IMG/VR virus record: IMGVR_UViG_3300018080_000131
Location: 37,075 to 101,074 of that record
Length of the DNA: 64,000 bases
Direction: 5' to 3' (one strand)
From: a virus
Part shown: positions 1-64,000 of the stretch, piece by piece
Position numbering within the stretch: the stretch's first letter is position 1
Layout of the letters: the number at the start of each line of letters is the position of its first letter
Notes under the pieces: generated by a model
What the model saw: the letters and a program-made list of their open reading frames with translations, nothing else
What the model was told of the DNA's origin: nothing
Database searches by the model: none
Position numbers and translations under genes: made by a program

Positions 1-936
1 ACTTGTGGAAGAAAAGTAACAGAGAAATCAGTAGAAGATGTTAAGAAAAGATATAAAGAGGATTTGAAACCTTTGCTTTTAAAACAAAAGAAATGGAATG
101 AAGAGGTTGTTAAATTTAATAAAGAAAAAGAAGATAAGAAAGTAAAATGGGATAAGAAAATAGATGAACTTATTAAGGCTGAGGATGAGCTTCTTGATGC
201 TGTAGAAGATTTTGAAAAAGAGAAGAAAGGGTTTGAGGATAAGATAAGAAGATTTGAGGATGATATTAAAGATAATAAAAGAGAGATTAAGGGTTTAGAA
301 GATAAGAAAGATTTAGCAGAAGGATATGCTCAGGAAGCTATTGATAAGAAGAAAGAGGGTTTAAAGAAGGTTGAAAATGGTATTAAGGATATTAAAAAAG
401 CTATGAAGAAGTTAGAGATTGATATTCCTTATTATGAATTTTGGGTTGAAGGGTTTGGTAATAAGGGTATTAAGAGCTTCTTGATTGATGAGGTAGTTCC
501 AGTGTTGAATAACAAAGTTAGTGAGTTTGCATCTGCTCTTATGGATGATAGTGTTCAGGTTCAGTTTGATACTCAAAGTAAATTGAAGAGTGGGGAGTAT
601 AGAGAGAAGTTTGATGTTAAAATGGTAGTTGGTGATGAGGAAATTAATTATAGTAGTTTCTCAGCAGGAGAGAAAAGGAAGATTGATGTTGCAATTCTAT
701 TAGCATTACAGAATCTTATCTTTCAGAGAAGTGCTAGTGGTTGTAATTTGGTTGTTTTTGATGAGGTGTTTGATGCTTTAGATAGAGTTGGAATTGAAAG
801 GGTTGTTAATTTACTTAGTGAAGAATCTAAAGAGAAATCTATTTTTGTGATAAGCCATATTCAAGAGCTTCAGGATTATTTTGATAAAGTGATTATAGTA
901 AAAAATAAAAATGGAATAAGTGAATTGGAGGCATAA
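1..936 (+). CDS. SbcC/Rad50/T4 gp46-like recombination ATPase (5' truncated)
   Basis: Frame open from base 1 (TCG of a zinc hook), coiled coil, ABC signature FSAGEKRK, Walker B VVFDEVFDALD, H-loop ISH. Confidence 0.9.
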   Translation, partial: TCGRKVTEKSVEDVKKRYKEDLKPLLLKQKKWNEEVVKFNKEKEDKKVKWDKKIDELIKAEDELLDAVEDFEKEKKGFEDKIRRFEDDIKDNKREIKGLEDKKDLAEGYAQEAIDKKKEGLKKVENGIKDIKKAMKKLEIDIPYYEFWVEGFGNKGIKSFLIDEVVPVLNNKVSEFASALMDDSVQVQFDTQSKLKSGEYREKFDVKMVVGDEEINYSSFSAGEKRKIDVAILLALQNLIFQRSASGCNLVVFDEVFDALDRVGIERVVNLLSEESKEKSIFVISHIQELQDYFDKVIIVKNKNGISELEA

Positions 937-1116
937 ATGCTTAATTTATTAATTGGTTTGAAACATCCAGATAAGGTTTTTAATGTTGATAATTATCAGG
1001 AGTTTCAACATAAGAAGTTTGGAAATCAGTTATGGATTCAAATGAAATTAGCTGATGGTGGAAAAGCAGAAGTTCCAGCAGAGAATGTTGCTTTTATAAT
1101 AGAGGCTAAGAAATAA
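937..1116 (+). CDS. hypothetical protein (59 aa)
   Basis: ATG right after upstream TAA; its stop overlaps the next ATG. Confidence 0.55.
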   Translation: MLNLLIGLKHPDKVFNVDNYQEFQHKKFGNQLWIQMKLADGGKAEVPAENVAFIIEAKK

Positions 1117-1685
1117 TGGCAAAAGATTGGAAAGGATTTGAAAGAGAAGTAGCAAGATTGCTAACTGTAGTTTACTATCCTGATGGTGATGGAGAATTTA
1201 GAAGAGTTCCACAATCTGGTGGTTGGGATAAGAAGGTTGTTACAGGTGATATAATGGCATTGAAAAAAACTTATGAAGATAGTTTTGTCTTTGATGTTAC
1301 TTTTCCATTTTCTGTAGAATGTAAAACACATAGAGATATTAAACATTTCTTTTCAGGATTGTATTCTAAAGATAGTGAATTATTTCAGTGGATGCAACAA
1401 GCTGAAGATGATTGTAGACATATTCCTAATAGAAGACCTATTGTTACTTTTAGATTGTATAGACAGAAGATTGTGAGTATGTTGAAAGCTGAAGATTTTA
1501 GTAAGTTGAAGGAGATGTTTGGAGAACCAAAATTTAAGTATTATTTTCTTAGAAAGTATCCTACAGAATTTGAAGAGAATTTTGATATTAATCTTTTGGT
1601 ATTGTGTTTATTCAGTGATTTTGTAGAATGGATTGATTGGGGTATTTATAAAATGAAATATATAAGGAGTATGGTGAGGAAATGA
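1116..1685 (+). CDS. Holliday junction resolvase-like PD-(D/E)xK nuclease
   Basis: GFEREVA..RRVPQSGG..GDI..SVECK pattern typical of phage Hjc-type resolvases. Confidence 0.75.
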   Translation: MAKDWKGFEREVARLLTVVYYPDGDGEFRRVPQSGGWDKKVVTGDIMALKKTYEDSFVFDVTFPFSVECKTHRDIKHFFSGLYSKDSELFQWMQQAEDDCRHIPNRRPIVTFRLYRQKIVSMLKAEDFSKLKEMFGEPKFKYYFLRKYPTEFEENFDINLLVLCLFSDFVEWIDWGIYKMKYIRSMVRK

Positions 1686-2014
1686 AACTTAAATACTGGT
1701 TAAAATACAAATGGCAAAGATTAACTAAAGGGTTTGGTGATGATGAAGTTTGGAATTTAGATGTTACAATAGCTGAATTTATTCTTCCAAGATTAAAGAG
1801 GCTTAGAGAGATTCAACATGGTTTTCCAGCTTGTTTAGATAAAGATGGAGAAGATTTAGGTGCAGTAGAATGGGATAGAAGATTGGATAGTATGATAGAG
1901 GCTTTTATAATAATTAGTAATGAGTGTTATTGGGATATGGATAGTGAAATGAATAAGGTTGTTAAGGAAGGTTTGAATTATTTCAGAGAGCATTTTTTTG
2001 ATTTATGGGATTAA
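1682..2014 (+). CDS. conserved phage hypothetical protein
   Basis: WNLD.TIAEFILPRL...FFDLWD pattern seen in large phages. Confidence 0.6.
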   Translation: MKLKYWLKYKWQRLTKGFGDDEVWNLDVTIAEFILPRLKRLREIQHGFPACLDKDGEDLGAVEWDRRLDSMIEAFIIISNECYWDMDSEMNKVVKEGLNYFREHFFDLWD

Positions 2015-2281
2015 GAAATGAGAATGATTTGTTTCTTTAGAGGCTTGTTGAGAACATTTATATATCCTGTTGGCTGTTGGGTTTCTGGTCATAATCTTGT
2101 TGAAACTTTTAATGATGGGTTTACTCAGGTGTTAACTTGTGAGACTTGTGGTTTTGAGTCAAAAGGTAAAAAAGAGGGATTTTTCAGAGAATTTACAGAA
2201 AAAAATGAAAAAAATTTTCATGTATAACTTGTTTGTTTTTATGTACTTAGAAAAAAACTTTAAAAAACTTTAAAAAAAGAC

Positions 2282-2310
2282 TTGACAAACAAGAAAAAAT
2301 GTTTTATATT
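2282..2310 (+). promoter_or_regulatory. sigma70-type early promoter, repeat copy 1
   Basis: TTGACA-17-TATATT with upstream A-tracts. Confidence 0.85.
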
Positions 2311-2343
2311 ATAAGTACAATGACAAATAAAAAGGAGCAAACA

Positions 2344-2652
2344 ATGAAACAAGCAAAGAGAAAAGGTATTATTGGTGAGTGTCCTTTGTGTTCCACAGAG
2401 GCACAGAGCAGAGTGCTTTATTACACAGAGGTTACTGGTGTTTATGAATGTGCTTTTTGTGGTGCAATTCATGGACAGTGTTACAAAGGTGATTCTTATA
2501 CCTTGGTGAAACCTTTCTTCCATCCTAATCCTAATGAGGTTGAGGCTGAGGATACAAGGTATTATGATTTAACAGTATTGGGTTCTGATGGAGTAACAAG
2601 AAGGCATGGTTGGTTTGACCCCAAAACAAAGACAATTATCCAGGTTGGATAA
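2344..2652 (+). CDS. Cys-rich (zinc-ribbon) early hypothetical protein
   Basis: AAGGAG RBS; CPLC and CAFC motifs. Confidence 0.65.
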   Translation: MKQAKRKGIIGECPLCSTEAQSRVLYYTEVTGVYECAFCGAIHGQCYKGDSYTLVKPFFHPNPNEVEAEDTRYYDLTVLGSDGVTRRHGWFDPKTKTIIQVG

Positions 2653-2653
2653 A

Positions 2654-3052
2654 ATGGTTGACAGAAAATATTATTCAACAATGATTCTTCCAATAGAAGT
2701 TTCACAAACAATAGCTGATTCTTTTTGTGGGATTTTTGGTCTTCCAAAAGTTGAAGTTATTTACAAAGATTTGTCTTATCTAAATGCTTGGGGATTGTAT
2801 GAAGGAACTAAAGTGTTTCTGGAAAAAACAAGACCAAGGCTTGCTACTCTTCTTCATGAGATTGCCCATCATGTTCAGAATGAAGAGAATCCTAATTACA
2901 GATGTTTTGAATCTGTTCATGGTGCTTCTTATCAGAAAGCAATCAGAAAGGTTGTTAAGGTTTTTAGAGAAGCTTATGGTTGTGAAAGGTTTATATACTT
3001 TTCAGGTAAACAAATTTTAGAACCTAAAAGGAGAAAGAAAAATGGGTTATGA
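2654..3052 (+). CDS. zincin-like (SprT-like) metallopeptidase domain protein
   Basis: LLHEIAHH plus downstream HG motif. Confidence 0.6.
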   Translation: MVDRKYYSTMILPIEVSQTIADSFCGIFGLPKVEVIYKDLSYLNAWGLYEGTKVFLEKTRPRLATLLHEIAHHVQNEENPNYRCFESVHGASYQKAIRKVVKVFREAYGCERFIYFSGKQILEPKRRKKNGL

Positions 3053-3470
3053 TGTAACATTGTATTTAGGAAATCTTTGGTCAACTGACAGTTGGAGAGA
3101 GGAAATCACAAATAGTAAAGGGGAGAGTATGCAGAGTTATGAGCAAGTTGCTGAAGTAGATTTGTGTTGTGTTGATAATTCTCTTCATAAACTTATGAAT
3201 GAAATGCCAGTTAGTAGGTATTACATTTGGCAAAAATCTGATGATATTGAGAATGAACCAAAAGTTACTAATGATGGTTACAATGATTTTAAGATGTTTA
3301 CTGGTAATGATGTTAAAAAATTGTATGCTTTGATAATGGCTGAACAGGCTAAAGATATGCATGAGTATCAAGGTAGCCAAGGCTATAGAAGATATGATAT
3401 GGCACTTGGTATGCTTAGGAATCTTATGGAGAATTTTAATAATCCTATTGTTATTTGGTATGGTAGTTAA
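3042..3470 (+). CDS. hypothetical protein
   Basis: RBS AGGAG; 142 aa ORF overlapping upstream stop. Confidence 0.6.
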   Translation: MGYDVTLYLGNLWSTDSWREEITNSKGESMQSYEQVAEVDLCCVDNSLHKLMNEMPVSRYYIWQKSDDIENEPKVTNDGYNDFKMFTGNDVKKLYALIMAEQAKDMHEYQGSQGYRRYDMALGMLRNLMENFNNPIVIWYGS

Positions 3471-3494
3471 GAAAATAAGAAAGAAGTAAGTAAA

Positions 3495-3707
3495 ATGATT
3501 TGGGTTTTAATGGAATGGCTTTACACAGTATTGGGATTAGTAGGATGTTATTTAGTTGTGAAGAAAAAGAGAATAGGATGGTTGATTTGGCTTTTATCTT
3601 GTCCAATTATGGTAGGTGTTTTGATTCATAAACAAAGTTACCCAATTATTTTAGTGTTTATTGCTTATGGAATTTTAAACATTAAAGGATGGATAGAATG
3701 GAAATGA
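3495..3707 (+). CDS. small PnuC-like membrane protein
   Basis: Three hydrophobic segments; K.R.GW..W and G(W)..W pattern. Confidence 0.55.
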   Translation: MIWVLMEWLYTVLGLVGCYLVVKKKRIGWLIWLLSCPIMVGVLIHKQSYPIILVFIAYGILNIKGWIEWK

Positions 3708-3839
3708 TTAAAACTAAGTGTTGTAAAAAAGCAGTAAATTATCATGTACAAGATAATTGCATACATGATTTTTTAACTTGTAGAGATTGTGGGAGAGAAG
3801 TAAATTTTAAAGGAAATATAATAAAAAAAGGAGAAAAAA

Positions 3840-4532
3840 ATGAGTAGAAAGAATGGTTTTAATGTTTGGATGACTATTTTAACATCTATGGTTTTAGGAT
3901 TAATTGGTGGTTTTGTTGCTGAGATTCATAGTGATAAAAAGATTATAAAGACCTTGAATGAAAGATTGGCTGAGGTTGAGATTGAGCTTAAAGCTAATTC
4001 AAAGCAGATACCACACATAGCAAAGTATATGACAGTGGTTAGGAATCTTACTGAAGCTGTTGGTGATAATATGACAGCATATGAGATTGTAGAAGTTTCA
4101 AAGATTATTGTTACTCAGTGTCAGATTCATGAAGATATTGAGTTGACACCAGATTTGATTTTTGGGCTTATTGAAAGAGAGAGTGGGTTTAATCCTAATG
4201 CTGTTAGTTCAGCTAATGCTTATGGATTAATGCAAATAACTAGAAGCTGTTTTGCAATTCATCTTTCAGAACTTGGATATGAGTTTTCAAAAGAGGTTGC
4301 TTTAAATCCAGTGGTAAATATTCAGGTTGGTATAATGGAATTGATTAGGTTGAGAAGGCTTTATTTGGAAGAAGGTTTTGAAGGTTGGAGTATTCCTTTA
4401 CATTCTTATTTTTGGGGTGAGAGATATACAAGAACACTGTTAACCACAAAGAATAGGGTTAATGTTCCTGGTTTGGAATATTCAAAAGGAATAATAGACC
4501 TTGCAAAAGGATGGAAGGAGAAGGGAGTATGA
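3840..4532 (+). CDS. lytic transglycosylase (SLT domain), membrane-anchored
   Basis: IERESGFNPNAVS..A.GLMQI, NI..G motifs; N-terminal TM helix. Confidence 0.9.
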   Translation: MSRKNGFNVWMTILTSMVLGLIGGFVAEIHSDKKIIKTLNERLAEVEIELKANSKQIPHIAKYMTVVRNLTEAVGDNMTAYEIVEVSKIIVTQCQIHEDIELTPDLIFGLIERESGFNPNAVSSANAYGLMQITRSCFAIHLSELGYEFSKEVALNPVVNIQVGIMELIRLRRLYLEEGFEGWSIPLHSYFWGERYTRTLLTTKNRVNVPGLEYSKGIIDLAKGWKEKGV

Positions 4533-5338
4533 AAAAAGAAGAAAAAATTAAAATAGTTAAGGATTTTCATAAAGGTGTAGAATTACAAAGACAAGCTGAT
4601 AATTTGATGTATGGGGTTTCTTCTATATCTCATGAGATTAAAGAAGGGGAAAGAATAATTATTTCTTTTATATATAAAGGTAAGGGTTATAAGATTTTTG
4701 GAGAGGATTTAATAAATGGGTAAGTTAAAGGTAACAGAAGAGCTTATTAGAAAGGCTGAGAGAGTGATTGGTAATGGTAGTATACCAACTAATAGGGGAT
4801 TAAGTAGAAAGGAGCTTAGAAGCCTTGAGAGAGCTAATATAGTAAAGAAAACTAAGGTATTTGAGAAGAAGAAATACTCAGATGCTAATCCTCAGTATTA
4901 TTATATATGGGAGATGGTTGAAAAATGAAACAAAAAAAGGAAAAACATTTAGTTAATCCAGACAGATTTTATGTTATTCAAAAGCTTGAAGATTTAGGTG
5001 GGAAAACTAATGATTTAACTTTAATTTGTTGTGATTGTGGTTTGGTTCATGATGTTTGGTTTAAAGTTAAAAATGAAAAGTTGTATTTTAAAATAGATAG
5101 AAATGAATATGAAACTGAATATTGGAGAAAATATGGAAAGTTACCAGATAGGAGAAAGAAGAGAGGTATTTTTAAATGAGTAAAAATTTTTATATGAATG
5201 ATTATAATGAGGCTGAAGGTGTTTTTGTTGATACAGCTATTAATGAAATTTGTGATATTATGTTGTATAGGGGTAATATGATGGAAGAAGGAAGACTAAG
5301 AGAGATTCTTGGTAAATTGATTTTAAGGGTGATAAAAG

Positions 5339-5767
5339 ATGAGCAAAAATAAAGTTCCTAAAACAAAGGTAAAAAAAGAGAGAATAGATTTACTTGATTT
5401 TGCTGTTATGAATGTTGTGATGTATATGGAAATTGAAAGAGATGCTAGAAATGTTCTTATTAGAACAAAAAGACTTACTCAGTTTCTTGATTTGAAGTTG
5501 AAAATAGAAATGGCTTTTTGTGAGAATGTTTTGATTAATCTGTTTGGGGTTTCAAAAGCTGAGATTATAAGAATAGCTGAAGGATTTAGAGCAGATAAAA
5601 ATTGGGAAAAAGAGGTTGAGAGGTTTGTTGATGCTGTTGCTCCAGGTGGAACAAAGAAGGTTCAGTTATTTAATGAGAATGATTTTAAGAATGAGGTTAT
5701 TAATCAAGATAGAACTAAAAAGGAAGAAAAGAAAATAAAAACAGGTGGTGGGTTGATAATATCATGA
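5339..5767 (+). CDS. hypothetical protein
   Basis: 142 aa ORF in a tightly packed operon. Confidence 0.6.
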   Translation: MSKNKVPKTKVKKERIDLLDFAVMNVVMYMEIERDARNVLIRTKRLTQFLDLKLKIEMAFCENVLINLFGVSKAEIIRIAEGFRADKNWEKEVERFVDAVAPGGTKKVQLFNENDFKNEVINQDRTKKEEKKIKTGGGLIIS

Positions 5768-6165
5768 AAGAAAAAAGATTAAAAAGAAGTGAAAAAAGAA
5801 AACATAGTAATATGGTTGTTGCTGTTGATTTGGATGGCACTATTATTAAAGATTGGTCAGGAAGTATATTTGAATTTGGTGAGCTTCAGAAAGGTGCAGT
5901 TGATTATATGAAGAAGATAAGAAAAGCTGGTTATACTATTATGATTCATACATGCAGATTAACTCCAAGTGTTTATAAGTATGCTAATGATACACAAGAG
6001 CTTGCATTAGTGAGAATAGAAAAGTTTCTTGATGATAATGATATTCCTTATGATGCTTTTTGGGTAGGAGAAGGGAAACCAGTTGCAGATTTTTATATTG
6101 ATGATAGAGGAATAAGATTTGAAACATGGAAACAGGTTTGGAGAGAGATGAATGAAAGAATGTGA
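5764..6165 (+). CDS. HAD-superfamily phosphatase-like protein
   Basis: VDLDGT motif I, HTCR, KP.AD.YIDDR. Confidence 0.8.
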   Translation: MKEKRLKRSEKRKHSNMVVAVDLDGTIIKDWSGSIFEFGELQKGAVDYMKKIRKAGYTIMIHTCRLTPSVYKYANDTQELALVRIEKFLDDNDIPYDAFWVGEGKPVADFYIDDRGIRFETWKQVWREMNERM

Positions 6166-6421
6166 GTTGTGTGATTTGGAAAAGAAAACTAAGTGGTATT
6201 ATGAAGATTCTGAATTTGTAGTTTGTGATTGTGAAACTTGTAAAATTCCTATGATTGTTAGTAAAGACCATAATTTTAGGTTAAAGGATTTTCCTGGTCA
6301 TGGTGCAGATAGAATTTTTAAGATAGTTCAAAAAGTGTTTCCAGGTAGAGATTTTTATTTTAGAACTGAGCAAAGAAAGGTAAAGAATCATTGGCATTGG
6401 CACATAATTTTTGAGGAGTAA
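6152..6421 (+). CDS. HIT-like protein
   Basis: N-terminal CELC and C-terminal HWHWH histidine triad. Confidence 0.65.
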   Translation: MKECELCDLEKKTKWYYEDSEFVVCDCETCKIPMIVSKDHNFRLKDFPGHGADRIFKIVQKVFPGRDFYFRTEQRKVKNHWHWHIIFEE

Positions 6422-6962
6422 AATAATGTTATATGAATTTTCAAAACAGTTTGAATCTTTTGTTAAAGCTTGTAAGAGTCAGTGGGTTTGTGGTGGTGAT
6501 AGATATGCTTTAGAAGAGAATAAAGAGTTCACTGATTTGGTTTGTGAGATTGCTGGTAATATTTGGATAGGTGGAAATATTATTAAGTATTCAGGTGAGA
6601 TTTGGAATTCAAAAAGGCATGGAGAACCTATTGTTGAAGTTAACTTTTTCAAAATTGCTGTTTATTCTTATATTTGGTGGTTGAAAGAGGTAAAACACCC
6701 AACAACAGGAATTGCATTGAAGAAGAAATATTGGTATGAGTTTGTTGTAGGAATGTGGAAAGCTCATTGTGGTTTAGATAAGTTAGGAGAAATTGGAACA
6801 GATACATTTATTGAGTTGATAGATTGGTTGAAAATGCTTGGTCCAAAGAAAATAGAATATTGGGATATTTTGTTTACAGTAGGAGCAAGAGCTTATGAAT
6901 GGTGGTTATTAGAACAGCATAATTTAACTGATAGAGATAAAGGTGAGGAATTTGAGAAATGA
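6411..6962 (+). CDS. hypothetical protein
   Basis: 183 aa ORF overlapping neighbours. Confidence 0.55.
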   Translation: MRSKIMLYEFSKQFESFVKACKSQWVCGGDRYALEENKEFTDLVCEIAGNIWIGGNIIKYSGEIWNSKRHGEPIVEVNFFKIAVYSYIWWLKEVKHPTTGIALKKKYWYEFVVGMWKAHCGLDKLGEIGTDTFIELIDWLKMLGPKKIEYWDILFTVGARAYEWWLLEQHNLTDRDKGEEFEK

Positions 6963-7489
6963 AAATTAGATTTATAATAGAAATTTATAATAAATATGAT
7001 TATTTTGGTAAAGATGAGTTTAGAACTTTTAGAGTTGTTGATGATACAGATGTTAATTCTATTGAAACTGCTGAAATAGAAATTAAAAAATTGATTGATA
7101 AATTTAATGAAGAAGAAAAAAATAATTATGGAGAAAAGGCTGGAAGTAGAAAATTATTAAGAATTATTGATGAAGAAAAATTAAAAAAGTGTCCAACTGA
7201 ATTAATATGGGATTCTTATATGAGACAGGAATTACAGGGTGAGTGTTCTGAATGTGGGTATAAGTTTATTGATTTTTTTAATAGAGGAAAACAAAAACCA
7301 GAAAATTTTAAACATTGTTTGGGTTTTGGTCAATCAAGAGTTAAAAATTTTGATAGAGTTATTGTTTTTGAGTGTCCAAAATGTTTTTTAAAATCACAAT
7401 TTCATTGTAATGATAATTGGTATGATTTATATGGTGAATGGATTGTTGATAATTCTATATTTTTGAAAGATGAGAAAAATAATGAGTAA
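6959..7489 (+). CDS. hypothetical protein with CxxC pairs
   Basis: CSEC and CPKC motifs. Confidence 0.55.
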   Translation: MKIRFIIEIYNKYDYFGKDEFRTFRVVDDTDVNSIETAEIEIKKLIDKFNEEEKNNYGEKAGSRKLLRIIDEEKLKKCPTELIWDSYMRQELQGECSECGYKFIDFFNRGKQKPENFKHCLGFGQSRVKNFDRVIVFECPKCFLKSQFHCNDNWYDLYGEWIVDNSIFLKDEKNNE

Positions 7490-9155
7490 AGCTGTGTGTG
7501 ATTTAAAAGGTGGTTCTTGTGTTGCAGAAGCAAGGTATTATAGTGAAGGAGAAGATTGGGATAAGTTGGCTATGAGAGTTTCACAGGCTATTGGTGTTAA
7601 TGAAAGTGATATTGTGGTAGCTCAAACATATGATATAATAAATAGAAAAGAGTTTATTCCTGGTGGTAGGATTCTTAGAAATGCAGGAAAGCTAAAAAGA
7701 AATCTTTTAAACTGTTTTGTTATTCCTATTGATGATAGTATAGAGGCTATTGCTAATTGTATGAGAGATTCATTAATAACTTGGTCTTCTGGTGGTGGAG
7801 TAGGTGTTAATTTTTCTCCATTAAGACCAGTAGGAGAAGAGATTAAAGGGAAAGGTGGTGAGTCTTCAGGATTGGTATCTTTCCTAGAGGCTATGGATGC
7901 TGTTGCTAATACTATTGAGTGTGGTGGTCAAAGAAGGAGTGCTTGTATTGCTATTGTTGATATTTCTCATCCAGAGATAGAAGAGTTTATTGATGCAAAG
8001 TTGAAGCATGGGAAGTTGAAAAACTTTAATATATCAGTTGGTATTAATGATGCATTTCTTGAAGCAGTAGAAAGAGGGAATGGCTGGAATTTAGAGTTTA
8101 GGCAAAAGGTATATAAAGAGGTAATGGCTAGAGATTTGTGGGATAAGATTCTAAAAAACATGATTAATTCAGCAGAACCAGGATTGTTGAATATGAGTAA
8201 TTTGACTAAAGCTAATAGTTATTACTTTTCTCCTATTATTGCTACTAATCCTTGTGGAGAACTTCCTTTGAGTGCTTATGGTTCTTGTGATTTAGGAGCT
8301 TTGAATTTACCTTTATTTGTTACTCCAGGTGGTTATACTAATTGGAAATCTTTGGAAGATGTTATAAAATTAGCTGTTAGGTTTTTGGATAATGTTATAG
8401 ATATAACTACATACCCAATTCCACAAATGAAAGAAGTTGCAGAAAAAGGAAGAAGAGTTGGTTTGGGGATAATGGGATTAGCTGATTATTTATTTCTGAA
8501 GAAAATAAGATATGGTTCTGAAAAGGCTAATAATGAGATTGAACATTTGTTTAAGTTTATTAGAAATACAGCATATGAAACAAGTATAAAGCTTGCAAAA
8601 GAAAAAGAACCTTTCCCAGCATTTGATTCAGTGGATTATGGTAAGGCTAGTTTTGTTAGGAAGCTTCCTGCTAAGATAAGAAAGGCTATAAAGGAAAATG
8701 GTATTAGGAATTCTTCTCTTTTAACAGTTGCTCCTACAGGTACAACAAGTATGGTAGGAGAAGTTACAAGTGGAATTGAGCCTTTGTTTTCTAAAGCACA
8801 TAGAAGAAAGGATGCTTTAGGTGAGAGAGTTATTATTCATCCTATGTATATAGAATTTTTGAAAGATGGGAAGATTCCTGATTGGTTTGTTGATGCTCAT
8901 GATTTGAAACCAGAAGAGCATTTTGAAACACAGGCTTTGATTCAGAAATATGTGGATGGAAGTATAAGCAAAACAATTAATCTTCCTGCTAATACAACAG
9001 TTAAGCAGTTGTCAGAATGGCTTCTTGAATATGCTTATGAGTTGAAGGGAGTTACAGTGTATGTTGATAAAAGTAGGAAGGAGCAGGTTTTGTATCCTAT
9101 GAGTAAAAAGGAAGTAAAAGAATATTTGAAGGAGAAGGAAAATGAAAGCAAGTAA
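7482..9155 (+). CDS. nrdJ: ribonucleoside-diphosphate reductase, probably class II (adenosylcobalamin-dependent)
   Basis: PGGRIL, NCF, GGGVG, NPCGEL, APTGT, SGIEP, SKTINLP; no NrdB partner nearby. Confidence 0.85.
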   Translation: MSKAVCDLKGGSCVAEARYYSEGEDWDKLAMRVSQAIGVNESDIVVAQTYDIINRKEFIPGGRILRNAGKLKRNLLNCFVIPIDDSIEAIANCMRDSLITWSSGGGVGVNFSPLRPVGEEIKGKGGESSGLVSFLEAMDAVANTIECGGQRRSACIAIVDISHPEIEEFIDAKLKHGKLKNFNISVGINDAFLEAVERGNGWNLEFRQKVYKEVMARDLWDKILKNMINSAEPGLLNMSNLTKANSYYFSPIIATNPCGELPLSAYGSCDLGALNLPLFVTPGGYTNWKSLEDVIKLAVRFLDNVIDITTYPIPQMKEVAEKGRRVGLGIMGLADYLFLKKIRYGSEKANNEIEHLFKFIRNTAYETSIKLAKEKEPFPAFDSVDYGKASFVRKLPAKIRKAIKENGIRNSSLLTVAPTGTTSMVGEVTSGIEPLFSKAHRRKDALGERVIIHPMYIEFLKDGKIPDWFVDAHDLKPEEHFETQALIQKYVDGSISKTINLPANTTVKQLSEWLLEYAYELKGVTVYVDKSRKEQVLYPMSKKEVKEYLKEKENESK

Positions 9156-9453
9156 ATATTTAAAAGGTGAGATTCTTTATGAGATTTTTGAAGAAATGTG
9201 TAAAAGGGTTGGAGCTAGTCTTGATGATATTGAGCTTGTGGAGAATAATGGTAAATATGAGTTTCCATATTATGCTTATGAATGGACAGAAGAAGAAGAA
9301 TCTGATTTTAGGAAATGGTTGACAAACTATCTATATAAAAACAGAAAGAAGTTTGGAATGTCATATATGACAAAGAAGAGGATTGATATTTATGAGACTC
9401 CATTATTTTTGTTAATGTATGGATGGAAATATAAGCAAGGAGAAGAAAAATGA
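9142..9453 (+). CDS. hypothetical protein
   Basis: RBS GGAG; 103 aa ORF. Confidence 0.55.
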   Translation: MKASKYLKGEILYEIFEEMCKRVGASLDDIELVENNGKYEFPYYAYEWTEEEESDFRKWLTNYLYKNRKKFGMSYMTKKRIDIYETPLFLLMYGWKYKQGEEK

Positions 9454-9593
9454 ATAAAACTATTTCATTTGAAATTGAATGTATTCTTGGTCAGGGTTAT
9501 ATTCTTACTTATGAAAGTAATGATTTTTCTTGTAGTGGTGAAGAAAAGCATATTTTTATGAGTAGACAAGAGCTTTATGATTTTATTGAAAAG

Positions 9594-9764
9594 AAATTTG
9601 AAGAGGAAAATGTTTAAATGAGATTAGAAGAAGCTGAAGATAAGGCATATGAGTTATTGGAAGCAGGTTATGTTTGCTCTGATTGGACAATTGAAGTAGA
9701 TAGTTTTTTAGAGTGGTTGAGGGAGAATGGGATAAAATTTGAAGAGGAGAATGTTTAAATGAGA
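9594..9764 (+). repeat. 30 bp direct repeats bracketing a 46-aa ORF (9618-9758)
   Basis: AAATTTGAAGAGGA(A/G)AATGTTTAAATGAGA at 9594-9623 and 9735-9764. Confidence 0.8.
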
Positions 9765-9920
9765 ATGTGTTTATGGCTTATTCAGTTAGGTGTTTGGTTT
9801 ATTGTAACAAGATTGGATAATAGTTTAAATATTACTATTCTTGCTGTAGTTAGCTTGTTTATTTCATTATTGGCTTTAGGAGTTGATTGGGGTAATAAAG
9901 AAGGAGCTAGGTGGAAAAAA

Positions 9921-10040
9921 TAGGTTGAAATATGGGTAAAATATACCTGTATAAGGGTGTTAGAGGCTTTCTAAGAGAAGAACTATATAATAGTAATATG
10001 TTTACATTAGTAGAAATAGAAAGATGCTTAGGATTGGTCT
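9921..10040. repeat. ~115 bp phased intergenic element, copy 1
   Basis: Colinear with 14985-15105 and 27975-28093. Confidence 0.8.
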
Positions 10041-10286
10041 AATGAAAAGAATAAGTGGTATTGATATTAGTAAATGGGGTATTTGGTTTAATTATCAGTT
10101 TTGGATTGACAAAGAAAAAAGAATAAATGAGGAAGACGGTTTGCTTTATGTGTGGATATGGAAAAGAAAGAAAAAATATAGAAGATTCAAATACTGTTCT
10201 TCTATATCTCAGGGTTTGTTTAAGAGCTTGAAAGAGGTAAGGGAATTTTGGGTTGATTATAATAAATTTGTAAGATGGTATAAAAC

Positions 10287-11201
10287 ATGAAAACAATAGA
10301 TGAGATTTTTGAAGGTGTTTGGGTTAGTGATGGTGAGTTTTTAATTCAGTGTCCTTATTGTAATGACCATCCTACTCATAATCATTGTTATGTGAATATC
10401 AAAAAAAGTGTTTTTAATTGTTTTTATTGTGGAGAATCAGGAACATTAAAAAAGCTGTTAAAGGATTTTGGTGATGATGAGAAGGTTAAGACGATAAGAA
10501 GAAGGCATGGGGTTAAAGAAAGACAAAAACATAAAGAAATATCAATTGATGAGTTTAATAGATTTAATCCAGTAACAGGAGCTAATGGTACTAATGATTT
10601 ATTAGCATTGAAATATCTTGAGAATAGAGGATTAAGACCATTTGAGATTAGGAATTATGATATTAGGTATGCTTCTTCAGGTAAGTATTTTGGAAGGGTG
10701 ATTATTCCTATTTATGAGGAAGGTGATTTGGTTTGTTTTATTGCAAGAAGTTTCTTAGATATGATTGAACCTAAATATTTATTTCCAAAGCATGGAGAAA
10801 CTAAATTAACTACAAATGAAGCATTATTTGGGTATGAGAAATCAAGAGATTATTGGTCAAGCAATCATGTTATTGTAGAAGGTGTTTTTGATGCTATAAA
10901 GATAAATCAAACAGATAATTTTAAAGGTATAGCTATTATGAGCAAGCATTTAAGTGAAGGTCAGAAATATAAGCTGTTGAAGCTGGAAGGAACTTTTTAT
11001 ATAATGCTAGATTCAGATGCTAAGTTAGATTCTTTGAAGGTTGCTGGAGAATTATCTAAGTATGGAAAAATTGTGAAGGTTGCGTTTATTAAAAGTAAAG
11101 ACCCAGGAGAAGCTAGTTTGAAGGAAATAAGAAAGGCTTTGAGACAAGCTGAGCCTTTTTCTTATGAACTAGAAATGAGAATAAAAATGGAGGATTGGTA
11201 A
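10287..11201 (+). CDS. DNA primase (zinc finger + TOPRIM)
   Basis: CPYC..CFYC zinc finger, YLENRG, GRVIIP, PKY, IVEGVFDA, MLDSDA, KDP. Confidence 0.88.
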   Translation: MKTIDEIFEGVWVSDGEFLIQCPYCNDHPTHNHCYVNIKKSVFNCFYCGESGTLKKLLKDFGDDEKVKTIRRRHGVKERQKHKEISIDEFNRFNPVTGANGTNDLLALKYLENRGLRPFEIRNYDIRYASSGKYFGRVIIPIYEEGDLVCFIARSFLDMIEPKYLFPKHGETKLTTNEALFGYEKSRDYWSSNHVIVEGVFDAIKINQTDNFKGIAIMSKHLSEGQKYKLLKLEGTFYIMLDSDAKLDSLKVAGELSKYGKIVKVAFIKSKDPGEASLKEIRKALRQAEPFSYELEMRIKMEDW

Positions 11202-11479
11202 GGCAGGTAAAAATGCTAAAAATAACAGTTGAGATTATTCCTTTTGGAATAAAAGATATGAAGAAAAGGCTTGGCGAGATATATATTACTAATGATGGTA
11301 CTGGAAATGAAGAAATAGGAAATTATAATTATACAATTAAAACTGAAAGAAGACAAGATGAGAAGATTGGTGATGAGTTAAAAGGGAGAGTAGAGAACTT
11401 CCAAAGAAGAAAGTGTAATTTTTGGAAGCTGTTGTATTTGATTTTGAAGGGAGTTTATGATGGGAGAGAAAAAATATAA
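11195..11479 (+). CDS. conserved phage hypothetical protein
   Basis: I.NDGTG...GNY pattern. Confidence 0.55.
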   Translation: MVRQVKMLKITVEIIPFGIKDMKKRLGEIYITNDGTGNEEIGNYNYTIKTERRQDEKIGDELKGRVENFQRRKCNFWKLLYLILKGVYDGREKI

Positions 11480-12284
11480 AATTTATTTGATTATAAATAA
11501 AATTAATGGAAAAACATATGTTGGAATGACTAGTAGGACAGTTAAACAGAGAGTAGAGGGTGGTCATTTTACTAAAAATGCTAATATTCTGTTACAAAGA
11601 GCTTTAGATAAATATGGAAAAGATAATTTTGAATATGGTACTTTAGAAGTTTGTGGTTGTGAAGAGGATGCTGTTGAAGCTGAAAAATTTTGGATTGCTA
11701 CTTTTAATAGTATTTCTAATGGATATAATATAGATGAAGGTGGTACTTTTCCAAGTGAATCTATGAGGGATAAAAGTAGTGAAGGACTTAGAGAATATTG
11801 GAAAAGAGTTACAGGTAAGAAATCAGTAAAAAGAATAAATATTAAGAAAATAAATGAATTAACACAGAAATATGTTGATACAAAGGATGAAAAAATTTGG
11901 GATGATTTAATTTCAGAATTGTATATTATTATTGATATTTTACTTGGGAAAAATTATACAAGAATAAAAACTCTTTGGGATGATATGAGACAAGATGTAA
12001 TAATTAACTTGTGGAAAAATAGAAGAACTGTTGGTGATACCTGTTCTCATAGTTTTTATAATCATTATTATAATAGAATTAGAAAGGGGTTAAATAGAGC
12101 TATAAAAAAATATGAAGGTGAAAAATATGAAGAAAGTGATTATTTAATTTATAAGGAGAAAAAACAACCTATGTATGATTTTTTAGATATGAATGTTAAG
12201 TCTATAGAAGATTTAACTGATGAGGAAAAATTAGAAGTTGGTTTGGATACTGAAGGAAATATGTCAGAAGATTATGAAGAGTAA
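11457..12284 (+). CDS. GIY-YIG endonuclease domain fused to a sigma-factor region-2-like domain
   Basis: KIYLIINKINGKTYVG, catalytic R, E, GYN; C-terminal half DDMRQDVIINLWK...FYNHYYNRIR resembles sigma region 2. Confidence 0.65.
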   Translation: MMGEKKYKIYLIINKINGKTYVGMTSRTVKQRVEGGHFTKNANILLQRALDKYGKDNFEYGTLEVCGCEEDAVEAEKFWIATFNSISNGYNIDEGGTFPSESMRDKSSEGLREYWKRVTGKKSVKRINIKKINELTQKYVDTKDEKIWDDLISELYIIIDILLGKNYTRIKTLWDDMRQDVIINLWKNRRTVGDTCSHSFYNHYYNRIRKGLNRAIKKYEGEKYEESDYLIYKEKKQPMYDFLDMNVKSIEDLTDEEKLEVGLDTEGNMSEDYEE

Positions 12285-12864
12285 TATTGATAAACCTAAT
12301 AAAGAAGCTATAGAGGCTTTTATAAAAGATTTTCCTAATTCTGTAGTTTCTGATTTACTTATGTATTTTGGAGAGGATGTTGTTGTGAGATTTGTGGAAT
12401 TGTATTCTGGTCAAAAGATAAATATTCCTTCAGTGAATAGTATTTGGATAAGTTACAGAAATAGGAAGGTTGTTGAAGAGCTTGATAAAAAAAATACAAA
12501 AGAAGTTAGGGAGATGTTGGCTGATAATTTTGGTTTGGAAGATAAAGAGGTAACAGATATATATGCATATTGTAAAGGAAAACATATAACAAGAGTTAAA
12601 CATACTACTATAAATAGGATTGTTGATGTTATATTTAGGAAGAATCTTAGGAAGTATCATAAAGCTGTTATGAAAATGACACAAGGAGCAAGTACTGATA
12701 GTACACAAGACCCAGAAATTTTGTATTTAGTTGAAGAAGCTAAAAGAGAGTTTTTGTCTAATTGTATGGAAGATTTGAATGAACATTTGGTAATTTGTGG
12801 TAGAAAAGACAAGAGAGATAAATGTGTTGAGCTATTAATGAAGAAAATAGATGAAGATATTTGA
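12274..12864 (+). CDS. Mor/C-family transcription activator-like protein
   Basis: FGEDVVVRFVELYSGQKINIPS..RNRK...LADNFGL..V pattern of the Mor family. Confidence 0.6.
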   Translation: MKSNIDKPNKEAIEAFIKDFPNSVVSDLLMYFGEDVVVRFVELYSGQKINIPSVNSIWISYRNRKVVEELDKKNTKEVREMLADNFGLEDKEVTDIYAYCKGKHITRVKHTTINRIVDVIFRKNLRKYHKAVMKMTQGASTDSTQDPEILYLVEEAKREFLSNCMEDLNEHLVICGRKDKRDKCVELLMKKIDEDI

Positions 12865-12934
12865 TTTTACTAAGATTAGTTCAAAATACTTGAAAAATCA
12901 AGCCTTCTACATTATTAGAAGGGTATAAGTTAAG

Positions 12935-14491
12935 ATGGAAAATTTAATAGAGAAAAAACCAAGAAATATCATACAAGCTTTTGAAGAAGAGGAGTTTTTT
13001 GGTAAGTCTTTTCCAGGTAAGAAGAAAGGAAGCTGGGATAAGTGGAAAAGCTTCTTGAAAATTGTATATGGTATCAGATTAAACAAAAGGGACAGGGAAG
13101 TTTATGAGAGATGTACTGGTAGAAGCATTGATGATATTCCTAAAGGTGGTTTTGAAGAGTTTTATGGGATTGTAGGTAGAAGAGGTGGTAAAAGTACTAT
13201 TTCTTCATTTATTGCTTCTTATGAGGCTTTATTTGGTGGTTGGGAAAAAGTATAAGCTCCTGGTGAAACAGGAAGTGTGTTTATTGTTGCTCCTGATAAA
13301 AAGCAAGCTGGAATTATTTTCAAATATTGTAAAGCTATGATTGCTGATAATTTTAAAGATATGATTGTGAGAGATACTACAGAATTGATTAGCTTGAAAA
13401 ATGGAATTGATATTGTGATAATGCCAGCTAGAATGACAGGTTTGAGAGGTTTTTCAACTATTTGTGTTATTCTTGATGAAATTGCTTTTTTGAAAACAGA
13501 GGATTATGCTAATCCAGCAGATGAGATTATTACAGCATTAGAACCTTCTTTGAAGGCAAAAGCTAAGTTGATTGGGATTTCTACTCCTTATGGAAAATTT
13601 GGTTATTTCTATGATATGTTTAAAGAGCATTATGGAAAAAGAGGTTCTGAAATTTTAGTTTGGCAAGCTCCAACAACATATATGAATCCAAGGTATGATG
13701 TAAGTAAAATCAGAAGAGCTAAAAGAAGGGATTTGTCAAAGGCTACAGCAGAATATGAGGCTACATTTAGAGAAGATGTAAGTTCTTACATTTCAGAAGA
13801 TGAGCTTTTGGGGTTAACAGAATTTGGTATAAAAGAAAGGTTACCAGAAGAGGATATGCCTTATTATGCTTTTGTTGATGTTTCTGGTGCTAGGAAAGAT
13901 TCTTTTACTTTTGCAATTGCTCATGTTGAAGAGGATTTTGTAGTTTTAGATGTTATTTATGAAAAAGTTCCACCATATAATATTGAAAATCAGCAACAGA
14001 TTTGTGCTGATTATTTGAAGAAATTTGGAATTAGGCATATTGTTGGTGATAAATATGGTGGTGATTTTCCAGTTCAAGGATTTAAGAGGAAGGAGATTCA
14101 GTATTATCAAAGCCAAAATCCTAAGTCTGATTTATATCTTGATTTTCAGATAGTTTGTAATTTGAAAAAAGTGAAATTGCTTGATAATGAAAGAATGAGA
14201 AAGCAGTTTATTATTTTAGAAAGGAAAACAGATGCTTCAGGAAAAGATTCTGTAATTAAGCCAAGAAATACTCATGATGATGTTGCTAATTCAGTTGCAG
14301 GAGCAGTAGTAATGGCATATAGGAGTATTTCAACTAGACCTTCTGAGGAAGAGCTAAAAAGCAGGATGTTTAGGAAAGTGCATAAAAGAGGGTTGAATTA
14401 TGATGAGGAATGGGCTAATATTTTGAAAGAAGCTGAAAAAGAAATGGAAGAGCAGTTAGCTAGAAGAAAAAAAGGAGAAGGAGAAAAATGA
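12935..14491 (+). pseudogene. terL: terminase large subunit interrupted by an in-frame TAA at 13253-13255
   Basis: Walker A GRRGGKS in the 5' part; Walker B ILDEIAF, ISTP, nuclease FVDVSG and HDD in the 3' part; both parts in the same frame. Confidence 0.85.
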
Positions 14492-14715
14492 AAGGTTTGA
14501 TATATTACATAAACAAGATTTTAGGTAGAGTTCCAACAGAAACAGATAAGAGTTTTGCTAAAAAAGAGCTTGAGTATTTTATGAGAGGTAGAGGTGCTAC
14601 TCATAGGTTTGTAAGACCAGGAGAAAGATTCAGAAAGCCTTGGAAAAAAAAGAAAAAGCTTAAAGTTGGTGAATCTGAGAGAATTGGAAGATTTTACAAA
14701 TATGAGGAGAAATAA
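14488..14715 (+). CDS. basic hypothetical protein
   Basis: RBS GGAG; overlaps terL stop. Confidence 0.5.
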   Translation: MKGLIYYINKILGRVPTETDKSFAKKELEYFMRGRGATHRFVRPGERFRKPWKKKKKLKVGESERIGRFYKYEEK

Positions 14716-14984
14716 GAATATGGATAATATTGGAAAAGAAATTATTTATTTTGAAGAATGGGTAGATAAGAGAATAAGACATATTGAAAGAAAGGAAAAG
14801 AGGAAACTTTTTATTAAATATTTAAAATATTATCTTACTAAAATGGAAGAGGCTATGGAAAAAGATGATAAGGTTAAGGTTCTTTCATTACAAAGAAAGT
14901 TTAAAGAAGAAGATGTTGGTTTTTATTATGTTTTTAAAATGGCAAGTTATTTTGCAAATAAACTATTTGATGAGGAGTAATTTA

Positions 14985-15105
14985 TAGGCTGAAATATGAG
15001 TAAAATATACCTGTATAAGGCTATTAGAGCTATTCTAAGCCAAAAACTTTATAATACAAGTATGTTTGCATTAATGGAGTTTTAATAAGGCTTAAAAATG
15101 ATTTG
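14985..15105. repeat. ~115 bp phased intergenic element, copy 2
   Basis: Colinear with 9921-10040 and 27975-28093. Confidence 0.8.
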
Positions 15106-15119
15106 GAGGTGATTAAATA

Positions 15120-15248
15120 ATGGCTAAAAGAGGTGTTCCTAAAAGAGATGGTTCTGGAAGAGGAACTAGAGCAAATAGAGGAAGAGGTGGATGTTCTTCA
15201 ACTAAAGTTAGAGGACAGGGAAGAAGTGGAAACAGAGGAAGGAGATAA
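15120..15248 (+). CDS. small Gly/Arg-rich protein (MAKRGVPKRDGSGRG...)
   Basis: GGAGGTG RBS; 42 aa; absent from ORF track. Confidence 0.6.
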   Translation: MAKRGVPKRDGSGRGTRANRGRGGCSSTKVRGQGRSGNRGRR

Positions 15249-15518
15249 AATGAATATTTTTGAGCTTAAATGTTATTACTGTGGAAACATTAATAAAATA
15301 AAGTATCTGGGTAATGAAGAACCAAAGAAAGTAAAGTTTCAGTGTAGAGAATGTAAGAGAGATATAAAGTATGAGGATGAGGTTGCTAGAAATTTTAGGT
15401 TTTACTAATGCTAGTTGAATATTTAGAAGCTTTGGGTTTTATTGCTTTAATTTGGGTTCTTCTTTTTATTTGGGAAAGATTAGGAAGGAAGAAGAAGCTG
15501 AAATTGTAGTTTTTTGTC

Positions 15519-15989
15519 ATGAAACATAGAACCAGAATTGAAAGAAAAAACAGAAAAAGCAAGAGATATATGACCTTGCATAAAAGTGGTTGGTTGTCTC
15601 AAAAGGACTTATCACAATTTTTGAATATCAGCATATGGACAATAAGAAGATGGAGTGGGTTAAGATATTGGAATACTTGGGATATTCCAGAAGGTTTTCC
15701 CAAACCAGTTGCAAAAGATGGAGAATGGAGATGGAATCTGAAAGAGGTTTTGGTTTTTTGTGGATTTAAAAAAGAAGAGGATGAAATGAGCTATCATGAA
15801 TTAACAGAGATTGAAAAATTGCTTAAAACAAATGAGGTTGCTGAAATGCTAAGATGTACTCATTATTGGGTTAGAAAATTGGCAATAAAAGGTGATTTGG
15901 ATTATGTTAAGCTTGGTAACCAGTACAGATTTAGGTATAAAGATGTACTAGATTTATTGAATAAAAAAAGGAAAAATTGTAGGATATAG
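15519..15989 (+). CDS. tandem MerR/AlpA/excisionase-type HTH DNA-binding protein
   Basis: Two HTH_17-like units (LSQKDLSQFLNISIWTIRRW..FPKP; LLKTNEVAEMLR..VRKL..G.L..VKLGNQYRF). Confidence 0.75.
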   Translation: MKHRTRIERKNRKSKRYMTLHKSGWLSQKDLSQFLNISIWTIRRWSGLRYWNTWDIPEGFPKPVAKDGEWRWNLKEVLVFCGFKKEEDEMSYHELTEIEKLLKTNEVAEMLRCTHYWVRKLAIKGDLDYVKLGNQYRFRYKDVLDLLNKKRKNCRI

Positions 15990-16929
15990 GTGGTGAGAAA
16001 ATGAGCAAACATGCAGAATATTCTTTTACCAGAAAAGCTGTTTTGAAAAGGGATAAGAGGAATAAGAAAAGGAAGAAAAGAGGTAAGGGAAGTAAGCATG
16101 TAAGGAAAAGCAAGTAAAATGAACCAGTATATGAAAGAAGAGGAGCTTATAGAAGAGGCTTTGAAAAAATTGCATTTGTTAACTGGTGAAAAATGTCAGG
16201 AAAGGAAAGAAAAACAGGTTTTGAAAAAGTTGGTTGAAATAATAAAGAAAAAACAGATTAATCAATTGAAGAAAGATTTAAAAGGGGTAATAGACTATTT
16301 TACAGATAGGAGAGTAATATGAGTATTATGATATTAAACAATATTTTGTATAGGTATAGAGATTTTATTAAACACAATAACTTATCATATATGAAAAGCA
16401 GGTATAATTTTTCTGATGATTTTGATGAGTGGTGTAATAGAACAGAATAAAAATTAGGGGTATGGGTATAAAAGAGAAGATAAGGAAAATGAGGTTGGCT
16501 ATAATACCAGATATGCCTAATATAATAACAGTAGATGATATAATGTTGTATATACCTAATGGTTGTATAGAATCTGATATATGGGATTATGTGGATTGGG
16601 AAAGAGAGATAAAAGAAAATAGGGAGTAGGGTTGAAAAGAGAAGTAATGAAAATGCAGAGGATAGTATAGAAAGGAAACATACCTAAAATAGAGATATTT
16701 TTATAGGGTATGGGTATAAAAGAATGGTATATAGGAAAGAAAAAGGTAGTAGAAGGAAAGTAGATACATTGTATATACTTCATGAGGTGTCAAAAACTGC
16801 TCAATTTTTTGCAAGACAAAACCAAAACCAAGGCAAAGAAAAAAGAAGGCTTACTCCAGGGGTAGACCTCAGTTGCAAAGTTGTTGGCACAGGAGAGTAT
16901 GTTTTAGGTTATGAGGCTTTTTGAAGGGT

Positions 16930-16959
16930 ATTATACCACAAATGAGGGGTGTATGTCAA
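16930..16959 (-). promoter_or_regulatory. leftward sigma70 promoter
   Basis: Minus strand TTGACA-18-TATAAT with extended -10 TG. Confidence 0.65.
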
Positions 16960-17130
16960 GTAGGATGGTGCTGAAACAGGCTTGGGCTTCCAGAACAGCA
17001 GGGGTTTCTGATGAGCATGGTAGAATCTGTAAAAAACCAGCATATACCACAATATATAGGGGTATTGATGCTGTATATACTAGTCAAAAAAGTTAAGTTG
17101 CAGAAAATAAAAGAGATATGGGTAGAAAAA

Positions 17131-17158
17131 AGTTTACATAATAAAAGTTATAAGACAC
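17131..17158 (-). other. dif-like XerC/XerD recombination site
   Basis: Minus strand GTGTCTTATAA-CTTTTA-TTATGTAAACT (11-6-11 architecture, canonical XerD arm). Confidence 0.75.
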
Positions 17159-18550
17159 AGGTGGGGTATATGATGCAGGATTCTGGTAGTGAAAGTAAAG
17201 TTCAGGTGCAGTTGCAGGAACATTTTGGTATCAAAAGCCAGCAGAAGTTCTCAGGAGTTGGGGATTTTTTTCTTGGAATATGCAGAAGACAACAAGTACA
17301 CCAGTTATACAGTAACAGGGGTAGGATTCCTTGGAATTGAGAAAAAGGATTGTTTACAGTGAAATGTGGTACTATATAGATGAAAGGAGAGAATAATGAG
17401 TATTGTTTATGACCCTACAATAGAAGCCAAAGTGGTGCTTTGTCCTAAGTGTGAGGCTAATATGGAAGACTTGGAGTTTGAGATTGCTGGAGATGGTCTT
17501 TGGGAGTGGAAGTGTAATAAGTGTGGATATAGTTGGACAATGACAGAAGAGGAGATGAAGGAGTTGAGATGAAAGAAAAGGTTTACTGTTGCAATTGTAA
17601 GTATTTTTATGGGTTTACTTCTCCAAATAGCCAAAAGACTTGTTTGGCTAAGTGTTTTACCAGAAGTACTCCAATAGTTCCAAAAGAAATCTTTAATCAG
17701 GATGGTGAGTTGCTGGGGACAAGAAATCCAGAAGAGGTTAATAGAAATAATGATTGCCCAGATTATAAAAGGAAATGGTGGAAGGTTTGGGTATGAAAGA
17801 AAAAGAGATTATACTACAATTAATGGAGGCTTGTAATACTTTAATGGATGAGGTTGTAGGAAAGAAAGCTACTAGATGGGGTGTTGTCAATAAGGCTCTT
17901 GTTGATGGAAGTAAGTATATAAAGGAAATAGAAAAAAAAGAGATGATACAAAAAATAAAAAAATTGGGGTATATTGATGATTAGAAAACAGAAGAAAGCT
18001 TATAAGAAGCTAAAGAAACACTACAAAAAACATATTGAAAGCTGGGAAAAATGGTTAACACATATAGAGGAATACAGAATACCTTATTTTCAGGAAGAGC
18101 AGAGAAAGTATCATATACTGTTAAAGAATAAGAAAGAGATATTGGATTATTTAAGTGAGTATTATGGTTATTTAGCTGAATTGGAATACAAAAGAAAACA
18201 GATGGAAAAAGAAGAGGAAAGAAGAATCTCTTTTATAGGATTAAGATGAAAGAATATTTTAATTGTCTTAAATGTGGTTCTTTGTGTGAGGTTGTTTTCA
18301 AGGATAATGATGAGTATTCTGGAGAAGAGGTTTGTGAGAAATGTGGTGCTTCTCATGAGGTGTATTTAGTAACAGAATTGAAAGTATCTTTAAATGAAGA
18401 ATAGATAATTGTCAGAAATGAGGCTTCTCACTTCTGACAAAAAAGGTGATAAGTTATGGAAAAAATTGAGAAAATGAAAAAAACTTTGCTGTATAAAATG
18501 CTTGTTTATAACAAGTTAAAAGAAAAAAGAAAAAAATTTCAAAAAAAGAC

Positions 18551-18579
18551 TTGACAAATGATAAAAAATGTTTTATATT
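18551..18579 (+). promoter_or_regulatory. sigma70-type promoter, repeat copy 2 (drives ncRNA operon)
   Basis: TTGACA-17-TATATT. Confidence 0.85.
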
Positions 18580-18606
18580 GTGATTGTCTTCAGTTAGAAG
18601 ATGTAA

Positions 18607-18621
18607 GTTCTTTAACAATTT
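18607..18621 (+). promoter_or_regulatory. rrn-type boxA antitermination element
   Basis: GTTCTTTAACAATTT versus rrn leader GCTCTTTAACAATTT, ~25 nt after the predicted start site. Confidence 0.75.
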
Positions 18622-18626
18622 AATTG

Positions 18627-18883
18627 ATTGTCTCTTCTGAGAGAAGGGAGTTAATCCACAGTTCATCTTGAGCTTGGGAAAAGTTCCTAGAGGATGGAAG
18701 ATTCAACTAATCTGAGGATAGGTGTTGAAAACCTAGATGATTCACCTAGTTAGGAGTAGCTAACCTAATGATGATGGTGGTTGGGGTGTCCCCCCTGACA
18801 GTTGACCCTAGTTCTCCAAGGGTGTTCTTGTTACCAAGTGAGCTTAGTTGCAAGAGCTTGGTACTTCTCCCAGAAGAGACAAT
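18627..18883 (+). ncRNA. structured RNA unit 1 (degenerate tRNA-like core ~18639-18872)
   Basis: 20 bp closing stem 18627-18646/18864-18883; multiple internal hairpins; ends TTCTCCCA. Confidence 0.65.
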
Positions 18884-18889
18884 AAAATG

Positions 18890-19101
18890 TTTTCCTTCTA
18901 ATGGGAAGGTCAACTAGACAGAAGACTTACTCATTAGTGAAACAGGGAATTGATTAATGCTTTTAAGTAGGCATGGTCAGCATCTGAGTAGAACCATCTG
19001 TGGTAAGCAGAAAGACAAAAGGCTCTGTTGGCTGTCAGTTCTTTGTGAAGTATTAATGCTTCTTGCAGGTGGAATTCCTGCTCTTCCCATTAGAAGGAAA
19101 A
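18890..19101 (+). ncRNA. structured RNA unit 2 (expanded tRNA-like core 18903-19089)
   Basis: Acceptor GGGAAGG/TCTTCCC-A, T-arm GCAGG-TGGAATT-CCTGC, variable-arm-like hairpin, ~13 bp flanking stem extension. Confidence 0.7.
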
Positions 19102-19117
19102 ATAAAAAATTCTCCTT

Positions 19118-19327
19118 AGAGTTTTTTCTGGGAGAATAGCTTAAGAAAGCTGTAATGCATTTAATAGGATGCTGGTGAGATGAGATGGTTATACTAGTTG
19201 CCATTTTATCTTCTCAATTCCAGCACTATGACTATAGCATAGTTAGCATAATAACAGTTTAAAGCTCTGGTTCTTTGAATCAGGTAAATGTTGGTTATGA
19301 AATCCAACTTCTCCCAGAAAAAACTTT
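19118..19327 (+). ncRNA. structured RNA unit 3 (tRNA-like core 19130-19316 with ~120 nt D-loop insert)
   Basis: Acceptor GGGAGAA/TTCTCCC-A, TA, D-stem GCTT/AAGC, anticodon-like arm CTGGT-TCTTTGA-ATCAG, T-arm GTTGG/CCAAC. Confidence 0.75.
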
Positions 19328-19393
19328 GGTGAGTAAAGTATTGTATAACAATAACTTAGAAAAAAACTTTAAAAAAAAAATGAAAAAAAAGAC

Positions 19394-19422
19394 TTGACAA
19401 ACACATAAAAATGTTTTATATT
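19394..19422 (+). promoter_or_regulatory. sigma70-type early promoter, repeat copy 3
   Basis: TTGACA-17-TATATT. Confidence 0.85.
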
Positions 19423-19431
19423 ATAAGTATG

Positions 19432-19611
19432 ATGATAAACAAAGAAACAAGCAAAACAAAACAAAGCCTTCTTGATGAGCTTTCTATCATTAGAGAAGAT
19501 ATTAAAGATGTTCAGTTTTCTATCCAGAATGGCAACATTTCTGATGTTTCTATTCTTAAAGGTCTTCAGGAAGTTGAAACATCTCTCTTAAATCAAATAA
19601 AGGAGTTTTAA
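19432..19611 (+). CDS. small early protein, probably leaderless
   Basis: ATG at the predicted transcription start, no Shine-Dalgarno. Confidence 0.55.
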   Translation: MINKETSKTKQSLLDELSIIREDIKDVQFSIQNGNISDVSILKGLQEVETSLLNQIKEF

Positions 19612-19612
19612 G

Positions 19613-20098
19613 ATGACAATTAAGTTTCATAGGCACTCAGGTTTTTATGGTGATGGCAATTCCAGGTATTTCTGGGAAGACAGAGAGTTGGATTTGTCAA
19701 AAGGTGTCATGAAGATTCATACTGTGGTTTCCAAGTATGGTCAGTTGGCTAGTAATGGTAACTTTCAGGAAGATACTGAGGATGAGGAAATTCAGGCTAT
19801 TCCTTTTAATAAGGAAACAGAAGAGCAGATTTATGAGATTCTTCTTCCTCTTATTGAAACAAAAGAGAAGTATCCTCATCTTGTTAACTTCAGATTCTTT
19901 TCCTACAAACACAAATTGTTTGTTACTGGTAGGATGAATAAAGCTGTTAAGATTGCTGTTAAGAGTGGTAGTCATTATTATGGTACAGATTGCAGTAAAA
20001 ACATCTTTGTGCTTCAGAGAAAAGGGTTGGTTGTTACTACTTATTATGAAGATACCTTCAAACATTCCTTCTGGAAAATCAAAGTGGAGAAAATATAA
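19613..20098 (+). CDS. early hypothetical protein
   Basis: AAGGAG RBS; 161 aa. Confidence 0.6.
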   Translation: MTIKFHRHSGFYGDGNSRYFWEDRELDLSKGVMKIHTVVSKYGQLASNGNFQEDTEDEEIQAIPFNKETEEQIYEILLPLIETKEKYPHLVNFRFFSYKHKLFVTGRMNKAVKIAVKSGSHYYGTDCSKNIFVLQRKGLVVTTYYEDTFKHSFWKIKVEKI

Positions 20099-20133
20099 GT
20101 TGAAAAAAACTTTAAAAAAAATGAAAAAAAGAC

Positions 20134-20162
20134 TTGACAAATGACTAAAAAAGTGTTATATT
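20134..20162 (+). promoter_or_regulatory. sigma70-type early promoter, repeat copy 4
   Basis: TTGACA-17-TATATT. Confidence 0.85.
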
Positions 20163-20198
20163 ATAAGTAGAATGAGAAACAAAAAAGGAGAAACAAGG

Positions 20199-21011
20199 AT
20201 GAAACAAACAATTTATTACTTTGGTGAGAAACTTAGCTTCATGATTGAGACAGATTCTTCAGATGAGGCTCAGGCTCTTTTAGACTCTGAAAGAGCTAAA
20301 GGAAGAGCTTGTTGCTGTCTTCATGAAAATGGGAAACATCAGATTTATTCCCAGATTCCAGAAGAAGCAGTTAGGTTTCAGGTAGCCAACATTGACACTG
20401 AGGAAATTTATTTTGTCAGTGGTTGGGAAGAAGGTAGAGATAGTACTGACAAGTCAGCAATTCAGGAAGCAATCAAACTCAATGATACAATCACAATGGG
20501 TAAGGTGATTGTAACTCCAATTAGGTTTACTGATATTCTTGATGAACTGAATAAAGAGGCTCAGAAGGATGATTTACCTCTTGATGCTTCTAGGGAAGGC
20601 TCAGTGATGCATGGTATCCTAAAAGACTCTCAGAAGGCTTCTAATGAGCTTAAAGAGGTATTTGGTGATGTTATTAGTAAGTATACTGATGATGAGGCTG
20701 TAGATGATGGGCTTTTAGTTCCAGTTGAAGACCTTTTGCCAATTACTTATATGACAGCAGGTGTTTATGCAAAGTGTATTGAACCTTTTGTTTTAAAGGA
20801 TGTTATTACTGGTAGGACAATTAAGGGTACTTCTCCAAAAGCTTTGACAAAGAAGCTTATCACAAGAATCATTTCTGCTGTGAGTCTTCAGATAAGTGAT
20901 GGTTCTGCTCCTTCTGATGATTGGATGTATAAAGTTGATGCTTCAGGTTGGGAATTCTTTGTGGTTGAAAACCAGACAGGTTTTACAGTGATGTTTCCAG
21001 AGGAGTATTAA
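20199..21011 (+). CDS. early protein with DUF6573-like C-terminal domain
   Basis: FGDVISKYT..EAVDDG.LV...TVMFPEEY pattern. Confidence 0.55.
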   Translation: MKQTIYYFGEKLSFMIETDSSDEAQALLDSERAKGRACCCLHENGKHQIYSQIPEEAVRFQVANIDTEEIYFVSGWEEGRDSTDKSAIQEAIKLNDTITMGKVIVTPIRFTDILDELNKEAQKDDLPLDASREGSVMHGILKDSQKASNELKEVFGDVISKYTDDEAVDDGLLVPVEDLLPITYMTAGVYAKCIEPFVLKDVITGRTIKGTSPKALTKKLITRIISAVSLQISDGSAPSDDWMYKVDASGWEFFVVENQTGFTVMFPEEY

Positions 21012-21012
21012 G

Positions 21013-21444
21013 ATGACCTATAAAAAAGCACTTGGTTTGCTTATAGGAATTGCTAAGGATAATGGTATTAAGGTTTGTTTTCATGAGAGTGAATCTGAAA
21101 TAAGAGGTTATTGTATACCATCTGAGAAAAAAATAGTTCTTAATAAAAAGGCTATTTTAGACAAGCATGGAGAAAGGATGTTTTACTCAAATGTTACAGC
21201 AGTTTTGGCACATGAAATTGGTCATATTATGCTTCAGCATATTAGGCTTTGTGTAGATAGTTTTGATGAGATTATTGAGCAGGAAAAAGAGGCTTGGATG
21301 TATGCTAGTTTTCTTTTTAGTAGATTGGGTATAAGAATAACTAAAACATTTATAAATAGTATGGAAGAAGGTATTGAGAGTTATAGAATTGCTTATATGC
21401 AGAATATGGCTAAAGCATATAATAAATCAAAAGGAGAAAAGTGA
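21013..21444 (+). CDS. ImmA/IrrE-like metallopeptidase
   Basis: I.LN..., VLAHEIGH, E.EAW.YA. Confidence 0.7.
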   Translation: MTYKKALGLLIGIAKDNGIKVCFHESESEIRGYCIPSEKKIVLNKKAILDKHGERMFYSNVTAVLAHEIGHIMLQHIRLCVDSFDEIIEQEKEAWMYASFLFSRLGIRITKTFINSMEEGIESYRIAYMQNMAKAYNKSKGEK

Positions 21445-21658
21445 AATGAAAAAAACTACAATTTCTGATTTATTTAACAAGAAGGTTGAGTATGGTGGTG
21501 AGATTAGGACTTATGGAAGTGTCAGGAAGGAGCTTGAAGAAAAGGAGTTTCCATCACAATTGATTGACTATTATATGATGGGTTTACTTACTATGATGGA
21601 GAGGAAGGATTCTTCAAAGTAAAAGTGTATAACAAAAAAATTTGAATGAGGTGTTTTT

Positions 21659-21859
21659 ATGGGTAAGAGATATGTTAAGCATATGGAATGGAAGAGTAAG
21701 AGTTGGTTGGAGAAAGAGTATATAGAGAAACAAAAGAGTGTTAGAGAAATTGCTAAGGAATGTGGGGTTGCTGTTAGGACAATTGCTTATTGGCTAGAAA
21801 AGTTTGATATAAAAACAAGAGATATTTCTAAGAGTCTAGAGGTTAAATATAGGAGATAA
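21659..21859 (+). CDS. HTH DNA-binding protein
   Basis: SVREIAKECGVAVRTIAYWL. Confidence 0.75.
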   Translation: MGKRYVKHMEWKSKSWLEKEYIEKQKSVREIAKECGVAVRTIAYWLEKFDIKTRDISKSLEVKYRR

Positions 21860-22298
21860 TATTGTTATTTAAAAACAAGATGAAACAAAAATTAGGTAAA
21901 GATGATTATGGATTTGTGATTAATGGAGAAACTGGAAATTTGGAAATGTCTCTTCCTAAGAAGGAAGAGTATACAATAAAAGAATTAAGCATTGTTTTAG
22001 CTGGTCTTGAAAAATTTAAAAAAGCTTTCAAGATATTAGTGGAAAATGGAGAGTAAATAATGACAAAAAGAATATCAAGTAATATAACAAAATCAAGTAA
22101 AAAGAAACAGTGGACTTGTAAAAAATGTGGTAAAAAAGGTATTGTAGGTGAGTATACACAATCCTTAATCTGTGGTGATTGTGGAAATGTGATTAGTGAA
22201 TTTAAACAGGTTGAGATTATTACAGAACCTTGGATTGGGAAACAAGAAGAGATTATGGAAAGTGATAAATAAAATTACATTTTTTGAAGGAGATTGAA

Positions 22299-22922
22299 AT
22301 GCTAAGTAATTTTAAATTTACAGAACCTTTGGTATTTGATAATATTTATAATATTCCTGTTATAGAGAAGCAGGAGTTTAAGTTTGATGTTAATAAGGTT
22401 ATGGGTTTTAATTATTGTCTAAGTAAGAAGGAATTGATTGAGAATACAATTCATTTTTTCTTAGATGATTATCAGTTTGAGAGGGTTTGGAATAAACCTG
22501 AAAGATATTTGAAGATTCTGAAGGAGTTTAATGGTTGTTTTTCTCCAGATTTTTCAATATTTAGAGATGCTCCTTATCCAATTCAGCTATTTAATGTTTT
22601 TAGAAACAGAATAGTTGGGTTATATTGGCAAAGGAATGGTATTAATGTTATTCCTACAGTTGGTTGGGGTGATGTTGATACTTGGGATTTTTGCTTTGAA
22701 GGAGTAGAGGAAGGTTCTTGGGTTGCTATTTCAACAAGAGGAGCAATTCATAGAAATGAAGATAAAGAGTTGTTTAAAGAGGGTTATAATCAGATGTTAG
22801 AGGTTATTAAACCTGAGAAGATTATTGTCTATGGTAGGAAGTTGGAAGGTCTTGATGGAAACATTGAGTGGATTCCTTGGGACTATTATAGAACAGAAAA
22901 ATTAAATAGTGAGGAGAATTAA
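22299..22922 (+). CDS. DUF4417 domain protein
   Basis: IHFFLDDYQFERVWN.P, SPDFS, YWQ.NGINVIPTV.W, VYG. Confidence 0.85.
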   Translation: MLSNFKFTEPLVFDNIYNIPVIEKQEFKFDVNKVMGFNYCLSKKELIENTIHFFLDDYQFERVWNKPERYLKILKEFNGCFSPDFSIFRDAPYPIQLFNVFRNRIVGLYWQRNGINVIPTVGWGDVDTWDFCFEGVEEGSWVAISTRGAIHRNEDKELFKEGYNQMLEVIKPEKIIVYGRKLEGLDGNIEWIPWDYYRTEKLNSEEN

Positions 22923-22923
22923 T

Positions 22924-23190
22924 ATGGGAGGAAGAGGTTCAGGTTCAGGTGGTGGAGCAGGTGGTGGTGGAGGTGGTGCATCTCCAGAAACACCAGCACA
23001 AGCTCAGGCTATGATTGATTCAATTGATAGTAGAATGGATGGTTTGAGAACTAGGATTAGGTATCATATTGAGAGAGGTGCTACTTCTCAAGCTACTGCT
23101 TTACAGAGAAGATTAAGAAGGCTACAACAAAGAAAAAAAGCTTTACAAGCTTTAATGAAGAGGCTTCAAAAAGCTGGTGTTCCAACATAA
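22924..23190 (+). CDS. MGGRG-start Gly-rich/coiled-coil protein (DUF4417 partner)
   Basis: MGGRGSGSGGG N-terminus, GAGGAG RBS. Confidence 0.7.
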   Translation: MGGRGSGSGGGAGGGGGGASPETPAQAQAMIDSIDSRMDGLRTRIRYHIERGATSQATALQRRLRRLQQRKKALQALMKRLQKAGVPT

Positions 23191-23205
23191 TAATTAGGAG
23201 ATATA

Positions 23206-24756
23206 ATGGATTTTAAAGGATTTTTCTATAGGGTTTGGTATGATTGGTTGAATCTAAGAAAGAATGTATTCTGTCCTTTGGCAAAAAAGAATAATTGGAA
23301 ATGGTTATTTAATGTTTGTGATTGTCAGAGATATGAACCTAAATATATTTGGGTATGGGTATGTTCTGATTGTGGTAAGTTGACAGAAGAAGGAAAACCA
23401 AAAGCTATTTATAAAAAATTCCTTAAAGGAACAGAACCTACAGAGAAGTGTACTTGTGCAATTATACCACCAATAGAAAAAGTAGAAAGAACCATTTGTC
23501 TTGTTAGTGGATTGCTTGCTAGAGGTTTCTGTTTACATACAGAAGTGAGAGAATACAACAAAGGAACAGAACCTACAGAGAAGTGTGATGTTCATGATTT
23601 TGTAAAATCTAAAAGAGATGAAGAAAAATGTGCAGGTATGCTAGGTTTCTTTTTAAGCTTTATTAGACAAGCTTGGAATCCTAAAGACCAGATGAAAACT
23701 GTTGAGGAACACCAAGCTGTTTTTTCTGAGTTAGCAAGAAGAGGATATAAGTATGTTGATTGGTTTATGTGGTTATGTGATAATAAATATGAACATAAAT
23801 ATTTAAATGATAAGACTCCTTTTTATCAATATAAAAATGCTGTTGGGAAAAGGATGTTTGATTTAATGAAATGGGATGAAAGATTTTGGGAATTGTTTGA
23901 GATATTTATTAAACTACATAAACAGTTTAATCTTGTCCCTGTTCCTCAGATTCTTATGGCTAGATATTGTGATTATCCTTTTGAGAATAATAGAAATAAA
24001 GTTAGAGGTTTTTGGGATAAAACAGCTAGAGATGTTCAGTATGATTTGATTGATAAAACTGTTAGCATTGTTAAAGGAATTGTTGGAAAAGATTTTCTTG
24101 TGAAGTTTGTAAATGAACCTCAGCATGGTGGAAGTGATAGTAGGTTTCATACAATTGCTGAATGGCATCATGATATGTTTTGGCATGGTCTTTGCAAACA
24201 TTTTGATACTGGAGAAGAGGCTTTGAGTCATTTGGTCATTGATAATTCTGGTTCTGAAGCTGGTCAATTGTTGTTGGTTTGGCATCATGGTGGTGAAGAT
24301 GGTCAAAGGTGTCCTAAATGTGGTAAGCTTTTTAAAGATATATTTGGCTACAGTACTGAAGAATGGATGGGTAGGCTTAGAATTGGAGAACAGCACACTG
24401 TTAGTATTGTGGATGATTTGGAAGCTGGTCATAATTCTTTAAGAAAGTTTTTTGGTTCTGCTAATAGAAAGGTGAGATGGCATGAAGATGGTGGTGCAAG
24501 TGATTGTTCTAAAGCTCATGGTTACCATAATGGATATTGTTTTGCTAATGCTGAAGAGTATGGTAAAATGTGTGCTAAGGTATGGAAGATGCAAGCTGAA
24601 AGAGGAAGAGGAAAGATATGTTATATTTGTATATTTCCTGCTGAAACATTATTTTATATTGATAAGGTTTTCCTAGAAACTTACAGAGTAGATACTATTA
24701 ATTGGGACAGATTTGATGAAATGGTGAAAATGCATAAAAAATATCTTGGAGATTGA
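23206..24756 (+). CDS. Cys-repeat N-terminus plus glycoside-hydrolase-like (TIM barrel?) domain
   Basis: Two KGTEPTEKC repeats; FVNEP acid/base-like motif; aromatic-rich. Confidence 0.45.
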   Translation: MDFKGFFYRVWYDWLNLRKNVFCPLAKKNNWKWLFNVCDCQRYEPKYIWVWVCSDCGKLTEEGKPKAIYKKFLKGTEPTEKCTCAIIPPIEKVERTICLVSGLLARGFCLHTEVREYNKGTEPTEKCDVHDFVKSKRDEEKCAGMLGFFLSFIRQAWNPKDQMKTVEEHQAVFSELARRGYKYVDWFMWLCDNKYEHKYLNDKTPFYQYKNAVGKRMFDLMKWDERFWELFEIFIKLHKQFNLVPVPQILMARYCDYPFENNRNKVRGFWDKTARDVQYDLIDKTVSIVKGIVGKDFLVKFVNEPQHGGSDSRFHTIAEWHHDMFWHGLCKHFDTGEEALSHLVIDNSGSEAGQLLLVWHHGGEDGQRCPKCGKLFKDIFGYSTEEWMGRLRIGEQHTVSIVDDLEAGHNSLRKFFGSANRKVRWHEDGGASDCSKAHGYHNGYCFANAEEYGKMCAKVWKMQAERGRGKICYICIFPAETLFYIDKVFLETYRVDTINWDRFDEMVKMHKKYLGD

Positions 24757-24830
24757 AAAAAATTTTGATGTGTAAAGTATTGTATAATAATAACTTAGAA
24801 AAAAATTTAAAAAAAATGTTAAAAAAACAC

Positions 24831-24859
24831 TTGACAAACAAGAAAAAATGTTGTATATT
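24831..24859 (+). promoter_or_regulatory. sigma70-type early promoter, repeat copy 5
   Basis: TTGACA-17-TATATT. Confidence 0.85.
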
Positions 24860-24892
24860 ATAAGTACAATGAGAAACAAAGGAGAAACAAAG

Positions 24893-25198
24893 ATGACAGA
24901 AACAAAAGAAAGACCAGAGGTTAAAGCTGGTGATTTTGTCAATCCTGATGGTTGGGGAAAGTGGAATGGTGAAATACTTCAGGAAGATGATGGTTTCAAA
25001 GATTCTTCTTTTCCTGGTTGCCAGTTCAGGCTTCCTTCTAATACCTGTCCTGATTGTAAGTTTGCTGTTAATGTCAGAATAACAGGTAAGGAAAGATGGG
25101 ATAAAGGTTCTGGTTGGTTCAGGTGTGAAGTTGAGTTTGTTGGTGATGGAGAACCTTCAACATTCACCAGAGGCTGGCTTCATAAGAATGTTTGGTAA
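24893..25198 (+). CDS. early hypothetical protein
   Basis: AAGGAG RBS. Confidence 0.6.
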   Translation: MTETKERPEVKAGDFVNPDGWGKWNGEILQEDDGFKDSSFPGCQFRLPSNTCPDCKFAVNVRITGKERWDKGSGWFRCEVEFVGDGEPSTFTRGWLHKNVW

Positions 25199-25805
25199 AA
25201 AGGAGAGATAAAATGGCATTAGGAAGTAAGAAAAGAGATTATGTAACTTCAGCAAGATTGGTTGAAAAAAGGCTTGCTCTTCATTTTCAGTTTATGAATG
25301 AATATATTCAAAATGGAATGGAAAAAGATGAAGCAAGTAAGAAAGCTTTTAAGGATATTCAAGAAGGAAGGATAAAGTAATGGTTGGTTACATTAGTTGG
25401 AAATATAATAATGCATGTTTACCAGAAGAAGGCTATATTGAAGTTGTGATTATGACAAAGAAAGAGAAGATTAGTAACTTCTATAAAATTAAAAGATTTG
25501 AAGGTGATGATTTGAGAGATGGTAATATTGCTGTATTCTACAATAGATTAATTACTGGTTCTTTTTGGAGAAGTGGTCAAACTATTTTTTATACTGATAA
25601 TGTTCCTTGTAGAACTAATGTTGAAGAGTTAAAGAGTTATAAGGTTTGTGAGAATTGTATTCATCTTACACAAGGTTTCCACCAGATAAAGGGTAGAAAA
25701 ACTTATACTTTTGAGTGTGGTAGTTTTGAAAGTAAGAAGAAAGGAAAGAAGGTTAGTTTATCAGATACCTGTGAAAAGTTTTTTTCAAAAAAATGAAAAA
25801 AAGAC

Positions 25806-25834
25806 TTGACAAATAAAATAAAATGTGTTATATT
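25806..25834 (+). promoter_or_regulatory. sigma70-type early promoter, repeat copy 6
   Basis: TTGACA-17-TATATT. Confidence 0.85.
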
Positions 25835-25867
25835 ATAAGTAGAATGAGAAATAAAGGAGTAAAAAAG

Positions 25868-26251
25868 ATGAGTAGAGAAGAAAGTAATAGGCTTGAGAGG
25901 CTTATGAGTGGTTTGGAAGAAGTTACTGGTCATAGGGCTTCTATGAGTCAGAAGGAGCTTTGGAATCTTGCTCCTAAAGAGGCTAAAAGAACTGTTAGGA
26001 AAATGAGAAGACTTGAAAAAAAAGCTAAAAGGCTTCCTAGTAGGAGTTCTCATCCTGAGCTTCAGAGTGTTACTGTTCCTAGATTGGCTGATGGTCTTAT
26101 GAGATTGGTTGGTAATACTCTTAGGGTTGGAAATAAAGTTCTTGTTGGTGGAGAACCTGCTAGACAGCTTCATAAACATGGTGCTATGATGGAAAGTGAT
26201 TATCAGAATTATAAAGCTAAAGATTCTAAAAATAAATCAAGGCATTTGTAA
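25868..26251 (+). CDS. basic early hypothetical protein
   Basis: AAGGAG RBS. Confidence 0.6.
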   Translation: MSREESNRLERLMSGLEEVTGHRASMSQKELWNLAPKEAKRTVRKMRRLEKKAKRLPSRSSHPELQSVTVPRLADGLMRLVGNTLRVGNKVLVGGEPARQLHKHGAMMESDYQNYKAKDSKNKSRHL

Positions 26252-26499
26252 AAATGTGAGGTGATATGAATGAGTAAATATAATGTTAGGGTTTTAAGTT
26301 TTCTATATGATATTAATAAGCTTGATTCAGATATTGCTGGGTATCCTCATTATTTTACTGTAGAAGCAAAATCCAAAAAAGAAGCAGAAGAGAAAATGAG
26401 AAAGAAAATGGTTAAAAGATATGGAGAAAACTATTTTAAAATAACTGATGTTGAATTATATGATAAAGATTTTGCTTCTTATGATTAAAGGAGAATAAA

Positions 26500-27126
26500 A
26501 TGAGTGAGCTTCTAGAAAAATTCAAGAGTCTTTTAAAGAAAAGAGAAGGAATTGTACATGAAAGAAGCAAGCTTTATAAGTTGAAGTTTGATATGAGAGA
26601 TGCAGATTATCAAGAGAGATATGATAAAACTAAGTTCCAGCTAAGAAAGTTTGATGATAGAGAGAGAAAGATTAACAAGCTTCTTGATGGTCTTGCTAAA
26701 GAGCTTCCTGTTCAGGTTAGTAAGAATTGGAAGAAGTATGATTCAGTTTGGGAGTCAACATATTCTTCTCAAGGGTTTGGTTCTTATAAGTATGCTAAGG
26801 AAAGAGCAGAAAAAATAGCTGATGATATTAAAGTGAATGGTGTTCCAGTGAAGATAGAGATTGAAACAAAGAAGTTTGAAGGTTCTGGTTCTATATTTAG
26901 TAGTAGAAATTCTCATTCAACATTTAATATTTATGTGAAAGCTGATAAGGTAAATAGAGAGATTCTTAAAAGAAAACCTGGAGTTACTTTTAGGGAATGG
27001 ATTAGGTTATGCTGGAAAAGAGGTGTTAATCCAAGAGTATATAATCCTTTTCTTCCTCATGGTTTGGAAGAGAAGCTTGAGATTGATTATTTTGGAAATG
27101 ATTTAAGAAAAGGAGAAGTAAAATGA
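26500..27126 (+). CDS. hypothetical protein
   Basis: AAGGAG RBS; 208 aa. Confidence 0.6.
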   Translation: MSELLEKFKSLLKKREGIVHERSKLYKLKFDMRDADYQERYDKTKFQLRKFDDRERKINKLLDGLAKELPVQVSKNWKKYDSVWESTYSSQGFGSYKYAKERAEKIADDIKVNGVPVKIEIETKKFEGSGSIFSSRNSHSTFNIYVKADKVNREILKRKPGVTFREWIRLCWKRGVNPRVYNPFLPHGLEEKLEIDYFGNDLRKGEVK

Positions 27127-27323
27127 CAGTAAAAGAATTAATCAAAAGGCTTGAGGCTTTGGATGCTCCTGAAGCTTTAATTTTTGTTGATGTAATGAGA
27201 TTTGGTGATGTTGTGCAAAGTGGATTGCAAATTACTAGGGTAGAAAGAGAAGATAATTTTGAAATCTCCCATGTTGTGGAGTTTACAATAGAAAAGTAAT
27301 TTAAATTAATTAGGAGAAATAAA

Positions 27324-27983
27324 ATGAATGAAAATGAAAACAAAGAAGCCAAGGATTCTAGGGTTGGAGTGCTTAACAAGCATAGTTTGGATTTATTCTT
27401 ATTAGTTGATAAGAATAAGGCTATGAAAAGGGATGTTTTAAATGGTATTCATGTTACAGGTGAGTTTACAGAAGTTACTAATGGTCATTATGCTATGAGA
27501 ATTAGTAATAATCATATGCATCATGATGATTATCCAAATGGTCCAAATGGTGAAAAGATTAGTGATAAGAAGGAAGTTGATATTGTTGTTCCTGTGGAAG
27601 TTGCAAAAAAACTACAAAAGAATTTGCCAAAAATGAAGAGTCTTCCTATGATGGAAAATGCTGTTTTTGGTGAAAACACAAAAGAAGATAATTCAAATGT
27701 TGAAATTATCACTTATGATTTAGAGGCTTGGAATCCAGTTAACTTCAAACCTATTGAAGATAAGTTTCCTGATATGGATGCTGTCATTCCAAAGAAACAA
27801 GCTGAAATTGAAATTGGTTTTAATCCAGATTATATGATAAAGCTTTGTCAACAGTTTAAGAAGAATGGTGTTGATACAGTTAAGCTGTCTATTCATTCTC
27901 CAACAGAGGTTATGGTGTTGGATGGATGGAATTCTAGAACTGACCAGGAGATAAAAGCTTTGTTGATGCCAAAAAAGGTCTAG
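27324..27983 (+). CDS. DNA polymerase III beta-clamp-like protein (two-domain)
   Basis: LNGIH...TNGHYA, KFPD..VIP, IGFNPDY, ALLMP resemble DnaN domains 2-3. Confidence 0.7.
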   Translation: MNENENKEAKDSRVGVLNKHSLDLFLLVDKNKAMKRDVLNGIHVTGEFTEVTNGHYAMRISNNHMHHDDYPNGPNGEKISDKKEVDIVVPVEVAKKLQKNLPKMKSLPMMENAVFGENTKEDNSNVEIITYDLEAWNPVNFKPIEDKFPDMDAVIPKKQAEIEIGFNPDYMIKLCQQFKKNGVDTVKLSIHSPTEVMVLDGWNSRTDQEIKALLMPKKV

Positions 27984-28093
27984 AATATGGGTAAAATTTA
28001 TGCTTCTAAGGCTCTAAGAGGCTTTCTAAGCTAAAAACTATGTTGTATAAGTATATTTGCATTAGTGAGTAGATTGAGGAGCTTAAAATGGGT
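27975..28093. repeat. ~115 bp phased intergenic element, copy 3
   Basis: Colinear with copies at 9921 and 14985. Confidence 0.75.
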
Positions 28094-28311
28094 AATAGGA
28101 AGAGACAAAAAGAGAATTTGAAGAAGCTTCAGGAGTGGATGTTGGAAAAAGAAAAGGAAAATAAAGACAAAGAGATTAGAAAAATGAAGGATAAGAAACA
28201 TGAGGCTATTAGGAAAGAAAAGGAGAAAAAGAAAAATCTGAAAAGAGTTGACAAGATGAGAAAGAATGTTGATAGATTAAAAAGAAAAAAGGAGAGGGAG
28301 AAGATGAAGAA

Positions 28312-28737
28312 GTGAAAAAAATTTTATGTTTGTTGGCTATGTTGCTTTTTATTCCAGGGTGTATTATAATCAGTGAGGATTTTCAATATAGCAGATATGA
28401 GAGGTTAAGGTTTAGAAATCCTGTTAGAACAGTTTATTACAGTTATTGTGATTATAGTATTTGGAATCCTTATTGGTATACTAATTGGTATTATGCTAAT
28501 TGGTACAATTGGAGATATAATAGATACTGGAGAAGTTACAGAAATAATTATTATTGGTCAGGTACAACAAGAAGTTCTTCTAGTGATGTAATATCAAAAA
28601 GTAGTTTGAGAGATAGAAGTAAAAATAAAAGAGTGAGTGGGGTTGTTTCAAAAAGTAAGATTAAACAAAAGACCAGTAATAGTGGTTCTAAAAAAACAGT
28701 GAATAAAAGTAAGGGAAAGGTTAAAAAAAAGAAATAA
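28312..28737 (+). CDS. putative lipoprotein (Tyr/Trp-rich, basic tail)
   Basis: MKKILCLLAMLLFIPGC lipobox-like signal. Confidence 0.55.
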   Translation: MKKILCLLAMLLFIPGCIIISEDFQYSRYERLRFRNPVRTVYYSYCDYSIWNPYWYTNWYYANWYNWRYNRYWRSYRNNYYWSGTTRSSSSDVISKSSLRDRSKNKRVSGVVSKSKIKQKTSNSGSKKTVNKSKGKVKKKK

Positions 28738-28754
28738 GATAATAGGAGTAAAAA

Positions 28755-29240
28755 ATGCCTTATGTAAAACAAGCATTAAGAAAAAAATTAGATAATTTGG
28801 TAAAGATTTTTATTGAGTATATGGAAGCTAATGATTGTCTTTGTTGGGATTATATTCTTTTTAAAGATGCTGAAAGAAATATAGACCCAGGTTATAATAA
28901 CTACAAAAATTATATTGGTGAAATTACAGAGAGTGTTAATGAAATGGAAAGAAGATTTGGAAGGTCTTCTGTTATGGGAGAAATAATTAATGTTCCTATT
29001 TTCTTTGATGATGAATTTAATGCTTTAAATAATCTTGTAGATGAAATATCTTCTTTATCTATTAATGGTGATTTGAATTATGTGCTGTTTGCTTTTGGGA
29101 AAAGATTTGATTTTAATAATAGTAGATATAAAATAGAGGATTATCTTTTACAATTGAAAAAAACAGTTGGTTTAATTAGGGATAGGATTTTGTCAATTTA
29201 TGAGAATGTAAAAATAGATGAAAATGGAGATGTTAAATGA
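28755..29240 (+). CDS. conserved phage protein with internal duplication
   Basis: MPYVKQ..R, GDLNYV, YE..KIDENGDV motifs. Confidence 0.55.
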   Translation: MPYVKQALRKKLDNLVKIFIEYMEANDCLCWDYILFKDAERNIDPGYNNYKNYIGEITESVNEMERRFGRSSVMGEIINVPIFFDDEFNALNNLVDEISSLSINGDLNYVLFAFGKRFDFNNSRYKIEDYLLQLKKTVGLIRDRILSIYENVKIDENGDVK

Positions 29241-29668
29241 GAAAAATTAATTTATCTTGGAATATAAAGTATGCTATTTTTTGTATTGTTAGTTTAGCTG
29301 TTATTACAGGATTTGTTTTAGGTGTATTAGATGATACCTCTACTTCTGATAAAGTAGTTACTGTAAGCTCAGTAGATTCTGTTAAACCTGCTGAAGAAGA
29401 AATGGTAGATATTTCATATGAAGATATGAGAGTTTATGTGTTTCCAAATAATGAAATGTTGATAATAAAGAATCCTATGTTTTTGAAATATGCTTCTGAT
29501 GGTGGTCATTTAATTATAACTATTGATGAGAATAAGGTGGTGAAGGCTACAAGAATTAGTAAGGATTGGTATTTCTTTACAATTTATTGTAAGGCTGAAA
29601 ATATTATACCAAATTTTAAAGATAAAGAAGATTTAAAAAAGAAAGGAAATGGTTTTGGAGGATATTAA
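29237..29668 (+). CDS. membrane-anchored DIS.E..R.Y.F family protein (paralog A)
   Basis: TM helix plus domain similar to the 29670 and 36652 products. Confidence 0.6.
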   Translation: MRKINLSWNIKYAIFCIVSLAVITGFVLGVLDDTSTSDKVVTVSSVDSVKPAEEEMVDISYEDMRVYVFPNNEMLIIKNPMFLKYASDGGHLIITIDENKVVKATRISKDWYFFTIYCKAENIIPNFKDKEDLKKKGNGFGGY

Positions 29669-29669
29669 A

Positions 29670-29915
29670 ATGAGGTACACAGATAATCAAAATTTAAAAT
29701 TTAGTGATATTTCTTTGGAGCTTTGGAGAGAATATGATTTTCTTGATAATGGTAAAATTGTTACTATTAAAATTGAGAATCCTTTAGTTTTAAATGTTAG
29801 TGCTTCTGGTGGTCATAGGATTATTGATTCTAAAGGTATTGCTCATTATATTCCTTATAAGTGGATTGCACTTAGATGGGAAAATGAAGAAGATGCTCCA
29901 AGGATGCAATTTTAA
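29670..29915 (+). CDS. DIS.E..R.Y.F family protein (paralog B)
   Basis: GGAGG RBS; DISLELWREYDF..NP..SASGGHRIID..HYIP.KW. Confidence 0.6.
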   Translation: MRYTDNQNLKFSDISLELWREYDFLDNGKIVTIKIENPLVLNVSASGGHRIIDSKGIAHYIPYKWIALRWENEEDAPRMQF

Positions 29916-29929
29916 GAGAGGTAAAATAA

Positions 29930-30304
29930 ATGAAGAAAAAAATTAAAAGAGTTTATGTTGCTGGTCTTTTAACTCCAAGAGGAATTAAGAGTACTAATCC
30001 AGCTATTGAATATTTAATCAATATTTCTGATTTGGTAGATGCTAGTCTTGATTTAATTGAAGCTGGGTATACTCCATTTTGTCCAGCTTTGGATTTTCTT
30101 TATTTCATTAAGATGAAAAAGAGAATTACAGAACCTATGATTAAGAGGTTGAGTAAAGATTGGTTAGAGGTATCAGATGCAATTCTTCTTACTCATCAAT
30201 GGCAAAAATCACCAGGAACTTTGGCTGAACTTGAATATGCAAAAAAGAATTATATTCCATCATTTGAGAGTATTGAAGAATTAAAAAAATATGATGGGGA
30301 ATAA
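29930..30304 (+). CDS. DUF4406/DUF1937-like (deoxyribosyltransferase-fold) protein
   Basis: VYVAG, PFCP, DAI..WQKSPGT..E..YA. Confidence 0.7.
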   Translation: MKKKIKRVYVAGLLTPRGIKSTNPAIEYLINISDLVDASLDLIEAGYTPFCPALDFLYFIKMKKRITEPMIKRLSKDWLEVSDAILLTHQWQKSPGTLAELEYAKKNYIPSFESIEELKKYDGE

Positions 30305-30559
30305 GAAAATTTTAGAAAAACTTGATAAGATAGAATTTGCTTTTAAAACAAGAGAAAGAGAGAGATGGTCTAAATCTGAAAGGGATGAGGTTTTAAAAAG
30401 AGGTGAAGAACCAGCAGATTTTTATCAGATATGGTCTAAGTTAATAAAGCTTTGGGCTATTAAATATTGGATTAAGAAATATAATTATCTTCCTCTGTCC
30501 TATAAAAGACAGATTGAGGAATGGGAAGAGGAATTGAATAATTACTTATAGAGGTTAGA

Positions 30560-32149
30560 ATGGAAAAAGAGAAGAATAAGGGCTTTGTGTCTAAAGTTAG
30601 GAGTGGTCTAGCTAGGTTTGTATTTGGAGATGAGTTTATTGCAAAACAAACTACAGAATATATTCCTGACAAGGGGAGAACTCCAAACTTTTTTAAAAGC
30701 TTTTATAATCAATATATTGATGCAATAGAAAAGGCTAGAAAAAGGCATGATAAATATGACAGGTATAAATTTCTTGATGACAATTTAGCTGAAGCTTCAG
30801 CTTCATTAAATATTTATGCTGATAATATTGTTAGTGGAGCTATGGGTGGAAGAGAAAATTATATGGTTTTGCTTGATGAGGCTACTCCTAATAAAAGTGA
30901 GATTGAGGAAGTTATAAAATATAATGAACAGATGAGTAATATTAAAAATTCAATTTGGGATATTGCTAGGAAGATGTTGAATTATGGGGATGATTGGAGA
31001 GAAGTTGTTATTGCTCAAAATGATAAAGGATTGAAATATATTGATAAATTAAAACCTTTACCAGTAAAAGAAATGTATGCTGAAGTGGATGATAGGGGTG
31101 TTTGGAAAGACCCATTATATCCATATACTCAAAAAAAGGATGAAAGAGATGATGGTGTTAAATTTGATTGGTGGAGAATACTTCATTTCAAAGTTGGAGA
31201 AGAGGTTTATGGTGATGATTATTCTTTGTTTGCTAATGCTTCTCAGAGAATAGGAAGACAATTGTTGTGGATAGATGATTGTATGGTTATTGCTAGGATG
31301 AGTAGAGCTTGGATGAGGTATGCTTATTTGGTTGATACAGAAGGTTTGAATCCTGAAGAAAGATGGGAATATGCTCAGAGATTTTTAGAGATGATGAAAA
31401 GAACTGAAGAGGCTGAAGAAAGTACTGGAAGGTTGAATCAATATGATGCTCCAAGGATGCCTGATGAGGATATTGTTATTCCTGTTACAAAGGATTCAAG
31501 ACAGGATATTAAACCTTTGAGTGGTGATTTGAATATAGGTAATATTGATGATGTTAGATACTTCCAAGGTAAGTTCCTTATGGCTTTGAATATTCCTAAA
31601 GCTTATATGGCTATTGAAGAAGGTGTAAGGTCAAAGGCTACATTACAACAAATAGATGTTCAGTTTGCAAGACAGGTAAGAAGGAAGCAAGATGCTCTTA
31701 TTCCTGGTCTTAAAAAACTTTATAAGTTGATATTTACTTTGGCTGGTATTGATTATACTTCATTTAATTGGGATATTGTTTTCCCAGAATTGGCTACTAT
31801 TGATGAATTAACAAGATGGGAAATGATGAAAATAAAAGCTGAGGTTGCTAAAATTTTAGCTGTTGATGTTGGAGCTATTAATAATGAATATATTTATTAT
31901 GAGATTTTGGAGATGACAGAAGAAGAGGTTAATAAATACAGGTTGGTTACTCCTGGTAGAGAGCCTTCTGATTTAGTTAATATTCCACCAGAAGTAGCAG
32001 GTAAGTTGAAGAATGACCCATATGTTAGGCAAATGATTGATGATTTAACTGATATTATTTCTTGGAGAAAAGCACAAACTGACAAGCTTGAAGGAATGAA
32101 GGCTGTTGGTGTTGAAAGAAATAAGAGTTTGAAAGAGATGAGAGATTAG
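30560..32149 (+). CDS. portal protein (T4 gp20-like)
   Basis: L.IYAD, ILHF, RMSRA..R..Y.VD, I..L.G..NIGNIDDV.YF..K...AL.IPKAY, DVQFARQVRR.Q. Confidence 0.85.
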   Translation: MEKEKNKGFVSKVRSGLARFVFGDEFIAKQTTEYIPDKGRTPNFFKSFYNQYIDAIEKARKRHDKYDRYKFLDDNLAEASASLNIYADNIVSGAMGGRENYMVLLDEATPNKSEIEEVIKYNEQMSNIKNSIWDIARKMLNYGDDWREVVIAQNDKGLKYIDKLKPLPVKEMYAEVDDRGVWKDPLYPYTQKKDERDDGVKFDWWRILHFKVGEEVYGDDYSLFANASQRIGRQLLWIDDCMVIARMSRAWMRYAYLVDTEGLNPEERWEYAQRFLEMMKRTEEAEESTGRLNQYDAPRMPDEDIVIPVTKDSRQDIKPLSGDLNIGNIDDVRYFQGKFLMALNIPKAYMAIEEGVRSKATLQQIDVQFARQVRRKQDALIPGLKKLYKLIFTLAGIDYTSFNWDIVFPELATIDELTRWEMMKIKAEVAKILAVDVGAINNEYIYYEILEMTEEEVNKYRLVTPGREPSDLVNIPPEVAGKLKNDPYVRQMIDDLTDIISWRKAQTDKLEGMKAVGVERNKSLKEMRD

Positions 32150-32154
32150 TTTTT

Positions 32155-32227
32155 GCCAGGATAGTATAATGGAGATTATTCCTGTTTTGTAAGCAGAGAG
32201 ATGAGGGTTCAAGTCCTTCTCCTGGCT
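32155..32227 (+). tRNA. tRNA-Thr(UGU), CCA not encoded
   Basis: GCCAGGA/TCCTGGC acceptor, anticodon loop TT-TGT-AA, T-arm GAGGG-TTCAAGT-CCTTC. Confidence 0.85.
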
Positions 32228-32240
32228 TTTAGAGGTAACA

Positions 32241-32654
32241 TTGAGATATTTAACAGATAGAGAAAAGTTTAAGATTGTAAAACAGTTAAGAGAGATGTAC
32301 AAATATGCTGATGATAAATCTAATAAAAAAATAGATTCAAAACTTATTCCTTATTTGAAAAGATTGAATAATGTAGTTGGTGTTGCAACAATTCAAAGTT
32401 GTGTTGGTCATAAAGTTGAAGATGGTTATGAGGATGGTTATTTATGGTTGAGACTGTCAGAGAAGATAAGGAATATTGTTTATGATAAGGTTTATAGTCT
32501 TGTTAACATTGATGGTGTTATAAAGATTTCTATAATCTATCATAGTTCTGGAGAAGAGTTGTTTGAGATTAATTTTCAATCAGTTGAAACAAGTGAAGGA
32601 AGAAAGGCTATTGAAAAGGTTGTAATATTTTTTGAGTTATTAAAATGTTATTAG
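32241..32654 (+). CDS. hypothetical protein (TYW3-like N-terminal motif)
   Basis: ID..L..LN...T.QSC.GH pattern. Confidence 0.45.
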   Translation: MRYLTDREKFKIVKQLREMYKYADDKSNKKIDSKLIPYLKRLNNVVGVATIQSCVGHKVEDGYEDGYLWLRLSEKIRNIVYDKVYSLVNIDGVIKISIIYHSSGEELFEINFQSVETSEGRKAIEKVVIFFELLKCY

Positions 32655-34834
32655 ATGTAGAAGTATTGCTAGAGGCTATTCCTGCTCTTATGGAAGCTGA
32701 AAAGGCTTTAGTGGATAAAGGAAATAGAGATTTGGTTGCTATGGCACAGGCTGATGCTATGTTTGCTATGGGTATGCAGAATCCTGATGTTATGGAAGGT
32801 GGTTTTAAAAAGTTCCATGATATAACAGCAGGATTTGAAGATGATATGATTAATATTGCTTTGAAGTTTAGAGATGGTACAATTAATAATGCTGAAGCTT
32901 TGAGAAGGTTTAAGGCTATGGTTGGTGATAGATACCAGAAGATGTTTTTAGCTGGAACTGAGGCTGTTGGGAATCCTCAGTATTCAAGAGTTGGGTTGAC
33001 TAAGAAAGATATGGCTTTTATTAACAAAGCTAGAAGAGCAGAGATGAAATATTTTAGAAGATTTCTATATGATATTAATGACCCAAAACATCTTCCTTTT
33101 AATAGGATACCTAAAGATGCTATGGGAAGAGCTTTACCAGGATACAGGATACAAAGGCACTCATATGTTAGTAGAGCTAAGTATTATGCTAATAGTGGTA
33201 AAGCACAGTTTTATAATGGCATGGTTGCTGGTGCTGGTAGTCAGATGAATATTAAATGGGTTTTGGGAGTTCCACAAACAGAGCATTGTCCTGTTTGTCC
33301 TATTTATGCTAAGAAAATTTATACTTGGAAAAACTTACCAACAGTTCCTAGAGGTGGTGATACTCCATGTTTGTTTAAATGTTATTGTCATTTAGAGTTT
33401 GTTCCAAAAGCTACAGGAAAAACTTTTGATATTCCTGGTGCTATTGCTCAGGCTGGTCAAGGAACAGTACAAGGATTAACTGCTCCTGGGAGATGGGCTA
33501 GGGCTACTAATTTTGCTGGAGAACCAGTTTCTCCAAATGATGCATTTATGTTAGATTTACTTTATTCTAATATGAATAAAGCAAGACAGATGATAGCTCT
33601 TGGTGTTGATAAAAAATATTGGATTGGTCTTAGAAAAGATTTTAATGCTAGGATTATAGATTATGCTAAAACTAGGGGTTTAAGGGTTACTCCTACTACT
33701 TCTGTTAAAGATTTAGTTGCTACTATTAAAGATGCTAATAAATTTAAAGGTAAGCTTATTGCTTTAAGAGAACCAGAAGAGTATGCTCTTTTATCTCATG
33801 GTGATGAGGTTGTTATGGTTAGGGGTGATTTTTCTAGTGCTGGGGTTATTAAAGTTGCTCCAGATGGTAGAAGATTTTTTATTGATTCAGATGGAAAAGA
33901 GATATTATTAGATTATGGTAAAGATATTTTCTTTGTTGTAAAGAAAAATGAGGTTACTTTTTCTGCATCTGTAGAAGCTGAATCAGCTAAGATTCTTGAA
34001 TGTTTTAATGTTACTAAATGTGAACATCTTTCTGCTATTGATAAAAATGGAAAAGTTTTATTAACTGCTATTAAAGGTACAAGAGGTCAAGTAAAGCTTA
34101 GTAAAGAACAGGCTAAAATAATATTAGATAATGCTGAATGTGTTATTCATAATCATCCTTCATCTAGCTCTTTTTCTTATCCTGATATTGTAACTTCTTC
34201 TGCTTTAAGAGTTAAATATTCAATTGTAGTTAGTAAAGAACATATTTATAAAGCTGTTCCAGATTTAGAAAATCCTAATTGTCCTTGGGGTAAAAGTGAT
34301 TTTACTATTATAAGTTTTAGAAGCAAGTGTGAAGTTTTTGATTCTAAAATTAGACCAAAATACAGAAAAAGAATAGATAAGGAAATAGAGATATATAAAG
34401 AAAAATATTCTAAAGGTGAGATAAATGCTTATGAGCTTGCTAAAATGGAAGATAAAATTACTTTAAAACATACCCATGATTATTCAGAAGAAATGATGAA
34501 ATTTATTGTTGATAATTTTGGTTTCAAATATGAAAAAATTCCTGTTGCTGAATCAGGTTGGAATCTTCCACAGGTGATTGAATCTATTATAAAAGAGCAG
34601 AAAGGAGAACCAGTTACAACATATACTAATCCTTTTACTTTATCTGACCCAATAAAATATAAGAATATTTATTTAAGGCATATGTTTGGTGGTGATAAAG
34701 AATTATATAAATTTTTTGTTAGTCTTTGGAAGAAGGCTAAAGAAGAAAATGCTTTCTTTCCTATTAATATTGCATGGATAAGATTTAGGGAAGTTTATAA
34801 AGAAACAGATGATGGTGAATGGGAGAAGAGATAA
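32645..34834 (+). CDS. MuF-like head morphogenesis protein with JAB/MPN-like and ChaB-like C-terminal domains
   Basis: Follows portal; HCPVC...C.FKC.C MuF-type motif; IHNHPSSSSFS..DI; AW..FREVYK...GEW. Confidence 0.6.
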   Translation: MLLDVEVLLEAIPALMEAEKALVDKGNRDLVAMAQADAMFAMGMQNPDVMEGGFKKFHDITAGFEDDMINIALKFRDGTINNAEALRRFKAMVGDRYQKMFLAGTEAVGNPQYSRVGLTKKDMAFINKARRAEMKYFRRFLYDINDPKHLPFNRIPKDAMGRALPGYRIQRHSYVSRAKYYANSGKAQFYNGMVAGAGSQMNIKWVLGVPQTEHCPVCPIYAKKIYTWKNLPTVPRGGDTPCLFKCYCHLEFVPKATGKTFDIPGAIAQAGQGTVQGLTAPGRWARATNFAGEPVSPNDAFMLDLLYSNMNKARQMIALGVDKKYWIGLRKDFNARIIDYAKTRGLRVTPTTSVKDLVATIKDANKFKGKLIALREPEEYALLSHGDEVVMVRGDFSSAGVIKVAPDGRRFFIDSDGKEILLDYGKDIFFVVKKNEVTFSASVEAESAKILECFNVTKCEHLSAIDKNGKVLLTAIKGTRGQVKLSKEQAKIILDNAECVIHNHPSSSSFSYPDIVTSSALRVKYSIVVSKEHIYKAVPDLENPNCPWGKSDFTIISFRSKCEVFDSKIRPKYRKRIDKEIEIYKEKYSKGEINAYELAKMEDKITLKHTHDYSEEMMKFIVDNFGFKYEKIPVAESGWNLPQVIESIIKEQKGEPVTTYTNPFTLSDPIKYKNIYLRHMFGGDKELYKFFVSLWKKAKEENAFFPINIAWIRFREVYKETDDGEWEKR

Positions 34835-35104
34835 TGCTTTATGATATTTTAGCAGAGGTTGGTAGAAGAGAGCTTGTTTGGGTTGATAATGTTTTAAAGA
34901 AATATGGTTGTTTTCCAAGAGAGATTCATGTTAGCAAAATGTCTTATTTGTTAATGTCTTCTTATTCATTAGTAGGTTTAAATGATTGGTTAGAACCATC
35001 TATTCCTATGATGGTTTTTTGGACTTATGATGCTGATGAAGATGTTTTTATATATGATGAAGAAGGTAATTTATTAGAAAAAATTGATAGAGGTATAATA
35101 TTAA

Positions 35105-35737
35105 ATGAAAAAATTAAAAGTAATGTTTGATGCTGGTCATGGTGGTAAAGACCCAGGAGCAATAGGAGAATATTTTTCTGGTTGGGGTAGAGAGGTTATT
35201 GTTAAAGTAAAAGAGAAGGCTTGTACTTTAAGTATTGCTAAGAAGTGTGTGGATTATATTAATGACCAGGAGTATCCTATTATTCCTTATATGACCAGAG
35301 AAGAAGACAGGTATGTTTATTTATCTGAAAGGTGTTATAAGGCTAATAAAGAAGAAGTTGATATTTTTGTTTCAATTCATCATAATGCTAGACCTATGCA
35401 GGGAAAATATGGGTTTGAGATTGAAACATACCATCATAAAAATTCAGTTATTGGAATGGTTATTGCTGATATTGTACAAAAGAATTTTATTGATTATTTA
35501 CCAAATGAGATTGAGTTACCAGTATTTGATAGAGGAATCAAAACTGCTGGGTTTTATGTTTTAAATCATACAGTTATGCCAGCTATACTTGTGGAGCTTG
35601 GATTTTTATCTGACCCAGAAGAGGCTAGGTTTTTAAATACAGATGTTGGAAGAAGTGTATTAGCAGTTGGTATAATTGAAGGATTAATGAAATATTATAG
35701 TACTTGGGTTGACCCCAGATATTATCATGTTGGTTAA
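35105..35737 (+). CDS. N-acetylmuramoyl-L-alanine amidase (Amidase_3 endolysin)
   Basis: DAGHGGKDPGA, E, SIHHNA, YVL..T.MPAILVELGF. Confidence 0.92.
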   Translation: MKKLKVMFDAGHGGKDPGAIGEYFSGWGREVIVKVKEKACTLSIAKKCVDYINDQEYPIIPYMTREEDRYVYLSERCYKANKEEVDIFVSIHHNARPMQGKYGFEIETYHHKNSVIGMVIADIVQKNFIDYLPNEIELPVFDRGIKTAGFYVLNHTVMPAILVELGFLSDPEEARFLNTDVGRSVLAVGIIEGLMKYYSTWVDPRYYHVG

Positions 35738-35872
35738 TGAGTTTAACAAAAGATGAGAGAGATATTGCAGTTGAGCTTGTTAACTTTAGGAAAAGAGGTA
35801 TTAGATGGTGTCATTTAGAAAAGAAATATGGTTTAGAAAAAAAGGAATTAAAAAGGATAATGTGTATTTACA

Positions 35873-36637
35873 ATGGAGAAAGAAATAATGAAAAGTAAGA
35901 AAGAAAAACTACATTTTCCACCATTAAATTTAAACAAATTAAGAAAAGATGAGATTTTAAAACTGTATAATCATAGGTGTAAACAACATGGAATGAGATA
36001 TACAGAACATCCTGGTTGTATCTATCAAGATGATTTTGATTTACATGCTGGGATAAGAGAGAAGGTTGGTTTTTTGGATATTGAAACTGCAAATTTTCAA
36101 CCACCATTTGGTCATGTTATTTGTTGGTCAATAAAAGAATATGGTGATGGTGGTGAGCTTTTTAATGCTAAGATTAGTACTAAAGATATTCAAAGAGAGG
36201 CTAAAAGTTCTTTAAAATCTCCAGTTCAGATAGACAAAGCAATTTTACAAGAATTTGTAAAAGTTGTAAGAAACTTTGATAGGATTGCTGTTTATTGGGG
36301 TAAGAACAGAAGGTTTGATATTCCTTATTTAAGACATAGATGTTTGAAATTAGGATTGAATTTTCCTACTTATAAGGAGATTATTGTTGTTGATGTTTAT
36401 GATTGGGTTAAGAATTTTTTAAGATTATCAAGTAATAGATTAGGAATTGTTTGTAAAGAGTTTGGATTTCCAGCTAAGGAACATGATATGTTTCCTGCTC
36501 ATTGGGTTAAAGCTAATTCAGGAAACCAGAAGGCTATTGATTATATACAGATACATTGTGATGAAGATGTACTGGCATTAGAACCAGTATATAATTTGCT
36601 TCTTCCTTTTGCTAGGAATTCAAGAACTTCAATATAA
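35873..36637 (+). CDS. DEDD/RNase H-like 3'-5' exonuclease
   Basis: FLDIET, FDIPYL, HCDEDV. Confidence 0.8.
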   Translation: MEKEIMKSKKEKLHFPPLNLNKLRKDEILKLYNHRCKQHGMRYTEHPGCIYQDDFDLHAGIREKVGFLDIETANFQPPFGHVICWSIKEYGDGGELFNAKISTKDIQREAKSSLKSPVQIDKAILQEFVKVVRNFDRIAVYWGKNRRFDIPYLRHRCLKLGLNFPTYKEIIVVDVYDWVKNFLRLSSNRLGIVCKEFGFPAKEHDMFPAHWVKANSGNQKAIDYIQIHCDEDVLALEPVYNLLLPFARNSRTSI

Positions 36638-36651
36638 GAGAGGAGAATAAA

Positions 36652-36879
36652 ATGGGAAAGAAAAAGAAAGATATTTCTAATGAGGTCTATAGGCTTTATA
36701 GATTTGAACAGAATAATGCTGTTGTAAAAAATCCTATATCTCTTGAAATTGAGGATGATGGCACTCATATTATAGAAGATGAAGAAGGTAGGGTTCATAA
36801 AATTAAACCAAATTGGATTCATTTGAGGTATGAGCTTAAAAATGGTCATAAAAAAGAAGTTATTCAAGAGAAAGAATAA
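36652..36879 (+). CDS. DIS.E..R.Y.F family protein (paralog C)
   Basis: DISNEVYRLYRF..NP..H.I.D..G..H.I...W. Confidence 0.6.
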   Translation: MGKKKKDISNEVYRLYRFEQNNAVVKNPISLEIEDDGTHIIEDEEGRVHKIKPNWIHLRYELKNGHKKEVIQEKE

Positions 36880-37091
36880 AAAAATGGGAACTGTTATTGA
36901 GAAATTGATTCATTTTCCAGAGGAAAGAAGGGCTGAGATTAATTGTTACCTTGATGAGTTGGTTAAAGAGAATAAGGTAAATAATATTAATTTTAGTATG
37001 GTTACAACAGGTGGAATTTGGAGAATTTGTGTAGATTTTAAAGAAGAAATAGATGCTTCAGAGTTTTTAAAAAGATTTTGGGGGATGCACT

Positions 37092-37457
37092 ATGAATCTA
37101 AGAAAAAGTAAAGGTAGTAGAGTTATTGAAAAGGTTGTTGAAAAGCCTTGGGGTTTTGAAAGATGGTTTGCTGAAGTTCCAGATGGTTATTTAGGGAAGA
37201 AGCTTATTATTTCTGGTGGTCAAACAACAAGCTACCATCATCATGAAAAGAAGGAAGAAACTCTTTTGGTTGTGAAAGGTGTTTGTCATCTTGAAACTGA
37301 TAGTGGTGTTTTTACTTATGTTGCTGGTGAATCTTTTCATATTTTTCCTTTGGAAAATCATAGAATGTTTTCAAGGGAAGGAGAAGTTGTGCTTATTGAA
37401 GTGTCTACTTATTTTCCAGATGATACTGTAAGAGTCAAGGATTTTTATAACAGATAA
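37092..37457 (+). CDS. cupin (mannose-6-phosphate isomerase type II-like)
   Basis: KPWG.E, S.HHH.KKEET, HR, EVS, D.VR. Confidence 0.8.
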   Translation: MNLRKSKGSRVIEKVVEKPWGFERWFAEVPDGYLGKKLIISGGQTTSYHHHEKKEETLLVVKGVCHLETDSGVFTYVAGESFHIFPLENHRMFSREGEVVLIEVSTYFPDDTVRVKDFYNR

Positions 37458-37525
37458 TAACTTAATTGATTAGGATAGGTTAGGAGGCTTAGTTCTAATG
37501 ACTATAAGCAGAGAGGCTTATAAAA

Positions 37526-38458
37526 ATGGTGAGGAAGTTATTAGGTATTTTTGTATTGGTTTTGTTTTTTGTATCCTGTGGGTATAAACTTGATATTCAA
37601 TTTACTTCAAATACTGTATTAAAAAAGATTGATGAAAATACTATGACAATTGCAGTTTATTATTATATGGGTAATGATGAGTTTAGAAAGAGATTGAATG
37701 AATTGAGTAATATAGATTCTATTAAAATGAGAGGGAGTGTTAAAAATAAACCTTATGCCTTGCAGGTTGTTACTCCAGTATTGGAAGATAATGATAAAGA
37801 TGTTAAAGTACTAGCATATATAGGTTCTGGAACATTGTTAAAAGAGAATTATATTATAAGTGTTAAGCATTTGTTTGACAAAACTGAAAATGTTAGTGAT
37901 ATGAAAATTTGGGTTTTTAATGCAAAACATATAACTCCTATTGAAGCAGAGTTAATTGCTATTAGTGAAGGGAAAGAGTTTTGTGATGATTATGCTGTTA
38001 TAAAGCTAAAAGAAGATTTGGGTTATGATGGTGCTAGGATAATAAGTCCTTCAAGAGTGAAAAGAGGAGATAAAGTTATTTTTGTTGGTTCTCCTGGTGG
38101 TGTTGCATTTCTTACCAGATTTGGATATTTAACTACATTTAAATATTTTTTAAAGAAGAATAATGATAATAATTTAGCACTAGCTTTTTATGATGATTTT
38201 TATTATTGGTGTGTTTATCCAGGTGGTCCAGGTGATTCTGGTGGTTCAATAAGAGATATGGATGGTAATTTGATTTCTGTAATATATTGTGGTGTTACTT
38301 TATATGATGAAGAATATTTATTTGCTAATCCTACTGAAATGCTATGGTGTTTTTTAGAAAAGCATAATTTGGAATGGATTGGAAAGAGGGATTTTCCAGA
38401 AGAAACTGAGGAAACTAAAATAGATAGTAATAAAGATATTGTTTTGCAAAAGAGGTAA
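37526..38458 (+). CDS. trypsin-like serine protease, putative lipoprotein
   Basis: Lipobox VSC; GSG, H (SVKH), DYA, PGDSGG triad motifs. Confidence 0.8.
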   Translation: MVRKLLGIFVLVLFFVSCGYKLDIQFTSNTVLKKIDENTMTIAVYYYMGNDEFRKRLNELSNIDSIKMRGSVKNKPYALQVVTPVLEDNDKDVKVLAYIGSGTLLKENYIISVKHLFDKTENVSDMKIWVFNAKHITPIEAELIAISEGKEFCDDYAVIKLKEDLGYDGARIISPSRVKRGDKVIFVGSPGGVAFLTRFGYLTTFKYFLKKNNDNNLALAFYDDFYYWCVYPGGPGDSGGSIRDMDGNLISVIYCGVTLYDEEYLFANPTEMLWCFLEKHNLEWIGKRDFPEETEETKIDSNKDIVLQKR

Positions 38459-39071
38459 GATAAGTATATGGCAACTGATATTATGGCTGTTTGTATTGGT
38501 TGCTTTTATATTGTTGTTAAGTAGGTGTTCTATGTTTCCAAGTGAGCATTATCCTTTTCCAAATGTTGAAAAAACTTCAATTAATGAGAATTGTAAAACA
38601 TTTAGGAATTGGGGTGTTTCTGATAGTGAGTTTATGGAGTATGTTCATAAAGAAGTTGAAGGTACTGGTTATATAAAAATTAGTACAAGGAGAGGAAGAT
38701 TGCTTGTTGGTGGAGATGTTATTATGACAGCTATTGTCTATTATGAGAAAGAAAATAAATAAAATTTTTGAAGGAACATTTATTCTAAAAGTTGTGGTAT
38801 TTAGTATTGTTATTTCAATAGCTTTGGAATATTTGGATTCTTTCTTTATTGTGGTTTTGTCAGTATTTTTGGGATTTCTATTAGGAAGAGATTTTGAGAA
38901 GAGGTAAGAAGTTATTATGTCAAAAAAGAAAAAGAATTATGATGAAAAATATGAACCTTATATAAAGAGTAGGAGTATGTTTCATAAACCTACAAGAGTT
39001 CATAAAAAAAAGAAAGAATATAATAGGAAAGATAAAAGTTGGAAAAATTTAGATAATTGGTGATATAGATT

Positions 39072-39131
39072 GAGGAATGGGATTAAGAAAGGCTTATCAG
39101 AAATGATTATCATGACTTTATCTCATTCCTC
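39072..39131 (+). other. intergenic stem-loop with TATCAGAAATGATTA core, copy A
   Basis: 16 bp outer stem; core shared with 43657-43671. Confidence 0.55.
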
Positions 39132-39151
39132 TTACAAATATGGAGAGTTAA

Positions 39152-39832
39152 ATGGAAAAAATTAATGTAATTTTAGTTGTACTTTTGGTAATAGCTATAC
39201 TTGGTGTTGGCTATATGTGGGGTGTTAATAAAGCAAATAAAAAACAAGTACAGGCTATTGAAAGAGTTTATCAAGAGAAAATTGATAATTTACAAAATCA
39301 ATTAATTGAGAAAGATAAAGAGCTTCTTGATTTAGAAACTGAAATAGCTGAATTTGAAGAAGATTTACAAATATTGAGAGATGATTTAATTAATATTAGG
39401 AAAGATAATGAGAAAATGAAAGAGAAACTTAAAGAAGCTCCACCAGAGGCTTTGGTTTCTGAGGCTAGAAGAATTGTTGATACTGAAGAGATTTGGCAAT
39501 CAGGTGAGGATATTAAATTTTCTCTTTCTGCATTTAGGGATAATACTATTATTTTAGCTGAATGGGAAAACTTCAAAATTAGATTTATTCCTAATCTTCA
39601 GGAAACTATTTCTGTTCAGAAAGATACTATTAGTGCTTTAAATGCTAAAGATTTGATTTGGAAAGAAAAAGAAAAGCTTTGGGAGAGTCAGAGAGAATCA
39701 CTTGAGAGAATTAATGATGAATGGAAAGAGTTTGTTATTAAGAGACAGAGAAGAGGGTTTTTTGACACTGTACTAAAAATAGGTGGTGGAGTGTTAGCAG
39801 GTATTGTTGTTGGTAAGGTTGTATTAAAATGA
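39152..39832 (+). CDS. spanin-like membrane-anchored coiled-coil lysis protein
   Basis: N-terminal TM, long coiled coil, C-terminal hydrophobic GG..G segment. Confidence 0.5.
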   Translation: MEKINVILVVLLVIAILGVGYMWGVNKANKKQVQAIERVYQEKIDNLQNQLIEKDKELLDLETEIAEFEEDLQILRDDLINIRKDNEKMKEKLKEAPPEALVSEARRIVDTEEIWQSGEDIKFSLSAFRDNTIILAEWENFKIRFIPNLQETISVQKDTISALNAKDLIWKEKEKLWESQRESLERINDEWKEFVIKRQRRGFFDTVLKIGGGVLAGIVVGKVVLK

Positions 39833-40059
39833 ATGTATTAACAGGTTTTGGAAAATGGTTGTGTTCAACTAAGTTCCAGATTGCTATTATTGTTATTGGT
39901 TTGATATATCTACAGCAGGAGCTTTATGGTTTAAGTCCTGAAGTTGTAGCAGATTCTCTTGTGAAACTTTCATTAGCTTATTTTGGAGCTAGGATTGCAG
40001 AACCATTTGTTGAATATGTAGTTAAGAAGGTTGAGGAGAAGAAAAATGCCAATTCCTAA
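39829..40059 (+). CDS. putative holin
   Basis: 76 aa, two hydrophobic segments, STKF motif, charged C-terminus. Confidence 0.5.
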   Translation: MNVLTGFGKWLCSTKFQIAIIVIGLIYLQQELYGLSPEVVADSLVKLSLAYFGARIAEPFVEYVVKKVEEKKNANS

Positions 40060-40939
40060 ACCAAATTCAGAAGAAGAGAAAAAAGATTTCATTTCTAGAT
40101 GTATGGGAAATGAAACCATGAAGAGTGAATATAAAGATAATAAACAGAGACTTGCTGTTTGTTATTCTCAATGGAAAAAAAGGAATGAAGAGGTTAGAAT
40201 GGATTTAAGAAGAAAGTTAGAAAGAAGGATTCTAGGAAAGAAGGATACAAAGATTAAGATTAAAGAACAGGAAGCTAGTACTAAAAGTTGGGCTTCTGTT
40301 AATAAGTCTAAACTTCCTGCTTCATGTTTTTTGTGGGTTAAAGACCCAAACAAAAAAAGTACATGGAAACTTCCTTATAGGGAAGGTGCTGGAAGTATAG
40401 ACTCAAAAACTGGAATGTATAAAGAGGCTGGTCCAGTTAATGTTAATGCTATTAGAGCTATTATGAGTGCTTTGGCTGGTGCTAGAACTGGTGATAAGAT
40501 GAGTGTTCCAGCAGAGATTAAAAAGAAGGCTGAGGCTTTAGCAAAGAAATATAAGATTGGGAAATATAAAGAAAATATGTTTAGTATGAGGAATATGATT
40601 GTTGCTGAAGTTTTTATGTCTTTGAGAGATGCTATTCATAAAGCTGTTGTTGATAGATTTGGTAGTCATTCTTATGTTGCTGATTATTCCAATAAAGAAG
40701 TTATAATTGGTTATACTGCTACTTCTCCTGATGGTGAAGTTCCAGTTACTACTGATGATAAGTTTGATAAAATATCTTATAAAGTTAAAAATGGAGAAAT
40801 TGAATTTACTGGTACACCAAAAGAGGTGAAAAGAGTTACCAGATATGAAAGCAGATTGAGTGCTGAAGACCTACAGGAATTAGTTGGGTTTGAGTATGAG
40901 GTTAGGAAATTTGCTGAAGCATATGAGGAGAGTAAATAA
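40046..40939 (+). CDS. head-associated protein
   Basis: MPIPKP..E.KKDFISRCM..QR.AVC and KLPY..G..N..A motifs common upstream of prohead proteases. Confidence 0.55.
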   Translation: MPIPKPNSEEEKKDFISRCMGNETMKSEYKDNKQRLAVCYSQWKKRNEEVRMDLRRKLERRILGKKDTKIKIKEQEASTKSWASVNKSKLPASCFLWVKDPNKKSTWKLPYREGAGSIDSKTGMYKEAGPVNVNAIRAIMSALAGARTGDKMSVPAEIKKKAEALAKKYKIGKYKENMFSMRNMIVAEVFMSLRDAIHKAVVDRFGSHSYVADYSNKEVIIGYTATSPDGEVPVTTDDKFDKISYKVKNGEIEFTGTPKEVKRVTRYESRLSAEDLQELVGFEYEVRKFAEAYEESK

Positions 40940-42348
40940 TGAAATTATATCCTATTCTTGAATATACAATTGGTGAATGTACAGTACTTGGTGAAACTAT
41001 TGTTGATGAAAAATCTAATGATAAAACTATGAGAGTTGAGGTTGTTTGGCAGGTTGCTGATAAAATAAACACTAATGGTAGGTTATATCCAAGGACAATT
41101 CTTGAGAAAAATATTGGTGAAATAAATAATAGAATTAAAGAAAAGAAAACTGTCTATGGTTCTTCATTTCATCCCAGAGATGGGATTGGTGATGCTCATG
41201 ATGTTACACACATTTGGGAATCAGTTGAAATGAATGAGGATGGTATTTGTACTGGAATTTTGAAGGTGCTTCCTACTTCTAAAGGTAAAGAAATTCAAAC
41301 AATATTAAGAGAAGGTGGTTATATTGGTATCAGTTCTAGAGGATTTGGTACTACCACAAAAATAGAGAAGGAAGTTGAAGGTAAGAAAATATCTTATCTT
41401 CAGATAAATGAGGATTTTAAACTACAAAGTCCTGGTGATTTTGTACTTGCTCCTTCTGTCAGTGAGGCAGGGGTTAGGGCAGTTTTAGAGTCCTTGAATA
41501 AAATGGAGCTTCAGTTAAAAGCTGAAGACTCTGAAGAGAATAAAGAAGAGGTAAAATTGGAAAAGAAAGATAAGAAAGAAGAGGAAACTAAAGTGGAATC
41601 TAAAGAGGAAGCCAAGGAAGAAACCAAGGTTGAATCTAAAGAGGAAACTAAAGTGGAATCTGAAGAGCTTGATGCTCTTAAAGAAAAGATTTCTGATTTA
41701 GAGAAAGCTGTTGAAGAGAAGGATGCTTCTCTTAAAGAGAAAGATGAAGAGATTGAGAGAATGAAGGCTGAGCTTGCTAAGTTTGAAGCTTTTGCTGAAA
41801 AGCTTGGTAAGGATGTTCTTGATATACTTCCTGAAAGTGAAAAAGAAGAGGAAGAGGTTGAAGAAGAAGTTGAGGAGTCTGAGGTTGATAAGCTGAAGAA
41901 AGAGAATGAGGATTTGAAAACTAAAGTGGAAGAGTTTGAATCTGAAAAGAAAGCTAAAGCTGAAGCTGAAAAGAAAGCTAAAGCTGAAGCTGAGCTTCAG
42001 GAAAAACTCAAAGCTAAAGTTGATGAGACTCTTAAAGATGAGAAGTATAAAGTTTATGAGTCAGTGATTAGAGATAGAATTACTAAAGATGAAAAAATTA
42101 CTATTGAATCAGAAGATGCTGTTGAATCAGAAATAGAAAAACTCCATGCTGAAATTTCTGAAATTGCTGTCAAAGCTAAAAATGCTGAGATTGGCAAAAC
42201 AGGAATAGAAGAGATTGGAAAAATTGAAAATCCAGAGGGTGAAGAAAAATCAGCTTCTGAGAAAAATCTAAAGGAACAGTATAATGAGGCTGTTTCTGCT
42301 GGGTTTAGGGGTAGTTTTGAGAAGTTCAAAACTATTCAGAAAAAATAA
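40939..42348 (+). CDS. prohead protease (T4 gp21/U9-like) fused to scaffold
   Basis: AD..N.NGR.YP, HP, TH, GISSRG.G, DFV..PS; acidic coiled-coil C-terminus. Confidence 0.88.
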   Translation: MKLYPILEYTIGECTVLGETIVDEKSNDKTMRVEVVWQVADKINTNGRLYPRTILEKNIGEINNRIKEKKTVYGSSFHPRDGIGDAHDVTHIWESVEMNEDGICTGILKVLPTSKGKEIQTILREGGYIGISSRGFGTTTKIEKEVEGKKISYLQINEDFKLQSPGDFVLAPSVSEAGVRAVLESLNKMELQLKAEDSEENKEEVKLEKKDKKEEETKVESKEEAKEETKVESKEETKVESEELDALKEKISDLEKAVEEKDASLKEKDEEIERMKAELAKFEAFAEKLGKDVLDILPESEKEEEEVEEEVEESEVDKLKKENEDLKTKVEEFESEKKAKAEAEKKAKAEAELQEKLKAKVDETLKDEKYKVYESVIRDRITKDEKITIESEDAVESEIEKLHAEISEIAVKAKNAEIGKTGIEEIGKIENPEGEEKSASEKNLKEQYNEAVSAGFRGSFEKFKTIQKK

Positions 42349-42360
42349 TAGAGGTAAAAA

Positions 42361-43578
42361 GTGTTAAGTAAAAAAGTAAATAAGTTTTTGCAAGAGCAGA
42401 AAAAGAGAATGATTGCTCTTGATGAAGCAGAACTTCCTGTTGATGATGGTTTTAGAGCTAATGTGATGAGAGATGAGAATGGAAGAAGGGCTAGTGTTAA
42501 TGAAGTTATTTATCAGAATATGATTGATTGGCTTAATTCTCCTCAGGCTGAAGCAATCCTTTGGAAAGAGAGAGAAGTGCTTGAAAGTGCTATTTCTGAA
42601 GATACTCTTTCTACTAGTGTCCCTACTTTCACTACTGCTTCTCTTCCTTTGGTGAGAAGGATTTATAACAAGCTTGATGCTGTTGATTTGGTTTCTGTGC
42701 AACCTTTGAGTGGTCCTACTGGTTATATCTTTTATCTTGATAAGAAATATACTAGTACTACTGGTGAGGTAACTGCATTACAGAGAACTGACCAGCAAAA
42801 GCCTAGAAGGTATATGAATTCTAGTGAGCAGGGTACTATTAGAGAATTGCAGATGGGTATTACCAGATTGCTGATTGAGTCTGATATTTATAAATTGAAG
42901 GCTGATTGGACAATTGAGGCTGAACAGGACTATAAATCTCAGTATAAACTTGATGTTGAAGGCGAGATGGTTTCTGAGCTTGCTGATGAGGTTACCAGAG
43001 AGCTTAATAGGAAAATCCTATATGCTCTTAGAAATGGTATTGCTCATACTGTAACTTATAATCCTACTGGGTATCTTACAGGAGATACAGATTCAACTTC
43101 TAGGTTGGATTATAGAAAGTATGGATTGTTTGGTGCTTTGTATGATGCTCAGGCTTGGATTCTTGAGAATAAGGTCAAAGATGAAACTGCTGTTGATTGG
43201 TGGGTTATAATGAGACCTACTGAGTGGGCTAGATTTAGAAAAATTGGTATGCATGATATGTCAGTTCTTTCTAATGATAGAACTGCTGAAGTTCAGGGTA
43301 GGCATGTTGGCACTATTGATGGAATGTTCAAGGTCTATGTGTCTAATGAGATGAAGAAGAATCAGATGTTGATGGGAATCAAGAAGGGTTGGAAATATGC
43401 TGTTGGTTATTATGCTCCTTATGTTCCTCTTTTTGTGTCTGAGAAATACATCATAAATGATGATTTTACTCAGTTTGCAAGAGGAGTTATGACAAGGTTT
43501 GCCCATGGGGTAATTCCTGAAACTTCTACTGGTTCTACCAACAATGGTCTTGTTCTTATTGATGTAACTTCAAGCTAA
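42361..43578 (+). CDS. major capsid protein (T4 gp23-like)
   Basis: PLVRR, SVQPLSGPTG.IFYL, KLKA.WT.E.EQD, YAPYVPL, RGVMTRF. Confidence 0.92.
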   Translation: MLSKKVNKFLQEQKKRMIALDEAELPVDDGFRANVMRDENGRRASVNEVIYQNMIDWLNSPQAEAILWKEREVLESAISEDTLSTSVPTFTTASLPLVRRIYNKLDAVDLVSVQPLSGPTGYIFYLDKKYTSTTGEVTALQRTDQQKPRRYMNSSEQGTIRELQMGITRLLIESDIYKLKADWTIEAEQDYKSQYKLDVEGEMVSELADEVTRELNRKILYALRNGIAHTVTYNPTGYLTGDTDSTSRLDYRKYGLFGALYDAQAWILENKVKDETAVDWWVIMRPTEWARFRKIGMHDMSVLSNDRTAEVQGRHVGTIDGMFKVYVSNEMKKNQMLMGIKKGWKYAVGYYAPYVPLFVSEKYIINDDFTQFARGVMTRFAHGVIPETSTGSTNNGLVLIDVTSS

Positions 43579-43596
43579 TAGTTGATATAGAGGCTG

Positions 43597-43623
43597 GAGA
43601 GAGGATGCTTGTCATCCTCTCTC
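43597..43623 (+). terminator. stem-loop after capsid gene (weak terminator or mRNA stabiliser)
   Basis: GAGAGAGGATG-cttgt-CATCCTCTCTC 11 bp stem; no U-tract. Confidence 0.5.
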
Positions 43624-43633
43624 ATCCAAAATT

Positions 43634-43693
43634 GATGGGAAAAATTAAATGCCATGTATCAGAAATGATTAAGATTTGCTTATTTTTCTCATC
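43634..43693 (+). other. intergenic stem-loop with TATCAGAAATGATTA core, copy B
   Basis: Outer stem GATGGGAAAAAT/ATTTTTCTCATC; core shared with 39095-39109. Confidence 0.55.
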
Positions 43694-43704
43694 TCCAAAC
43701 TAAA

Positions 43705-44748
43705 ATGAAACTTTTTAATATTGCTGTCAATAAATCAAAATGTAGTCAGGGATTCTCTGATAATTTTGGTGAATCTGTTTCAGTATATCCTAATTGGGGT
43801 GTTGATGTTTCCTTTACAAGAGGGAAACCAATTGCTATAAAAGAGATAGGAAGTTTTGTAAATTTTCTTAGGAAAAGGGATATTAAGGAATTTTCAATAA
43901 AGAGAAGTTTTGCTCTTGGTGATGTTTTAATGTTATGTCCAGTTTATCATTATTTAAAGGATATTGGATTTGAACCAAGGTTATTTATAAAAGATAAGTA
44001 TGCTGGTCTTATGAGATTGCTTGGGACAAATGCTTATTCTATTGATGATATGGATAGTATTATTGATAATCCTGGTTATGGAATTATTCTTGATGGTACT
44101 TTAGAGCTTGACCATGTAAGAAAGAATTTGCAAAAATTTAGCAGAGTTCAATTATATTTTTCTGCTTTGGGAATTTATGATTTCCCAGAAGAAGTCAGGT
44201 GGGATTGTGATTTGAGTAAGTTTCCAGAAATTGAGACTAAATTTGATGATTATGTGGTATTTCAAAGTAAGGGTTCAACAGGTGCAAAAACTCTTCCAAA
44301 TGATACTTCAATTCATATTGTCAAAAGATTAAATGAAGAAGGAATAAATGTAGTTTATATAGGGGACAAAAGAGGTGGAATGGGCAAACAGGTTGATATG
44401 GAGAAGACAGATTTAGCTCATTTCAGGTATAGTGCTAAAGGGTTGTTTTCTCTTATTGGGAAAGCTAAGTGTGTGATAAGTATGGATTCTGCTCCATTAT
44501 GGATTAGTCATTTCACAAAGACTCCATTAATGACTATACTTGGTCCAACAAGTTCAAAGGTAAGATTAAACCACCATCCATTAAATCCTGATGGTGTTGA
44601 GTATTTGCAGTTGAATGAAAGGATAGATTGTGATTGTTGTTTTGAAAAGGCTAAAGCTTGTAATTGGAATTATACTTGTTTAAAGTTAGATAAAGAAAGG
44701 TTATTTAAAATGATTTATGAAAAGATAAAGAGGTTTTGGAATGATTAA
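43705..44748 (+). CDS. GT9 (heptosyltransferase-like) glycosyltransferase
   Basis: ALGDVLM, ISMDSAP.WIS, ILGPT, C-terminal Cys cluster. Confidence 0.85.
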   Translation: MKLFNIAVNKSKCSQGFSDNFGESVSVYPNWGVDVSFTRGKPIAIKEIGSFVNFLRKRDIKEFSIKRSFALGDVLMLCPVYHYLKDIGFEPRLFIKDKYAGLMRLLGTNAYSIDDMDSIIDNPGYGIILDGTLELDHVRKNLQKFSRVQLYFSALGIYDFPEEVRWDCDLSKFPEIETKFDDYVVFQSKGSTGAKTLPNDTSIHIVKRLNEEGINVVYIGDKRGGMGKQVDMEKTDLAHFRYSAKGLFSLIGKAKCVISMDSAPLWISHFTKTPLMTILGPTSSKVRLNHHPLNPDGVEYLQLNERIDCDCCFEKAKACNWNYTCLKLDKERLFKMIYEKIKRFWND

Positions 44749-47584
44749 ATTATTAGAACATATGCTTAAAGTTGATGGTAAGCAAATTGACCCAAAAATG
44801 AAATGCACTATTAGTTTTTATGATAGAAAGGAAGAACCAAGAATTTTTAAACCAGGAGAGTATGTAACATTGAAAGATATTAAAAACTTTAGAATACCAG
44901 ATAAATATCTTGTTAATCCTGAGTGTATGAGGCTTAAAGGAGCTTTTAAATTTGCTCATAAACATAAAGGAACTTTTACAGTTGGAATCTTGAGGAATCA
45001 TAGAGGTGCTGGAGATGTTATTATTGCTTCAGTTATTGCAAAGGCTTTAAAATTTGTTTATAAAGATAAAGCACAGGTTTGGTTTTGTGTAAAATCAGAA
45101 CATGCTTGTTTGTTAGAAAATAATCCTCATATTGATAAGGTGTTTACTGATGAAAAGGAAATGATGAAAGAGAATCCAGATATTAGGGTTGATACTAATG
45201 TTATTGATTTTAGAGTTAAATTAAAAGAGTTTGAAGAGGCTGGAAAGCCATTAAAAAATAGAACTGATATTTATCTTGAGGAACTTGAGTTATATGTTGA
45301 GAATAAAACTCCTGTTTATGTAGTTACAGATGATGAGAAAAAATGGGCTAAGAATGAATTAAATAAACTTGGGTACAATTCAAAAAAAAGAATTGTTGGT
45401 TTGCAATTAGAAGGTTCTGTTAAAAGTAGAACTTATCCTTATATGAAAGAAGTTGGTGAGTTGCTTAAAAAAGAAGGTTACCAGATATTTTATCTTGATG
45501 AGAAAAGTGATGGTAAATTTAAATATGGGTTTAGAGAGATTGCTTCTCTTATGAATGAAATGTATATGATAATCACTCCTAATTCATTTATGTATCATTT
45601 AGCAGGAGCTTTAGGTAAAAGGGGTTTGGTGTTGTTTGGTTCTTGTGATGGTAATATTTGGGTTGAAGATTATGAAAAGATTCTTCCAGTAGAGATACCT
45701 TGTCCTTTTGGACAGAAAAAATGTTGGTGGAGTTTTAGGTGTCTTGAAGGTGATAGTTTGAAAGAGAAGGAGAATAAAGGTGTTCCTAAATGTTTAAGTG
45801 ATATTACTCCTGAGCAGGTTGTTGAAAACATGGAAAAACATAAAAATGTCAAGAAGGTTCTTGTGCTTGCTCTTACTTATGATTTTTTAAATCTTACTAA
45901 AGATATGGTTGATTCTGTAAGAAGTTTTCATGATTATGATATTTTTATTGTGGATAATGAGAGTAAAGATGGAACTGTTGAATGGTTAAAAAATAGAGGA
46001 ATTGATTTTGTCTCAAAAAAGACCAGTGTTGCTCAGGCTGAAAATATTGGTTTGGAAAAAGCATATGAGGGAGGCTATGATTATTGTTTAGTTTGTAATA
46101 ATGATATTATATTATCTGCTGATTATATTGATGTTTTAGTTGAAATTGCAGAAAGAAGAAAATCTTATATGACCACAGGGAAGGTTATTACTAAAGATTC
46201 TAAAGAAATGCTTGATTTTGAAAAGCTAAAAGATAAGAATATAGAACTTCCTATTCAAGTCATGGAAGCTGGTGATTATTCTGCTATTCTAATGTCAAGA
46301 GAATGTATTGAAAAGGTTGGAAAGTTTGATGAAAGGTTTGGTCCAAGGTATCAGGAAGATGAGGACCATATGTTAAGAGTTAGGCTTTCTGGTCATGATA
46401 TTATTAGAACTTACAGTACAAGTTTCCTTCATATGCTAGGGCAGGTTTGTAAAAAGAATAGAAAAGAATCTATTTATCATGAAGATAATTGGGCTAGGAA
46501 TGTTAGAAAATTTAAGAAAAAATGGGGTATTGATTTATATGCTGAAAGAAATAAGTTAAAGCATTTGAATGAGATTAAAAACAATGTTCCTAATTGGAAT
46601 GATATGATTCATATTCCTATTACAGATAAAAAGGTTAAGTTTGATATTCATAATATTACTACTCCAATTAATATAATAAAAGAGGCTATTAAGAATAATA
46701 AAAAATCTAGGGTTGCTGTTGTTAGGAGAATGGGGGGAGCAGGAGATATATTATTTATATCCATTATAGCTAAAACATTGAAGAATATTTTTGGTGCTAA
46801 GATTGAAATTGATTATGCTATTCCAAAAAATTTATTCTCTTTATTGAAATATAATAAGCATATTGATAAAGTTGTTGATTATCATGATTTTCATGGTGGT
46901 GATTATGATTTTGTATTTCATACAACAGATTATGAATATGAACAGGAAATGTTACAGGTTGAAGAAACAGGATGGATTCAGAAGGCTAGAACTGAAATGT
47001 TTGTTGAGTTAGTTGGTATTGATGCTGATTTAAAACCTGATTTTGATTTAACAAATGATGAGATAAAGTGGGGTAAGAAACAATGGGAATTTGCTGGTGA
47101 TAAAAAGAAAATTGCTGTTTCTATTAAAGGAAGTAATAAAATGAAAGAGTGGATAAGGTTTGATGCTTTTATAGAAATGCTTGAGAGGAAAGGTTATGCT
47201 GTTATTGTCCTTGAAAGAATGGAAGGAGAGAAATATAAATATAGCCTTAGAGAAGCAGGAGCTATTATAAATGCTAGTGATGCTGTTGTATCACCAGATA
47301 GTGCTTTTTCTAATATAGCTGGTTGTTTGGGTATTCCAGTTGTAACTATTTTTCCTAATAGGAATGGTAAGATTTTTGAAAGAATGTTTCCTAGTATGAT
47401 TGCTGTTCAAGGAGAGTGTCCACATTTTGATGATAGGAATTATTGTGATTATAAAGTTCCATGTTTTGAAGGTTCTATACAGGATTATAGAAAAAAAGAA
47501 CAGATTAAACCACCAAAATGTTTAAATGGTTTATCTCTTGGTAAGGTTTTTGAAGCATTAAGGAGAGCTTTAAATGAGGCTTGA
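44741..47584 (+). CDS. GT9-GT2-GT9 tri-domain glycosyltransferase
   Basis: Two GAGD..I/PDS-type GT9 units flanking VDNESKDGT, NNDI, FDERF..EDED GT2 motifs. Confidence 0.85.
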   Translation: MIKLLEHMLKVDGKQIDPKMKCTISFYDRKEEPRIFKPGEYVTLKDIKNFRIPDKYLVNPECMRLKGAFKFAHKHKGTFTVGILRNHRGAGDVIIASVIAKALKFVYKDKAQVWFCVKSEHACLLENNPHIDKVFTDEKEMMKENPDIRVDTNVIDFRVKLKEFEEAGKPLKNRTDIYLEELELYVENKTPVYVVTDDEKKWAKNELNKLGYNSKKRIVGLQLEGSVKSRTYPYMKEVGELLKKEGYQIFYLDEKSDGKFKYGFREIASLMNEMYMIITPNSFMYHLAGALGKRGLVLFGSCDGNIWVEDYEKILPVEIPCPFGQKKCWWSFRCLEGDSLKEKENKGVPKCLSDITPEQVVENMEKHKNVKKVLVLALTYDFLNLTKDMVDSVRSFHDYDIFIVDNESKDGTVEWLKNRGIDFVSKKTSVAQAENIGLEKAYEGGYDYCLVCNNDIILSADYIDVLVEIAERRKSYMTTGKVITKDSKEMLDFEKLKDKNIELPIQVMEAGDYSAILMSRECIEKVGKFDERFGPRYQEDEDHMLRVRLSGHDIIRTYSTSFLHMLGQVCKKNRKESIYHEDNWARNVRKFKKKWGIDLYAERNKLKHLNEIKNNVPNWNDMIHIPITDKKVKFDIHNITTPINIIKEAIKNNKKSRVAVVRRMGGAGDILFISIIAKTLKNIFGAKIEIDYAIPKNLFSLLKYNKHIDKVVDYHDFHGGDYDFVFHTTDYEYEQEMLQVEETGWIQKARTEMFVELVGIDADLKPDFDLTNDEIKWGKKQWEFAGDKKKIAVSIKGSNKMKEWIRFDAFIEMLERKGYAVIVLERMEGEKYKYSLREAGAIINASDAVVSPDSAFSNIAGCLGIPVVTIFPNRNGKIFERMFPSMIAVQGECPHFDDRNYCDYKVPCFEGSIQDYRKKEQIKPPKCLNGLSLGKVFEALRRALNEA

Positions 47585-49016
47585 GATTAAAGAAAAATTA
47601 CAGTTTCCTTCTCATGTTGATATTGAACTTACTAATGCTTGTCAGTTAAGATGTATTTTTTGTCCAAGAAAATATATGACAAGAAAAAGAGGTTTTATGG
47701 AGTGGAAGGTTTATAAAAAAATAATTGATGAGATAAATGGAAAATCTAAAACTGTTTATCTTCATCAGTTTGGTGAGTCTTTATTACATTCAGATTTAGT
47801 GGAAATGGTTAAGTATGCTAGTAAGGCTGGTTTATGGGTTTCATTAAGTACAAATGGTCTTATGCTTAATGAGAACCTTTCTAAGAGGCTTTTTAAGGCT
47901 GGTCTATCTCATATGTTTCTATCACTTGATTCTATGAATCCTGAGCTTCTAGAGAAGCTTAGAGTGGGTATTAATGGTAAAAAAGCTATAGAAAATATGG
48001 AAAATTGTATTAAGGTTAGAAAGAATATGAAAGATGTTAAAACCAAGCTTGAAGTTCAGATGATAAAAATGGATAGAAATAAAGATGAGATTGAGGAATA
48101 TAAGAAAAAATATTCTAAAATGATTGAAGGTGTTGGTAAGGTTATGATTAAACCTTATTGCATGTATGCTGGGAATGTTCCTAATTTTACTCCAAAAGAA
48201 GACAGGAAAGTTAAGAAGTTTGAGTGTACTATGTTTAATTATTCTATAACTATTCAATGGAATGGTGATATTGTTGTTTGTTGTATGGATTATGATGGAG
48301 TTACAAGGTTTGGTAATGTTAATAAAACTTCAATAGCTCAGGTTTGGGATTCACCAGAATATAAGCAGTTTAGATTAGCACACAAAAGAAAAGATTTTTC
48401 AAAACTATATCTTTGCAGAGGATGTTATTGGGCTTCAGAGTTGGTATTTGAGGATTTTCCAAAAGCTAAGAAGATGTTGGAAGAACATAATACTGTTCCA
48501 AGATTAAACAAAGATACTATTGATTATTTGAAAAAGTTTTTAAATGAAAATAAAAAGGTTTTAGAAGTTGGTTCTGGTAGTTCAACAATATGGTTAGCAA
48601 AAAGAGTAAAAAAAATTGTTTCACTTGAAGATAAAAGAACTTGGTATGAGGCTGTAAATGAAAAATTAGTAAAAGAAGGGTTGAGTAATGTTAGAGTTAT
48701 TCTTCATAGTGATTATTATAAAGATAAGATATTTTCTGAAATAATTCAAAATGAAGAGTTTGATGTTGTTCTTCTTGATGGTGCAGATTATAGAGGAGCT
48801 AGGTTGAATTGTATGAATCAGGCTATTTCTTTTGTAAAACCTGGAGGCATAATTATTGTTGATGATTCTGAAAGAATAGATTATGATGAAGGTTTGAGTT
48901 ATTTTGATAGTTATGACTGGAAGAGGATTGATTTTGAAGGAAAAGATGCTTGGGGAGATGAGAAAAAGGCTACAATTTATATAAGACCAGAAGTAGAAGT
49001 GAGGTTGCTTAAATGA
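47574..49016 (+). CDS. radical SAM/SPASM protein fused to class I SAM methyltransferase
   Basis: CQLRCIFC; C..VVCC.D..CRGC; VLEVGSG.ST, LLDG, GG.I.VDD. Confidence 0.85.
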   Translation: MRLEIKEKLQFPSHVDIELTNACQLRCIFCPRKYMTRKRGFMEWKVYKKIIDEINGKSKTVYLHQFGESLLHSDLVEMVKYASKAGLWVSLSTNGLMLNENLSKRLFKAGLSHMFLSLDSMNPELLEKLRVGINGKKAIENMENCIKVRKNMKDVKTKLEVQMIKMDRNKDEIEEYKKKYSKMIEGVGKVMIKPYCMYAGNVPNFTPKEDRKVKKFECTMFNYSITIQWNGDIVVCCMDYDGVTRFGNVNKTSIAQVWDSPEYKQFRLAHKRKDFSKLYLCRGCYWASELVFEDFPKAKKMLEEHNTVPRLNKDTIDYLKKFLNENKKVLEVGSGSSTIWLAKRVKKIVSLEDKRTWYEAVNEKLVKEGLSNVRVILHSDYYKDKIFSEIIQNEEFDVVLLDGADYRGARLNCMNQAISFVKPGGIIIVDDSERIDYDEGLSYFDSYDWKRIDFEGKDAWGDEKKATIYIRPEVEVRLLK

Positions 49017-50014
49017 AACTAAGTAATTATGATATGTCTTCTTATTTAACATTTAGATATATTATTAATCCTAGTTTAAGATTTTGTGGAACTGAAATAG
49101 AGGTTGAAACTGCTGATGATATTTATGAAGTATTTGGTGGTGTTGAGAATATTTGTAATAATTGGAGTGGAAGAGTTGGGATATTGTTAAGTGGTGGTAT
49201 TGATTCTGGTATTCTATCATATTTCTTACCAGAAGGAACTAAGGCTTTTACAGTTAATTTTAAAGCTGATAGTGATGTTAATGAAGAAGAAAGAGCAAGG
49301 GAATATGTTGAGAGAAATAAGTTAGAACATCATATAATTGAGGTTGGTTGGGAAGATTATATTAAATATGAACCTGTTTTAATGGAATTTAAACATTCTC
49401 CTCTTCATCCTATAGAGGTTGCTTTATATAAAGCTTCTTTGAAAGCTAAGGAGCTTGGTGTTGATTTATTTTTTATAGGTAATGGAGCAGATTCTAATTT
49501 TGGTGGAATGGATAAGTTGCTTTCTAGAGATTGGAGTTTTGATGAGTTTGTTGAGAGATATAGTTTTGTTAATCCTTTTGATGTTCTTAAAAATCCTGTT
49601 GATATGAATAAAATATACAGATTATATGAGAGAGATAATAAAGTTGATGTTATTAGTTTTCTTAATGAGATTCATGGAGAAGGTATTACCAGGACTTTTG
49701 AAAATGCTATATGTGGTGCTGATATTATGTTGTGTACTCCTTATGAAATGATTAAATTAAAAAATGGTATTGATATTGATAGAATTAGGAAGGGAGAACC
49801 AAAATATATATTAGTTGAGTTGTTTAAAAAATTGTATCCAGATTTAAATCCACCAGCTAAAATACCTTTTGTTAGACCTATGGAAGAGTGGTTTGAGAAT
49901 GGGTTTGAAATTAAGTCTGATATTTTTAAAAATGATTTAGATTTAAATAAGTTTTCTGGAGAGCAGAAATATTTATTATATTGTTTGGATAAATATGTCA
50001 ATAAGTATAATTAA
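49013..50014 (+). CDS. asparagine-synthetase C-terminal-like adenylating enzyme (no glutaminase domain)
   Basis: LLSGGIDS PP-loop, G.GAD..FGG, KYIL. Confidence 0.8.
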   Translation: MKLSNYDMSSYLTFRYIINPSLRFCGTEIEVETADDIYEVFGGVENICNNWSGRVGILLSGGIDSGILSYFLPEGTKAFTVNFKADSDVNEEERAREYVERNKLEHHIIEVGWEDYIKYEPVLMEFKHSPLHPIEVALYKASLKAKELGVDLFFIGNGADSNFGGMDKLLSRDWSFDEFVERYSFVNPFDVLKNPVDMNKIYRLYERDNKVDVISFLNEIHGEGITRTFENAICGADIMLCTPYEMIKLKNGIDIDRIRKGEPKYILVELFKKLYPDLNPPAKIPFVRPMEEWFENGFEIKSDIFKNDLDLNKFSGEQKYLLYCLDKYVNKYN

Positions 50015-51173
50015 GGCTGATAATTATCTTCCTGAAACTATTCAGGAATCTGTTACTAATGGGTTTAATTATTTAGGAATGTATGATTCTTTTAAGAGTT
50101 ATATTAAACCTGGAAATGTAGTTTTTATAAAGCCAAATTGGTGTATTAGTAGGAATAGGAGAAGTTGTTTAGGTAAATATATATTTACTCTTATTACTCA
50201 TCCAAATGTGATTAGAGAAATAGTTAGTAGGGTTGATGATGCTCTTGATGGTAGTGGTGAAATTATTGTAGGGGATTGTCCTACAATAGATGCAGATTGG
50301 AATGAATTGATGTTTATTCAGAATTTATATGATTTAAAAGACAAGACAAAAACAAAATTAAGTTTTGTTGATTTAAGAAATATGGTATGTAAAAATTTAA
50401 AGCATTATGGTAAAAAAGATAAGATGGATATTCAGGTTGGTGATGTTAATGGTCAGGTTTTGTTTAATTTAGGTGAAACATCTATGTTTTATAATATAGA
50501 TAATATGTATTCAAAGAGGCTTCATGGTATTTTTGATTCAGATAAAGATGAAACAATTAGAAATCATTCTGGTATGAGTCAGTGGTATAGTATTTCTTCA
50601 ACAATTTTTAATTCAGATGTATTTATTTCTATTCCCAAGTTGAAAACTCATCATAAAGCTGGAGTAACATTGAATCTAAAAGGGTTGGTTGGTACAGTTT
50701 TGAATAAGAATTTACTTCCTCATTGGACAGATGGGTTTCCTGCTATTGGTGGTGATGCTTATCCAGATTTTAAAACTTGGTTTAAATATTTGTTTAAGAG
50801 AGTAAAGAAAAGAGGAGCTTGGATTGGTAATGATACTATTTGGAGAATGGTTGTAGATTTATATAATATTTTTAGAAATTTATATAAAGGTAAAATGTTT
50901 ACTGTTATTGATGGTGTTGTTGGTGGTGAGGGAAATGGTCCATTTTGTGCAGAACCAAAAGGTTCAAATGTCATAATAATGGGGGATAGTTTTCTTGAGG
51001 CTGATATTGTTTCTACTGAGATGATGGGGTTTAGGATTAAGTGTGTGAAGTATTTATATTATTTTATTAAAACAGGTATTGTGGATAGAAAAAAGATAGA
51101 TATTTACAATGAGGTATACCCAGGATTTTTGAATTTTAAAACTCCTGATGGTTGGGAAAGGATGAGGAAATGA
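49995..51173 (+). CDS. DUF362 domain protein
   Basis: IKPN, THP, PKLKTH, GVTL.LK, DG..GGEGNGP. Confidence 0.85.
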   Translation: MSISIIKADNYLPETIQESVTNGFNYLGMYDSFKSYIKPGNVVFIKPNWCISRNRRSCLGKYIFTLITHPNVIREIVSRVDDALDGSGEIIVGDCPTIDADWNELMFIQNLYDLKDKTKTKLSFVDLRNMVCKNLKHYGKKDKMDIQVGDVNGQVLFNLGETSMFYNIDNMYSKRLHGIFDSDKDETIRNHSGMSQWYSISSTIFNSDVFISIPKLKTHHKAGVTLNLKGLVGTVLNKNLLPHWTDGFPAIGGDAYPDFKTWFKYLFKRVKKRGAWIGNDTIWRMVVDLYNIFRNLYKGKMFTVIDGVVGGEGNGPFCAEPKGSNVIIMGDSFLEADIVSTEMMGFRIKCVKYLYYFIKTGIVDRKKIDIYNEVYPGFLNFKTPDGWERMRK

Positions 51174-51595
51174 TTATTGGATATACAACAGGTGTTTTTG
51201 ATTTGTTTCATATTGGTCATTTGAATCTTCTCAAAAATGCTAAGGCTTTGTGTGATAAATTAGTTGTTGGTGTAACAACAGATGAGCTTATGTTGAAATA
51301 TAAAAATAAAAAAGCAATTATTCCTTTTGAAGATAGGCTTGAAATAATAAGAAATATTAAATGTGTAGATGCTGTTGTTCCTCAGAGAGATATGGATAAG
51401 TTTAGAATGTGGAAAAAATTGAAATTTGATATTATGTTTGTTGGTGATGATTGGTATGAAACATTAAAATGGAAGGAGATTGAATCTCAGTTTAAAATAG
51501 TTGGTGTTAAGATTGTTTATTTTCCATATACAAAAGGTGTTTCTTCTACTTTAATTAATGAAATATTAGAGAAAGAAAGAGGGCTTAGTGAATGA
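51170..51595 (+). CDS. TagD-like (glycerol-3-phosphate) cytidylyltransferase
   Basis: TTGVFDLFHIGH, VGDDW, GVSST. Confidence 0.88.
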   Translation: MIIGYTTGVFDLFHIGHLNLLKNAKALCDKLVVGVTTDELMLKYKNKKAIIPFEDRLEIIRNIKCVDAVVPQRDMDKFRMWKKLKFDIMFVGDDWYETLKWKEIESQFKIVGVKIVYFPYTKGVSSTLINEILEKERGLSE

Positions 51596-52224
51596 ATTTA
51601 ATTCCAAAAGAAGCAAAAAGTTTACCAAGATTAGGTGTTGGTTTAATTGGTGAGAATAGAATTATAGAAGAATTATTCAGATTTAAAGTGTTTATGAATG
51701 AGATTAATGAAGAGTTTTTTCTTGTTGGTGGATTATTACTTGGAGCTATTAGAGAGGATGGGTTATTATCTCATGATAAAGATTTAGATTTTAGAGTTGA
51801 TGGTGATGCTATTTTATATAAGATGTTATGGTTTGAAAAGTTTAAATATAAATATTATGATGTTGCTCATATTGGTTCTTATGGAAATGGTAGAAATGAT
51901 AAGATTCTTTGGTTTAAAAAATATTTTAATGATAAAAGATTTGTTCTTGTTATTGAAATATCTGCTCAATATAAGAAAGATTGTTTTATGTTTTTTAATA
52001 GAGATGTTGGAAAAAGTTTTAAATTTAGAGAAGGAAGATTGGTTTGGAATAAAGATATTTTTAGACCATTTAAGACTTACAATCTATGTGGAATATCTCT
52101 TAATATTCCAAATAAATCTGAAGAGTGGTTAAATGTTATGTATGGTAAAGATAAATGGCAAAAAGAAGAAAAATGGGTTGATTGGAGAGGTCATACTGAA
52201 AATTTATATGAAGGGTATTGGTAA
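51592..52224 (+). CDS. LicD-family phosphotransferase
   Basis: GG.LLGAIRE.G...HD.D.D; IP...E.WL..MYG..W. Confidence 0.8.
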   Translation: MNLIPKEAKSLPRLGVGLIGENRIIEELFRFKVFMNEINEEFFLVGGLLLGAIREDGLLSHDKDLDFRVDGDAILYKMLWFEKFKYKYYDVAHIGSYGNGRNDKILWFKKYFNDKRFVLVIEISAQYKKDCFMFFNRDVGKSFKFREGRLVWNKDIFRPFKTYNLCGISLNIPNKSEEWLNVMYGKDKWQKEEKWVDWRGHTENLYEGYW

Positions 52225-52958
52225 TGTTAACTAGAAAAGATGTTGGACAGCAGATTTATATTGTAAGTTACCCAAGAAGTGGGAATACTTGGATGAGGTT
52301 TTTATTAATGAATATGTTTTATCCAGAAGAGGAGATAAGTTTTCCAAATGTTAATAGACTTGTTCCAGATGCTCATCAGAAAGCTGGTTGGCATAAGCAT
52401 AAAGTTTTTGACCCATTAATATTGAAATGTCATATACAGGAATATGCTCCATATTATGTTTCTAAAAATGTTTATATTTATAGAGATGGTAGAGATGTTG
52501 CTGTTTCTTATTATTATTTCAAAGGACTTGATAAAGAACTTGAGTTTAATGAATATTTATTTAGATTTATAGATGGTGGTCTTCATATGTGGAAGCCTTG
52601 GATAAATCATGTTTATTTTTGGCTTCTTGAGAATCCAAAATTTGATTTTATTCCTATTTGTTATGAAGAGTTAATAAAGAATCCAGAAGAGAATTTAAAA
52701 AAAATAATGTGGTTTTTGAATATAAAGAAGATTGATTCAAGTGATGAAGCTATTGAGAGAGCAGTTAAAAATTGTTGTCATGAGAATCTTTCAAATATTG
52801 CTCAGAGAGATGGTTTAAAACCTAGTCTTCTTGGTAAAAAAGCTAGAACTGGTTATTGGAAAGATTATATTAATAAAGAAATGCTTAATTATTGGTGGAG
52901 AAGAATAGGTGATGTTATGGAAAGAATTGGGTATGAGAAGGGAGAATCAAATAAATGA
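52224..52958 (+). CDS. PAPS-dependent sulfotransferase (Sulfotransfer_1)
   Basis: SYPRSGNTW 5'-PSB loop; YRDGRDVAVSYY 3'-PB motif. Confidence 0.9.
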   Translation: MLTRKDVGQQIYIVSYPRSGNTWMRFLLMNMFYPEEEISFPNVNRLVPDAHQKAGWHKHKVFDPLILKCHIQEYAPYYVSKNVYIYRDGRDVAVSYYYFKGLDKELEFNEYLFRFIDGGLHMWKPWINHVYFWLLENPKFDFIPICYEELIKNPEENLKKIMWFLNIKKIDSSDEAIERAVKNCCHENLSNIAQRDGLKPSLLGKKARTGYWKDYINKEMLNYWWRRIGDVMERIGYEKGESNK

Positions 52959-53653
52959 TTATGTCATTAAAATATAAGTTTTTGTTTAAGCATGTTCCTA
53001 GAGTTGCTGGTAAATCAATTATGAGTACTCTTACTCCTTATAGTGATATTGTTAAAGCTGGTCATGCAGATATGAAAGCTATTAGAAATAGTTTATTGCA
53101 TAGGAATAAATGGAGATTTTTGGTTGATTGTGAAACACCAGATATGGAGCAGGTTGAGATTTATGGAAGACAATTATGTATCAAAGAGAAATTTTTTAAG
53201 ATGAGTCAAGAAGAATATGATGAGTTATTTACTTTTGCTTTTGTCAGGAATCCTTATGGTAGAGAGTTGTCAAGGTATTTGTTTATAGGTAAAAGACCTC
53301 AGCATGTAAGATATAAAGAGGTTAATAATAGAACTTTTGAACAGTGGTTGAAATATTTATATGATAATCCAAATAGAAGACAGAATCAGTTAGATATGTT
53401 AACTGACAAAGAAGGTAAAATGATAATTACATTTGTTGGGAAGTATGAGAATTTGGAAGGTGATTTTAAAACAGTTTGTTCTAAAGTTGGTCTTCCAGCA
53501 GATTTAAAATTATTCCATATTGATTTAGTTGGTATGGAGCATTTAATAAGAAAAGATTATGGTCAATACAAAGACTATTTTACAGATGAAGCTAAGAAAT
53601 TAGTTAGAGAAATTTGTAAAAAAGATATTGAGTATTTTGGCTATGAATTTTAA
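52955..53653 (+). CDS. sulfotransferase (Sulfotransfer_2 family)
   Basis: F.HVPRVAG.S; FVRNPY.R..S.Y; D..YFGY.F. Confidence 0.85.
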   Translation: MIMSLKYKFLFKHVPRVAGKSIMSTLTPYSDIVKAGHADMKAIRNSLLHRNKWRFLVDCETPDMEQVEIYGRQLCIKEKFFKMSQEEYDELFTFAFVRNPYGRELSRYLFIGKRPQHVRYKEVNNRTFEQWLKYLYDNPNRRQNQLDMLTDKEGKMIITFVGKYENLEGDFKTVCSKVGLPADLKLFHIDLVGMEHLIRKDYGQYKDYFTDEAKKLVREICKKDIEYFGYEF

Positions 53654-54596
53654 GGAGAAAGATTTGAAAAAAACAATTTTGGTAACTGGTGGAGCAGGAT
53701 TTGTAGGTTCTGTTCTTATTCCATTATTAATTGAGCAAGGTTATAAGGTAAGGGCATATGATTCTTTATTGTATGGTATTGAACCTGTAATGGGGTTGTT
53801 TTTGAATAAGAACTTTGAGTTGATTAAAGGTGATATTAGAGATGTTGATAGAGTTAAGAAATATTCAGAAGGTGTTGATGCTGTTATTCATTTAGCTTCT
53901 CTTGTTGGGTATCCTATTTGTAAGAAGAATGAGAAAGAAGCTATGTCAGTAAATTCTTATGGTACACAGGCTGTTCTTAATAGTATTCCTTCTAAAGTTC
54001 CTTTTATTTTTGCTTCTACAGGTTCATGTTATGGGAACTTGGAAGGTATTTGTAAGGAAGATTTGCCATTAAAACCTTTAACAATTTATGGTAAATCAAA
54101 AGCTAAAGCTGAGGAGTTTATTCAGAAAAGAGGAAATTATGTGATTTATAGATTTGCTACAGGTTATGGTGTTTCTCCAAGGTTAAGATTAGATTTGATG
54201 ATAAATGATTTTTGTTATAAAGCTGTTAAAGAAAAGAATTTAATTGTATATGAGAAGCATTTTAAGAGAACTTTTATTCATGTATATGATATGGCTAGGT
54301 CTTTTTTATTTGCTGTTGAGAATTTTGATAAGATGAAGAATGAGTGTTTTAATGTTGGTTCTGAAAAGTTGAATTTAACAAAGGAGCAGATAGCTGAATA
54401 TATTAGAAGGTTTGTCCCATATTATTTGCATTATGCTGATTTTGGTCATGATGAGGATAAAAGAGATTATTCTGTAAGTTATGAGAAGATTAGAAAGCTT
54501 GGTTTTGAAACTAAGATTTCTATGGAAGTTGGTATTATTCAATTAATAAGGTTGTTTAAGGCTTTGGAGATTGAAAACAAATATTCAAATGTCTAA
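53643..54596 (+). CDS. NAD-dependent nucleotide-sugar epimerase/dehydratase
   Basis: TGGAGFVG, YGKSK, extended SDR. Confidence 0.9.
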   Translation: MNFKEKDLKKTILVTGGAGFVGSVLIPLLIEQGYKVRAYDSLLYGIEPVMGLFLNKNFELIKGDIRDVDRVKKYSEGVDAVIHLASLVGYPICKKNEKEAMSVNSYGTQAVLNSIPSKVPFIFASTGSCYGNLEGICKEDLPLKPLTIYGKSKAKAEEFIQKRGNYVIYRFATGYGVSPRLRLDLMINDFCYKAVKEKNLIVYEKHFKRTFIHVYDMARSFLFAVENFDKMKNECFNVGSEKLNLTKEQIAEYIRRFVPYYLHYADFGHDEDKRDYSVSYEKIRKLGFETKISMEVGIIQLIRLFKALEIENKYSNV

Positions 54597-54750
54597 TGTC
54601 TAGGAAGAAGATTAAGGCTGTTATAGAGATAGAGTGTTATAATCCACCAGATAGTTGTAAAGGTGAGAGAAGAAGGGAATGGTTGGAAGATTCTATAAGG
54701 ATGGAATTGAAGAAGTTTGATTATAATCTATTAATTTTGGAGATAAAAAA

Positions 54751-54957
54751 ATGATTGATTCAAGATGTAGGTCTTTTGTTAAAGCATTAGTTTGGAGAAT
54801 TATAGGTATTATAATTCTTGGAATTGTAACTTATGTAGTTACTGGAAGCTGGAAAGATGTTGGTATTATCACCATAATATTTCATGGAATAAGAGTTGTT
54901 TTGTATTATTACCATGAAAGAATATGGGAAAAAATTAAATGGGGTAGGAGTTTATAA
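54751..54957 (+). CDS. DUF2061 membrane protein
   Basis: RS.VKA..WR...YYHERIW.KI.WG. Confidence 0.85.
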   Translation: MIDSRCRSFVKALVWRIIGIIILGIVTYVVTGSWKDVGIITIIFHGIRVVLYYYHERIWEKIKWGRSL

Positions 54958-55904
54958 TGAATTTAGAAGGTAAAAAGGTCTTGTTAACTGGAGGCTCAGG
55001 TTTTCTTGGTAGGGTTATTAAAAGAAAACTCTTACTGAAAGATGTGGAGCTTTTTGCTCCAAGGTCTTCAGAAATGAATATGTTGGATTTTAGACAAGTG
55101 TTAGAATATTTTACTGAGGTTGACCCAGAAATTGTAATTCATAGTGGTGCTTATTATGGTGGTCTTGGTATAAATAGGATGTATCCTGCTGAGATATTCT
55201 TTCAGAATACTTTATTTTATGCTCATATTTTAGAGGCTTCAAAGTTGGTTGATGCTAAAAAGGTTGTGATGGTTGGAACTGCATGTTCTTATCCTGATGG
55301 TCTTGAGATTTTGAAAGAAGAGGATTTATGGAGTGGTGCTGTTCACAAGTCAGTACAGAACTATGGTGGTGTAAAAAAGATGATGCAGATTGGGATTGAA
55401 TCTTATAAAAATCAGTATGGAATGGATGGTATCCATGTACTTCTTGCTAATTTGTATGGTGAATGGGATAGTTACAATCCTGAAAGGAGTCATGTTGTTA
55501 GTGCTTTAATTAGGAAATTTGTTGAAGCTAAGATGTTTGATAGACCAGAAGTTGGGGTTTGGGGTACAGGAAGACCTATAAGAGAATTTTTGTATGTGGA
55601 AGATGCAGGAGAGGGTATTGTTAGGGCTACAGAAATGTATGATGATATTTCTCCTTTGAATATAGGAACTGGAATTGGTACAAGTATTAAAGAGCTTGTT
55701 AATTTAATTGCTTATGTTACTGAATATAATGGAAAGATTGTTTGGGAATCTGATAAGCCTGATGGACAGTACAAGAAAATTTTTAGTACTGAGAAAATGG
55801 AAAGGGTTTTGAATTGGAAACCAGAAATGCCTTTAATTGGTGGTCTTAAAAGAACCTGTAAATGGTTTGAAGACAACTATGAAGAGGCTATAAAAAGATT
55901 TTAA
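54957..55904 (+). CDS. fcl: GDP-L-fucose synthase-like epimerase/reductase
   Basis: TGGSGFLG, GG.G.N..YPA..F, GTACSYP, SHVV.ALIRKF, WGTG.P.REFLYV.D, KPDG. Confidence 0.88.
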   Translation: MNLEGKKVLLTGGSGFLGRVIKRKLLLKDVELFAPRSSEMNMLDFRQVLEYFTEVDPEIVIHSGAYYGGLGINRMYPAEIFFQNTLFYAHILEASKLVDAKKVVMVGTACSYPDGLEILKEEDLWSGAVHKSVQNYGGVKKMMQIGIESYKNQYGMDGIHVLLANLYGEWDSYNPERSHVVSALIRKFVEAKMFDRPEVGVWGTGRPIREFLYVEDAGEGIVRATEMYDDISPLNIGTGIGTSIKELVNLIAYVTEYNGKIVWESDKPDGQYKKIFSTEKMERVLNWKPEMPLIGGLKRTCKWFEDNYEEAIKRF

Positions 55905-55916
55905 GGAGAATAAAAT

Positions 55917-56168
55917 ATGGAAACTTTAGGAAGTTTGGTTGATAAGTTAAGCATTGTAAATTTAAAACTTTATCACACAGAAGATATTGCTCAGGAAGAA
56001 GGAGCTAGTGATAAGCAGATTGCAGATGCAAAAAGAAAGATTAGCATTTTGAATAGACAAAGAAATGCTCTTATTGAAGAGATTGATGTTTTATTTGAAG
56101 ATGTTATGAAAGGTAAAAGACCAGTTCCACAAGTGTTTAGACAATTGAAGGATTATGGAAAAAAATAA
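55917..56168 (+). CDS. small helical protein (DUF4254-like)
   Basis: ETLGSLVDKLSI.NLK..H...N.QRN.LIEEID. Confidence 0.6.
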   Translation: METLGSLVDKLSIVNLKLYHTEDIAQEEGASDKQIADAKRKISILNRQRNALIEEIDVLFEDVMKGKRPVPQVFRQLKDYGKK

Positions 56169-56311
56169 TTTAAAACTTATAAAGAAGACAGTAGAAAATA
56201 AAAAAGATACTGACCTTTATATAAGGGATGCATATGGTGAAGAACATATAGTGTTTCCAAAACAAAAAAAGACTATAATTGTCTTGGAAATAAAAAAGAA
56301 GAAGAGGTAAT

Positions 56312-56995
56312 ATGGAAGAGAGTGTATTAATAGATGCTGTTAGAGCAGAAGTAGGGAAAGTAACTTCAACTAGTGGTGAGCTTCCTGATGTTGATATTCA
56401 GAGACAGTACCCTTGGATTTTGGATATAATAGCAGATAGAATAACTATTAAAAAATTAAGGTCTTTTACAACAGTTAAGAATCAAAGAAGATACTCAGTT
56501 AGTACAAGTACAAGAAGGGTTTCAAAGGTTTATCCACCAGGAACAATAGATGAGGAAATTTTAGATTTAGGTGATAGGATTGTAAGAGATTTTGCTGAAG
56601 GAAATGAGTATTATAATTTTCCTTCTATGTGGTATATCAAAATGGCTAGGAAAGTTAGAGGAAGGTCTAGATTTAAATGGTCATTTGATGCTATAGAAAG
56701 AGAGATTCTTGTTGACCCAAAACCTGATGAAGCAGGTGATACTTATTGGTATGTTTCAATTGAAAAAAGTAAGTGGACCTTAACTAATCTTCCTTCTGAT
56801 TTTGAATATCTTGTAGTTGTTGGTACTGCTTGGAAGGCTTTAGAGCAGATTGCATTGAGAAGAAATAGTCTTGGTGGTATTCAAAGAAGTGGAGGAATGG
56901 TTGATTATCCAGCTAGTAGTTTAAATTCTTATATTGAAAGGAAGAAAAGTGATTTCTTTACTGAATTAAATACCAAGGCACTACTCTATAGGTAA
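56312..56995 (+). CDS. head-tail adaptor/neck protein
   Basis: Position; T...QRRY, I.VDP.PD, LP.DFE..V pattern. Confidence 0.55.
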   Translation: MEESVLIDAVRAEVGKVTSTSGELPDVDIQRQYPWILDIIADRITIKKLRSFTTVKNQRRYSVSTSTRRVSKVYPPGTIDEEILDLGDRIVRDFAEGNEYYNFPSMWYIKMARKVRGRSRFKWSFDAIEREILVDPKPDEAGDTYWYVSIEKSKWTLTNLPSDFEYLVVVGTAWKALEQIALRRNSLGGIQRSGGMVDYPASSLNSYIERKKSDFFTELNTKALLYR

Positions 56996-57000
56996 GAATA

Positions 57001-57495
57001 ATGGTTGGTTTAGAATTCTCTCTTGATTATGGAAGATATAGGCAAAGGCTGAAAAATTTATATCAAAGAGCTATTCCTTGGTTTAAAGATACTTTCAGGG
57101 ATATGGCTACAAAGGCTTATACAGATATTAAAGAGGCTACTCCTGAAACTTCTCCAGGTAGAACTGAAATTAGAGATTTGTGGAGAATGGAACATACAAC
57201 AAGTGGAATGGTGGAAACTTTTATTATTAAGAATCTTTACCAGGATGAGAAAGTGTTGATATTTTTTGAGAAGGGAACTAAACCACATATTATAAGACCA
57301 GTTAATGCAAAGTTTTTGCATTTCTTTATTGAAGATACTGGAGAGGAGATATTTACAAAACTGGTACATCATCCAGGTACACCAGCTTATAAAATGGTTG
57401 AACCAGCTAAAGAAGAGTTGAATGAGAAAGCAGATTTTTATATACAGAATTTTTTTCAAAATTTAGATAGATTGATGAATGAGGGAGTAAAATAA
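57001..57495 (+). CDS. HK97 gp10-like tail completion protein
   Basis: FEKGTKPHIIRP..AK.L.F...F.K.VHHPGT. Confidence 0.75.
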   Translation: MVGLEFSLDYGRYRQRLKNLYQRAIPWFKDTFRDMATKAYTDIKEATPETSPGRTEIRDLWRMEHTTSGMVETFIIKNLYQDEKVLIFFEKGTKPHIIRPVNAKFLHFFIEDTGEEIFTKLVHHPGTPAYKMVEPAKEELNEKADFYIQNFFQNLDRLMNEGVK

Positions 57496-57926
57496 TGGCT
57501 ATATATTATGGAAAGGGTAGTAAAGAAGCAATTCTTTCTAATCTTGGTAGTGAGTTAGGTGAAATTACTGGAATACAGTTTGTTGATTATCAGAGAGTTT
57601 ATAATTCAGGAATAGATAAGGATAAGTATCCAGGTGTTTTTATAAATGATTTAAGGACAGATAAAACAAGGGTATTGAAGGATGTTGTCAGAAATATATT
57701 TACTGTTGGAATAGTGGGTTTTGTTTGGGTTGATGATGATGAGGATTTGGCTACAGAATTGAATTCTTTTATGGAAAGTGTGAAAGATAAGCTTATGGAA
57801 GATAATACAAGGAGTTCAAATGCATATGATACTAGAATAACTACAATTGAAACTGATGCTGGGAGTAGGCATCCACAGGGAGTTTTTATAATTATTCTTG
57901 AAATATTGTTTTTTAGTAGTGAGTAA
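57495..57926 (+). CDS. tail terminator-like protein
   Basis: Size, position and YP.V.I pattern. Confidence 0.5.
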   Translation: MAIYYGKGSKEAILSNLGSELGEITGIQFVDYQRVYNSGIDKDKYPGVFINDLRTDKTRVLKDVVRNIFTVGIVGFVWVDDDEDLATELNSFMESVKDKLMEDNTRSSNAYDTRITTIETDAGSRHPQGVFIIILEILFFSSE

Positions 57927-57936
57927 GGAGTGAATA

Positions 57937-58365
57937 ATGGCTGAAAATAGAAGAAGTATTTTGTCAAATTTGGAAACTGCTCTTGGTAATGTTTCAGGTG
58001 TTAATACTGTTCTTAGATTCTATACTAATCTTGATGTAACACAATATACAGAAGCAGAGCTTCCTTTAATAGCTGTTAAAGAGCCTGGAGAAGAGAATGA
58101 CACAGAAATGACAGGTAGAAGGGCTATGGTTAGTATAGATTTGATGATTAGGTTGTATTTTGTAACTTGGGGGATTAATCCAACAAGCACATATGAAACT
58201 TTGGTTAAGAATATTAGAGATGAAATTGGAGAAGATTTTCATCTTAATAATAAATCTGTTGCTACTTGGGTTACAAGTGTTTCAGATATAGATGGTGATA
58301 TGCCTTTGTATTCTGTTGATATAGGTTTAAGATGTTTATATTATCAGAATCAACAGGCTACATAA
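57937..58365 (+). CDS. second tail terminator-like protein
   Basis: Similar size and N-terminus (ILSNL..LG) to the preceding gene. Confidence 0.5.
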   Translation: MAENRRSILSNLETALGNVSGVNTVLRFYTNLDVTQYTEAELPLIAVKEPGEENDTEMTGRRAMVSIDLMIRLYFVTWGINPTSTYETLVKNIRDEIGEDFHLNNKSVATWVTSVSDIDGDMPLYSVDIGLRCLYYQNQQAT

Positions 58366-58597
58366 AGGTGATAATATGAAAAGAAAAAGAAAAGGAAAAA
58401 GGATTGATATTTGGTATTGTACTTATGTTGGTGAACATAAACATATATCATATACTGGTGTAGGAAGAGTTACACCAGGAGAAGAGTATCCTATTAAAGA
58501 TAAAAGTATAGCTGATTGTTTAAGGCTTTCTAAAAATTGGAAGGTTAGAAAAAGCTATATTTATGAGAAAGACTAATAGGGTTGTGGAGGAAATAAA

Positions 58598-59773
58598 TTG
58601 AGTAATTGTGCATTAAATTTTGCTTTTGCTAATGAAGAAGAATGTTTTATTGTGAAAGAAACTAGTTGTGGAAGTTTGAAGAAACCTGGAGCAGATAATA
58701 GAGTTTATACTGTTGGTCCAATAGATTTTACCCAGGAACAGGAATTTTTAGATGATGAGCAGATTAGAGCAGGAGCTTCTAGGTTGTCTCCTATTAAAGG
58801 AAGGAAGACTCCTGGTGATTATAGCTTTAACACATATGTTAAGCCAAGTGGTACTCTTGGTACTGCTCCTGAACATGATGTTTTGTTTGATTGTCTAATG
58901 GGTAGTAAAACAGTTAATGCTGGAACTAGTGTAGTTTATTCACTAGCTAACCAGCTTGATTCTTTCTCTTTATGGGTAAAGAAAGGTCATACTGTTTTTG
59001 CTTTTAGAGGTGCTACTGTTCAAACTGCTGAATTTGGTGTTTCTGGTGATGCTATTGCTGGTATTTCATGGAGTGGTAATTATATGGAGCAGAAATGGGC
59101 TGGAACTGGTACAGTTAATGGTGCAGTTGATGGTTCTGGTGTTCCTGTAACTGAGTTGACTATGAAACCAGGACAAGCTAAAAGATATTGTGAAGGAATG
59201 TATATTGAAGTTGGAACTAATGATAATGGTGGAAATGGTTTTAGAATTACTAATGTTAATTATTCTACTAATAAACTTACTATTGCTGGTGGGGTTGATG
59301 ATGACCAAGGAACTGACCCAGCAGTAACTCCTTGGTTACCTATTGCTGGTGCTGAGGTTGGTACTCCTGTTCATGGCAAGATTGGAATGGTAACTATTGG
59401 TGGAGATAATTGTATTGTGCTTTCTGCTACAGTTTCTATCAATAATAATATTAAGTATTATATTGATGAGAAGAATAATGAATGGACAGCAGAAAGGTTT
59501 GGAAGACCTACTATCAGAGAAATTGAAGGTAATTTAGATTTGTATTTTCTTGAAGAAGGTCCAAACTATTTCTATGAAGCTGAATACCAACAGCAAGATG
59601 CTTTAATTATTCCTGCTGGTAATGTATCAGGATATATAATGAGTATTTCTATTCCTTATGCTGAATATAGAACTCCTAGAGTTACTGGTGATGAGGAATT
59701 TATGCAAAGTTTACCTTATATAGCTGTTGCAAGTTCAAGCTTGAATGATGAGATGACTATTACTTTTCAATAA
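58598..59773 (+). CDS. major tail (tube) protein
   Basis: Beta-rich 391 aa protein just upstream of chaperones; TTG start with GGAGG RBS; followed by hairpin. Confidence 0.75.
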   Translation: MSNCALNFAFANEEECFIVKETSCGSLKKPGADNRVYTVGPIDFTQEQEFLDDEQIRAGASRLSPIKGRKTPGDYSFNTYVKPSGTLGTAPEHDVLFDCLMGSKTVNAGTSVVYSLANQLDSFSLWVKKGHTVFAFRGATVQTAEFGVSGDAIAGISWSGNYMEQKWAGTGTVNGAVDGSGVPVTELTMKPGQAKRYCEGMYIEVGTNDNGGNGFRITNVNYSTNKLTIAGGVDDDQGTDPAVTPWLPIAGAEVGTPVHGKIGMVTIGGDNCIVLSATVSINNNIKYYIDEKNNEWTAERFGRPTIREIEGNLDLYFLEEGPNYFYEAEYQQQDALIIPAGNVSGYIMSISIPYAEYRTPRVTGDEEFMQSLPYIAVASSSLNDEMTITFQ

Positions 59774-59798
59774 GTAATGTGTTTTTATTAGATAATTA

Positions 59799-59834
59799 TG
59801 GGAGAGGAGATTTGGTTGCCAAACTCTTCTCCCA
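59799..59834 (+). terminator. stem-loop after tail tube gene
   Basis: TGGGAGAGGAG...CTCTTCTCCCA followed by a T-rich run. Confidence 0.6.
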
Positions 59835-59848
59835 GATATTTTTAATTT

Positions 59849-60343
59849 ATGGAGGAATTATTTATGGAACAAGAAGTTAAAGAGAAAAAAATGAATCTAG
59901 CTGATTCTATTAGAAAGGCTGGAACAAAGAAAAGTGTTGTGGAGTTTAAAAATCCTGATATTCCTGAATTCTATGTGAAGATTTCTTATGCTAGTAAGTT
60001 TATCATGAATCAAATAGCTGATACTGCTAGGGAGATTTCTAATGATAGAATGGGAAGGAAGATTGAGAGATTTAATGAAGATACTCTAAGAAAAGAGTAT
60101 GCAACAAAAATTATTCAAGGATGGAGAGGTTTAACTAGTGAGAAGTTGGCTAAGTTAATTCCTACTTTGCAGTATGATGAGGAAGAGAAGAACAGAGAAA
60201 TACCTTATGATGTTGATACTGCTGTTGCTATATTTGAAGTGTCAGGTGAGTTTGAGAATTGGGTTTTGACAGTTTGTACTGAGGTTAGTAATTTTACTCA
60301 TATTGCAAAACAAAAAGATGAAGAATATGAAAATTTAAAGTAG
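59849..60343 (+). CDS. tail assembly chaperone (gpG-like)
   Basis: Between tube and tape measure; ends in a slippery heptamer. Confidence 0.8.
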   Translation: MEELFMEQEVKEKKMNLADSIRKAGTKKSVVEFKNPDIPEFYVKISYASKFIMNQIADTAREISNDRMGRKIERFNEDTLRKEYATKIIQGWRGLTSEKLAKLIPTLQYDEEEKNREIPYDVDTAVAIFEVSGEFENWVLTVCTEVSNFTHIAKQKDEEYENLK

Positions 60344-60786
60344 TGGCTGAGTTTTCCAGTTCAGATTCACCAAGAAGCTGTAAGCTTTGTGAGCAATTAT
60401 CAAAGCAGAAGTCTTTTAAGAAAGGTTCTAGGGTTAGGATTGCTGGTGTTTTTGATTGTGAGAACTGTCCAGTTTGGAAAGCAAAGCCAATTAAAGAAAA
60501 TGAGATTATAGTATTTCTCTATAATCAAATACCTTTCAGGTTTAATTCAATAAGTGGACAGGTGGAGTTTTCTGCTGAAGATGTAAAGTTTTTATTTGAG
60601 GTTTATGGTATTCATAAAGACCTTTGGGAAGATTATTATAACAGATTAATGTATTTGAACAGAGAAGTTAACATAGCTCATAAAAAACAAACAGAGGCTA
60701 TTAATAAGAAAAGAAAAGAAGATGAGGAATGGAAGAGGTTGAAGAAAGCTTCTTCTAAGAATGTTGTAGAAAAGGTTATGAGATAG
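60334..60786 (+). CDS. tail assembly chaperone frameshift extension (gpGT-like)
   Basis: T TTA AAG (X XXY YYZ) at 60334-60340; -1 frame continues into ORF 60343-60786. Confidence 0.8.
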   Translation, partial: FKVVAEFSSSDSPRSCKLCEQLSKQKSFKKGSRVRIAGVFDCENCPVWKAKPIKENEIIVFLYNQIPFRFNSISGQVEFSAEDVKFLFEVYGIHKDLWEDYYNRLMYLNREVNIAHKKQTEAINKKRKEDEEWKRLKKASSKNVVEKVMR

Positions 60787-60793
60787 AGGTAAT

Positions 60794-63700
60794 ATGTCTT
60801 CTAAAGATGTAGTTGTTGTACTTGAATTTACAGATAAAGGTACAGCAAAAATTAAGAAAGTACTTCAGGATACTGAAGGTAGGCTTAAAGCTGTTGGTTC
60901 TTCTGCTGAGAAGTCTGGTAAAGGCTTTAAGAGTATGACAAATGAAACTAACAAAGCTACAGAAAAAACTTCTAAGTTCAAGTCAATGCTAAAAAGTACT
61001 GCTGTTCAGATGGCAACAGGTATGGGAATCATGATGGGAGTTTCAGGAGCAATAAGAGGTATATCTAATGCTGTAAAAAGTACTATCCAGGCTGGTATGG
61101 AGTTTGAAAAAGAATGGGCTAATGTAACAACAATGCTTTCTATATCAGAAGCAGAGACAGAAAAAATGAAAATGGGTTTAATTAAAATGTCTCCAGTATT
61201 GGGGGATACAACAGATTTAGCTAAAGGTATGTACCAGGTTCTTTCAGCTAGTATTGAACCTGCTAAGGCTTTAGATTTCTTAGCTGAATCAGCTAAGAGT
61301 GCTAAGGCTGGTGTTACTGATACAAAAACTGCTGTTGATGCTCTTACTACTGTTATAAATGCTTATGGGATGGAAGCTGAAGATGTTACAAAAGTAAGTG
61401 ATATTATGTTTGCTACAGTTAAAAGAGGTAAATTGACCTATGAAGGTATGGCTGGAGCTTTGGGAACTGTTGCTCCTATAGCTAGTCAAGTTGGTGTTAA
61501 GTTTGAAGAGATAGCTGGAGCTATGGCTACATTAACAAGGCAAGGTATTGATGTAAATACAACAACAGTTCAGTTGAGGCAGGTTCTTGTTTCTGTTTTG
61601 AAACCAACAAAAGAAGCTCAGGATGAGGCTAAAAGATTAGGTTTAGAATTCAATGCACAGGCTTTAAAGGCTAAGGGATTGTCAGGTTTTCTTGCAGATG
61701 TTCAAGCAAAAACAAAAGGAAATGCTGATTCAACTACAAAATTGTTTGGTAATGTTAGGGCTTTAACAGGTATTATGGGATTAGCAGGAGAAAGAGCTAA
61801 GGAGTATGCTTATGATTTGGAATTAATGGCTAGTGCTTCTGGAGCTACAGAAGAAGCTTTTCAAAAACAAATGAAAAGTTCTGCTTTTTGGATAGATGTA
61901 ATGAAGAATACTATAAAGAAATTACAAATTTCTTTTATGCAAGGAATGGTAGAACCTTTTAAGAAAGGTGTAAGAACAAGTGATGATTTAGATAATTCTA
62001 TAGGTATGTTAATTGATAAGGTTTTAAATTTAGGAAGGAATGTTGGTAAAACAGCTAAAAAAATTGTTGATAATATTAATATAGTTATTTCTACTCTTGG
62101 TGGTATGGATAATGCTATTAATACTGTTTCTAAAAGTTGGGCAGAAAAAATGGGTAAAAAATTGTTTGGAGATAAATCAGCAAAAGAGGCTATGTCAGAG
62201 GCTAGACAAGAAGCAAGAAAATGGTCAGAGCAGTTAGAATATGTAACTATTGCATATGAAGAATTAGCTAAAAATTATGCTAATCCAAAATGGAGAAGGG
62301 AGATGGAGGCTAGAAATGAGCTAATGAAAGAAGGTGCTAGACAAACTGAGCTTGCTAAATTTGAGAATAAAGGTCTTCTTGGTACTATGGCTCATTTATC
62401 TACAGAATATAGAAATACTATTAGTAACATTTATGCTACTTCAAAATCTCATGAGGAAGCTAGAAATAGGATAGAGGCTTATAATAATAGAATTAAACAA
62501 TCAACTGAGGCTCATGAAGATAATAATGAAAAAATAAAAACAAGTGTTGAGGTTATTAAAACTCTTACTGATAAAGCTGTTGAATTAAAAAATAATATTC
62601 CTGGTTGGCACTCTGCTTTATTGAATGAATTGAATATGGTTACTACCAGTGTTCAAAATATGAGTGAAAGAAATATTAAGAATGTTGGTGATACATTGAA
62701 ACAGTGGGTTACAGTTGATGCTGGGAATATTTTGAGTAACTTACCAGCAACTTATGAAGATAGAGCATTAATACCTATGGAAGATAAGACAAAAAAAGTT
62801 ACAGAAGAAATGGCAAAGAGTTTTGAAGAGATTGGTATGGCACTCCAACCTATTGCTGAAGAAATAGGTGGAACTTGGGGTGATTTAATTGCTAATGTTG
62901 GTGTAGCCTTTGGTTCATTGAAGAAAGATACTGTAATGACCTTTAAAGGTATAGCTGATGCAATTGGACCAGTTTTGAGTGGAAAGATAGGTGGAGCTAT
63001 AGGTAGTCTTATTAGTGGTACAAAGAAGAACTTTGCTAGTTTAGGAAGTAGTTTAGGAAAAAGTATTGGTGGGTTGTTAGGACCAGTTGGAAGTGTTGTG
63101 GGTAGTTTAGCAGGTGGTCTACTTGGTGGTTTGTTTAAAAAGAAAGTGAAGAAAACAGCAGAGGAATTAAGAGCAGAAAAGTTGGATGTTTGGATTGGTA
63201 ACATTACAGGAGCTATGAAAAACTTAGGTGATATTTCAGAAGAGACAGCTAAAATAATAGCTGAAGATGTGGTTGATAGAGGTATGAAAGGTTATATAGC
63301 AGAAAGCAAGAATTTTGCAAAGATAATTGAAGATGTGGGAGTGAGGCAGGATAACATAAATCAGCTATGGTCTAGAGCTACAGATATTATTCATCATGTT
63401 ACAAGTGGTGAGCTTGATGCAGTTGAAGGTAGTAAGGCACTAGGAGAATCTTTTAACCTGTTATTGAAAGGTACTCAGGATTTGGGCTTAGAAGGTTCTA
63501 GAGCTATGACAAACTTCATACAGAAGATAAGAGAAAGTGGTTTGGAAGTTAAAGAAGTAACAGAGTATGTGAATCAACAGTTAGATGTGGTAGTAAGTGG
63601 TTTTCAGAGTATGGTAGGTGCTAGTGATGGAAGTGCTGAGAGTTTACAAAGACTTGGTACAATAGCTATGGGTACTTTTGCAGAGATGATTAATAATGGA

Positions 63701-64000
63701 GATTCATATTATGAAGCATTGATGAGAATGAGAGAACCAGTGCTTGCTTTGGCTGAAAAGTATGATGAATTGGGAATAAAAGGTAGTGAGGCTTTTGAGG
63801 AATTAAAAAGACTTACTCAAATAACAGAAGACCATAAAGAACTAGTTCAAGCTATTGATGGTGCTAATACTGCTTTAACAGCTATGAATAATATTGGTAT
63901 GTTAACTCAGGAATTGTTTGATGCTATGAATCAAGAAGCTGTTACTTATTTTAACCAGCTTGTTAATTCAGGTGTAGCTAGTGAAGATGCATTAAAACTG
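60794..64000 (+). CDS. tail tape measure protein, TP901-like (3' truncated)
   Basis: GAGGT RBS, ATG 60794, appears open to window end; FEKEWANV, LAKGMYQVLSAS, VINAYG, LFGNVRAL motifs; not in ORF track. Confidence 0.9.
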   Translation, partial: MSSKDVVVVLEFTDKGTAKIKKVLQDTEGRLKAVGSSAEKSGKGFKSMTNETNKATEKTSKFKSMLKSTAVQMATGMGIMMGVSGAIRGISNAVKSTIQAGMEFEKEWANVTTMLSISEAETEKMKMGLIKMSPVLGDTTDLAKGMYQVLSASIEPAKALDFLAESAKSAKAGVTDTKTAVDALTTVINAYGMEAEDVTKVSDIMFATVKRGKLTYEGMAGALGTVAPIASQVGVKFEEIAGAMATLTRQGIDVNTTTVQLRQVLVSVLKPTKEAQDEAKRLGLEFNAQALKAKGLSGFLADVQAKTKGNADSTTKLFGNVRALTGIMGLAGERAKEYAYDLELMASASGATEEAFQKQMKSSAFWIDVMKNTIKKLQISFMQGMVEPFKKGVRTSDDLDNSIGMLIDKVLNLGRNVGKTAKKIVDNINIVISTLGGMDNAINTVSKSWAEKMGKKLFGDKSAKEAMSEARQEARKWSEQLEYVTIAYEELAKNYANPKWRREMEARNELMKEGARQTELAKFENKGLLGTMAHLSTEYRNTISNIYATSKSHEEARNRIEAYNNRIKQSTEAHEDNNEKIKTSVEVIKTLTDKAVELKNNIPGWHSALLNELNMVTTSVQNMSERNIKNVGDTLKQWVTVDAGNILSNLPATYEDRALIPMEDKTKKVTEEMAKSFEEIGMALQPIAEEIGGTWGDLIANVGVAFGSLKKDTVMTFKGIADAIGPVLSGKIGGAIGSLISGTKKNFASLGSSLGKSIGGLLGPVGSVVGSLAGGLLGGLFKKKVKKTAEELRAEKLDVWIGNITGAMKNLGDISEETAKIIAEDVVDRGMKGYIAESKNFAKIIEDVGVRQDNINQLWSRATDIIHHVTSGELDAVEGSKALGESFNLLLKGTQDLGLEGSRAMTNFIQKIRESGLEVKEVTEYVNQQLDVVVSGFQSMVGASDGSAESLQRLGTIAMGTFAEMINNGDSYYEALMRMREPVLALAEKYDELGIKGSEAFEELKRLTQITEDHKELVQAIDGANTALTAMNNIGMLTQELFDAMNQEAVTYFNQLVNSGVASEDALKL

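Follow-up and report, generated by a model that had tools for sequence, protein, structure and literature searches.

Genome features and annotated genes

The window analysed here is the whole stretch of 64,000 bases, which belongs to the 101,074-bp genome of an uncultured sediment phage. Its features are listed in Table 1. The phage was identified as such by matches to portal, protease, major head and tape-measure proteins. A tape-measure open reading frame (ORF) continues in frame from the end of the contig into its beginning, and the genome probably closes into a circle. CheckV completeness of the contig is 65%, and gene absences are not final at this value. Replication is represented by genes for PolA, DnaB-like and UvsW-like helicases, a primase, RecA and RNR. 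The primase call is based on weak Pfam matches, all under the gathering cut-offs. The PolA polymerase carries a fused UDG domain, and a PD-(D/E)XK nuclease is also encoded. A six-frame search of the contig (65% complete by CheckV) yielded neither a tyrosine integrase nor a serine recombinase/resolvase, in line with a non-temperate, virulent-type tailed dsDNA phage. Apart from the tRNA, no RNA was found in an Rfam scan of the window. The T-loop of this tRNA reads GGTTCAAGTCC (TTCAA), as a prior sequence-only reading of the window had pointed out in contrast to TTCGA; a purine at this position is normal for tRNAs and the loop is unremarkable when taken alone.

Table 1. Coordinates of the features in the 64,000-base window
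Feature	Position	Strand	Details
CG-purged phage DNA	1..64000		63% of the 101,074-bp genome; all genes on the + strand
Cluster of four of the seven surviving CGs	10137..11276	+	In a DnaG-like primase gene and in the two small ORFs next to it
GIY-YIG endonuclease gene	11448..12284	+	PF01541, E = 2e-11; directly downstream of the CG cluster; 0 CG
Portal protein	30542..32149	+	PHROG 213; marker that exposed other CG-free relatives
tRNA-Thr(UGU)	32155..32227	+	ARAGORN, Rfam 52.5 bits; CG-free
Major head protein, T4 gp23-type	42358..43578	+	PHROG 138; homologues with PF07068; used to collect relatives
Lone surviving CG	42963..42964	+	GGC/GAG codon junction in the major head protein gene

Megablast against GenBank phages gave no match. 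With tblastn, only remote T4-type capsids (≤ 33% identity) and SPO1-like polymerases (26–30% identity) were retrieved, and therefore no host could be inferred. For the UDG-PolA fusion, the closest matches are the fusions of SPO1-like Bacillus phages (26–30% identity). A glycan gene cluster was assessed for hints at the host and found to be uninformative, since CG-normal relatives have it too.

Near-complete loss of the CG dinucleotide

The window contains five CG dinucleotides (positions 10137, 10492, 11083, 11275 and 42963), whereas about 1,300 are expected from base composition (observed/expected ratio (O/E) 0.004). The sequence-only reading had located the same five by eye and had roughly estimated hundreds to over a thousand expected CGs. 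The reverse order, GC, occurs 1,460 times (O/E 1.12), and the loss is therefore specific to the CG order. Across the full genome seven CGs remain against approximately 2,070 expected (O/E 0.003), meaning that 99.7% have been removed. Codon-position base composition alone, the null that could have overturned the claim, predicts approximately 1,620 coding CGs for the whole genome, of which six are seen. Under the same null, the observed and expected counts for the three codon phases are 0/494, 3/803 and 3/322, and non-coding, intergenic DNA holds one CG against 217 expected. Depletion is 150- to 300-fold in every class, and every one of the 16 NCGN contexts (10 canonical) is depleted by at least 98%. 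Selection and hypermutation models alike predict the same fold-depletion in each codon phase.

On the coding strand, cytosine accounts for as little as 9% of bases (GC skew +0.42), and at codon position 3 C accounts for 3.3% and T for 48%, a strong C-to-T-type bias. Neither this scarcity of C nor the complete absence of GATC, GGCC and GCNGC described below was mentioned in the sequence-only reading.

CG has been removed by silent recoding, with AGR as the sole spelling of Arg and NCG codons left essentially unused. Genes of this genome use AGA (1,080) and AGG (466) for Arg and never CGN, as was also noted from the letters alone; CGN stands at 0/1,437 compared to 24–64% (typically approximately 40%) in relatives. 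Silent recoding also bars a C-ending codon ahead of a G-starting one: C at codon position 3 drops approximately 150-fold, from 4.9% before other bases to 0.03% before G, and position-3 G after C drops similarly.

The four clustered CGs all lie at synonymous sites (a GAC/GGT junction, ACG, GCG and a GGC/GAG junction), and such clustering has a P of approximately 2e-4 by simulation. Import of a compositionally foreign segment was rejected, as G+C content and position-3 C of the cluster are indistinguishable from those of the genome.

Other purged words and their cost to the proteome

CG is the most extreme member of a set of purged words that further comprises GATC, GGCC, GCNGC, GTSAC, GATATC, ACATGT and CAGCTG/GAGCTG. 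GATC (138–242 expected), GGCC (17–42 expected) and GCNGC are completely absent. Against nulls from shuffling of synonymous codons, the observed and expected counts are 0/138 for GATC, 0/17 for GGCC, 0/27 for GTSAC, 0/25 for ACATGT and 0/15 for CAGCTG. Depletion extends to both strands for most of the avoided words that are not palindromic, the reverse complement being scarce as well. Which codon is used depends on its neighbour: ahead of a C-starting codon, Asp is encoded by GAC in 58 of the 58 cases, never giving GAT-C, and Gly-Ser and Arg-Ser are never written as GGA-TC or AGA-TC.

Where silent recoding is impossible, amino-acid pairs have been given up. Ala-Ala, a pair that forces GCNGC, is absent (59 expected), as is Trp-Pro, which forces GGCC (13 expected); Asp-Gln, Asp-His and Asp-Pro pairs are depleted. 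In this genome, selection at the level of DNA words demonstrably takes precedence over protein sequence.

Spread of the CG-free state among relatives

Relatives, all uncultured, were collected with the major head protein (loci L001–L034) and with the portal protein (L037 and L117–L122). CG O/E is 0.4–1.4 in the 34 major head protein loci. The portal protein exposed three CG-free fragments, namely L037 (O/E 0.006), L119 (0.011) and L122 (0.032), which are also without GATC and GCNGC and in which Ala-Ala is absent (24 expected). L118 (0.17) and L117 (0.26) are intermediate, with graded and context-independent CG loss. Overall, some relatives are intermediate and most are CG-normal. A profile search of genome contigs with the portal alignment and a PolA query against viral contigs revealed no further relative. 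With the tail fibre as query, 79 loci were retrieved, none of them CG-free, and their similarity is confined to short generic modules.

In the portal tree the CG-free phages fall into more than one group, and CG-free L119 is sister to intermediate L118; this tree has 10 rows, a midpoint root and one relevant fork that is unresolved. The CG-free state is thus not monophyletic within the clade. Because relatives reached it independently, the pressure appears to follow host or environment and not lineage.

Physical or thermal adaptation (DNA structure, high temperature) or a conversion or assembly artefact is extremely improbable as the origin of the loss. Thermophilic bacteria do show lower CpG after G+C correction, yet the effect in that survey is a modest O/E shift between thermophiles and mesophiles and not a value of 0.003 (PMC11282364), and close relatives of this phage from similar samples keep CG. 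A conversion (bisulfite-type) or assembly artefact is excluded: ORFs are dense and intact on the + strand, codons for His, Pro, Gln and Leu keep their C with normal usage of CAN, CCN and CTN, and four contigs from different metagenomes share the CG-free state.

CG as a word of its own

The loss of CG could in principle be the sum of ordinary restriction sites, if many Type II systems with CG-containing 4–6-bp sites (CCGG, GCGC, ACGT, TCGA, CGCG, CCGC and others) occurred in the host range. Site-specific purges do exist among relatives, with CCGG and GCGC at zero in L117, ACGT and CCGG at zero in L118 and TCGA at 2/90 in L011–L013. The palette of L117 also differs otherwise (CTAG 0/50, GTAC 0/50, GGCC 0/14). 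In addition, the seven surviving CGs are all found in non-palindromic NCGN contexts, but this bias is weak (P of approximately 0.06, estimated from base composition). Among the CG-less palindromic tetramers only GATC and GGCC are purged (2/11), whereas 10 of the 10 canonical NCGN contexts are purged by at least 98%; at a rate of 2/11, independent hits on all ten would have a probability of approximately 4e-8. To our knowledge, no 4-bp enzyme recognizes some of these contexts. Since all NCGN contexts are purged alike and most CG-less palindromes are not purged, the CG purge is not a sum of ordinary 4–6-bp sites, and we consider this explanation improbable. CG is avoided as a word in itself. Something acts on the bare CG dinucleotide.

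That agent might be encoded by the phage itself, as a nuclease or DNA-damaging enzyme acting at CG in host or competitor DNA, from which a CG-free phage would be safe. T4 offers a proposed analogue, as it degrades cytosine-containing DNA with its own DNA being protected, and its endonuclease II is a member of the GIY-YIG family. Both the GIY-YIG endonuclease and the PD-(D/E)XK nuclease of the present phage are candidates, their CG specificity being putative. The GIY-YIG gene, however, resembles an ordinary free-standing homing endonuclease, and self-protection at CG does not explain why GATC, GGCC and GCNGC disappeared in parallel. We therefore rate self-immunity as very improbable.

Selection versus mutational decay

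The sequence-only reading offered two causes, very strong selection by CG-recognizing host restriction systems or deamination driven by a CpG methyltransferase, and suggested a search for a methyltransferase elsewhere in the phage genome. This search turned up neither a cytosine nor an adenine methyltransferase: the C5 methyltransferase profile PF00145 has no match at E ≤ 1 in the phage genome, and searches of it for N4/N6 and Dam methyltransferases, ThyA/dCMP-hydroxymethylase and dCMP deaminase were likewise negative.

Under mutational decay, a host gene or an off-contig phage gene would methylate CpG, and 5-methylcytosine would turn into T, unrepaired by the UDG-polymerase, with no selection on CG. 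Codon usage lends this some weight. In the CG-free phages, NCA codons are over-used when set against control four-fold families (logit difference of 0.47–0.68, compared to 0.17 in CG-normal relatives), roughly as expected for NCG turning into NCA, which fits a G-to-A, deamination-type route. The graded, context-independent loss in the intermediate relatives, the very strong C-to-T-type coding skew at codon position 3 and the UDG domain fused to PolA point in the same direction. The UDG domain together with this skew suggests in its own right that deamination matters to the phage. A bacterial precedent, cited in PMC11282364, is Mycoplasma penetrans, in which a CpG methyltransferase coincides with CpG under-representation.

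Several observations nevertheless make mutational decay unlikely as the cause. The deamination products of CGN codons are Cys, Trp, His, Gln or stop, none of them synonymous. Constrained Arg sites should therefore have kept CGN, which is entirely gone. In vertebrates, CpG O/E is approximately 0.2, far from the depletion seen here in every class. Genome-wide, no TG/CA-specific excess is apparent outside the NCA inflation described above and the lost CG is spread proportionally, with CA at 1.12, TG at 1.16 and CT at 1.43 where renormalization predicts approximately 1.18, 1.15 and 1.35. No methyltransferase was found on the phage contig, and the purges of GATC and GCNGC with the loss of Ala-Ala and Trp-Pro cannot stem from deamination.

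Selection accounts for the CG loss better than mutation does. Of the two causes offered, very strong selection is upheld by the uniformity over codon phases, non-coding DNA and the 16 NCGN contexts, by the missing Arg CGN codons and by co-purged words that forced amino-acid changes. Methyltransferase-driven deamination is disfavoured as sole cause (Arg CGN 0/1,437, no apparent TG/CA-specific excess, no methyltransferase found in the phage) but may be a contributor, with which the NCA inflation and the graded loss in intermediate relatives fit. We consider it probable that the scarcity of CG is genuine and the product of selection, and that the phage evades host nucleases or sensors through word removal, without detectable DNA-modification genes.

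In this selective scenario, phage DNA would be kept free of short words read by host nucleases or sensors. We infer both the role of defence systems as the source of selection and the possible nature of the agent. Our best guess is that some hosts methylate CpG specifically and that other members of the host population carry methylation-dependent (Type IV-like) nucleases; a defence of uncharacterized type that reads CG might take the place of the latter. Decay of 5-methylcytosine to T, which would be unrepairable, may act as a secondary push. We know of no restriction enzyme described with bare CG specificity, nor of any dinucleotide-reading selective agent described in prokaryotes. More specifically, and only tentatively, bacteria of anoxic sediment might carry such an undescribed defence against bare CG, acting directly or via CpG methylation with methyl-dependent cleavage, which would have driven at least three independent near-complete purges in one phage clade, each with loss of GATC and GCNGC; we regard this as possible but rather doubtful.

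Comparison with known systems

Restriction-site avoidance as described for non-temperate dsDNA phages (Rusinov et al. 2018, PMC6286503) is the closest parallel in several respects. Here too, a tailed dsDNA phage without a detected integrase has words under-represented against a composition- and codon-aware null, GATC, GGCC, GCNGC, GATATC, ACATGT and CAGCTG are gone, and the palette varies between relatives. GATC, GGCC and GCNGC fall within the typical 4–8-bp target size, but the main purged word, CG, is a dinucleotide and does not. The purge also strips amino-acid pairs from the proteome, and the host restriction-modification counterpart is putative.

CpG under-representation has been linked to the CpG methyltransferases M.MpeI (M. 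penetrans) and M.SssI, as cited in PMC11282364 and PMC5944983. The phage resembles these systems and vertebrate 5-methylcytosine decay in its CG-specific loss, some NCA inflation and graded loss in intermediates. It differs from them in that no methyltransferase was found, Arg CGN is fully gone, a TG/CA-specific excess is not apparent, depletion is far more complete and words are co-purged that deamination cannot yield.

The multispecific C5-methyltransferases of Bacillus phages SPbeta, phi3T and rho11 protect GGCC and GCNGC. The same words are evidently dangerous to the present phage, which deletes them instead of methylating them. Deletion would also evade methyl-dependent enzymes, of which the BisI family cuts Gm5CNGC (PMC4926085). 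Our literature search returned no report of CG-free phages.

Implications

Word avoidance is the simplest anti-restriction strategy and is usually discussed for 4–8-bp sites. Erasure of a dinucleotide with loss of amino-acid pairs in a large dsDNA phage shows how far DNA-level selection reaches into the proteome, and it implies that the agent of selection recognizes no more than two bases. The clade forms a natural experiment with CG-free, intermediate and CG-normal members in which sister phages differ in state, and the agent should become identifiable once hosts are linked. CG depletion is a candidate fingerprint for host prediction, as the sequence-only reading proposed, and the co-purged triad of CG, GATC and GCNGC provides a search image for host methylomes and defence genes. 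For CG-free coding, the genome shows that functional genomes of approximately 100 kb essentially without CpG (seven CGs here) occur in nature.

Near-complete loss of CG

The CG dinucleotide occurs five times in the window, where base composition predicts 1,300 occurrences (observed/expected ratio, O/E, 0.004), and GC occurs 1,460 times (O/E 1.12). The whole 101,074-bp viral contig, of which the window makes up bases 37075-101074, contains 7 CGs against 2,070 expected. The sequence-only reading had located the five CGs by eye at exactly these positions (listed in the feature table) and had roughly estimated that hundreds to over a thousand should be present. The possibility that codon-position composition explains the deficit fails: it predicts 494, 803 and 322 CGs in the three codon phases and 217 in non-coding DNA, where 0, 3, 3 and 1 are seen. 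Arginine is encoded by AGA (1,080 codons) and AGG (466) with no CGN in the genome, and the T-loop of tRNA-Thr reads TTCAA, both as first noticed. The coding strand contains only 9% C (3.3% at codon position 3), with a GC skew of +0.42.

Features of the phage genome

The source DNA is that of a tailed phage, in which a portal, a prohead protease, a T4 gp23-type major head protein and a tape-measure protein were found. Every gene is on the + strand, and the standard code applies. Replication genes comprise a uracil-DNA glycosylase (UDG)-exonuclease-PolA fusion, DnaB-like and UvsW-like helicases, RecA, a flap endonuclease, an SbcCD-like pair, ribonucleotide reductase (RNR) and a probable DnaG-like primase, whose Pfam matches fall below cut-offs. 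A PD-(D/E)XK nuclease is encoded as well. The nearest matches of the polymerase are from SPO1-like Bacillus phages (26-30% identity). No DNA-level similarity to GenBank phages was found, and protein-level similarity to known phages is limited to remote T4-type capsids and SPO1-like polymerases. The only matching public run is a sediment metagenome, which may be the source sample. CheckV estimates a completeness of 65% and the record is listed as linear; the genome is probably complete and circularly permuted, because the tape-measure ORF reads in frame from the contig end into its start.

Location of features (window coordinates unless stated)
Feature	Coordinates	Description
Replicative polymerase	genome 24028-26406 (L036:6028-8406; L036, locus handle on the phage genome), outside the window	792 aa; family-4-type UDG, 3'-5' exonuclease, PolA
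Two ORFs upstream of RNR large subunit	6408-7489	Other frames; no Pfam match
RNR large subunit	7467-9155	562 aa; aligns only to PHROG profile positions 226-785
CG dinucleotides	10137, 10492, 11083, 11275, 42963	
Four-CG cluster	10137-11275	1.14 kb; primase region
GIY-YIG endonuclease	11448-12284	Directly downstream of four-CG cluster
Portal protein	30542-32149	Marker for relatives
Major head protein	42358-43578	Marker for relatives
Glycan-building cluster	43669-55904	Between capsid and neck genes
Tape-measure protein	60782-64000, then genome 1-525	1,248 aa; in frame across contig end

The alignment of the RNR large subunit and the two ORFs preceding it suggest that this gene may be split or N-terminally truncated. 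The glycan-building cluster encodes GT9 glycosyltransferases, a radical SAM-SPASM-methyltransferase fusion, an Asn-synthase-like protein, a DUF362 protein, a cytidylyltransferase, two sulfotransferases, two SDR epimerases and a possible LicD-like protein (Pfam score just under the cut-off). It is shared with CG-normal relatives, eight of which carry the 951-aa glycosyltransferase at 38-54% identity (e.g. the loci L033, L034, L007 and L006), and is therefore a clade feature. Four of the seven CGs in the genome are clustered (P about 2e-4); with the adjacent endonuclease gene, this tract could be a putative homing-linked co-conversion from a less-purged relative.

Selection versus mutational decay

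The sequence-only reading had offered either very strong selection or deamination driven by a CpG methyltransferase. Selection stands, whereas deamination alone, in which 5mC decay erodes CG by mutation, is unlikely. All deamination products of CGN alter the amino acid or create a stop, so pure decay would spare CGN at constrained arginine sites; yet CGN makes up 0 of 1,437 arginine codons in the phage, against 24-64% in relatives. Furthermore, the lost CG mass is redistributed proportionally over CA, CC, CT and AG, TG, with no TG/CA-specific excess genome-wide. A methyltransferase elsewhere in the phage genome had been envisaged, but no C5, N4/N6 or Dam enzyme was found there, nor a ThyA/dCMP-hydroxymethylase homologue or dCMP deaminase.

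A mutational contribution is favored by the inflation of NCA codons relative to control four-fold families in CG-free phages, by the graded, context-independent CG loss in intermediate relatives, and by the strong C-to-T-type bias of the coding strand together with the UDG domain of the polymerase. This domain fusion may have some bearing on why that strand is so extremely poor in C. The depletion is about 150-300-fold in every codon phase and in spacers, which we list under selection; such equal fold-depletion across site classes is predicted by selection and mutation models alike. If mutation and selection were in balance, a drop of this size would imply a scaled selection coefficient of about 5-6 for each CG.

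Nor can the purge be accounted for by adding up ordinary restriction sites. Each of the 16 NCGN contexts (CG with one flanking base on each side) is purged by at least 98%, whereas just two of the 11 palindromic tetramers lacking CG are purged (GATC and GGCC). If tetramers were targeted independently at this rate, the probability that all ten canonical CG contexts were hit would be about 4e-8. The agent therefore acts on the CG dinucleotide itself.

Other purged words and their footprint in proteins

Several longer words are also absent, as judged against Markov models and synonymous shuffles.

Purged words other than CG
Word	Observed	Expected
GATC	0	138-242
GGCC	0	17-42
GCNGC	0	about 29 by base composition, plus about 59 through Ala-Ala pairs alone
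GTSAC	0	27
ACATGT	0	25
GATATC	0	28
CAGCTG	0	15
GAGCTG/CAGCTC	0	22

Ala-Ala (GCN-GCN) and Trp-Pro (TGG-CCN) cannot be encoded without GCNGC and GGCC, respectively, and both pairs are missing from approximately 30,000 codons (expected 59 and 13). Asp-Gln, Asp-His, Asp-Pro and Gly-Pro are depleted 2-5-fold in the proteome. Before a codon starting with C, Asp is encoded by GAC in 58 of 58 cases, though GAT is 13 times commoner overall; GGA-TC is never used for Gly-Ser, nor AGA-TC for Arg-Ser. These missing or depleted pairs and the choice of GAC mark, at the protein level, the avoidance of GCNGC, GGCC and GATC. Such neighbor-dependent codon choice and missing dipeptides argue for selection on DNA words, as mutation bias cannot produce them.

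AGGAGG is likewise absent inside genes (0 versus about 55 expected) and GGAGG is reduced (18 versus 130), and AGGAG or GGAG precedes many start codons. Here it is Shine-Dalgarno-like sequences within genes that are avoided, an effect of translation that is distinct from the purge of restriction words.

The CG-free state among relatives

The 34 loci collected via the major head protein (at most 57% identity to that of the phage) have a CG O/E of 0.4-1.4 and ordinary counts of GATC, GGCC and GCNGC. Portal-based searches revealed a graded series.

CG content and word use in relatives
Locus	CG O/E	Other words
L037	0.006	GATC 0, GCNGC 0
L119	0.011	GATC 0, GCNGC 0
L122	0.032	GATC 0, GCNGC 0
L118	0.17	GATC and GCNGC present
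L117 (IMG/VR contig, 16,951 bases)	0.26	CTAG 0/50, GTAC 0/50, GGCC 0/14, GCNGC 0; GATC present
L120 / L121	0.42 / 0.60	Ordinary
L033 / L034	0.78 / 0.79	GGCC low (4/22, 6/25); GATC, GCNGC ordinary

Ala-Ala is missing from the three CG-free loci L037, L119 and L122 (0 versus 24 expected, pooled) and from L117 (0 versus 14). In a small, midpoint-rooted portal tree with one unresolved fork, CG-free L119 is sister to L118 (76% identity), L037 groups with L122, and the phage is set apart from these beside CG-normal L033 and L034. Given this scatter, there were several gains or losses of the CG-free state. Intermediates have their own zeroed tetramers (CCGG, GCGC, ACGT, TCGA) atop a general CG deficit. 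The set of purged words thus differs from phage to phage, as expected for adaptation to differing host restriction repertoires. GC skew is 0.36-0.42 in CG-free phages versus 0.28-0.33, as coding constraints would predict, because two of the three codon phases shed CG only by altering C.

Possible agents and significance

Our analysis demonstrates that DNA words are under selection, that a reader works on the dinucleotide, and that the CG-free state has evolved repeatedly. Selection by host CG-recognising restriction systems had been suggested as the cause; of this, the selection is borne out. Our leading guess for the agent would be that some hosts in the population methylate CpG specifically and others carry methyl-dependent nucleases, or else that a defense system reads CG directly. 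Word deletion would evade ordinary and methyl-dependent enzymes alike. The BisI family comprises methyl-dependent enzymes that cut Gm5CNGC, a co-purged word (PMC4926085). Since the T left by 5mC decay is beyond repair by UDG, this decay would exert an additional, mutational pressure.

Among known frameworks, restriction-site avoidance in non-temperate phages (PMC6286503) comes nearest; the phage shares with it statistical word avoidance, a dsDNA genome and the lack of a detected integrase. Unlike in that framework, the main purged word is a dinucleotide. CpG under-representation in Mycoplasma penetrans is linked to a CpG methyltransferase, according to work cited in PMC11282364; the arginine result misfits such a model here, and the genome-wide TG/CA result seems to misfit it too. 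No description of a CG-free phage turned up in our literature search. We class the phage as an extreme, new form of restriction-word avoidance. The case is of interest since the purge is nearly complete across 101 kb and has visible protein-level costs, and the natural contrasts within the clade could lead to the CG reader.

What the first reader, a model, noticed from the sequence alone, without database searches (positions are those of the whole stretch)
1..64000. Apparent GCNGC avoidance removes Ala-Ala from the proteome
Seen: I found no Ala-Ala in any translated ORF and no GCAGC/GCTGC. Ala-Ala must be coded GCN-GCN, which always contains GCNGC (Fnu4HI/TseI-type site), so it cannot be avoided synonymously. 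Motifs that usually carry AA are substituted: epimerase HLASLVG (usually HLAA), fucose synthase HSGA, GT9 HLAGAL and NIAGCL (usually HLAAAL), portal EASASL, tape measure AGAMAT. Inference: restriction-site avoidance strong enough to force amino-acid changes in conserved motifs.
Basis: partly seen in the sequence, partly recalled or inferred. Interest (0 to 1): 0.85.

Follow-up and report, generated by a model that had tools for sequence, protein, structure and literature searches.

The report
CpG plus GCWGC purge bans Ala-Ala
An uncultured 101-kb sediment phage has deleted several short restriction-enzyme-type DNA words, and almost every CpG, so completely that the amino-acid pairs Ala-Ala and Trp-Pro cannot be encoded and are missing from all its proteins; this is an extreme form of a known anti-restriction strategy.

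Summary
The window is bases 37075-101074 of a 101,074-bp virus record. That record has no GCNGC, GATC, GGCC or GTSAC, and only 7 CpG where about 2,000 are expected.

Ala-Ala occurs 0 times against 59 expected. Trp-Pro occurs 0 times against 13 expected. These are the only two of 400 dipeptides that are absent, and they are the only two that the forbidden words make uncodable.

GCWGC is also missing where it costs no amino acid, with about 11 expected and 0 seen. Other C/G palindromes (AGCT, TGCA, CATG, CTAG, GTAC) are at normal levels. The constraint therefore acts on specific DNA words.

Only GCWGC is independently purged, because GCCGC and GCGGC both contain CpG. Relatives show the logic:
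- Phages that purge only GCWGC keep Ala-Ala as GCS-GCN.
- Phages that purge only GCSGC keep it as GCW-GCN.
- A relative that purges both has no Ala-Ala.

A conserved epimerase motif, HLAA in 106 of 119 homologues, reads HLAS here.

This scan has already reported Ala-Ala-free proteomes in at least seven other genomes. The host and the enzymes are unknown. The cause of the CpG purge is unexplained.

The parts
1..64000 (.). Window-wide absence of GCNGC, GATC, GGCC and GTSAC, with only 5 CpG. The same holds for the other 37 kb of the record.
53628..54596 (+). Extended-SDR nucleotide-sugar epimerase. The conserved HLAA motif reads HLAS (HLASLVG from residue 88, about nt 53889-53909).
   Evidence: 106 of 119 homologues have AA at this position; the two closest have GA
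54957..55904 (+). GDP-L-fucose synthase homologue. HSGA (residue 62) aligns with LAAA of the E. coli enzyme, and EASK aligns with HAAH.
   Evidence: 1bsv, E 1.7e-55
60794..64000 (+). Tape-measure protein (PF10145), open at the 3' end of the window. It is 10% Ala with no Ala-Ala. The full 1,280-aa form is P0241, with AA 0 against 10.9 expected.
44741..47584 (+). GT9-GT2-GT9 glycosyltransferase carrying HLAGAL (residue 286) and NIAGCL (residue 858). The motifs are present, but the comparison with homologues was not made.
30560..32149 (+). T4-type portal (Portal_T4) with EASASL at residue 78.
42361..43578 (+). Gp23-type major capsid protein, used to find relatives. It has 25 Ala and no AA. It contains one of the residual CpGs, at 42963.
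10137..11275 (+). Cluster of 4 of the 7 residual CpGs (10137, 10492, 11083, 11275), in and around a primase-like ORF. It lies just upstream of a GIY-YIG endonuclease gene (11457-12284).
32155..32227 (+). tRNA-Thr (TGT). Its T loop reads GGTTCAAGTCC, so it carries no CpG.

Best explanation
The phage genome has been selected, at the DNA level, to contain no copy of several short words that look like restriction targets. These are GATC, GGCC, GCWGC and GTSAC, probably also ACATGT, and partly GGWCC and CTTAAG. Almost every CpG has been removed as well.

Most of this is achieved with synonymous codons. GAT is never followed by C. Codons ending in C are almost never followed by G. Arg is coded only by AGR.

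Two dipeptides have no permitted coding. Ala-Ala is GCN-GCN: with N = A or T it contains GCWGC, and with N = C or G it contains CpG. Trp-Pro is TGG-CCN, which always contains GGCC. Selection against the words has outweighed selection on the proteins, so these pairs were replaced everywhere, mostly by AS, AG, SA, GA or QA, including at conserved motifs.

Shown here: the word purges, their independence of reading frame, the uncodability argument, the substitutions, and the pattern in relatives.

Inferred: the selecting agents are host restriction endonucleases or similar sequence-reading defences met by unmodified phage DNA.
For: 1. Word counts against a codon-order shuffle of the whole genome: GATC 0/161, GGCC 0/27, GCWGC 0/47, GTSAC 0/22, CG 7/243.
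2. With the proteins held fixed and synonymous codons permuted: GATC 0/138, GGCC 0/17, GTSAC 0/29, junction CpG 3/278. GCWGC is 0 against 8.2 in the two frames that do not encode Ala-Ala. A further 2.9 are expected in intergenic DNA, and none is seen.
3. The purge is specific. AGCT, TGCA, CATG, CTAG and GTAC have observed/expected ratios of 0.8-1.1. This rules out general cytosine poverty as the cause.
4. Enumeration of codon pairs shows that the set {CG, GATC, GGCC, GCWGC, GTSAC} makes exactly AA and WP uncodable. These are exactly the two absent dipeptides. Adding GGWCC makes GP uncodable, and GP is 14/49. Those 14 account for 14 of the 17 GGWCC that lie in coding sequence.
5. Codon context: GAT followed by C is 0 of 1,788; NNC followed by G is 3 of 1,011; GGC followed by C is 0. 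DQ is 9/48 and DH is 6/31, because both need the rare codon GAC.
6. Syntenic relatives act as a natural experiment:
- L009 and L010 have GCWGC 0/31-37 with GCSGC present. They keep AA (16 and 21), always coded GCS-GCN.
- L019 and L020 have GCSGC 0 with GCWGC present. They keep AA (13 and 13), always coded GCW-GCN.
- L018 has both halves at 0 while 252 CpG remain. Its AA is 0/36.
- L003 and L005 purge neither half and use all codings.
7. Substitution at conserved sites is shown. AS is enriched here (observed/expected 1.34) against 0.92 in relatives.
8. No DNA methyltransferase of PF00145, PF01555 or PF02086 was found in the 101 kb. This fits a phage that relies on avoidance.
Against: - The host is unknown, so no cognate restriction enzyme can be shown.
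- No known restriction system reads the bare dinucleotide CG. Yet CpG is purged in all ten NCGN classes, including asymmetric ones (ACGA/TCGT 1 against 61). The largest part of the purge therefore has no identified agent.
- Seven CpGs persist.
- The record is estimated to be only 65% complete, so a methyltransferase or base-modification gene could lie in the missing part.
- The frame-independent evidence for GCWGC alone is moderate: about 11 expected and 0 seen.
Confidence: 0.8

Rival explanations
1. A single Fnu4HI-type enzyme that reads GCNGC is the agent. The CpG purge would then be a separate matter that only happens to cover GCSGC.
For: A syntenic relative, L018, purges both GCWGC (0/23) and GCSGC (0/16) while keeping 252 CpG. 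This phage family therefore does meet GCNGC-type pressure. Earlier follow-ups of this scan read GCNGC purges in other genomes.
Against: It cannot be told apart from GCWGC plus CpG in this genome, because every GCSGC contains CpG. Other relatives purge GCWGC alone (L009, L010) or GCSGC alone (L019, L020), so half-site specificities are also common. In the survey by Rusinov et al. 2018 (PMC6286503), 66.3% of phage genomes had a GCWGC bias value below 1, against only 22.5% for GCNGC.
Confidence: 0.3
2. The cause is mutational decay and not selection. The words are methylated at cytosine by host methyltransferases, and 5-methylcytosine deaminates to T. This would erode CpG, GATC, GGCC, GCWGC and GTSAC in the way CpG erodes in vertebrate genomes.
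For: Every fully purged word contains C. TpG and CpA are mildly over-represented (1.15 and 1.09). C is only 9% of the coding strand.
Against: Depletion is essentially complete: CpG observed/expected is about 0.003, and GATC is 0/161. A mutation bias alone would not give that. The purge overrides purifying selection at a conserved enzyme motif. The single tRNA gene also lacks CpG. Other C-containing palindromes are untouched. Relatives with the same strand skew have normal CpG.
Confidence: 0.05
3. Ala-Ala and Trp-Pro are avoided at the protein level, for example because of a host protease. The absence of the DNA words would then be a by-product.
For: Most of the GCWGC expected by chance (66 of about 77 in coding sequence) lies in the Ala-Ala frame.
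Against: GCWGC is also absent from the other two frames and from intergenic DNA, with about 11 expected. GGCC is absent in all three frames (17 expected with the proteins fixed). GATC and GTSAC force no dipeptide, yet both are 0. Relatives that purge only half of GCNGC keep Ala-Ala through the remaining coding.
Confidence: 0.02
4. The phage encodes nucleases that cut these words in host DNA. Its own word-free genome would then be immune, so self and non-self are told apart by sequence content and not by base modification.
For: The window encodes a GIY-YIG endonuclease, a PDDEXK endonuclease and an SbcC-like protein. No methyltransferase was found.
Against: Nothing links these nucleases to the purged words. 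GIY-YIG and PDDEXK genes are common in phages as homing or recombination nucleases. Relatives purge different words, as expected from changing host defences.
Confidence: 0.05

Closest known systems
Restriction-site (short palindrome) avoidance in virulent dsDNA phages. Sharp 1986, Karlin 1992, Gelfand and Koonin 1997 and Rocha 2001 are cited from my own knowledge. The survey by Rusinov et al. 2018 (PMC6286503) was read.
   Same: Short palindromic Type II-like words (GATC, GGCC, GCWGC, GTSAC) are depleted in a phage with no detected methyltransferase. Related phages purge different word sets.
   Different: Here the purge is absolute over 101 kb. It goes beyond synonymous change, leaving two of the 400 dipeptides uncodable and absent, and it rewrites conserved motifs. 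My literature search found no paper that links restriction avoidance to a dipeptide loss.
Staphylococcus phage K and related Kayvirus phages, which lack GATC (Sau3AI) and GGNCC (Sau96I) sites (from my own knowledge; also named by an earlier follow-up listed).
   Same: Complete loss of GATC in a large virulent phage genome, with partial loss of GGNCC-type sites.
   Different: This phage adds GGCC, GCWGC, GTSAC and CpG. I know of no reported dipeptide hole for phage K.
CpG under-representation in Mycoplasma penetrans, which has the CpG methyltransferase M.MpeI (Wojciechowski et al. 2013, as cited in PMC11282364), and CpG suppression in vertebrate viruses (ZAP and TLR9 sensing).
   Same: The CG dinucleotide is depleted in every flanking context.
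   Different: The depletion here is almost total (observed/expected about 0.003). No CpG methyltransferase gene was found. The genome is a bacterial-type tailed phage with Shine-Dalgarno-like sites and peptidoglycan hydrolases (-series 52, 53, 64), so vertebrate sensors do not apply.
Earlier cases in this scan of Ala-Ala-free proteomes in uncultured phages, an archaeal virus and a Clostridia plasmid.
   Same: The outcome is the same: GCNGC absent, Ala-Ala absent, often Trp-Pro absent, and motifs substituted.
   Different: In this genome the GCSGC half is closed by a near-total CpG purge. A demonstrable GCNGC-specific purge is not needed to explain it.

Membership tests
Restriction-site avoidance by a phage | The depleted words are short and mostly palindromic, and they match known Type II specificities. 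| tested here: met
   GATC, GGCC, GCWGC, GTSAC and ACATGT are all 0 against 161, 27, 47, 22 and 17 expected. The enzyme names (MboI/Sau3AI, HaeIII, TseI/ApeKI/BbvI, Tsp45I, PciI) come from my own knowledge.
Restriction-site avoidance by a phage | Depletion is specific to certain words and is not a side effect of base composition. | tested here: met
   AGCT, TGCA, CATG, CTAG and GTAC have observed/expected ratios of 0.8-1.1 under the same null model. In intergenic DNA, AGCT is 65 against 25 expected while GATC is 0 against 25.
Restriction-site avoidance by a phage | Avoidance acts on the DNA, in all reading frames and in non-coding DNA. | tested here: met
   Expectations by frame with the proteins held fixed; intergenic counts.
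Restriction-site avoidance by a phage | The host encodes restriction enzymes with the avoided specificities. | not testable with these tools
   The host is unknown. The record comes from a sediment metagenome. No close relative was found among isolated phages.
Restriction-site avoidance by a phage | The phage DNA is not protected by its own methylation or base modification. | tested here: inconclusive
   No PF00145, PF01555 or PF02086 match was found in the 101 kb. However, the record is estimated to be 65% complete, and other modification pathways were not searched.
   Both GCSGC words contain CpG, and CpG is purged everywhere. The expectation for GCSGC under a null that is already free of CpG-containing codons is only 0.9.
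CpG loss by methylation and deamination (vertebrate or M.MpeI type) | A CpG methyltransferase is present, depletion is partial, and TpG and CpA show a matching excess. | tested here: not met
   No C5 methyltransferase was found. Depletion is near-total at 7 of about 2,000 expected. TpG is 1.15 and CpA is 1.09, a mild excess.

The most novel reading that the evidence does not exclude
The bare dinucleotide CpG is itself a defence target in this phage's sediment host community. The agent would be a system that reads two bases, either as unmethylated CpG or as methylated CpG after passage through a CpG-methylating host. No such prokaryotic restriction specificity has been described. On this reading the Ala-Ala hole is a side effect of that unknown system acting together with an ordinary GCWGC enzyme.
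Probability: 0.3. Interest if true: 0.85.

Novelty: new variant of a known kind. Interest (0 to 1): 0.55.

Why it matters
The finding shows that host DNA-cutting defences can act beyond silent sites and remove whole amino-acid pairs from a viral proteome, including at conserved enzyme motifs.

It also gives a simple rule for predicting which pairs are lost. Relatives that close one half of GCNGC or the other confirm this rule.

There are practical consequences:
- Dipeptide holes could serve as a sequence-only readout of the restriction pressures on uncultured phages.
- Such genomes are natural examples of DNA that lacks many restriction sites.
- The near-total loss of CpG, which closes half of the Ala-Ala codings here, has no known agent in prokaryotes and deserves its own study.

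Tried and rejected
The DNA behind P0001, P0122, P0123 and P0247 could therefore not be read.
- Megablast of 20 kb of the window against GenBank phages gave no match. tblastn with the protease and the capsid protein found only distant relatives, below 37% identity.
- The genome-contig scan gave one 1.6-kb fragment. The metagenome scan found no relative closer than 46%. A viral-contig scan with P0122 found nothing.
- The genome search does not draw relatives for a virus record.
- A search of solved structures with the C-terminal GT9 domain found nothing. The GT9 motif claim therefore stays unchecked.
- A proteome-wide rank correlation between the share of allowed codon junctions and dipeptide observed/expected was null (rho 0.03). 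The NNT codons that avoid CpG are the preferred codons anyway. Only junctions that need a rare or impossible coding show depletion.
- The capsid protein alignment has no strongly conserved AA column (the best is 16 of 76), so it says little. The class II ribonucleotide reductase alignment with the Thermotoga enzyme likewise offered no informative AA position.
- The seven residual CpGs share no common flanking word.
Full report
**What the sequence is.** The window is bases 37075-101074 of a single 101,074-bp virus record. The record is classed as linear and estimated to be 65% complete. It is held by one sediment-metagenome run. All long ORFs lie on the plus strand.

It encodes a T4-type portal, an S77 prohead protease, a Gp23-type capsid protein, a class II ribonucleotide reductase, a tape-measure protein and a glycan-building cluster. 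An Amidase_3 and an SLT lysozyme point to a bacterial host. So do Shine-Dalgarno-like cores upstream of 58% of starts, against an 18% background. No isolated phage is close: capsid identity is below 33%. The nearest uncultured relatives share 43-57% capsid identity.

**Check of the observation.** GCNGC is absent from the window and from the whole record. In 153 plus-strand ORFs (30,372 aa), Ala-Ala is 0 against 59.2 expected. Relatives have Ala-Ala at 1.24 times expectation. The tape-measure protein alone has 118 Ala and no AA, against 10.9 expected.

The composition is extreme: C is 9% and G is 22.5% on the coding strand, and C makes up 3.3% of third codon positions. CpG occurs 7 times in 101 kb where base composition predicts about 2,000. 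It remains 7 against 243 when only codon junctions can create it. The purge holds in all ten NCGN classes, including asymmetric ones (ACGA/TCGT 1 against 61), and in intergenic DNA (1 against 213).

Other words are also absent: GATC 0/161, GGCC 0/27, GTSAC 0/22 and ACATGT 0/17. Some are reduced: GGWCC 19/43, CTTAAG 3/20, and CAGTC/GACTG 0 and 2 against 13 and 33. By contrast, AGCT, TGCA, CATG, CTAG and GTAC are at 0.8-1.1 of expectation. The effect is therefore word-specific and is not a consequence of cytosine poverty.

**DNA level or protein level.** I held every protein fixed and permuted synonymous codons. GCWGC is then still expected 8.2 times in the two frames that do not spell Ala-Ala, and 2.9 times in intergenic DNA. 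None is seen. Under the same test GATC is 0/138, GGCC 0/17 and GTSAC 0/29.

Codon context shows how this is done:
- GAT is never followed by C (0 of 1,788). Every Asp before a C-initial codon uses the rare GAC.
- NNC codons are followed by G in 3 of 1,011 cases.
- GGC is never followed by C.

**Why Ala-Ala disappears.** I enumerated all codon pairs against the forbidden set {CG, GATC, GGCC, GCWGC, GTSAC}. Exactly two dipeptides come out uncodable, AA and WP. They are exactly the two dipeptides absent from the proteome (WP 0 against 13.3).

Ala-Ala is GCN-GCN. With N = A or T it contains GCWGC. With N = C or G it contains CpG. So only the GCWGC half is independent evidence of a GCNGC-like target. 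The other half is closed by the CpG purge.

Adding GGWCC makes Gly-Pro uncodable. Gly-Pro is 14/49, and those 14 account for 14 of the 17 GGWCC in coding sequence. Asp-Gln (9/48) and Asp-His (6/31) are depleted because they need GAC.

**A natural experiment in relatives.** The loci below are syntenic with this phage over the head or the neck-tail modules, at 31-67% protein identity. Counts are observed/expected.

| Loci | GCWGC | GCSGC | Ala-Ala | Coding of Ala-Ala |
|---|---|---|---|---|
| L009, L010 | 0/31, 0/37 | 19 and 27 present | 16 and 21, near expectation | always GCS-GCN |
| L019, L020 | 14 and 14 present | 0/14, 0/6 | 13 and 13 | always GCW-GCN |
| L018 | 0/23 | 0/16 (252 CpG remain) | 0/36 | none |
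| L003, L005 | present | present | present | all four codings |

Ala-Ala is lost only when both halves of GCNGC are closed. In L018 a true GCNGC purge does this. In the present phage GCWGC plus CpG does it.

Among 119 tape-measure homologues, three others show the hole: P0247 at 0/19.9, P0255 (encoded by L018) at 0/19.8, and P0256 at 2/17.2. Other relatives purge GATC (L007, L008, L018-L020). Each lineage carries its own set of purged words.

**Substitution at conserved positions.**
- In an alignment of the epimerase with 119 homologues, the HLAA motif is AA in 106 of them. This phage has HLAS. Its two closest homologues (78-79% identity) are the only two with HLGA, a different way of breaking the same pair.
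- Against E. coli GDP-fucose synthase, LAAA aligns with HSGA and HAAH with EASK.
- At 86 Ala-Ala positions in relatives that align to this phage's proteins, it never has AA. Pairs of relatives at similar distance keep AA at about 17% of such positions. Some positions are counted in more than one relative.
- The common replacements are AS, SA, AG, GA and AQ/QA. AS is enriched here (1.34) compared with relatives (0.92).

**Mechanism and rivals.** The best reading is selection against words that host defences cut in unmodified phage DNA. The agents themselves are inferred: the host is unknown, and no methyltransferase was found in the available 65% of the genome.

- A purely mutational origin (methyl-cytosine deamination) fits the mild TpG and CpA excess. 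It does not fit zero counts, the untouched C-containing palindromes, or the overriding of a conserved motif.
- A constraint at the protein level is contradicted by the out-of-frame and intergenic absences and by the half-purging relatives.
- A single Fnu4HI-type enzyme cannot be excluded. It also cannot be shown in a genome without CpG.
- The CpG purge is the part with no known agent. Known CG-containing restriction words would not cover all contexts.

**Relation to what is known.** Restriction-site avoidance in phages is long established (PMC6286503, read). My searches found no paper that ties it to a dipeptide loss. Within this scan, Ala-Ala-free proteomes have already been followed up in at least seven other genomes. 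Two first-stage notes on this same genome flag the CpG loss.

The present case adds two things. It is an instance in which a dinucleotide purge closes half of the codings. It also comes with a set of relatives that demonstrates the both-halves rule.

**Verdict.** This is a new variant of a known kind. Interest is moderate for the Ala-Ala hole itself and higher for the unexplained CpG purge behind it.

Noticed in passing
window 10137-11275 and 11457-12284: Four of the seven residual CpGs of the whole genome cluster within 1.1 kb, in and around a primase-like ORF. This lies immediately upstream of a GIY-YIG endonuclease gene. The stretch may be a recently imported co-conversion tract left by a homing endonuclease.
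   Followed up: partly
window 32155-32227: The single tRNA gene (Thr, anticodon TGT) has a T loop reading GGTTCAAGTCC and contains no CpG. The CpG purge therefore extends to a structural RNA gene.
   Followed up: partly
window 60794-64000 and the start of the record: The tape-measure ORF runs off the 3' end of the record. A 1,280-aa form that is 100% identical (P0241) is on record from a 78,640-bp contig. The record may therefore be a permuted or incomplete copy of a larger genome.
   Followed up: no
whole window: GGAGG is depleted inside ORFs (23 against 93 expected; AGGAGG 1 against 34). Shine-Dalgarno-like cores sit upstream of 58% of starts. This looks like avoidance of internal ribosome-binding sites and is separate from the palindrome purges.
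   Followed up: partly
whole window: Further depleted words have no obvious explanation. CAGTC/GACTG are 0 and 2 against 13 and 33 expected. GATTAC is 0 against 15. GGGTC is 0 against 18, while its complement GACCC is enriched. Some of this may reflect the use of GAC only before C.
   Followed up: no
L019:1-25067 and L020:1-11987: These relatives lack GCSGC (0/14 and 0/6) and GATC (0/84 and 0/40) but keep GCWGC. The pattern is consistent with avoidance of the GCSGC word alone.
   Followed up: partly
L018:1-23033: This relative has a full GCNGC purge and no Ala-Ala (0/36). GATC is 1/81 and CpG is only partly depleted (252/945). It is an independent case of the same dipeptide hole within the phage family.
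   Followed up: partly
window 22284-22922: This ORF gives a strong DUF4417 match (210 bits). The domain has unknown function, and the gene lies in the early or replication region.
   Followed up: no
window 47574-49016: A radical SAM/SPASM domain fused to a methyltransferase lies inside the glycan cluster, next to the GT9-GT2-GT9 protein. Other first-stage notes on this genome have flagged the cluster.
   Followed up: no

What the first reader, a model, noticed from the sequence alone, without database searches (positions are those of the whole stretch)
17131..17158. dif-like XerCD site in a large tailed phage with no integrase in view
Seen: GTGTCTTATAA-CTTTTA-TTATGTAAACT, whose right arm matches the Bacillus-type XerD arm. 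It lies in a non-coding region ~1.1 kb from an excisionase-like tandem HTH gene. Established: host Xer recombinases resolve plasmid dimers and integrate IMEX elements at dif. Inference: the phage borrows host XerCD to resolve circular multimers (plasmid-like state) or to integrate at dif.
Basis: partly seen in the sequence, partly recalled or inferred. Interest (0 to 1): 0.7.

Follow-up and report, generated by a model that had tools for sequence, protein, structure and literature searches.

The report
Host-type dif site in lytic-looking phage
A large tailed phage with no integrase carries one exact copy of the two protein-binding arms of a bacterial chromosome-untangling (XerC/XerD "dif") site but with its own 6-base centre, a layout that also recurs in dozens of other tailed-phage contigs and suggests these phages use the host enzymes on their own DNA rather than to insert into the chromosome.

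Summary
The 28-bp site is real: GTGTCTTATAA-CTTTTA-TTATGTAAACT on the minus strand at 17131-17158. The right arm alone is expected by chance (0.15-0.26 per genome). The full arm pattern is not (3-9e-6), and the next-best match in the 101-kb record has 4 mismatches.

Both arms are 22/22 identical to dif-type sites of two Ignavibacteriales MAGs, the only exact hits among 185,579 species genomes. In that order, 71 of 121 sampled genomes hold a site within 3 mismatches, nearly always with spacer TGTATA.

The same arm pattern occurs in 86 IMG/VR contigs with 55 different spacers. These sites are mostly intergenic, often beside terminase or portal genes, and rarely near an integrase. One group is the Bacillus phi4J1-type phages, which match 247 Bacillus plasmid records.

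This phage looks lytic: Gp23-type capsid, RNR, PolA, primase. No integrase, resolvase, ParB or XafT was found in the 65% of the genome held. The site lies in a 15-kb accessory insert that the nearest relative lacks, so conservation could not be shown.

Best reading (about 0.4): a Xer core site for phage-by-phage recombination (multimer resolution or circularisation), not integration. The scan has noted similar sites in other phages. Interest is moderate.

The parts
17131..17158 (-). 28-bp dif-like Xer core site, 11-6-11: GTGTCTTATAA-CTTTTA-TTATGTAAACT
   Evidence: Unique in the 101-kb record. Expected 3-9e-6 by chance for the 19 specified bases of the class pattern.
17148..17158 (-). XerC-side (left) arm GTGTCTTATAA
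   Evidence: Identical to the left arm of dif-type sites in two Ignavibacteriales MAGs. It fits the order-wide nTGTC(C/T/G)nATAA pattern. It is a CG-free variant, in a genome with 7 CG observed against 2071 expected.
17142..17147 (-). 6-bp central region CTTTTA (private spacer)
   Evidence: Differs from TGTATA/TATATA, which are found in 65 of 74 places in Ignavibacteriales genomes. It keeps the TA next to the XerD arm, as do about 75% of 73 non-redundant class sites (this phage's own site included).
17131..17141 (-). XerD-side (right) arm TTATGTAAACT
   Evidence: Identical to the B. subtilis dif right arm (PMC3025954) and to the near-invariant right arm in Ignavibacteriales.
16630..17395 (.). 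About 770-nt stretch without a supported gene, which holds the site
   Evidence: Only short orphan ORFs with low coding scores. No Rfam match. RNA fold no better than shuffles, z = 0.29. ORF 17011-17340 has no homologues.
16930..16959 (-). Perfect sigma-70-type promoter match (TTGACA-18-TATAAT with TG) on the minus strand, 170 nt from the site; context only
   Evidence: All credible genes of the window are on the + strand.
15519..15989 (+). HTH_17 (MerR/excisionase-type) DNA-binding protein, 156 aa; neighbour, role unknown
   Evidence: Pfam PF12728 at 4.6e-13. PHROG excisionase/regulator at 1.6e-8 and weak small-terminase family at 1.2e-4. No relatives in IMG/VR.
12935..14491 (+). Large terminase, read as two adjacent ORFs (12935-13255 and 13277-14491); its end is 2.6 kb upstream of the site
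   Evidence: PHROG terminase hits. Both ORFs match one continuous TerL ORF in relative L268.
14492..29929 (+). 15.4-kb lineage-specific accessory insert between terminase and portal modules; it contains the site
   Evidence: In relative L268 (TerL 48%, portal 53% identity), TerL and the pre-portal gene are about 0.4 kb apart, and TerL and the portal gene about 1.2 kb apart. Almost none of the genes of 14492-29929 have a homologue there.

Best explanation
The 28-bp sequence is a genuine Xer-type recombination core: an XerC-binding arm, a 6-bp crossover region and an XerD-binding arm. The phage carries it so that the host's own XerC/XerD can recombine two copies of the phage site with each other.

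The arms are host-type but the crossover region is private (CTTTTA rather than the chromosomal TGTATA). A complete exchange is therefore possible between two phage copies but is disfavoured with the chromosome. The likely uses are:
- turning dimeric or multimeric circular replication forms into monomers
- circularising DNA whose terminal redundancy holds the site, as Cre-loxP does for P1 (recalled from memory)

Shown: the sequence, its uniqueness, the identity of its arms to real dif sites, and membership of a recurrent phage-borne class. Inferred: binding, catalysis, the partner site, and the benefit to the phage.
For: 1. Architecture and statistics.
2. The arms are 22/22 identical to sites in two Ignavibacteriales MAGs, the only exact hits in 185,579 species genomes. 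One of these lies between convergent genes in a neighbourhood that appears to recur, by ORF sizes and order only, next to the canonical site of another genome of the order.
3. In that order, 71 of 121 genomes have a site within 3 mismatches. The right arm is almost invariant and the spacer is TGTATA or TATATA in 65 of 74 places.
4. The same arm pattern occurs in 86 IMG/VR contigs spanning GC 0.29-0.67, with 55 different spacers and only 2 with TGTATA. Conserved arms with free spacers are what self-recombining Xer sites such as plasmid cer, psi and pdif show (PMC5357621).
5. In 77 of 86 of these contigs no ORF of 80 aa or more spans the site.
6. The neighbours are enriched for small terminase, large terminase, portal and HNH genes. 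An integrase lies within 4 kb in only 2 of 78 loci.
7. Five class contigs, four of them at least 92% complete, have no tyrosine recombinase and a single site each.
8. One class group is Bacillus phage phi4J1/phiS58/TP21T/Waukesha92, which matches 247 Bacillus plasmid records. Such phages are described as plasmid prophages that need dimer resolution (PMC8026635).
9. This phage's site also lies next to the packaging module, 2.6 kb after TerL, and keeps the TA at the XerD side of the spacer like about 75% of the class.
Against: - No recombination product, second site or circular form is seen.
- The site is not conserved in the nearest relatives, because the whole 15.4-kb region is missing from them. 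No convincing site was found in 2.6 Mb of loci around related capsid and terminase genes, apart from two distant terminase relatives.
- The phage looks lytic: Gp23-type capsid, RNR, PolA, primase. Phages that replicate as concatemers have no obvious need for dimer resolution.
- No ParB and no XafT-like XerD activator was found, so how XerD would be activated away from the septum is unknown.
- The host is not established independently. A spacer-type DNA search of 401 Ignavibacteriales genomes and two host-like genes gave no signal.
- A phage-encoded recombinase could lie in the missing 35% of the genome.
Confidence: 0.4

Rival explanations
1. Passenger or relic. The site is a real Xer-type core that arrived with horizontally acquired DNA, from a plasmid, a phage-plasmid or another phage. 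It sits in the hyperplastic terminase-portal insert without serving this phage.
For: The site lies in a 15.4-kb accessory insert that the syntenic relative L268 lacks. The insert is full of orphan genes. The phage otherwise has a lytic-type gene set, with no ParB, integrase or XafT.
Against: Both arms are perfect (22/22) and CG-free in a genome that has purged CG. An unused relic would be expected to decay. The position beside the packaging module matches the class trend.
Confidence: 0.2
2. Target of a phage-encoded Xer-like tyrosine recombinase that lies in the roughly 35% of the genome not in the record. This would be a self-contained resolution or integration system, as in many plasmid prophages.
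For: The record is about 65% complete. Bacillus phage phi4J1 carries the same kind of site together with an annotated integrase 16 kb away. Plasmid prophages usually encode Xer-related recombinases (PMC8026635).
Against: There is no tyrosine or serine recombinase in 101 kb. Five other class contigs, four at least 92% complete, have none. Arms identical to chromosomal dif point to the host enzymes.
Confidence: 0.15
3. attP of an IMEX-like temperate cycle. Host XerCD integrates the phage genome into the chromosomal dif site, as for CTX, VGJ and TLC phages and the dif-type double-jelly-roll (DJR) prophages.
For: Host-type arms with no integrase. The spacer shares T3, T5 and A6 with TGTATA, including the two bases next to the XerD arm, which could support an XerD-first exchange like TLC phage (PMC9226527 and PMC5357621). 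Some Ignavibacteriales MAGs hold extra dif-type sites with odd spacers: G002 with CGGTCA near a contig end, and G047 with GATGTA, the same spacer as viral contig L002.
Against: The predicted genome is about 155 kb and lytic-type. No XafT/DUF3653 was found. No integrated relative was found. Only 2 of 86 class spacers equal the canonical one. Known IMEXs are filamentous or DJR phages (PMC12715192).
Confidence: 0.12
4. Chance resemblance in an AT-rich, compositionally skewed genome.
For: The right arm alone is expected 0.15-0.26 times per genome. The scan read about 250,000 windows, so rare coincidences will occur. The site is not conserved in relatives.
Against: The expected number for the class pattern is 3-9e-6 per genome, and for the full 22 bases 4e-8 to 1.5e-7. 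There is a clear gap between 0 mismatches and the next best at 4. The arms are exactly identical to natural dif-type sites of one bacterial order. The site lies in a gene-poor stretch beside the packaging module, like the class.
Confidence: 0.12

Closest known systems
Chromosomal dif of Ignavibacteriales (and the Firmicutes-type dif, e.g. B. subtilis Bsdif)
   Same: The 11-6-11 layout is the same. The right arm is identical to Bsdif. Both arms are identical to the site of MAG G001.
   Different: The spacer is CTTTTA, not TGTATA or TATATA. The site is on a phage, not at a replication terminus, and there is no GC-skew switch.
Plasmid multimer-resolution sites cer (ColE1), psi (pSC101) and pdif (Acinetobacter plasmids)
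   Same: All are host XerCD core sites carried on a mobile replicon. The arms are conserved, each element has its own central region, and recombination occurs between copies of the element.
   Different: cer and psi need about 180 bp of accessory sequence bound by PepA with ArgR or ArcA (PMC5357621). No conserved flanks are seen in the phage class. This replicon is a large, lytic-looking phage with no plasmid maintenance genes found.
IMEX attP sites (CTX, VGJ and TLC phages; dif-type DJR prophages of Vibrio)
   Same: An integrase-less virus carries a dif-like site that mimics the host arms (PMC12715192, PMC6744903).
   Different: Known IMEXs are small filamentous or tailless viruses found integrated at dif. 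Here there is a tailed phage of about 155 kb, with no integrated copy, no XafT-like factor and a spacer unlike the host's.
Cre-loxP of phage P1 (knowledge from memory, plus PMC2409434 abstract)
   Same: One recombination site on a tailed phage keeps the genome monomeric and can circularise terminally redundant DNA. This is the functional analogy proposed here.
   Different: P1 encodes its own recombinase and is a proven plasmid prophage. Here the enzyme would be the host's, and the lifestyle is unknown.
dif-like site of Bacillus phages phi4J1, phiS58, TP21T and Waukesha92 (Rockvillevirus and relatives)
   Same: The XerD arm and the TGTC..ATAA left-arm pattern are the same. Each phage has a single intergenic site, about 1.5 kb upstream of terS, with a private spacer TAACTA.
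   Different: Those phages are temperate siphoviruses that match 247 Bacillus plasmid records, and phi4J1 encodes an integrase. No sequence or gene homology to this phage was seen beyond the shared core site.

Membership tests
Xer (dif-type) core recombination site | Two 11-bp arms with inner dyad ATAA/TTAT, separated by a 6-8 bp central region | tested here: met
   GTGTCTTATAA-CTTTTA-TTATGTAAACT
Xer (dif-type) core recombination site | Arms match those of a bona fide chromosomal dif | tested here: met
   22/22 match to G001 and G002 sites. An order-wide single-copy site family was found in 71 of 121 genomes. The right arm equals that of Bsdif.
Xer (dif-type) core recombination site | Bound and cleaved by XerC and XerD | not testable with these tools
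   Needs EMSA and recombination assays.
Chromosomal dif | Single site at the replication terminus, at the GC-skew switch, with the lineage's canonical spacer | tested here: not met
   Cumulative GC skew is monotonic across the window. The spacer is CTTTTA against TGTATA. The replicon is a virus record.
IMEX attP | The element lacks its own integrase | tested here: met
   PF00589 and PF00239 are absent from the 101 kb, but the record is only about 65% complete.
IMEX attP | Integrated copies flanked by dif/attP hybrid sites in host chromosomes | tested here: inconclusive
   No integrated relative was seen in the loci fetched, and a DNA search of 401 Ignavibacteriales genomes gave only short noise matches.
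IMEX attP | Spacer homology to host dif on the side of the first strand exchange, or an activation factor (XafT/DUF3653) | tested here: inconclusive
   3 of 6 spacer bases are shared with TGTATA, including the TA at the XerD side. DUF3653 is absent.
Plasmid-type multimer resolution site (cer/psi) | Accessory sequences beside the core that bind PepA with ArgR or ArcA | tested here: inconclusive
   No conserved flanking positions among 73 non-redundant phage-borne sites. Accessory proteins of the candidate hosts are unknown.
Plasmid-type multimer resolution site (cer/psi) | Carried by a circular, stably maintained replicon (partition or plasmid replication genes) | tested here: not met
   No ParB. 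The contig is linear and incomplete. The replication genes are of lytic type.
Phage-borne dif-like sites beside packaging genes (class defined here from 86 IMG/VR contigs) | A single TGTCNNATAA-N6-TTATGTAAACT site with a non-canonical spacer ending in TA, in gene-free DNA near terminase or portal genes, with no integrase nearby | tested here: met
   for the class. This phage has a single site with spacer CTTTTA, 2.6 kb after TerL, and no integrase.

The most novel reading that the evidence does not exclude
Many tailed phages, including lytic ones, carry one host-type dif core with a private crossover region next to their packaging genes. The host XerCD machinery then works on phage DNA, either circularising incoming terminally redundant genomes or resolving replication multimers before packaging. 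This would be a general host-factor dependency not described in the searched literature, and this phage would be a large, CG-free, Gp23-capsid example, probably infecting Ignavibacteria-like hosts.
Probability: 0.3. Interest if true: 0.75.

Novelty: new variant of a known kind. Interest (0 to 1): 0.5.

Why it matters
Xer exploitation by viruses is documented for small filamentous and tailless phages that integrate at dif, and Xer sites are known on plasmids. A host-type dif core with a private spacer in an integrase-less, lytic-looking tailed phage extends this to a different use of the host machinery, namely acting on the phage's own DNA. The recurrence of the same design in 86 unrelated tailed-phage contigs, usually beside packaging genes, strengthens that extension.

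The idea is testable in culturable members of the class, the Bacillus phi4J1-type phages.

The arm sequence also gives a host hint for an uncultured phage: a dif of the nTGTCnnATAA / TTATGTAAACT type, matched exactly only in Ignavibacteriales.

For this window alone the finding remains a single, unconserved site of unproven function.

Tried and rejected
- Rfam scan of 15500-18500 at E up to 1 found nothing.
- An RNA fold of 16780-17395 was no better than shuffles, so no structured RNA explains the stretch.
- DNA search of INPHARED with 15000-19000 found no match.
- Single-protein searches of IMG/VR with the HTH protein and with TerL found no relatives.
- I first took MAG contig G002:C58, which has the same arms, for a phage relative. 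It was rejected: the shared protein is chromosomal PolA.
- I suspected that class sites sit at contig ends, marking prophage junctions or termini. Rejected: the short loci were a storage artefact and the sites are internal.
- Host assignment failed by three routes. GDP-fucose synthase homologues are phage-lineage genes or are spread over many phyla. Atlas look-alikes of the endolysin (Amidase_3) gave no host signal. A spacer-type DNA search of 401 Ignavibacteriales genomes gave only short noisy matches, many in a recurrent 40-nt stretch at the start of the endolysin gene.
- Relatives found through capsid and terminase alignments either lack the region or are too fragmentary.
- ORF 17011-17340 was tested as a gene and has no homologues.
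- One search was a mistaken reference and gave nothing.

Full report
**Observation**

The + strand at 17131-17158 reads AGTTTACATAATAAAAGTTATAAGACAC. On the minus strand this is GTGTCTTATAA-CTTTTA-TTATGTAAACT, exactly as reported. The window is bases 37075-101074 of a 101,074-bp IMG/VR virus record estimated at 65% complete. GC is 31%, GC skew is +0.42, and all credible genes are on the + strand.

The right arm is identical to the XerD-side arm of B. subtilis dif as quoted by Kono et al. (PMC3025954). That paper also notes that the Firmicutes-type dif profile fits many other phyla, so the arm is not specific to Bacillus.

**Is it more than chance?**

Expected numbers in the 101-kb record, under Markov models of order 0-3:
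- right arm alone: 0.15-0.26
- right arm plus the inner ATAA of the left arm at the right spacing: 0.002-0.004
- TGTCNNATAA-N6-TTATGTAAACT: 3-9e-6
- all 22 arm bases: 4e-8 to 1.5e-7

The site is the only 0-mismatch match to the 19-base pattern in the record. The next best have 4-5 mismatches.

**Do the arms correspond to a real dif?**

An exact scan for both arms with any spacer, across one genome for each of 185,579 species, found two places. Both are in Ignavibacteriales MAGs.
- G001 has GTGTCTTATAA-TGTATA-TTATGTAAACT between convergent genes. By ORF sizes and order, a similar run of upstream ORFs precedes the canonical site of another genome of the order.
- G002 (Melioribacteraceae) has the same arms with spacer CGGTCA, 700 nt from a contig end. 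It also has a canonical TTGTCGCATAA-TGTATA-TTATGTAAACT on another contig.

Across 121 sampled genomes of that order, 71 have a site within 3 mismatches of the phage arms, almost always one per genome. The right arm is nearly invariant and the left arm follows nTGTC(C/T/G)nATAA. The spacer is TGTATA in 57 and TATATA in 8 of 74 places. So the phage carries host-type arms with a non-host spacer.

The phage genome has almost no CG: 7 observed against 2071 expected. Its left arm is a CG-free variant of the order's commonest TGTCCG/TGTCGC forms.

**A wider class**

The same arm pattern occurs in 86 IMG/VR contigs of GC 0.29-0.67.
- They carry 55 different spacers, and only 2 have TGTATA.
- Among 73 non-redundant class sites (this phage's own site included), nothing outside the 28 bp is conserved.
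- The two spacer bases next to the XerD arm are T (73%) and A (78%), as in this phage.
- In 77 of 86 contigs no ORF of 80 aa or more spans the site.

Immediate neighbours are enriched for small-terminase families (Sf6_terminase 6, GP3_package 4, Terminase_2 2, plus HTH/sigma-r4-type hits), for TerL and for HNH. No integrase family is among the top families. Among ORFs of at least 330 aa within 4 kb, at least 24 are large terminases, 20 are portals, and 2 are integrases, over 78 loci.

Five such contigs, four of them at least 92% complete, have a single internal site and no tyrosine recombinase.

The largest group (CTGTCATATAA-TAACTA, 12 contigs) is Bacillus phage phi4J1/phiS58/TP21T/Waukesha92.
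- It matches 247 Bacillus plasmid records.
- Its site lies in an intergenic gap about 1.5 kb upstream of terS.
- phi4J1 does encode an integrase 16 kb away.
- Plasmid prophages of the B. cereus group and their need for dimer resolution are described in PMC8026635.

Earlier notes of this scan report dif-like sites beside terS or in terminal repeats of other integrase-less or lytic phages. I treated these as leads only. The terminase association above was tested independently here.

**The phage and the site's surroundings**

The phage has:
- a Gp23-type major capsid protein, prohead protease and portal
- RNR, primase and a PolA with a UDG domain
- a GIY-YIG homing endonuclease
- a large terminase read as two adjacent ORFs
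- an Amidase_3 endolysin
- a glycan-building gene cluster

No integrase, resolvase, ParB or XafT-type DUF3653 was found in 101 kb.

The site lies in a roughly 770-nt stretch (16630-17395) with only orphan ORFs.
- The 109-aa ORF spanning it has a negative coding score, no family hit, and no homologue among 1.84 billion representatives.
- There is no Rfam match and no unusual RNA fold.
- A perfect sigma-70-type promoter on the minus strand lies 170 nt away.
- The HTH_17 gene at 15519-15989 is 1.1 kb upstream.

**Conservation**

The nearest relative with this region, L268 (TerL 48%, portal 53%, RNR 73% identity), is syntenic. However, its terminase is followed about 0.4 kb later by the pre-portal gene and about 1.2 kb later by the portal gene. 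In this phage, terminase and the pre-portal gene are 15.4 kb apart (14492-29929), and that insert holds the site. Other relatives are fragments that lack the region.

In 2.6 Mb of loci around related capsid and terminase genes, only two distant terminase relatives have convincing dif-like sites:
- L223: GTGTCGCACAA-GATTCA-TTATGTCAACT
- L287: ATGTCGGCTAA-TAACCA-TTATGTCAACT

Both are within about 1.5 kb of TerL. Conservation in this phage's own lineage therefore could not be shown.

**Host**

Apart from the arm identity, no independent host evidence was obtained.
- Fucose-synthase homologues are phage-lineage genes or are spread over many phyla.
- Endolysin look-alikes are uninformative.
- A DNA search of 401 Ignavibacteriales genomes gave only short noise matches.
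- GT9 heptosyltransferase domains suggest, by inference, a diderm host rather than Bacillus.

**Interpretation**

The sequence is best read as a genuine Xer core site belonging to a recurrent phage-borne class. Host-type arms combined with element-specific spacers are what Xer sites that recombine with copies of themselves show, such as cer, psi and pdif (PMC5357621). This pattern argues against routine full recombination with the chromosomal dif.

I therefore favour host XerCD acting between two phage copies, for multimer resolution or for circularisation of DNA whose terminal redundancy includes the site. The second use is an analogy to Cre-loxP of P1, recalled from memory. Confidence is about 0.4.

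Rivals:
- a passenger site in acquired DNA (0.2)
- a target for a phage recombinase encoded in the missing third of the genome (0.15)
- an IMEX-type attP for integration, possibly by an XerD-first exchange given the shared TA (0.12)
- chance (0.12)

No paper in the searched library links dif-like sites with terminase genes of tailed phages. Known IMEXs there are filamentous or double-jelly-roll phages.

**Verdict**

This is a new variant of a known kind (Xer exploitation by mobile elements). It is of moderate interest for this window and of higher interest as a class. The scan has noted the same phenomenon before on other DNA.

Noticed in passing
whole record G000 (window 1-64000 and 37 kb upstream): The CG dinucleotide is almost absent: 7 observed against 2071 expected. 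C makes up 9% of the + strand and GC skew is +0.42. GC, CC and GG occur at normal levels.
   Followed up: partly
window 12935-14491: The large terminase is read as two adjacent ORFs (12935-13255 and 13277-14491, 21 nt apart). Both match one continuous TerL ORF in relative L268. This could be a stop or frameshift, a recoding event, a tiny intervening sequence or an assembly error. A GIY-YIG homing endonuclease gene (11457-12284) lies just upstream.
   Followed up: partly
window 14492-29929: A 15.4-kb accessory insert lies between the terminase and portal modules, compared with relative L268, where the terminase and pre-portal genes are about 0.4 kb apart. It holds mostly orphan genes, a DUF4417 protein (22284-22922), and the RNA-like tract at 18494-19327 that other readers noted.
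   Followed up: partly
window 16930-16959, minus strand: A 12/12 sigma-70 promoter match with an extended -10 (TTGACA-18-TATAAT) points leftwards in a genome whose genes are all on the + strand. It could drive an antisense or small RNA. The minus-strand ORF 16556-16783 looks like a composition artefact.
   Followed up: no
window 16449-17132: There are four copies of a roughly 28-nt motif (AAAAATTAGGGGTATGGGTATAAAAGAG and variants) at 16449, 16614, 16697 and 17105. The last copy abuts the XerD-side arm. These may be phage promoter or operator elements.
   Followed up: no
window 17396-17572; L045:1903-2040; L092:5670-5807: The 58-aa zinc-ribbon gene, the first gene downstream of the site, has a weak PHROG hit to a Lar-like family. 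It also has a weak homologue (36% identity over 58 aa, E = 1e-4) about 0.7 kb from the dif-like site of an unrelated pair of IMG/VR contigs.
   Followed up: no
G002:C58:700-727 and G002:C65:1857-1884; G047:C38:22807-22834; L002:13347-13374: A Melioribacteraceae MAG has a canonical dif and a second dif-type site (spacer CGGTCA), each near a contig end, which could mark an element integrated at dif. Another Ignavibacteriales genome's only match (within 3 mismatches of the phage arms) has spacer GATGTA, the same spacer as the 61-kb viral contig L002.
   Followed up: partly
NC_029008.1 (Bacillus phage phi4J1) about 39940-39966; L023:12532-12558: Cultured Bacillus phages phi4J1, phiS58, TP21T and Waukesha92, together with 247 matching Bacillus plasmid records, carry CTGTCATATAA-TAACTA-TTATGTAAACT in an unannotated gap about 1.5 kb upstream of terS. 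This gives a tractable model for phage-borne dif-like sites.
   Followed up: partly
window 43705-56168; L105, L106: A glycan-building cluster sits between the capsid and neck genes: GT9, GT2, radical SAM/SPASM-methyltransferase, Asn-synthase-like, DUF362, two sulfotransferases and two SDR epimerases. Most of it is conserved in relatives L105 and L106, so it is a lineage trait rather than a recent insert.
   Followed up: partly

Follow-up and report, generated by a model that had tools for sequence, protein, structure and literature searches.

A boxA-led operon of three stem-closed RNAs in a virus genome, probably a phage stable-RNA operon on the plan of bacterial rRNA operons

Introduction

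A compact fragment of about 800 bp in a virus genome, with a promoter, an rrn-type boxA and three units closed by long helices, raises the question of what is made from it: tRNAs, other stable RNAs, the leader of an mRNA, or no RNA at all if the inverted repeats act as DNA. In a preliminary description, made from the letters of the sequence, it was read as an antiterminated operon of three oversized tRNA-like RNAs that belong to no known family. To our knowledge, phage stable RNAs with no function assigned have been known since T4 and T5, and none of them has been given a role. The locus is a clean case in which no tRNAs are intermixed, the leader is of the textbook rrn type and the three modules carry compensated helices, and the fragment can be cloned and tested.

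The window analysed here spans 64,000 nucleotides, from base 37075 to base 101074, of a 101-kb record of virus DNA in IMG/VR, the completeness of which is estimated at 65%. Positions are those of the window.

Results

Genome and setting of the locus

All genes of the record were found on the + strand. The genome was found to be C-starved, with a GC content of 31% and only 9% C on the + strand. T4-like head genes were present (portal, prohead protease and gp23-type capsid protein), along with genes for a family A DNA polymerase, RecA, DnaB, primase, ribonucleotide reductase (RNR) and a sigma factor of the virus's own. The nearest relatives in any collection were distant, with at most 68% identity in TerL and at most 47% in the capsid protein, and were found mostly in sediment-type metagenomes.

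The operon lies about 4 kb from the terminase gene. RNR, three shared genes and TerL were found to follow one another in the same order in one relative (L250), and the portal gene comes 1.4 kb after TerL there, whereas the TerL-portal interval of the present record is 16 kb long and contains small genes, five promoters of the family described below and the RNA operon. Another relative (L175) contained a shorter form of the TerL-portal module without the RNAs. Because the synteny of these two relatives differs at this interval, the operon is placed in a variable accessory module and not in the core genome.

An in-frame TAA was found within TerL. TAA is also the commonest ordinary stop (67 of the 109 long ORFs) and there is therefore no sign of recoding; the standard code fits with TAA as the main stop, and stop-codon recoding with a suppressor was rejected. 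The sole tRNA found by ARAGORN, a phage tRNA-Thr which scores 52.5 bits with the Rfam tRNA model, lies 13 kb from the operon.

Promoter, 5′ hairpin and boxA

The strong promoter and the rrn-type boxA of the preliminary description were both recovered (Table 1). Seven near-identical promoters of this family were found in the genome. Six of them were followed by a conserved mRNA leader (ATAAGTA..AATGAGAAA..GGAG..ATG) and then by a gene, and only at the copy at 18551 were a hairpin and boxA found in place of the mRNA leader. The hairpin stands in the position of the boxB of rrn leaders, and by analogy with these leaders (PMC10250234) it may have the same function.

The published boxA consensus is GYTCTTTAANA (Baniulyte et al., PMC5725501), and the sequence GTTCTTTAACA at 18607, which begins 28 nt after the -10 element, was found to match it exactly. 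The consensus is not rare, with four matches on both strands of the 64 kb against 1.07 expected, and the weight is therefore carried by position, context and extended sequence. Among the matches, the one at 18607 was the only one behind a promoter of this class, and the boxA 12-mer was found once in the 101-kb record. A stretch of 23 nt including boxA recurred unchanged in the rrn leader of one Psychromonas genome, in which it lies 259 nt before the 5′ end of 16S, and a 19-mer of the stretch was also found in several other gammaproteobacterial contigs, in one of which (L350) it lies between 16S and 23S.

The leader was found to be arranged as in rrn operons, with the consensus boxA after the promoter, the hairpin before boxA and a long helix just after it, the closing helix of unit 1 beginning 9 nt past boxA. 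No boxC sequence and no second boxA were found in the operon. No intrinsic terminator was found between unit 3 and the next promoter of the family, and the array could therefore belong to a longer transcript.

Table 1. Features of the RNA operon, with positions in the window.
Feature	Position	Strand	Details
Sigma-70-type promoter, TTGACA-17-TATATT	18551..18579	+	11/12 matches; probable start near 18586
5′-terminal hairpin, 5 bp with wobble pairs, 5-nt loop	18585..18603	+	sequence; paired in the MFE fold
rrn-type boxA, predicted NusB/NusE loading site	18607..18621	+	perfect match to GYTCTTTAANA
Unit 1, stem-closed RNA	18627..18883	+	arms 18627-18646 / 18864-18883; core 18639-18872 (234 nt)
Unit 2, stem-closed RNA	18890..19101	+	arms 18890-18909 / 19082-19101; core 18903-19089 (187 nt)
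Unit 2, T-like hairpin	19065-19081	+	predicted fold
Unit 3, stem-closed RNA	19116..19329	+	arms 19116-19136 / 19309-19329; core 19130-19316 (187 nt)
Unit 3, hairpin after U8-A9	19138-19151	+	predicted fold
Unit 3, T-like hairpin	19290-19308	+	predicted fold
Next promoter of the family, downstream limit of the RNA operon	19394..19422	+	promoter search

Three stem-closed units

Three units were found behind boxA, separated by spacers of only 6-14 nt. The closing stem of about 20 bp that had been described for each of them corresponds to inverted repeats of 23, 19 and 17 nt with 91, 100 and 100% complementarity in units 1, 2 and 3, respectively, the repeat arms being 217, 174 and 172 nt apart. 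As RNA helices the closing stems contained 19-20 pairs with 0-1 mismatch, the single A.C mismatch lying in unit 1, and showed pair probabilities of about 1.0. Their length and regularity are those expected of RNase III substrates (nearly perfect dsRNA of about 20 bp or more), and in a scan of the whole 101-kb record they formed the only cluster of long helices. The 3′ signature T[TC][CT]TCCCA was found to be common to all units (at 18865, 19082 and 19309), and both the signature and the core lengths agreed with the preliminary description.

When the helices of the three paralogs were aligned at G1:C72, 10 positions were found to contain compensatory changes on both sides, and a single mismatch was counted among about 58 pairs. 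The pairs U-1:A73, G1:C72, G3:C70 and A4:U69 were invariant, and the helices were found to extend 12 further pairs outside G1/A73. The unit interiors of the three paralogs did not align, and no recognisable common internal fold was found for units 2 and 3 by pairwise consensus folding. The apical region of unit 2 was found to be complementary to that of unit 3 at 12 of 13 nt, which is about what is expected by chance, and the match was discarded.

Folding, composition and coding potential

The units were found to contain no credible ORF, as had been noted; the ORFs in the stretch reached at most 60 aa on the + strand and at most 75 aa on the − strand, and several of them crossed unit boundaries. 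The MFE z-score of 18590-19340 was -8.3 on the + strand and -6.5 on the − strand, with minimum free energies of -256 and -213 kcal/mol, respectively. The + strand MFE fold contained 30 G.U pairs among its 243 pairs, which together with its greater stability argues for a +-strand RNA and against an element that acts as DNA. C made up 16% of the region, compared with 9% of the genome as a whole, and 82% of the C residues of the region were paired in the MFE fold; of all 200-nt stretches of the genome, the richest in C was found in unit 1. Compensatory changes, C enrichment and strand bias are taken as evidence, at the level of the sequence, for selection on the closing helices as RNA helices.

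Without the outer stems, the interior of unit 1 gave a z-score of -0.5, which is no better than shuffles, and the interiors of units 2 and 3 gave -3.3 and -3.9, respectively; the core of unit 2 reached -3.3 on the + strand against -1.0 on the − strand. As no homolog was found (see below), the internal folds are predictions from single sequences. A CsrA-type sponge was rejected, GGA and AGGA not being enriched.

How far the units resemble tRNAs

Units 2 and 3 were found to contain a 7-bp helix beginning at the conserved G1, followed by U8, a flush T-like hairpin of 5 bp and A73. The T-like loops were as described, with UGGAAUU in unit 2 and the 9-nt loop UUAUGAAAU in unit 3. Two of the five pairs of the T-like stem were changed in a compensatory manner between these units, and the G53:C61-, U54- and A58-like positions were kept. 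The T-loop sequence UUCRANY (TPsiC), a D-loop GG and a 7-nt anticodon loop with U33 were absent from units 2 and 3; the hairpins after U8 contained loops of 4-5 nt without GG, and the best anticodon-like loop carried C at position 33. In unit 1 the inner helix was 8 bp long and included an A.C mismatch, the hairpin measured 7-8 bp, and the unit is not tRNA-like. As the helices run past G1/A73, the putative acceptor boundary was set by sequence conservation.

Even with the cutoff relaxed to E<=10, whole-genome and short sub-searches gave no tRNA-clan match in the region, whereas T4 rnaC gave a weak tRNA-clan match of 17.5 bits in a comparable search (the gathering score of the Rfam tRNA model RF00005 is 29 bits). 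ARAGORN at default settings found no tRNA in the units. At 70-80% of the threshold and with introns allowed, it gave calls with inconsistent layouts, among them a reading of unit 3 at 80% as tRNA-Cys(ACA). In this reading the insert of 96 nt falls at position 28/29, outside the D-loop where the preliminary description had placed it, and the A-U stem is weak. Acceptor mimicry of tRNA was rejected for want of a match in the one candidate-host genome checked (Psychromonas).

The units had been described as tRNA-scaffolded. The acceptor-like helix, U8, the T-like hairpin and A73 of units 2 and 3 agree with this description, and TPsiC, the D-loop, the anticodon loop and the whole of unit 1 do not. 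The tRNA reading holds weakly, as a shell and in units 2 and 3 only, and the cloverleaf parts that had been assigned (D-stem, anticodon-like arm, variable arm and an insert in the D-loop) are predicted from single-sequence folds.

Known families and partner genes

No family of Rfam 15 was found to match the units, the only matches being chance-level ones to unrelated eukaryotic families; this and the default ARAGORN result are what the preliminary description had anticipated. Covariance models of GOLLD, ROOL, OLE, raiA and other large Rfam ncRNAs gave no match, and the same was true of Y_RNA and YrlA. ARAGORN was negative for tmRNA, also at the relaxed threshold. In the 101-kb record, which represents about 65% of the genome, no TROVE (Ro60) domain and no RVT_1 (reverse transcriptase) domain were found, nor were an RNA ligase, RtcB or a CCA-adding enzyme found when 85 further ORFs were scanned with Pfam. 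Readings as a retron, Y RNA, tmRNA, pRNA or rRNA fragment were rejected on the absence of a reverse transcriptase, of TROVE and of any Rfam or ARAGORN match. The claim that the units belong to no known family was upheld as regards Rfam and has to be qualified as regards their kind, for which the annotated stable RNAs of T4 and T5 are a precedent.

Searches for homologs

No homolog of the RNAs was found in GenBank phages by blastn, or in gammaproteobacterial genomes in sets of 42 and then 401. No related RNA was found at 160 loci of TerL relatives (1.76 Mb of metagenome and viral contigs) by blastn, nhmmer, a boxA search and a long-helix scan. Pattern scans of IMG/VR for the closure of unit 3 type and for the boxA 15-mer gave matches that were chance or non-homologous by blastn. 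The two neighbouring proteins, 279 and 161 aa long, were found to have no relatives. By these sequence searches, the RNA operon is an orphan.

Over 49 positions, 41 of them identical, an arm of unit 3 (19181-19229) was found to match the antisense of the 3′ end of dxs from one genome of the Psychromonadaceae. As 60 kb of other phage DNA gave matches of similar strength to the same genome (48.2 and 44.6 bits), the match is taken as chance, and an antisense action of unit 3 on a host gene was rejected.

Discussion

Proposed operon and mechanism

The locus is a real and well-defined feature, and its anatomy had been described largely correctly. In bacterial rrn operons, a boxB hairpin and boxA stand ahead of the 5′ strand of a helix formed by leader and trailer, which RNase III cleaves (PMC10250234). 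The antitermination complex keeps Rho from acting on the untranslated RNA and, as has been proposed, retains the leader strand until the trailer has been transcribed (PMC10250234). As the layout of the locus matches this plan, it is read as a stable-RNA operon that borrows the rrn machinery: probably, it is a phage operon built like a bacterial rRNA operon, antiterminated by Nus factors and cut by RNase III. The likeness comprises the order of promoter, 5′ hairpin, consensus boxA and long-range helix around a structured RNA, the absence of a translated ORF, helices long enough for RNase III and the 23-nt identity around boxA. The locus differs from rrn operons in that the enclosed RNAs are 187-234 nt long and match no rRNA, three helices stand in a row and the host of the arrangement is a phage.

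On this plan, host RNA polymerase would start at the early-type sigma-70 promoter, and the nascent RNA would present the 5′ hairpin followed by the rrn-type boxA. boxA would load NusB/NusE with NusA/NusG (and SuhB), by which the untranslated transcript would become Rho-resistant, and the complex may, as has been suggested for 16S rRNA, keep the 5′ strand close to the exit channel until its 3′ partner has come out. The three modules, which are 234, 187 and 187 nt long, would each fold inside a 19-20 bp helix of leader-trailer type, and RNase III would most likely cut these helices, yielding three discrete, end-protected RNAs of presumed stability. Units 2 and 3 would then expose a tRNA-like minihelix, with the 7-bp helix from G1, the flush 5-bp hairpin and A73, and could be matured further by RNase P, 3′ trimming and CCA addition. 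The RNAs would not decode. Our best guess at their role is that of accessory protein-binding RNAs made early in infection, serving as tRNA-shaped sponges or scaffolds.

A bolder version of this proposal, to which we give little credence, would have the phage turn the ribosome biogenesis of its host, with the rrn antitermination complex and RNase III, to the large-scale production of three non-decoding RNAs early in infection, two of them tRNA shells with a cargo of 100-140 nt which, after maturation by RNase P and CCA addition, would act as decoys or sponges against tRNA-targeting immunity or another tRNA-binding factor. If true, the locus would represent a counter-defence module that consists of RNA alone and is carried on a variable island of the genome.

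Alternative readings

The decoy idea can also be taken by itself. Units matured at G1/A73 by RNase P, trimming and CCA addition would titrate tRNA-targeting nucleases or tRNA-binding proteins, and as such it is a functional refinement of the operon reading and not a competitor of it. The function is speculation and we regard it as unlikely. It would fit the 7-bp helix with invariant G1:C72, U-1, U8 and A73 and the flush 5-bp hairpin of units 2 and 3, the T-like hairpin with its kept positions and its two covarying pairs out of five, the placement of the operon in a variable accessory module, and the existence of tRNA-like stable RNAs in T4 and T5. The tRNA-clan searches were negative even where T4 rnaC was detected, however, and the units lack TPsiC and the D-loop GG as well as a convincing anticodon loop; pairing of leader with trailer is complete across the site at which RNase P is supposed to cut, unit 1 is at odds with the idea, and no acceptor match to tRNA was found in the one candidate-host genome. 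The array might instead act in cis, as a long structured 5′ leader and processive-antitermination cassette for the genes from 19429 onward. No intrinsic terminator separates unit 3 from these genes, and one viral contig (L138) carries the same boxA stretch in an mRNA leader. We consider a cis-acting leader quite improbable, since the downstream genes have full-strength family promoters of their own at 19394 and 20134, antitermination has no need of three 19-20 bp helices kept by compensatory change, and the boxA 15-mer more often precedes stable-RNA clusters.

True tRNAs with large non-canonical introns or inserts, which would decode once spliced and might be tied to the in-frame TAA of TerL, are very unlikely. 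The relaxed ARAGORN reading of unit 3 and the TerL codon itself speak for them, but the calls lie below threshold with weak A-U 'anticodon stems' and unusual anticodons, none of them UUA, the default ARAGORN and Rfam tRNA searches were negative, and TAA is the commonest ordinary stop with no sign of recoding. We know of no bacterial splicing route that would fit inserts of 96-163 nt. As little is to be said for Y-RNA-like partners of a phage Ro60 (TROVE) protein: the units are stem-closed and have some tRNA-like features, but a search of the 101 kb, about 65% of the genome, gave no TROVE domain, and Y_RNA and YrlA gave no match, and this reading too is given very little weight. The least probable reading is an element of the DNA, such as cruciforms, an origin or a packaging site. 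Inverted repeats are symmetric in DNA and the terminase gene is 4 kb away, yet a promoter and boxA lie directly upstream, the 30 G.U pairs become A.C on the other strand, the + fold is much more stable, and the C residues that are enriched here are paired, as an RNA would require.

Comparison with known systems

The closest known kind is that of the stable RNAs of T4 (rnaC and rnaD) and T5 (RNA1, RNA2, RNA2H and RNAX), from which the present variant differs in its large units, its long sealing helices, its boxA lead and the absence of tRNA. T4 rnaC (species 1, 139 nt) and rnaD (species 2, 119 nt) are likewise phage non-decoding stable RNAs with function unassigned, and rnaC resembles the units in that its two ends form an acceptor-like helix whose 3′ strand directly adjoins a hairpin. 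Unlike the units, both lie inside a tRNA cluster, are half the size and contain no long leader-trailer helices, and rnaC has a canonical T-arm and a weak match to the tRNA clan; neither of the two shares sequence similarity with the units. In T5, RNA1 and RNA2 are annotated as 'tRNA-like stable RNA with unknown functions', and RNA1, RNA2, RNA2H and RNAX are stable RNAs from early promoters. RNA2H (172 nt) has a multi-branched fold closed by end pairing, like the units, and RNAX (719 nt) is about as long as the whole array. The T5 RNAs differ in lying among 20 or more tRNA genes, in having shorter closing helices and in that no boxA is noted for them; RNA1 and RNA2 contain canonical T-arms, and none of the T5 RNAs shares sequence similarity with the units. 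The tRNA-like RNAs of T4 and T5 were found to carry GGUUCGAAUCC-type arms, whereas the units have no such arms and stand outside a tRNA cluster. YrlA and Y RNAs (PMC4201824) resemble the units as stem-closed ncRNAs with a tRNA-like module that occur in phages, but YrlA bears this module distally, away from its closing stem (PMC4201824).

The preliminary description had taken boxA as a mark of stable-RNA operons, and in other phage contigs boxA was indeed found to mark clusters of stable RNAs. The boxA 15-mer was found to precede clusters of tRNAs or unfamilied RNAs in four viral contigs (L126, L164, L142 and L161). Contig L126 was found to contain a promoter, a hairpin and boxA, followed by tRNA-Glu, an unfamilied RNA of about 320 nt and tRNA-Cys; part of the RNA between the two tRNAs is a module closed by a helix of about 20 bp, like the units. 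In L164, boxA is followed by 13 tRNAs, and L142 contained tRNA-Leu, boxA and an unfamilied stretch of about 400 nt, followed by tRNAs. A further contig (L135) contained a promoter and boxA, followed by an unfamilied stretch of about 550 nt and a terminator. No Rfam family was found in the unfamilied parts of L126, L142 and L135, and the unfamilied RNAs of the boxA-led contigs showed no sequence similarity to the units. The boxA-led clusters of these other uncultured phages hold canonical tRNAs, whereas the present operon has none. Taken together with them, the locus suggests a wide use by phages of the rRNA-type antitermination of their hosts for ncRNA operons.

Putative accessory island and early promoters

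The terminase large subunit (TerL) gene and the portal gene were found to be separated by 16 kb in the window, whereas the distance between them is 1.4 kb in the relative L250. The intervening module looks like a variable accessory island. Seven near-identical promoters of the form AAAAAAGAC-TTGACAAA..TATATT were found in the genome, five of which lie inside this module. A conserved leader, ATAAGTA(C/G)AATGAGAAA..GGAG..ATG, was present downstream of six of the seven, and promoter and leader together look like an early-promoter and leader cassette of the phage.

Coordinates of the features discussed
Feature	Location	Remarks
TerL gene	window 12935-14491	in-frame TAA at 13253-13255
TerL to portal module, 16 kb	window 14491-30560	small genes, promoters, DUF4417 nuclease, RNA operon
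Seven promoters	window -27304, 2282, 18551, 19394, 20134, 24831, 25806	
Ribonucleotide reductase gene	window 7470-9155	without the insertion suggested for L250
Inverted repeat, 19 bp	window 11148-11166 / 11257-11275	G+C-containing; arms 90 nt apart
ORF, 32 aa	window 18456-18554	good Shine-Dalgarno sequence AAGGTGA
boxA-led cluster, L126	218-540	- strand
boxA-led cluster, L142	2228-2611	
boxA-led cluster, L135	2130-2690	

boxA stretch and RNA clusters

The boxA-containing stretch at 18599-18621 was found to be identical over 23 nt to the rrn leader of Psychromonas sp. PT13 (L343), and a 19-mer from it was also present in rrn leaders or spacers of other gammaproteobacteria. Because of these matches, a marine gammaproteobacterial host is weakly hinted at. 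One Psychromonadaceae genome (G012:C1:2724705-2724752) was found to match 19181-19229, an arm inside unit 3 of the RNA operon, at 41 of 49 positions, the matched sequence being antisense to the 3′ end of dxs. Matches about as strong were obtained when other phage DNA was searched as a control, so the dxs match is probably due to chance.

In other uncultured phages, boxA-led clusters were found to contain tRNAs intermingled with structured RNAs of 300-550 nt. No Rfam family was matched by the structured RNAs of the L126, L142 and L135 clusters, and the L126 cluster contained one module with a closing helix of about 20 bp.

Other features of the genome

All genes of the whole record were found on one strand, an extreme asymmetry; this strand contained 9% C and 22% G, with a GC skew of about 0.3-0.6 along the whole record. 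In TerL, a single in-frame TAA separates the Walker A part from the remainder of the protein; TerL of the relatives is intact (500-560 aa). No sign of genome-wide stop recoding was found in the phage genome, and the TAA could be a sequencing error, the mark of a pseudogene or a site of read-through. The ribonucleotide reductase gene of L250 (3611-6217) was matched as two pieces with about 940 nt between them, which suggests that an intein, intron or homing endonuclease is inserted in it.

The 19-bp inverted repeat covers the 3′ end of the ORF at 10287-11201 and the sequence just downstream, and could represent either a terminator or a structured element. The 32-aa ORF lies between an upstream hairpin (18409-18440) and the promoter at 18551, the -35 element of which it overlaps.
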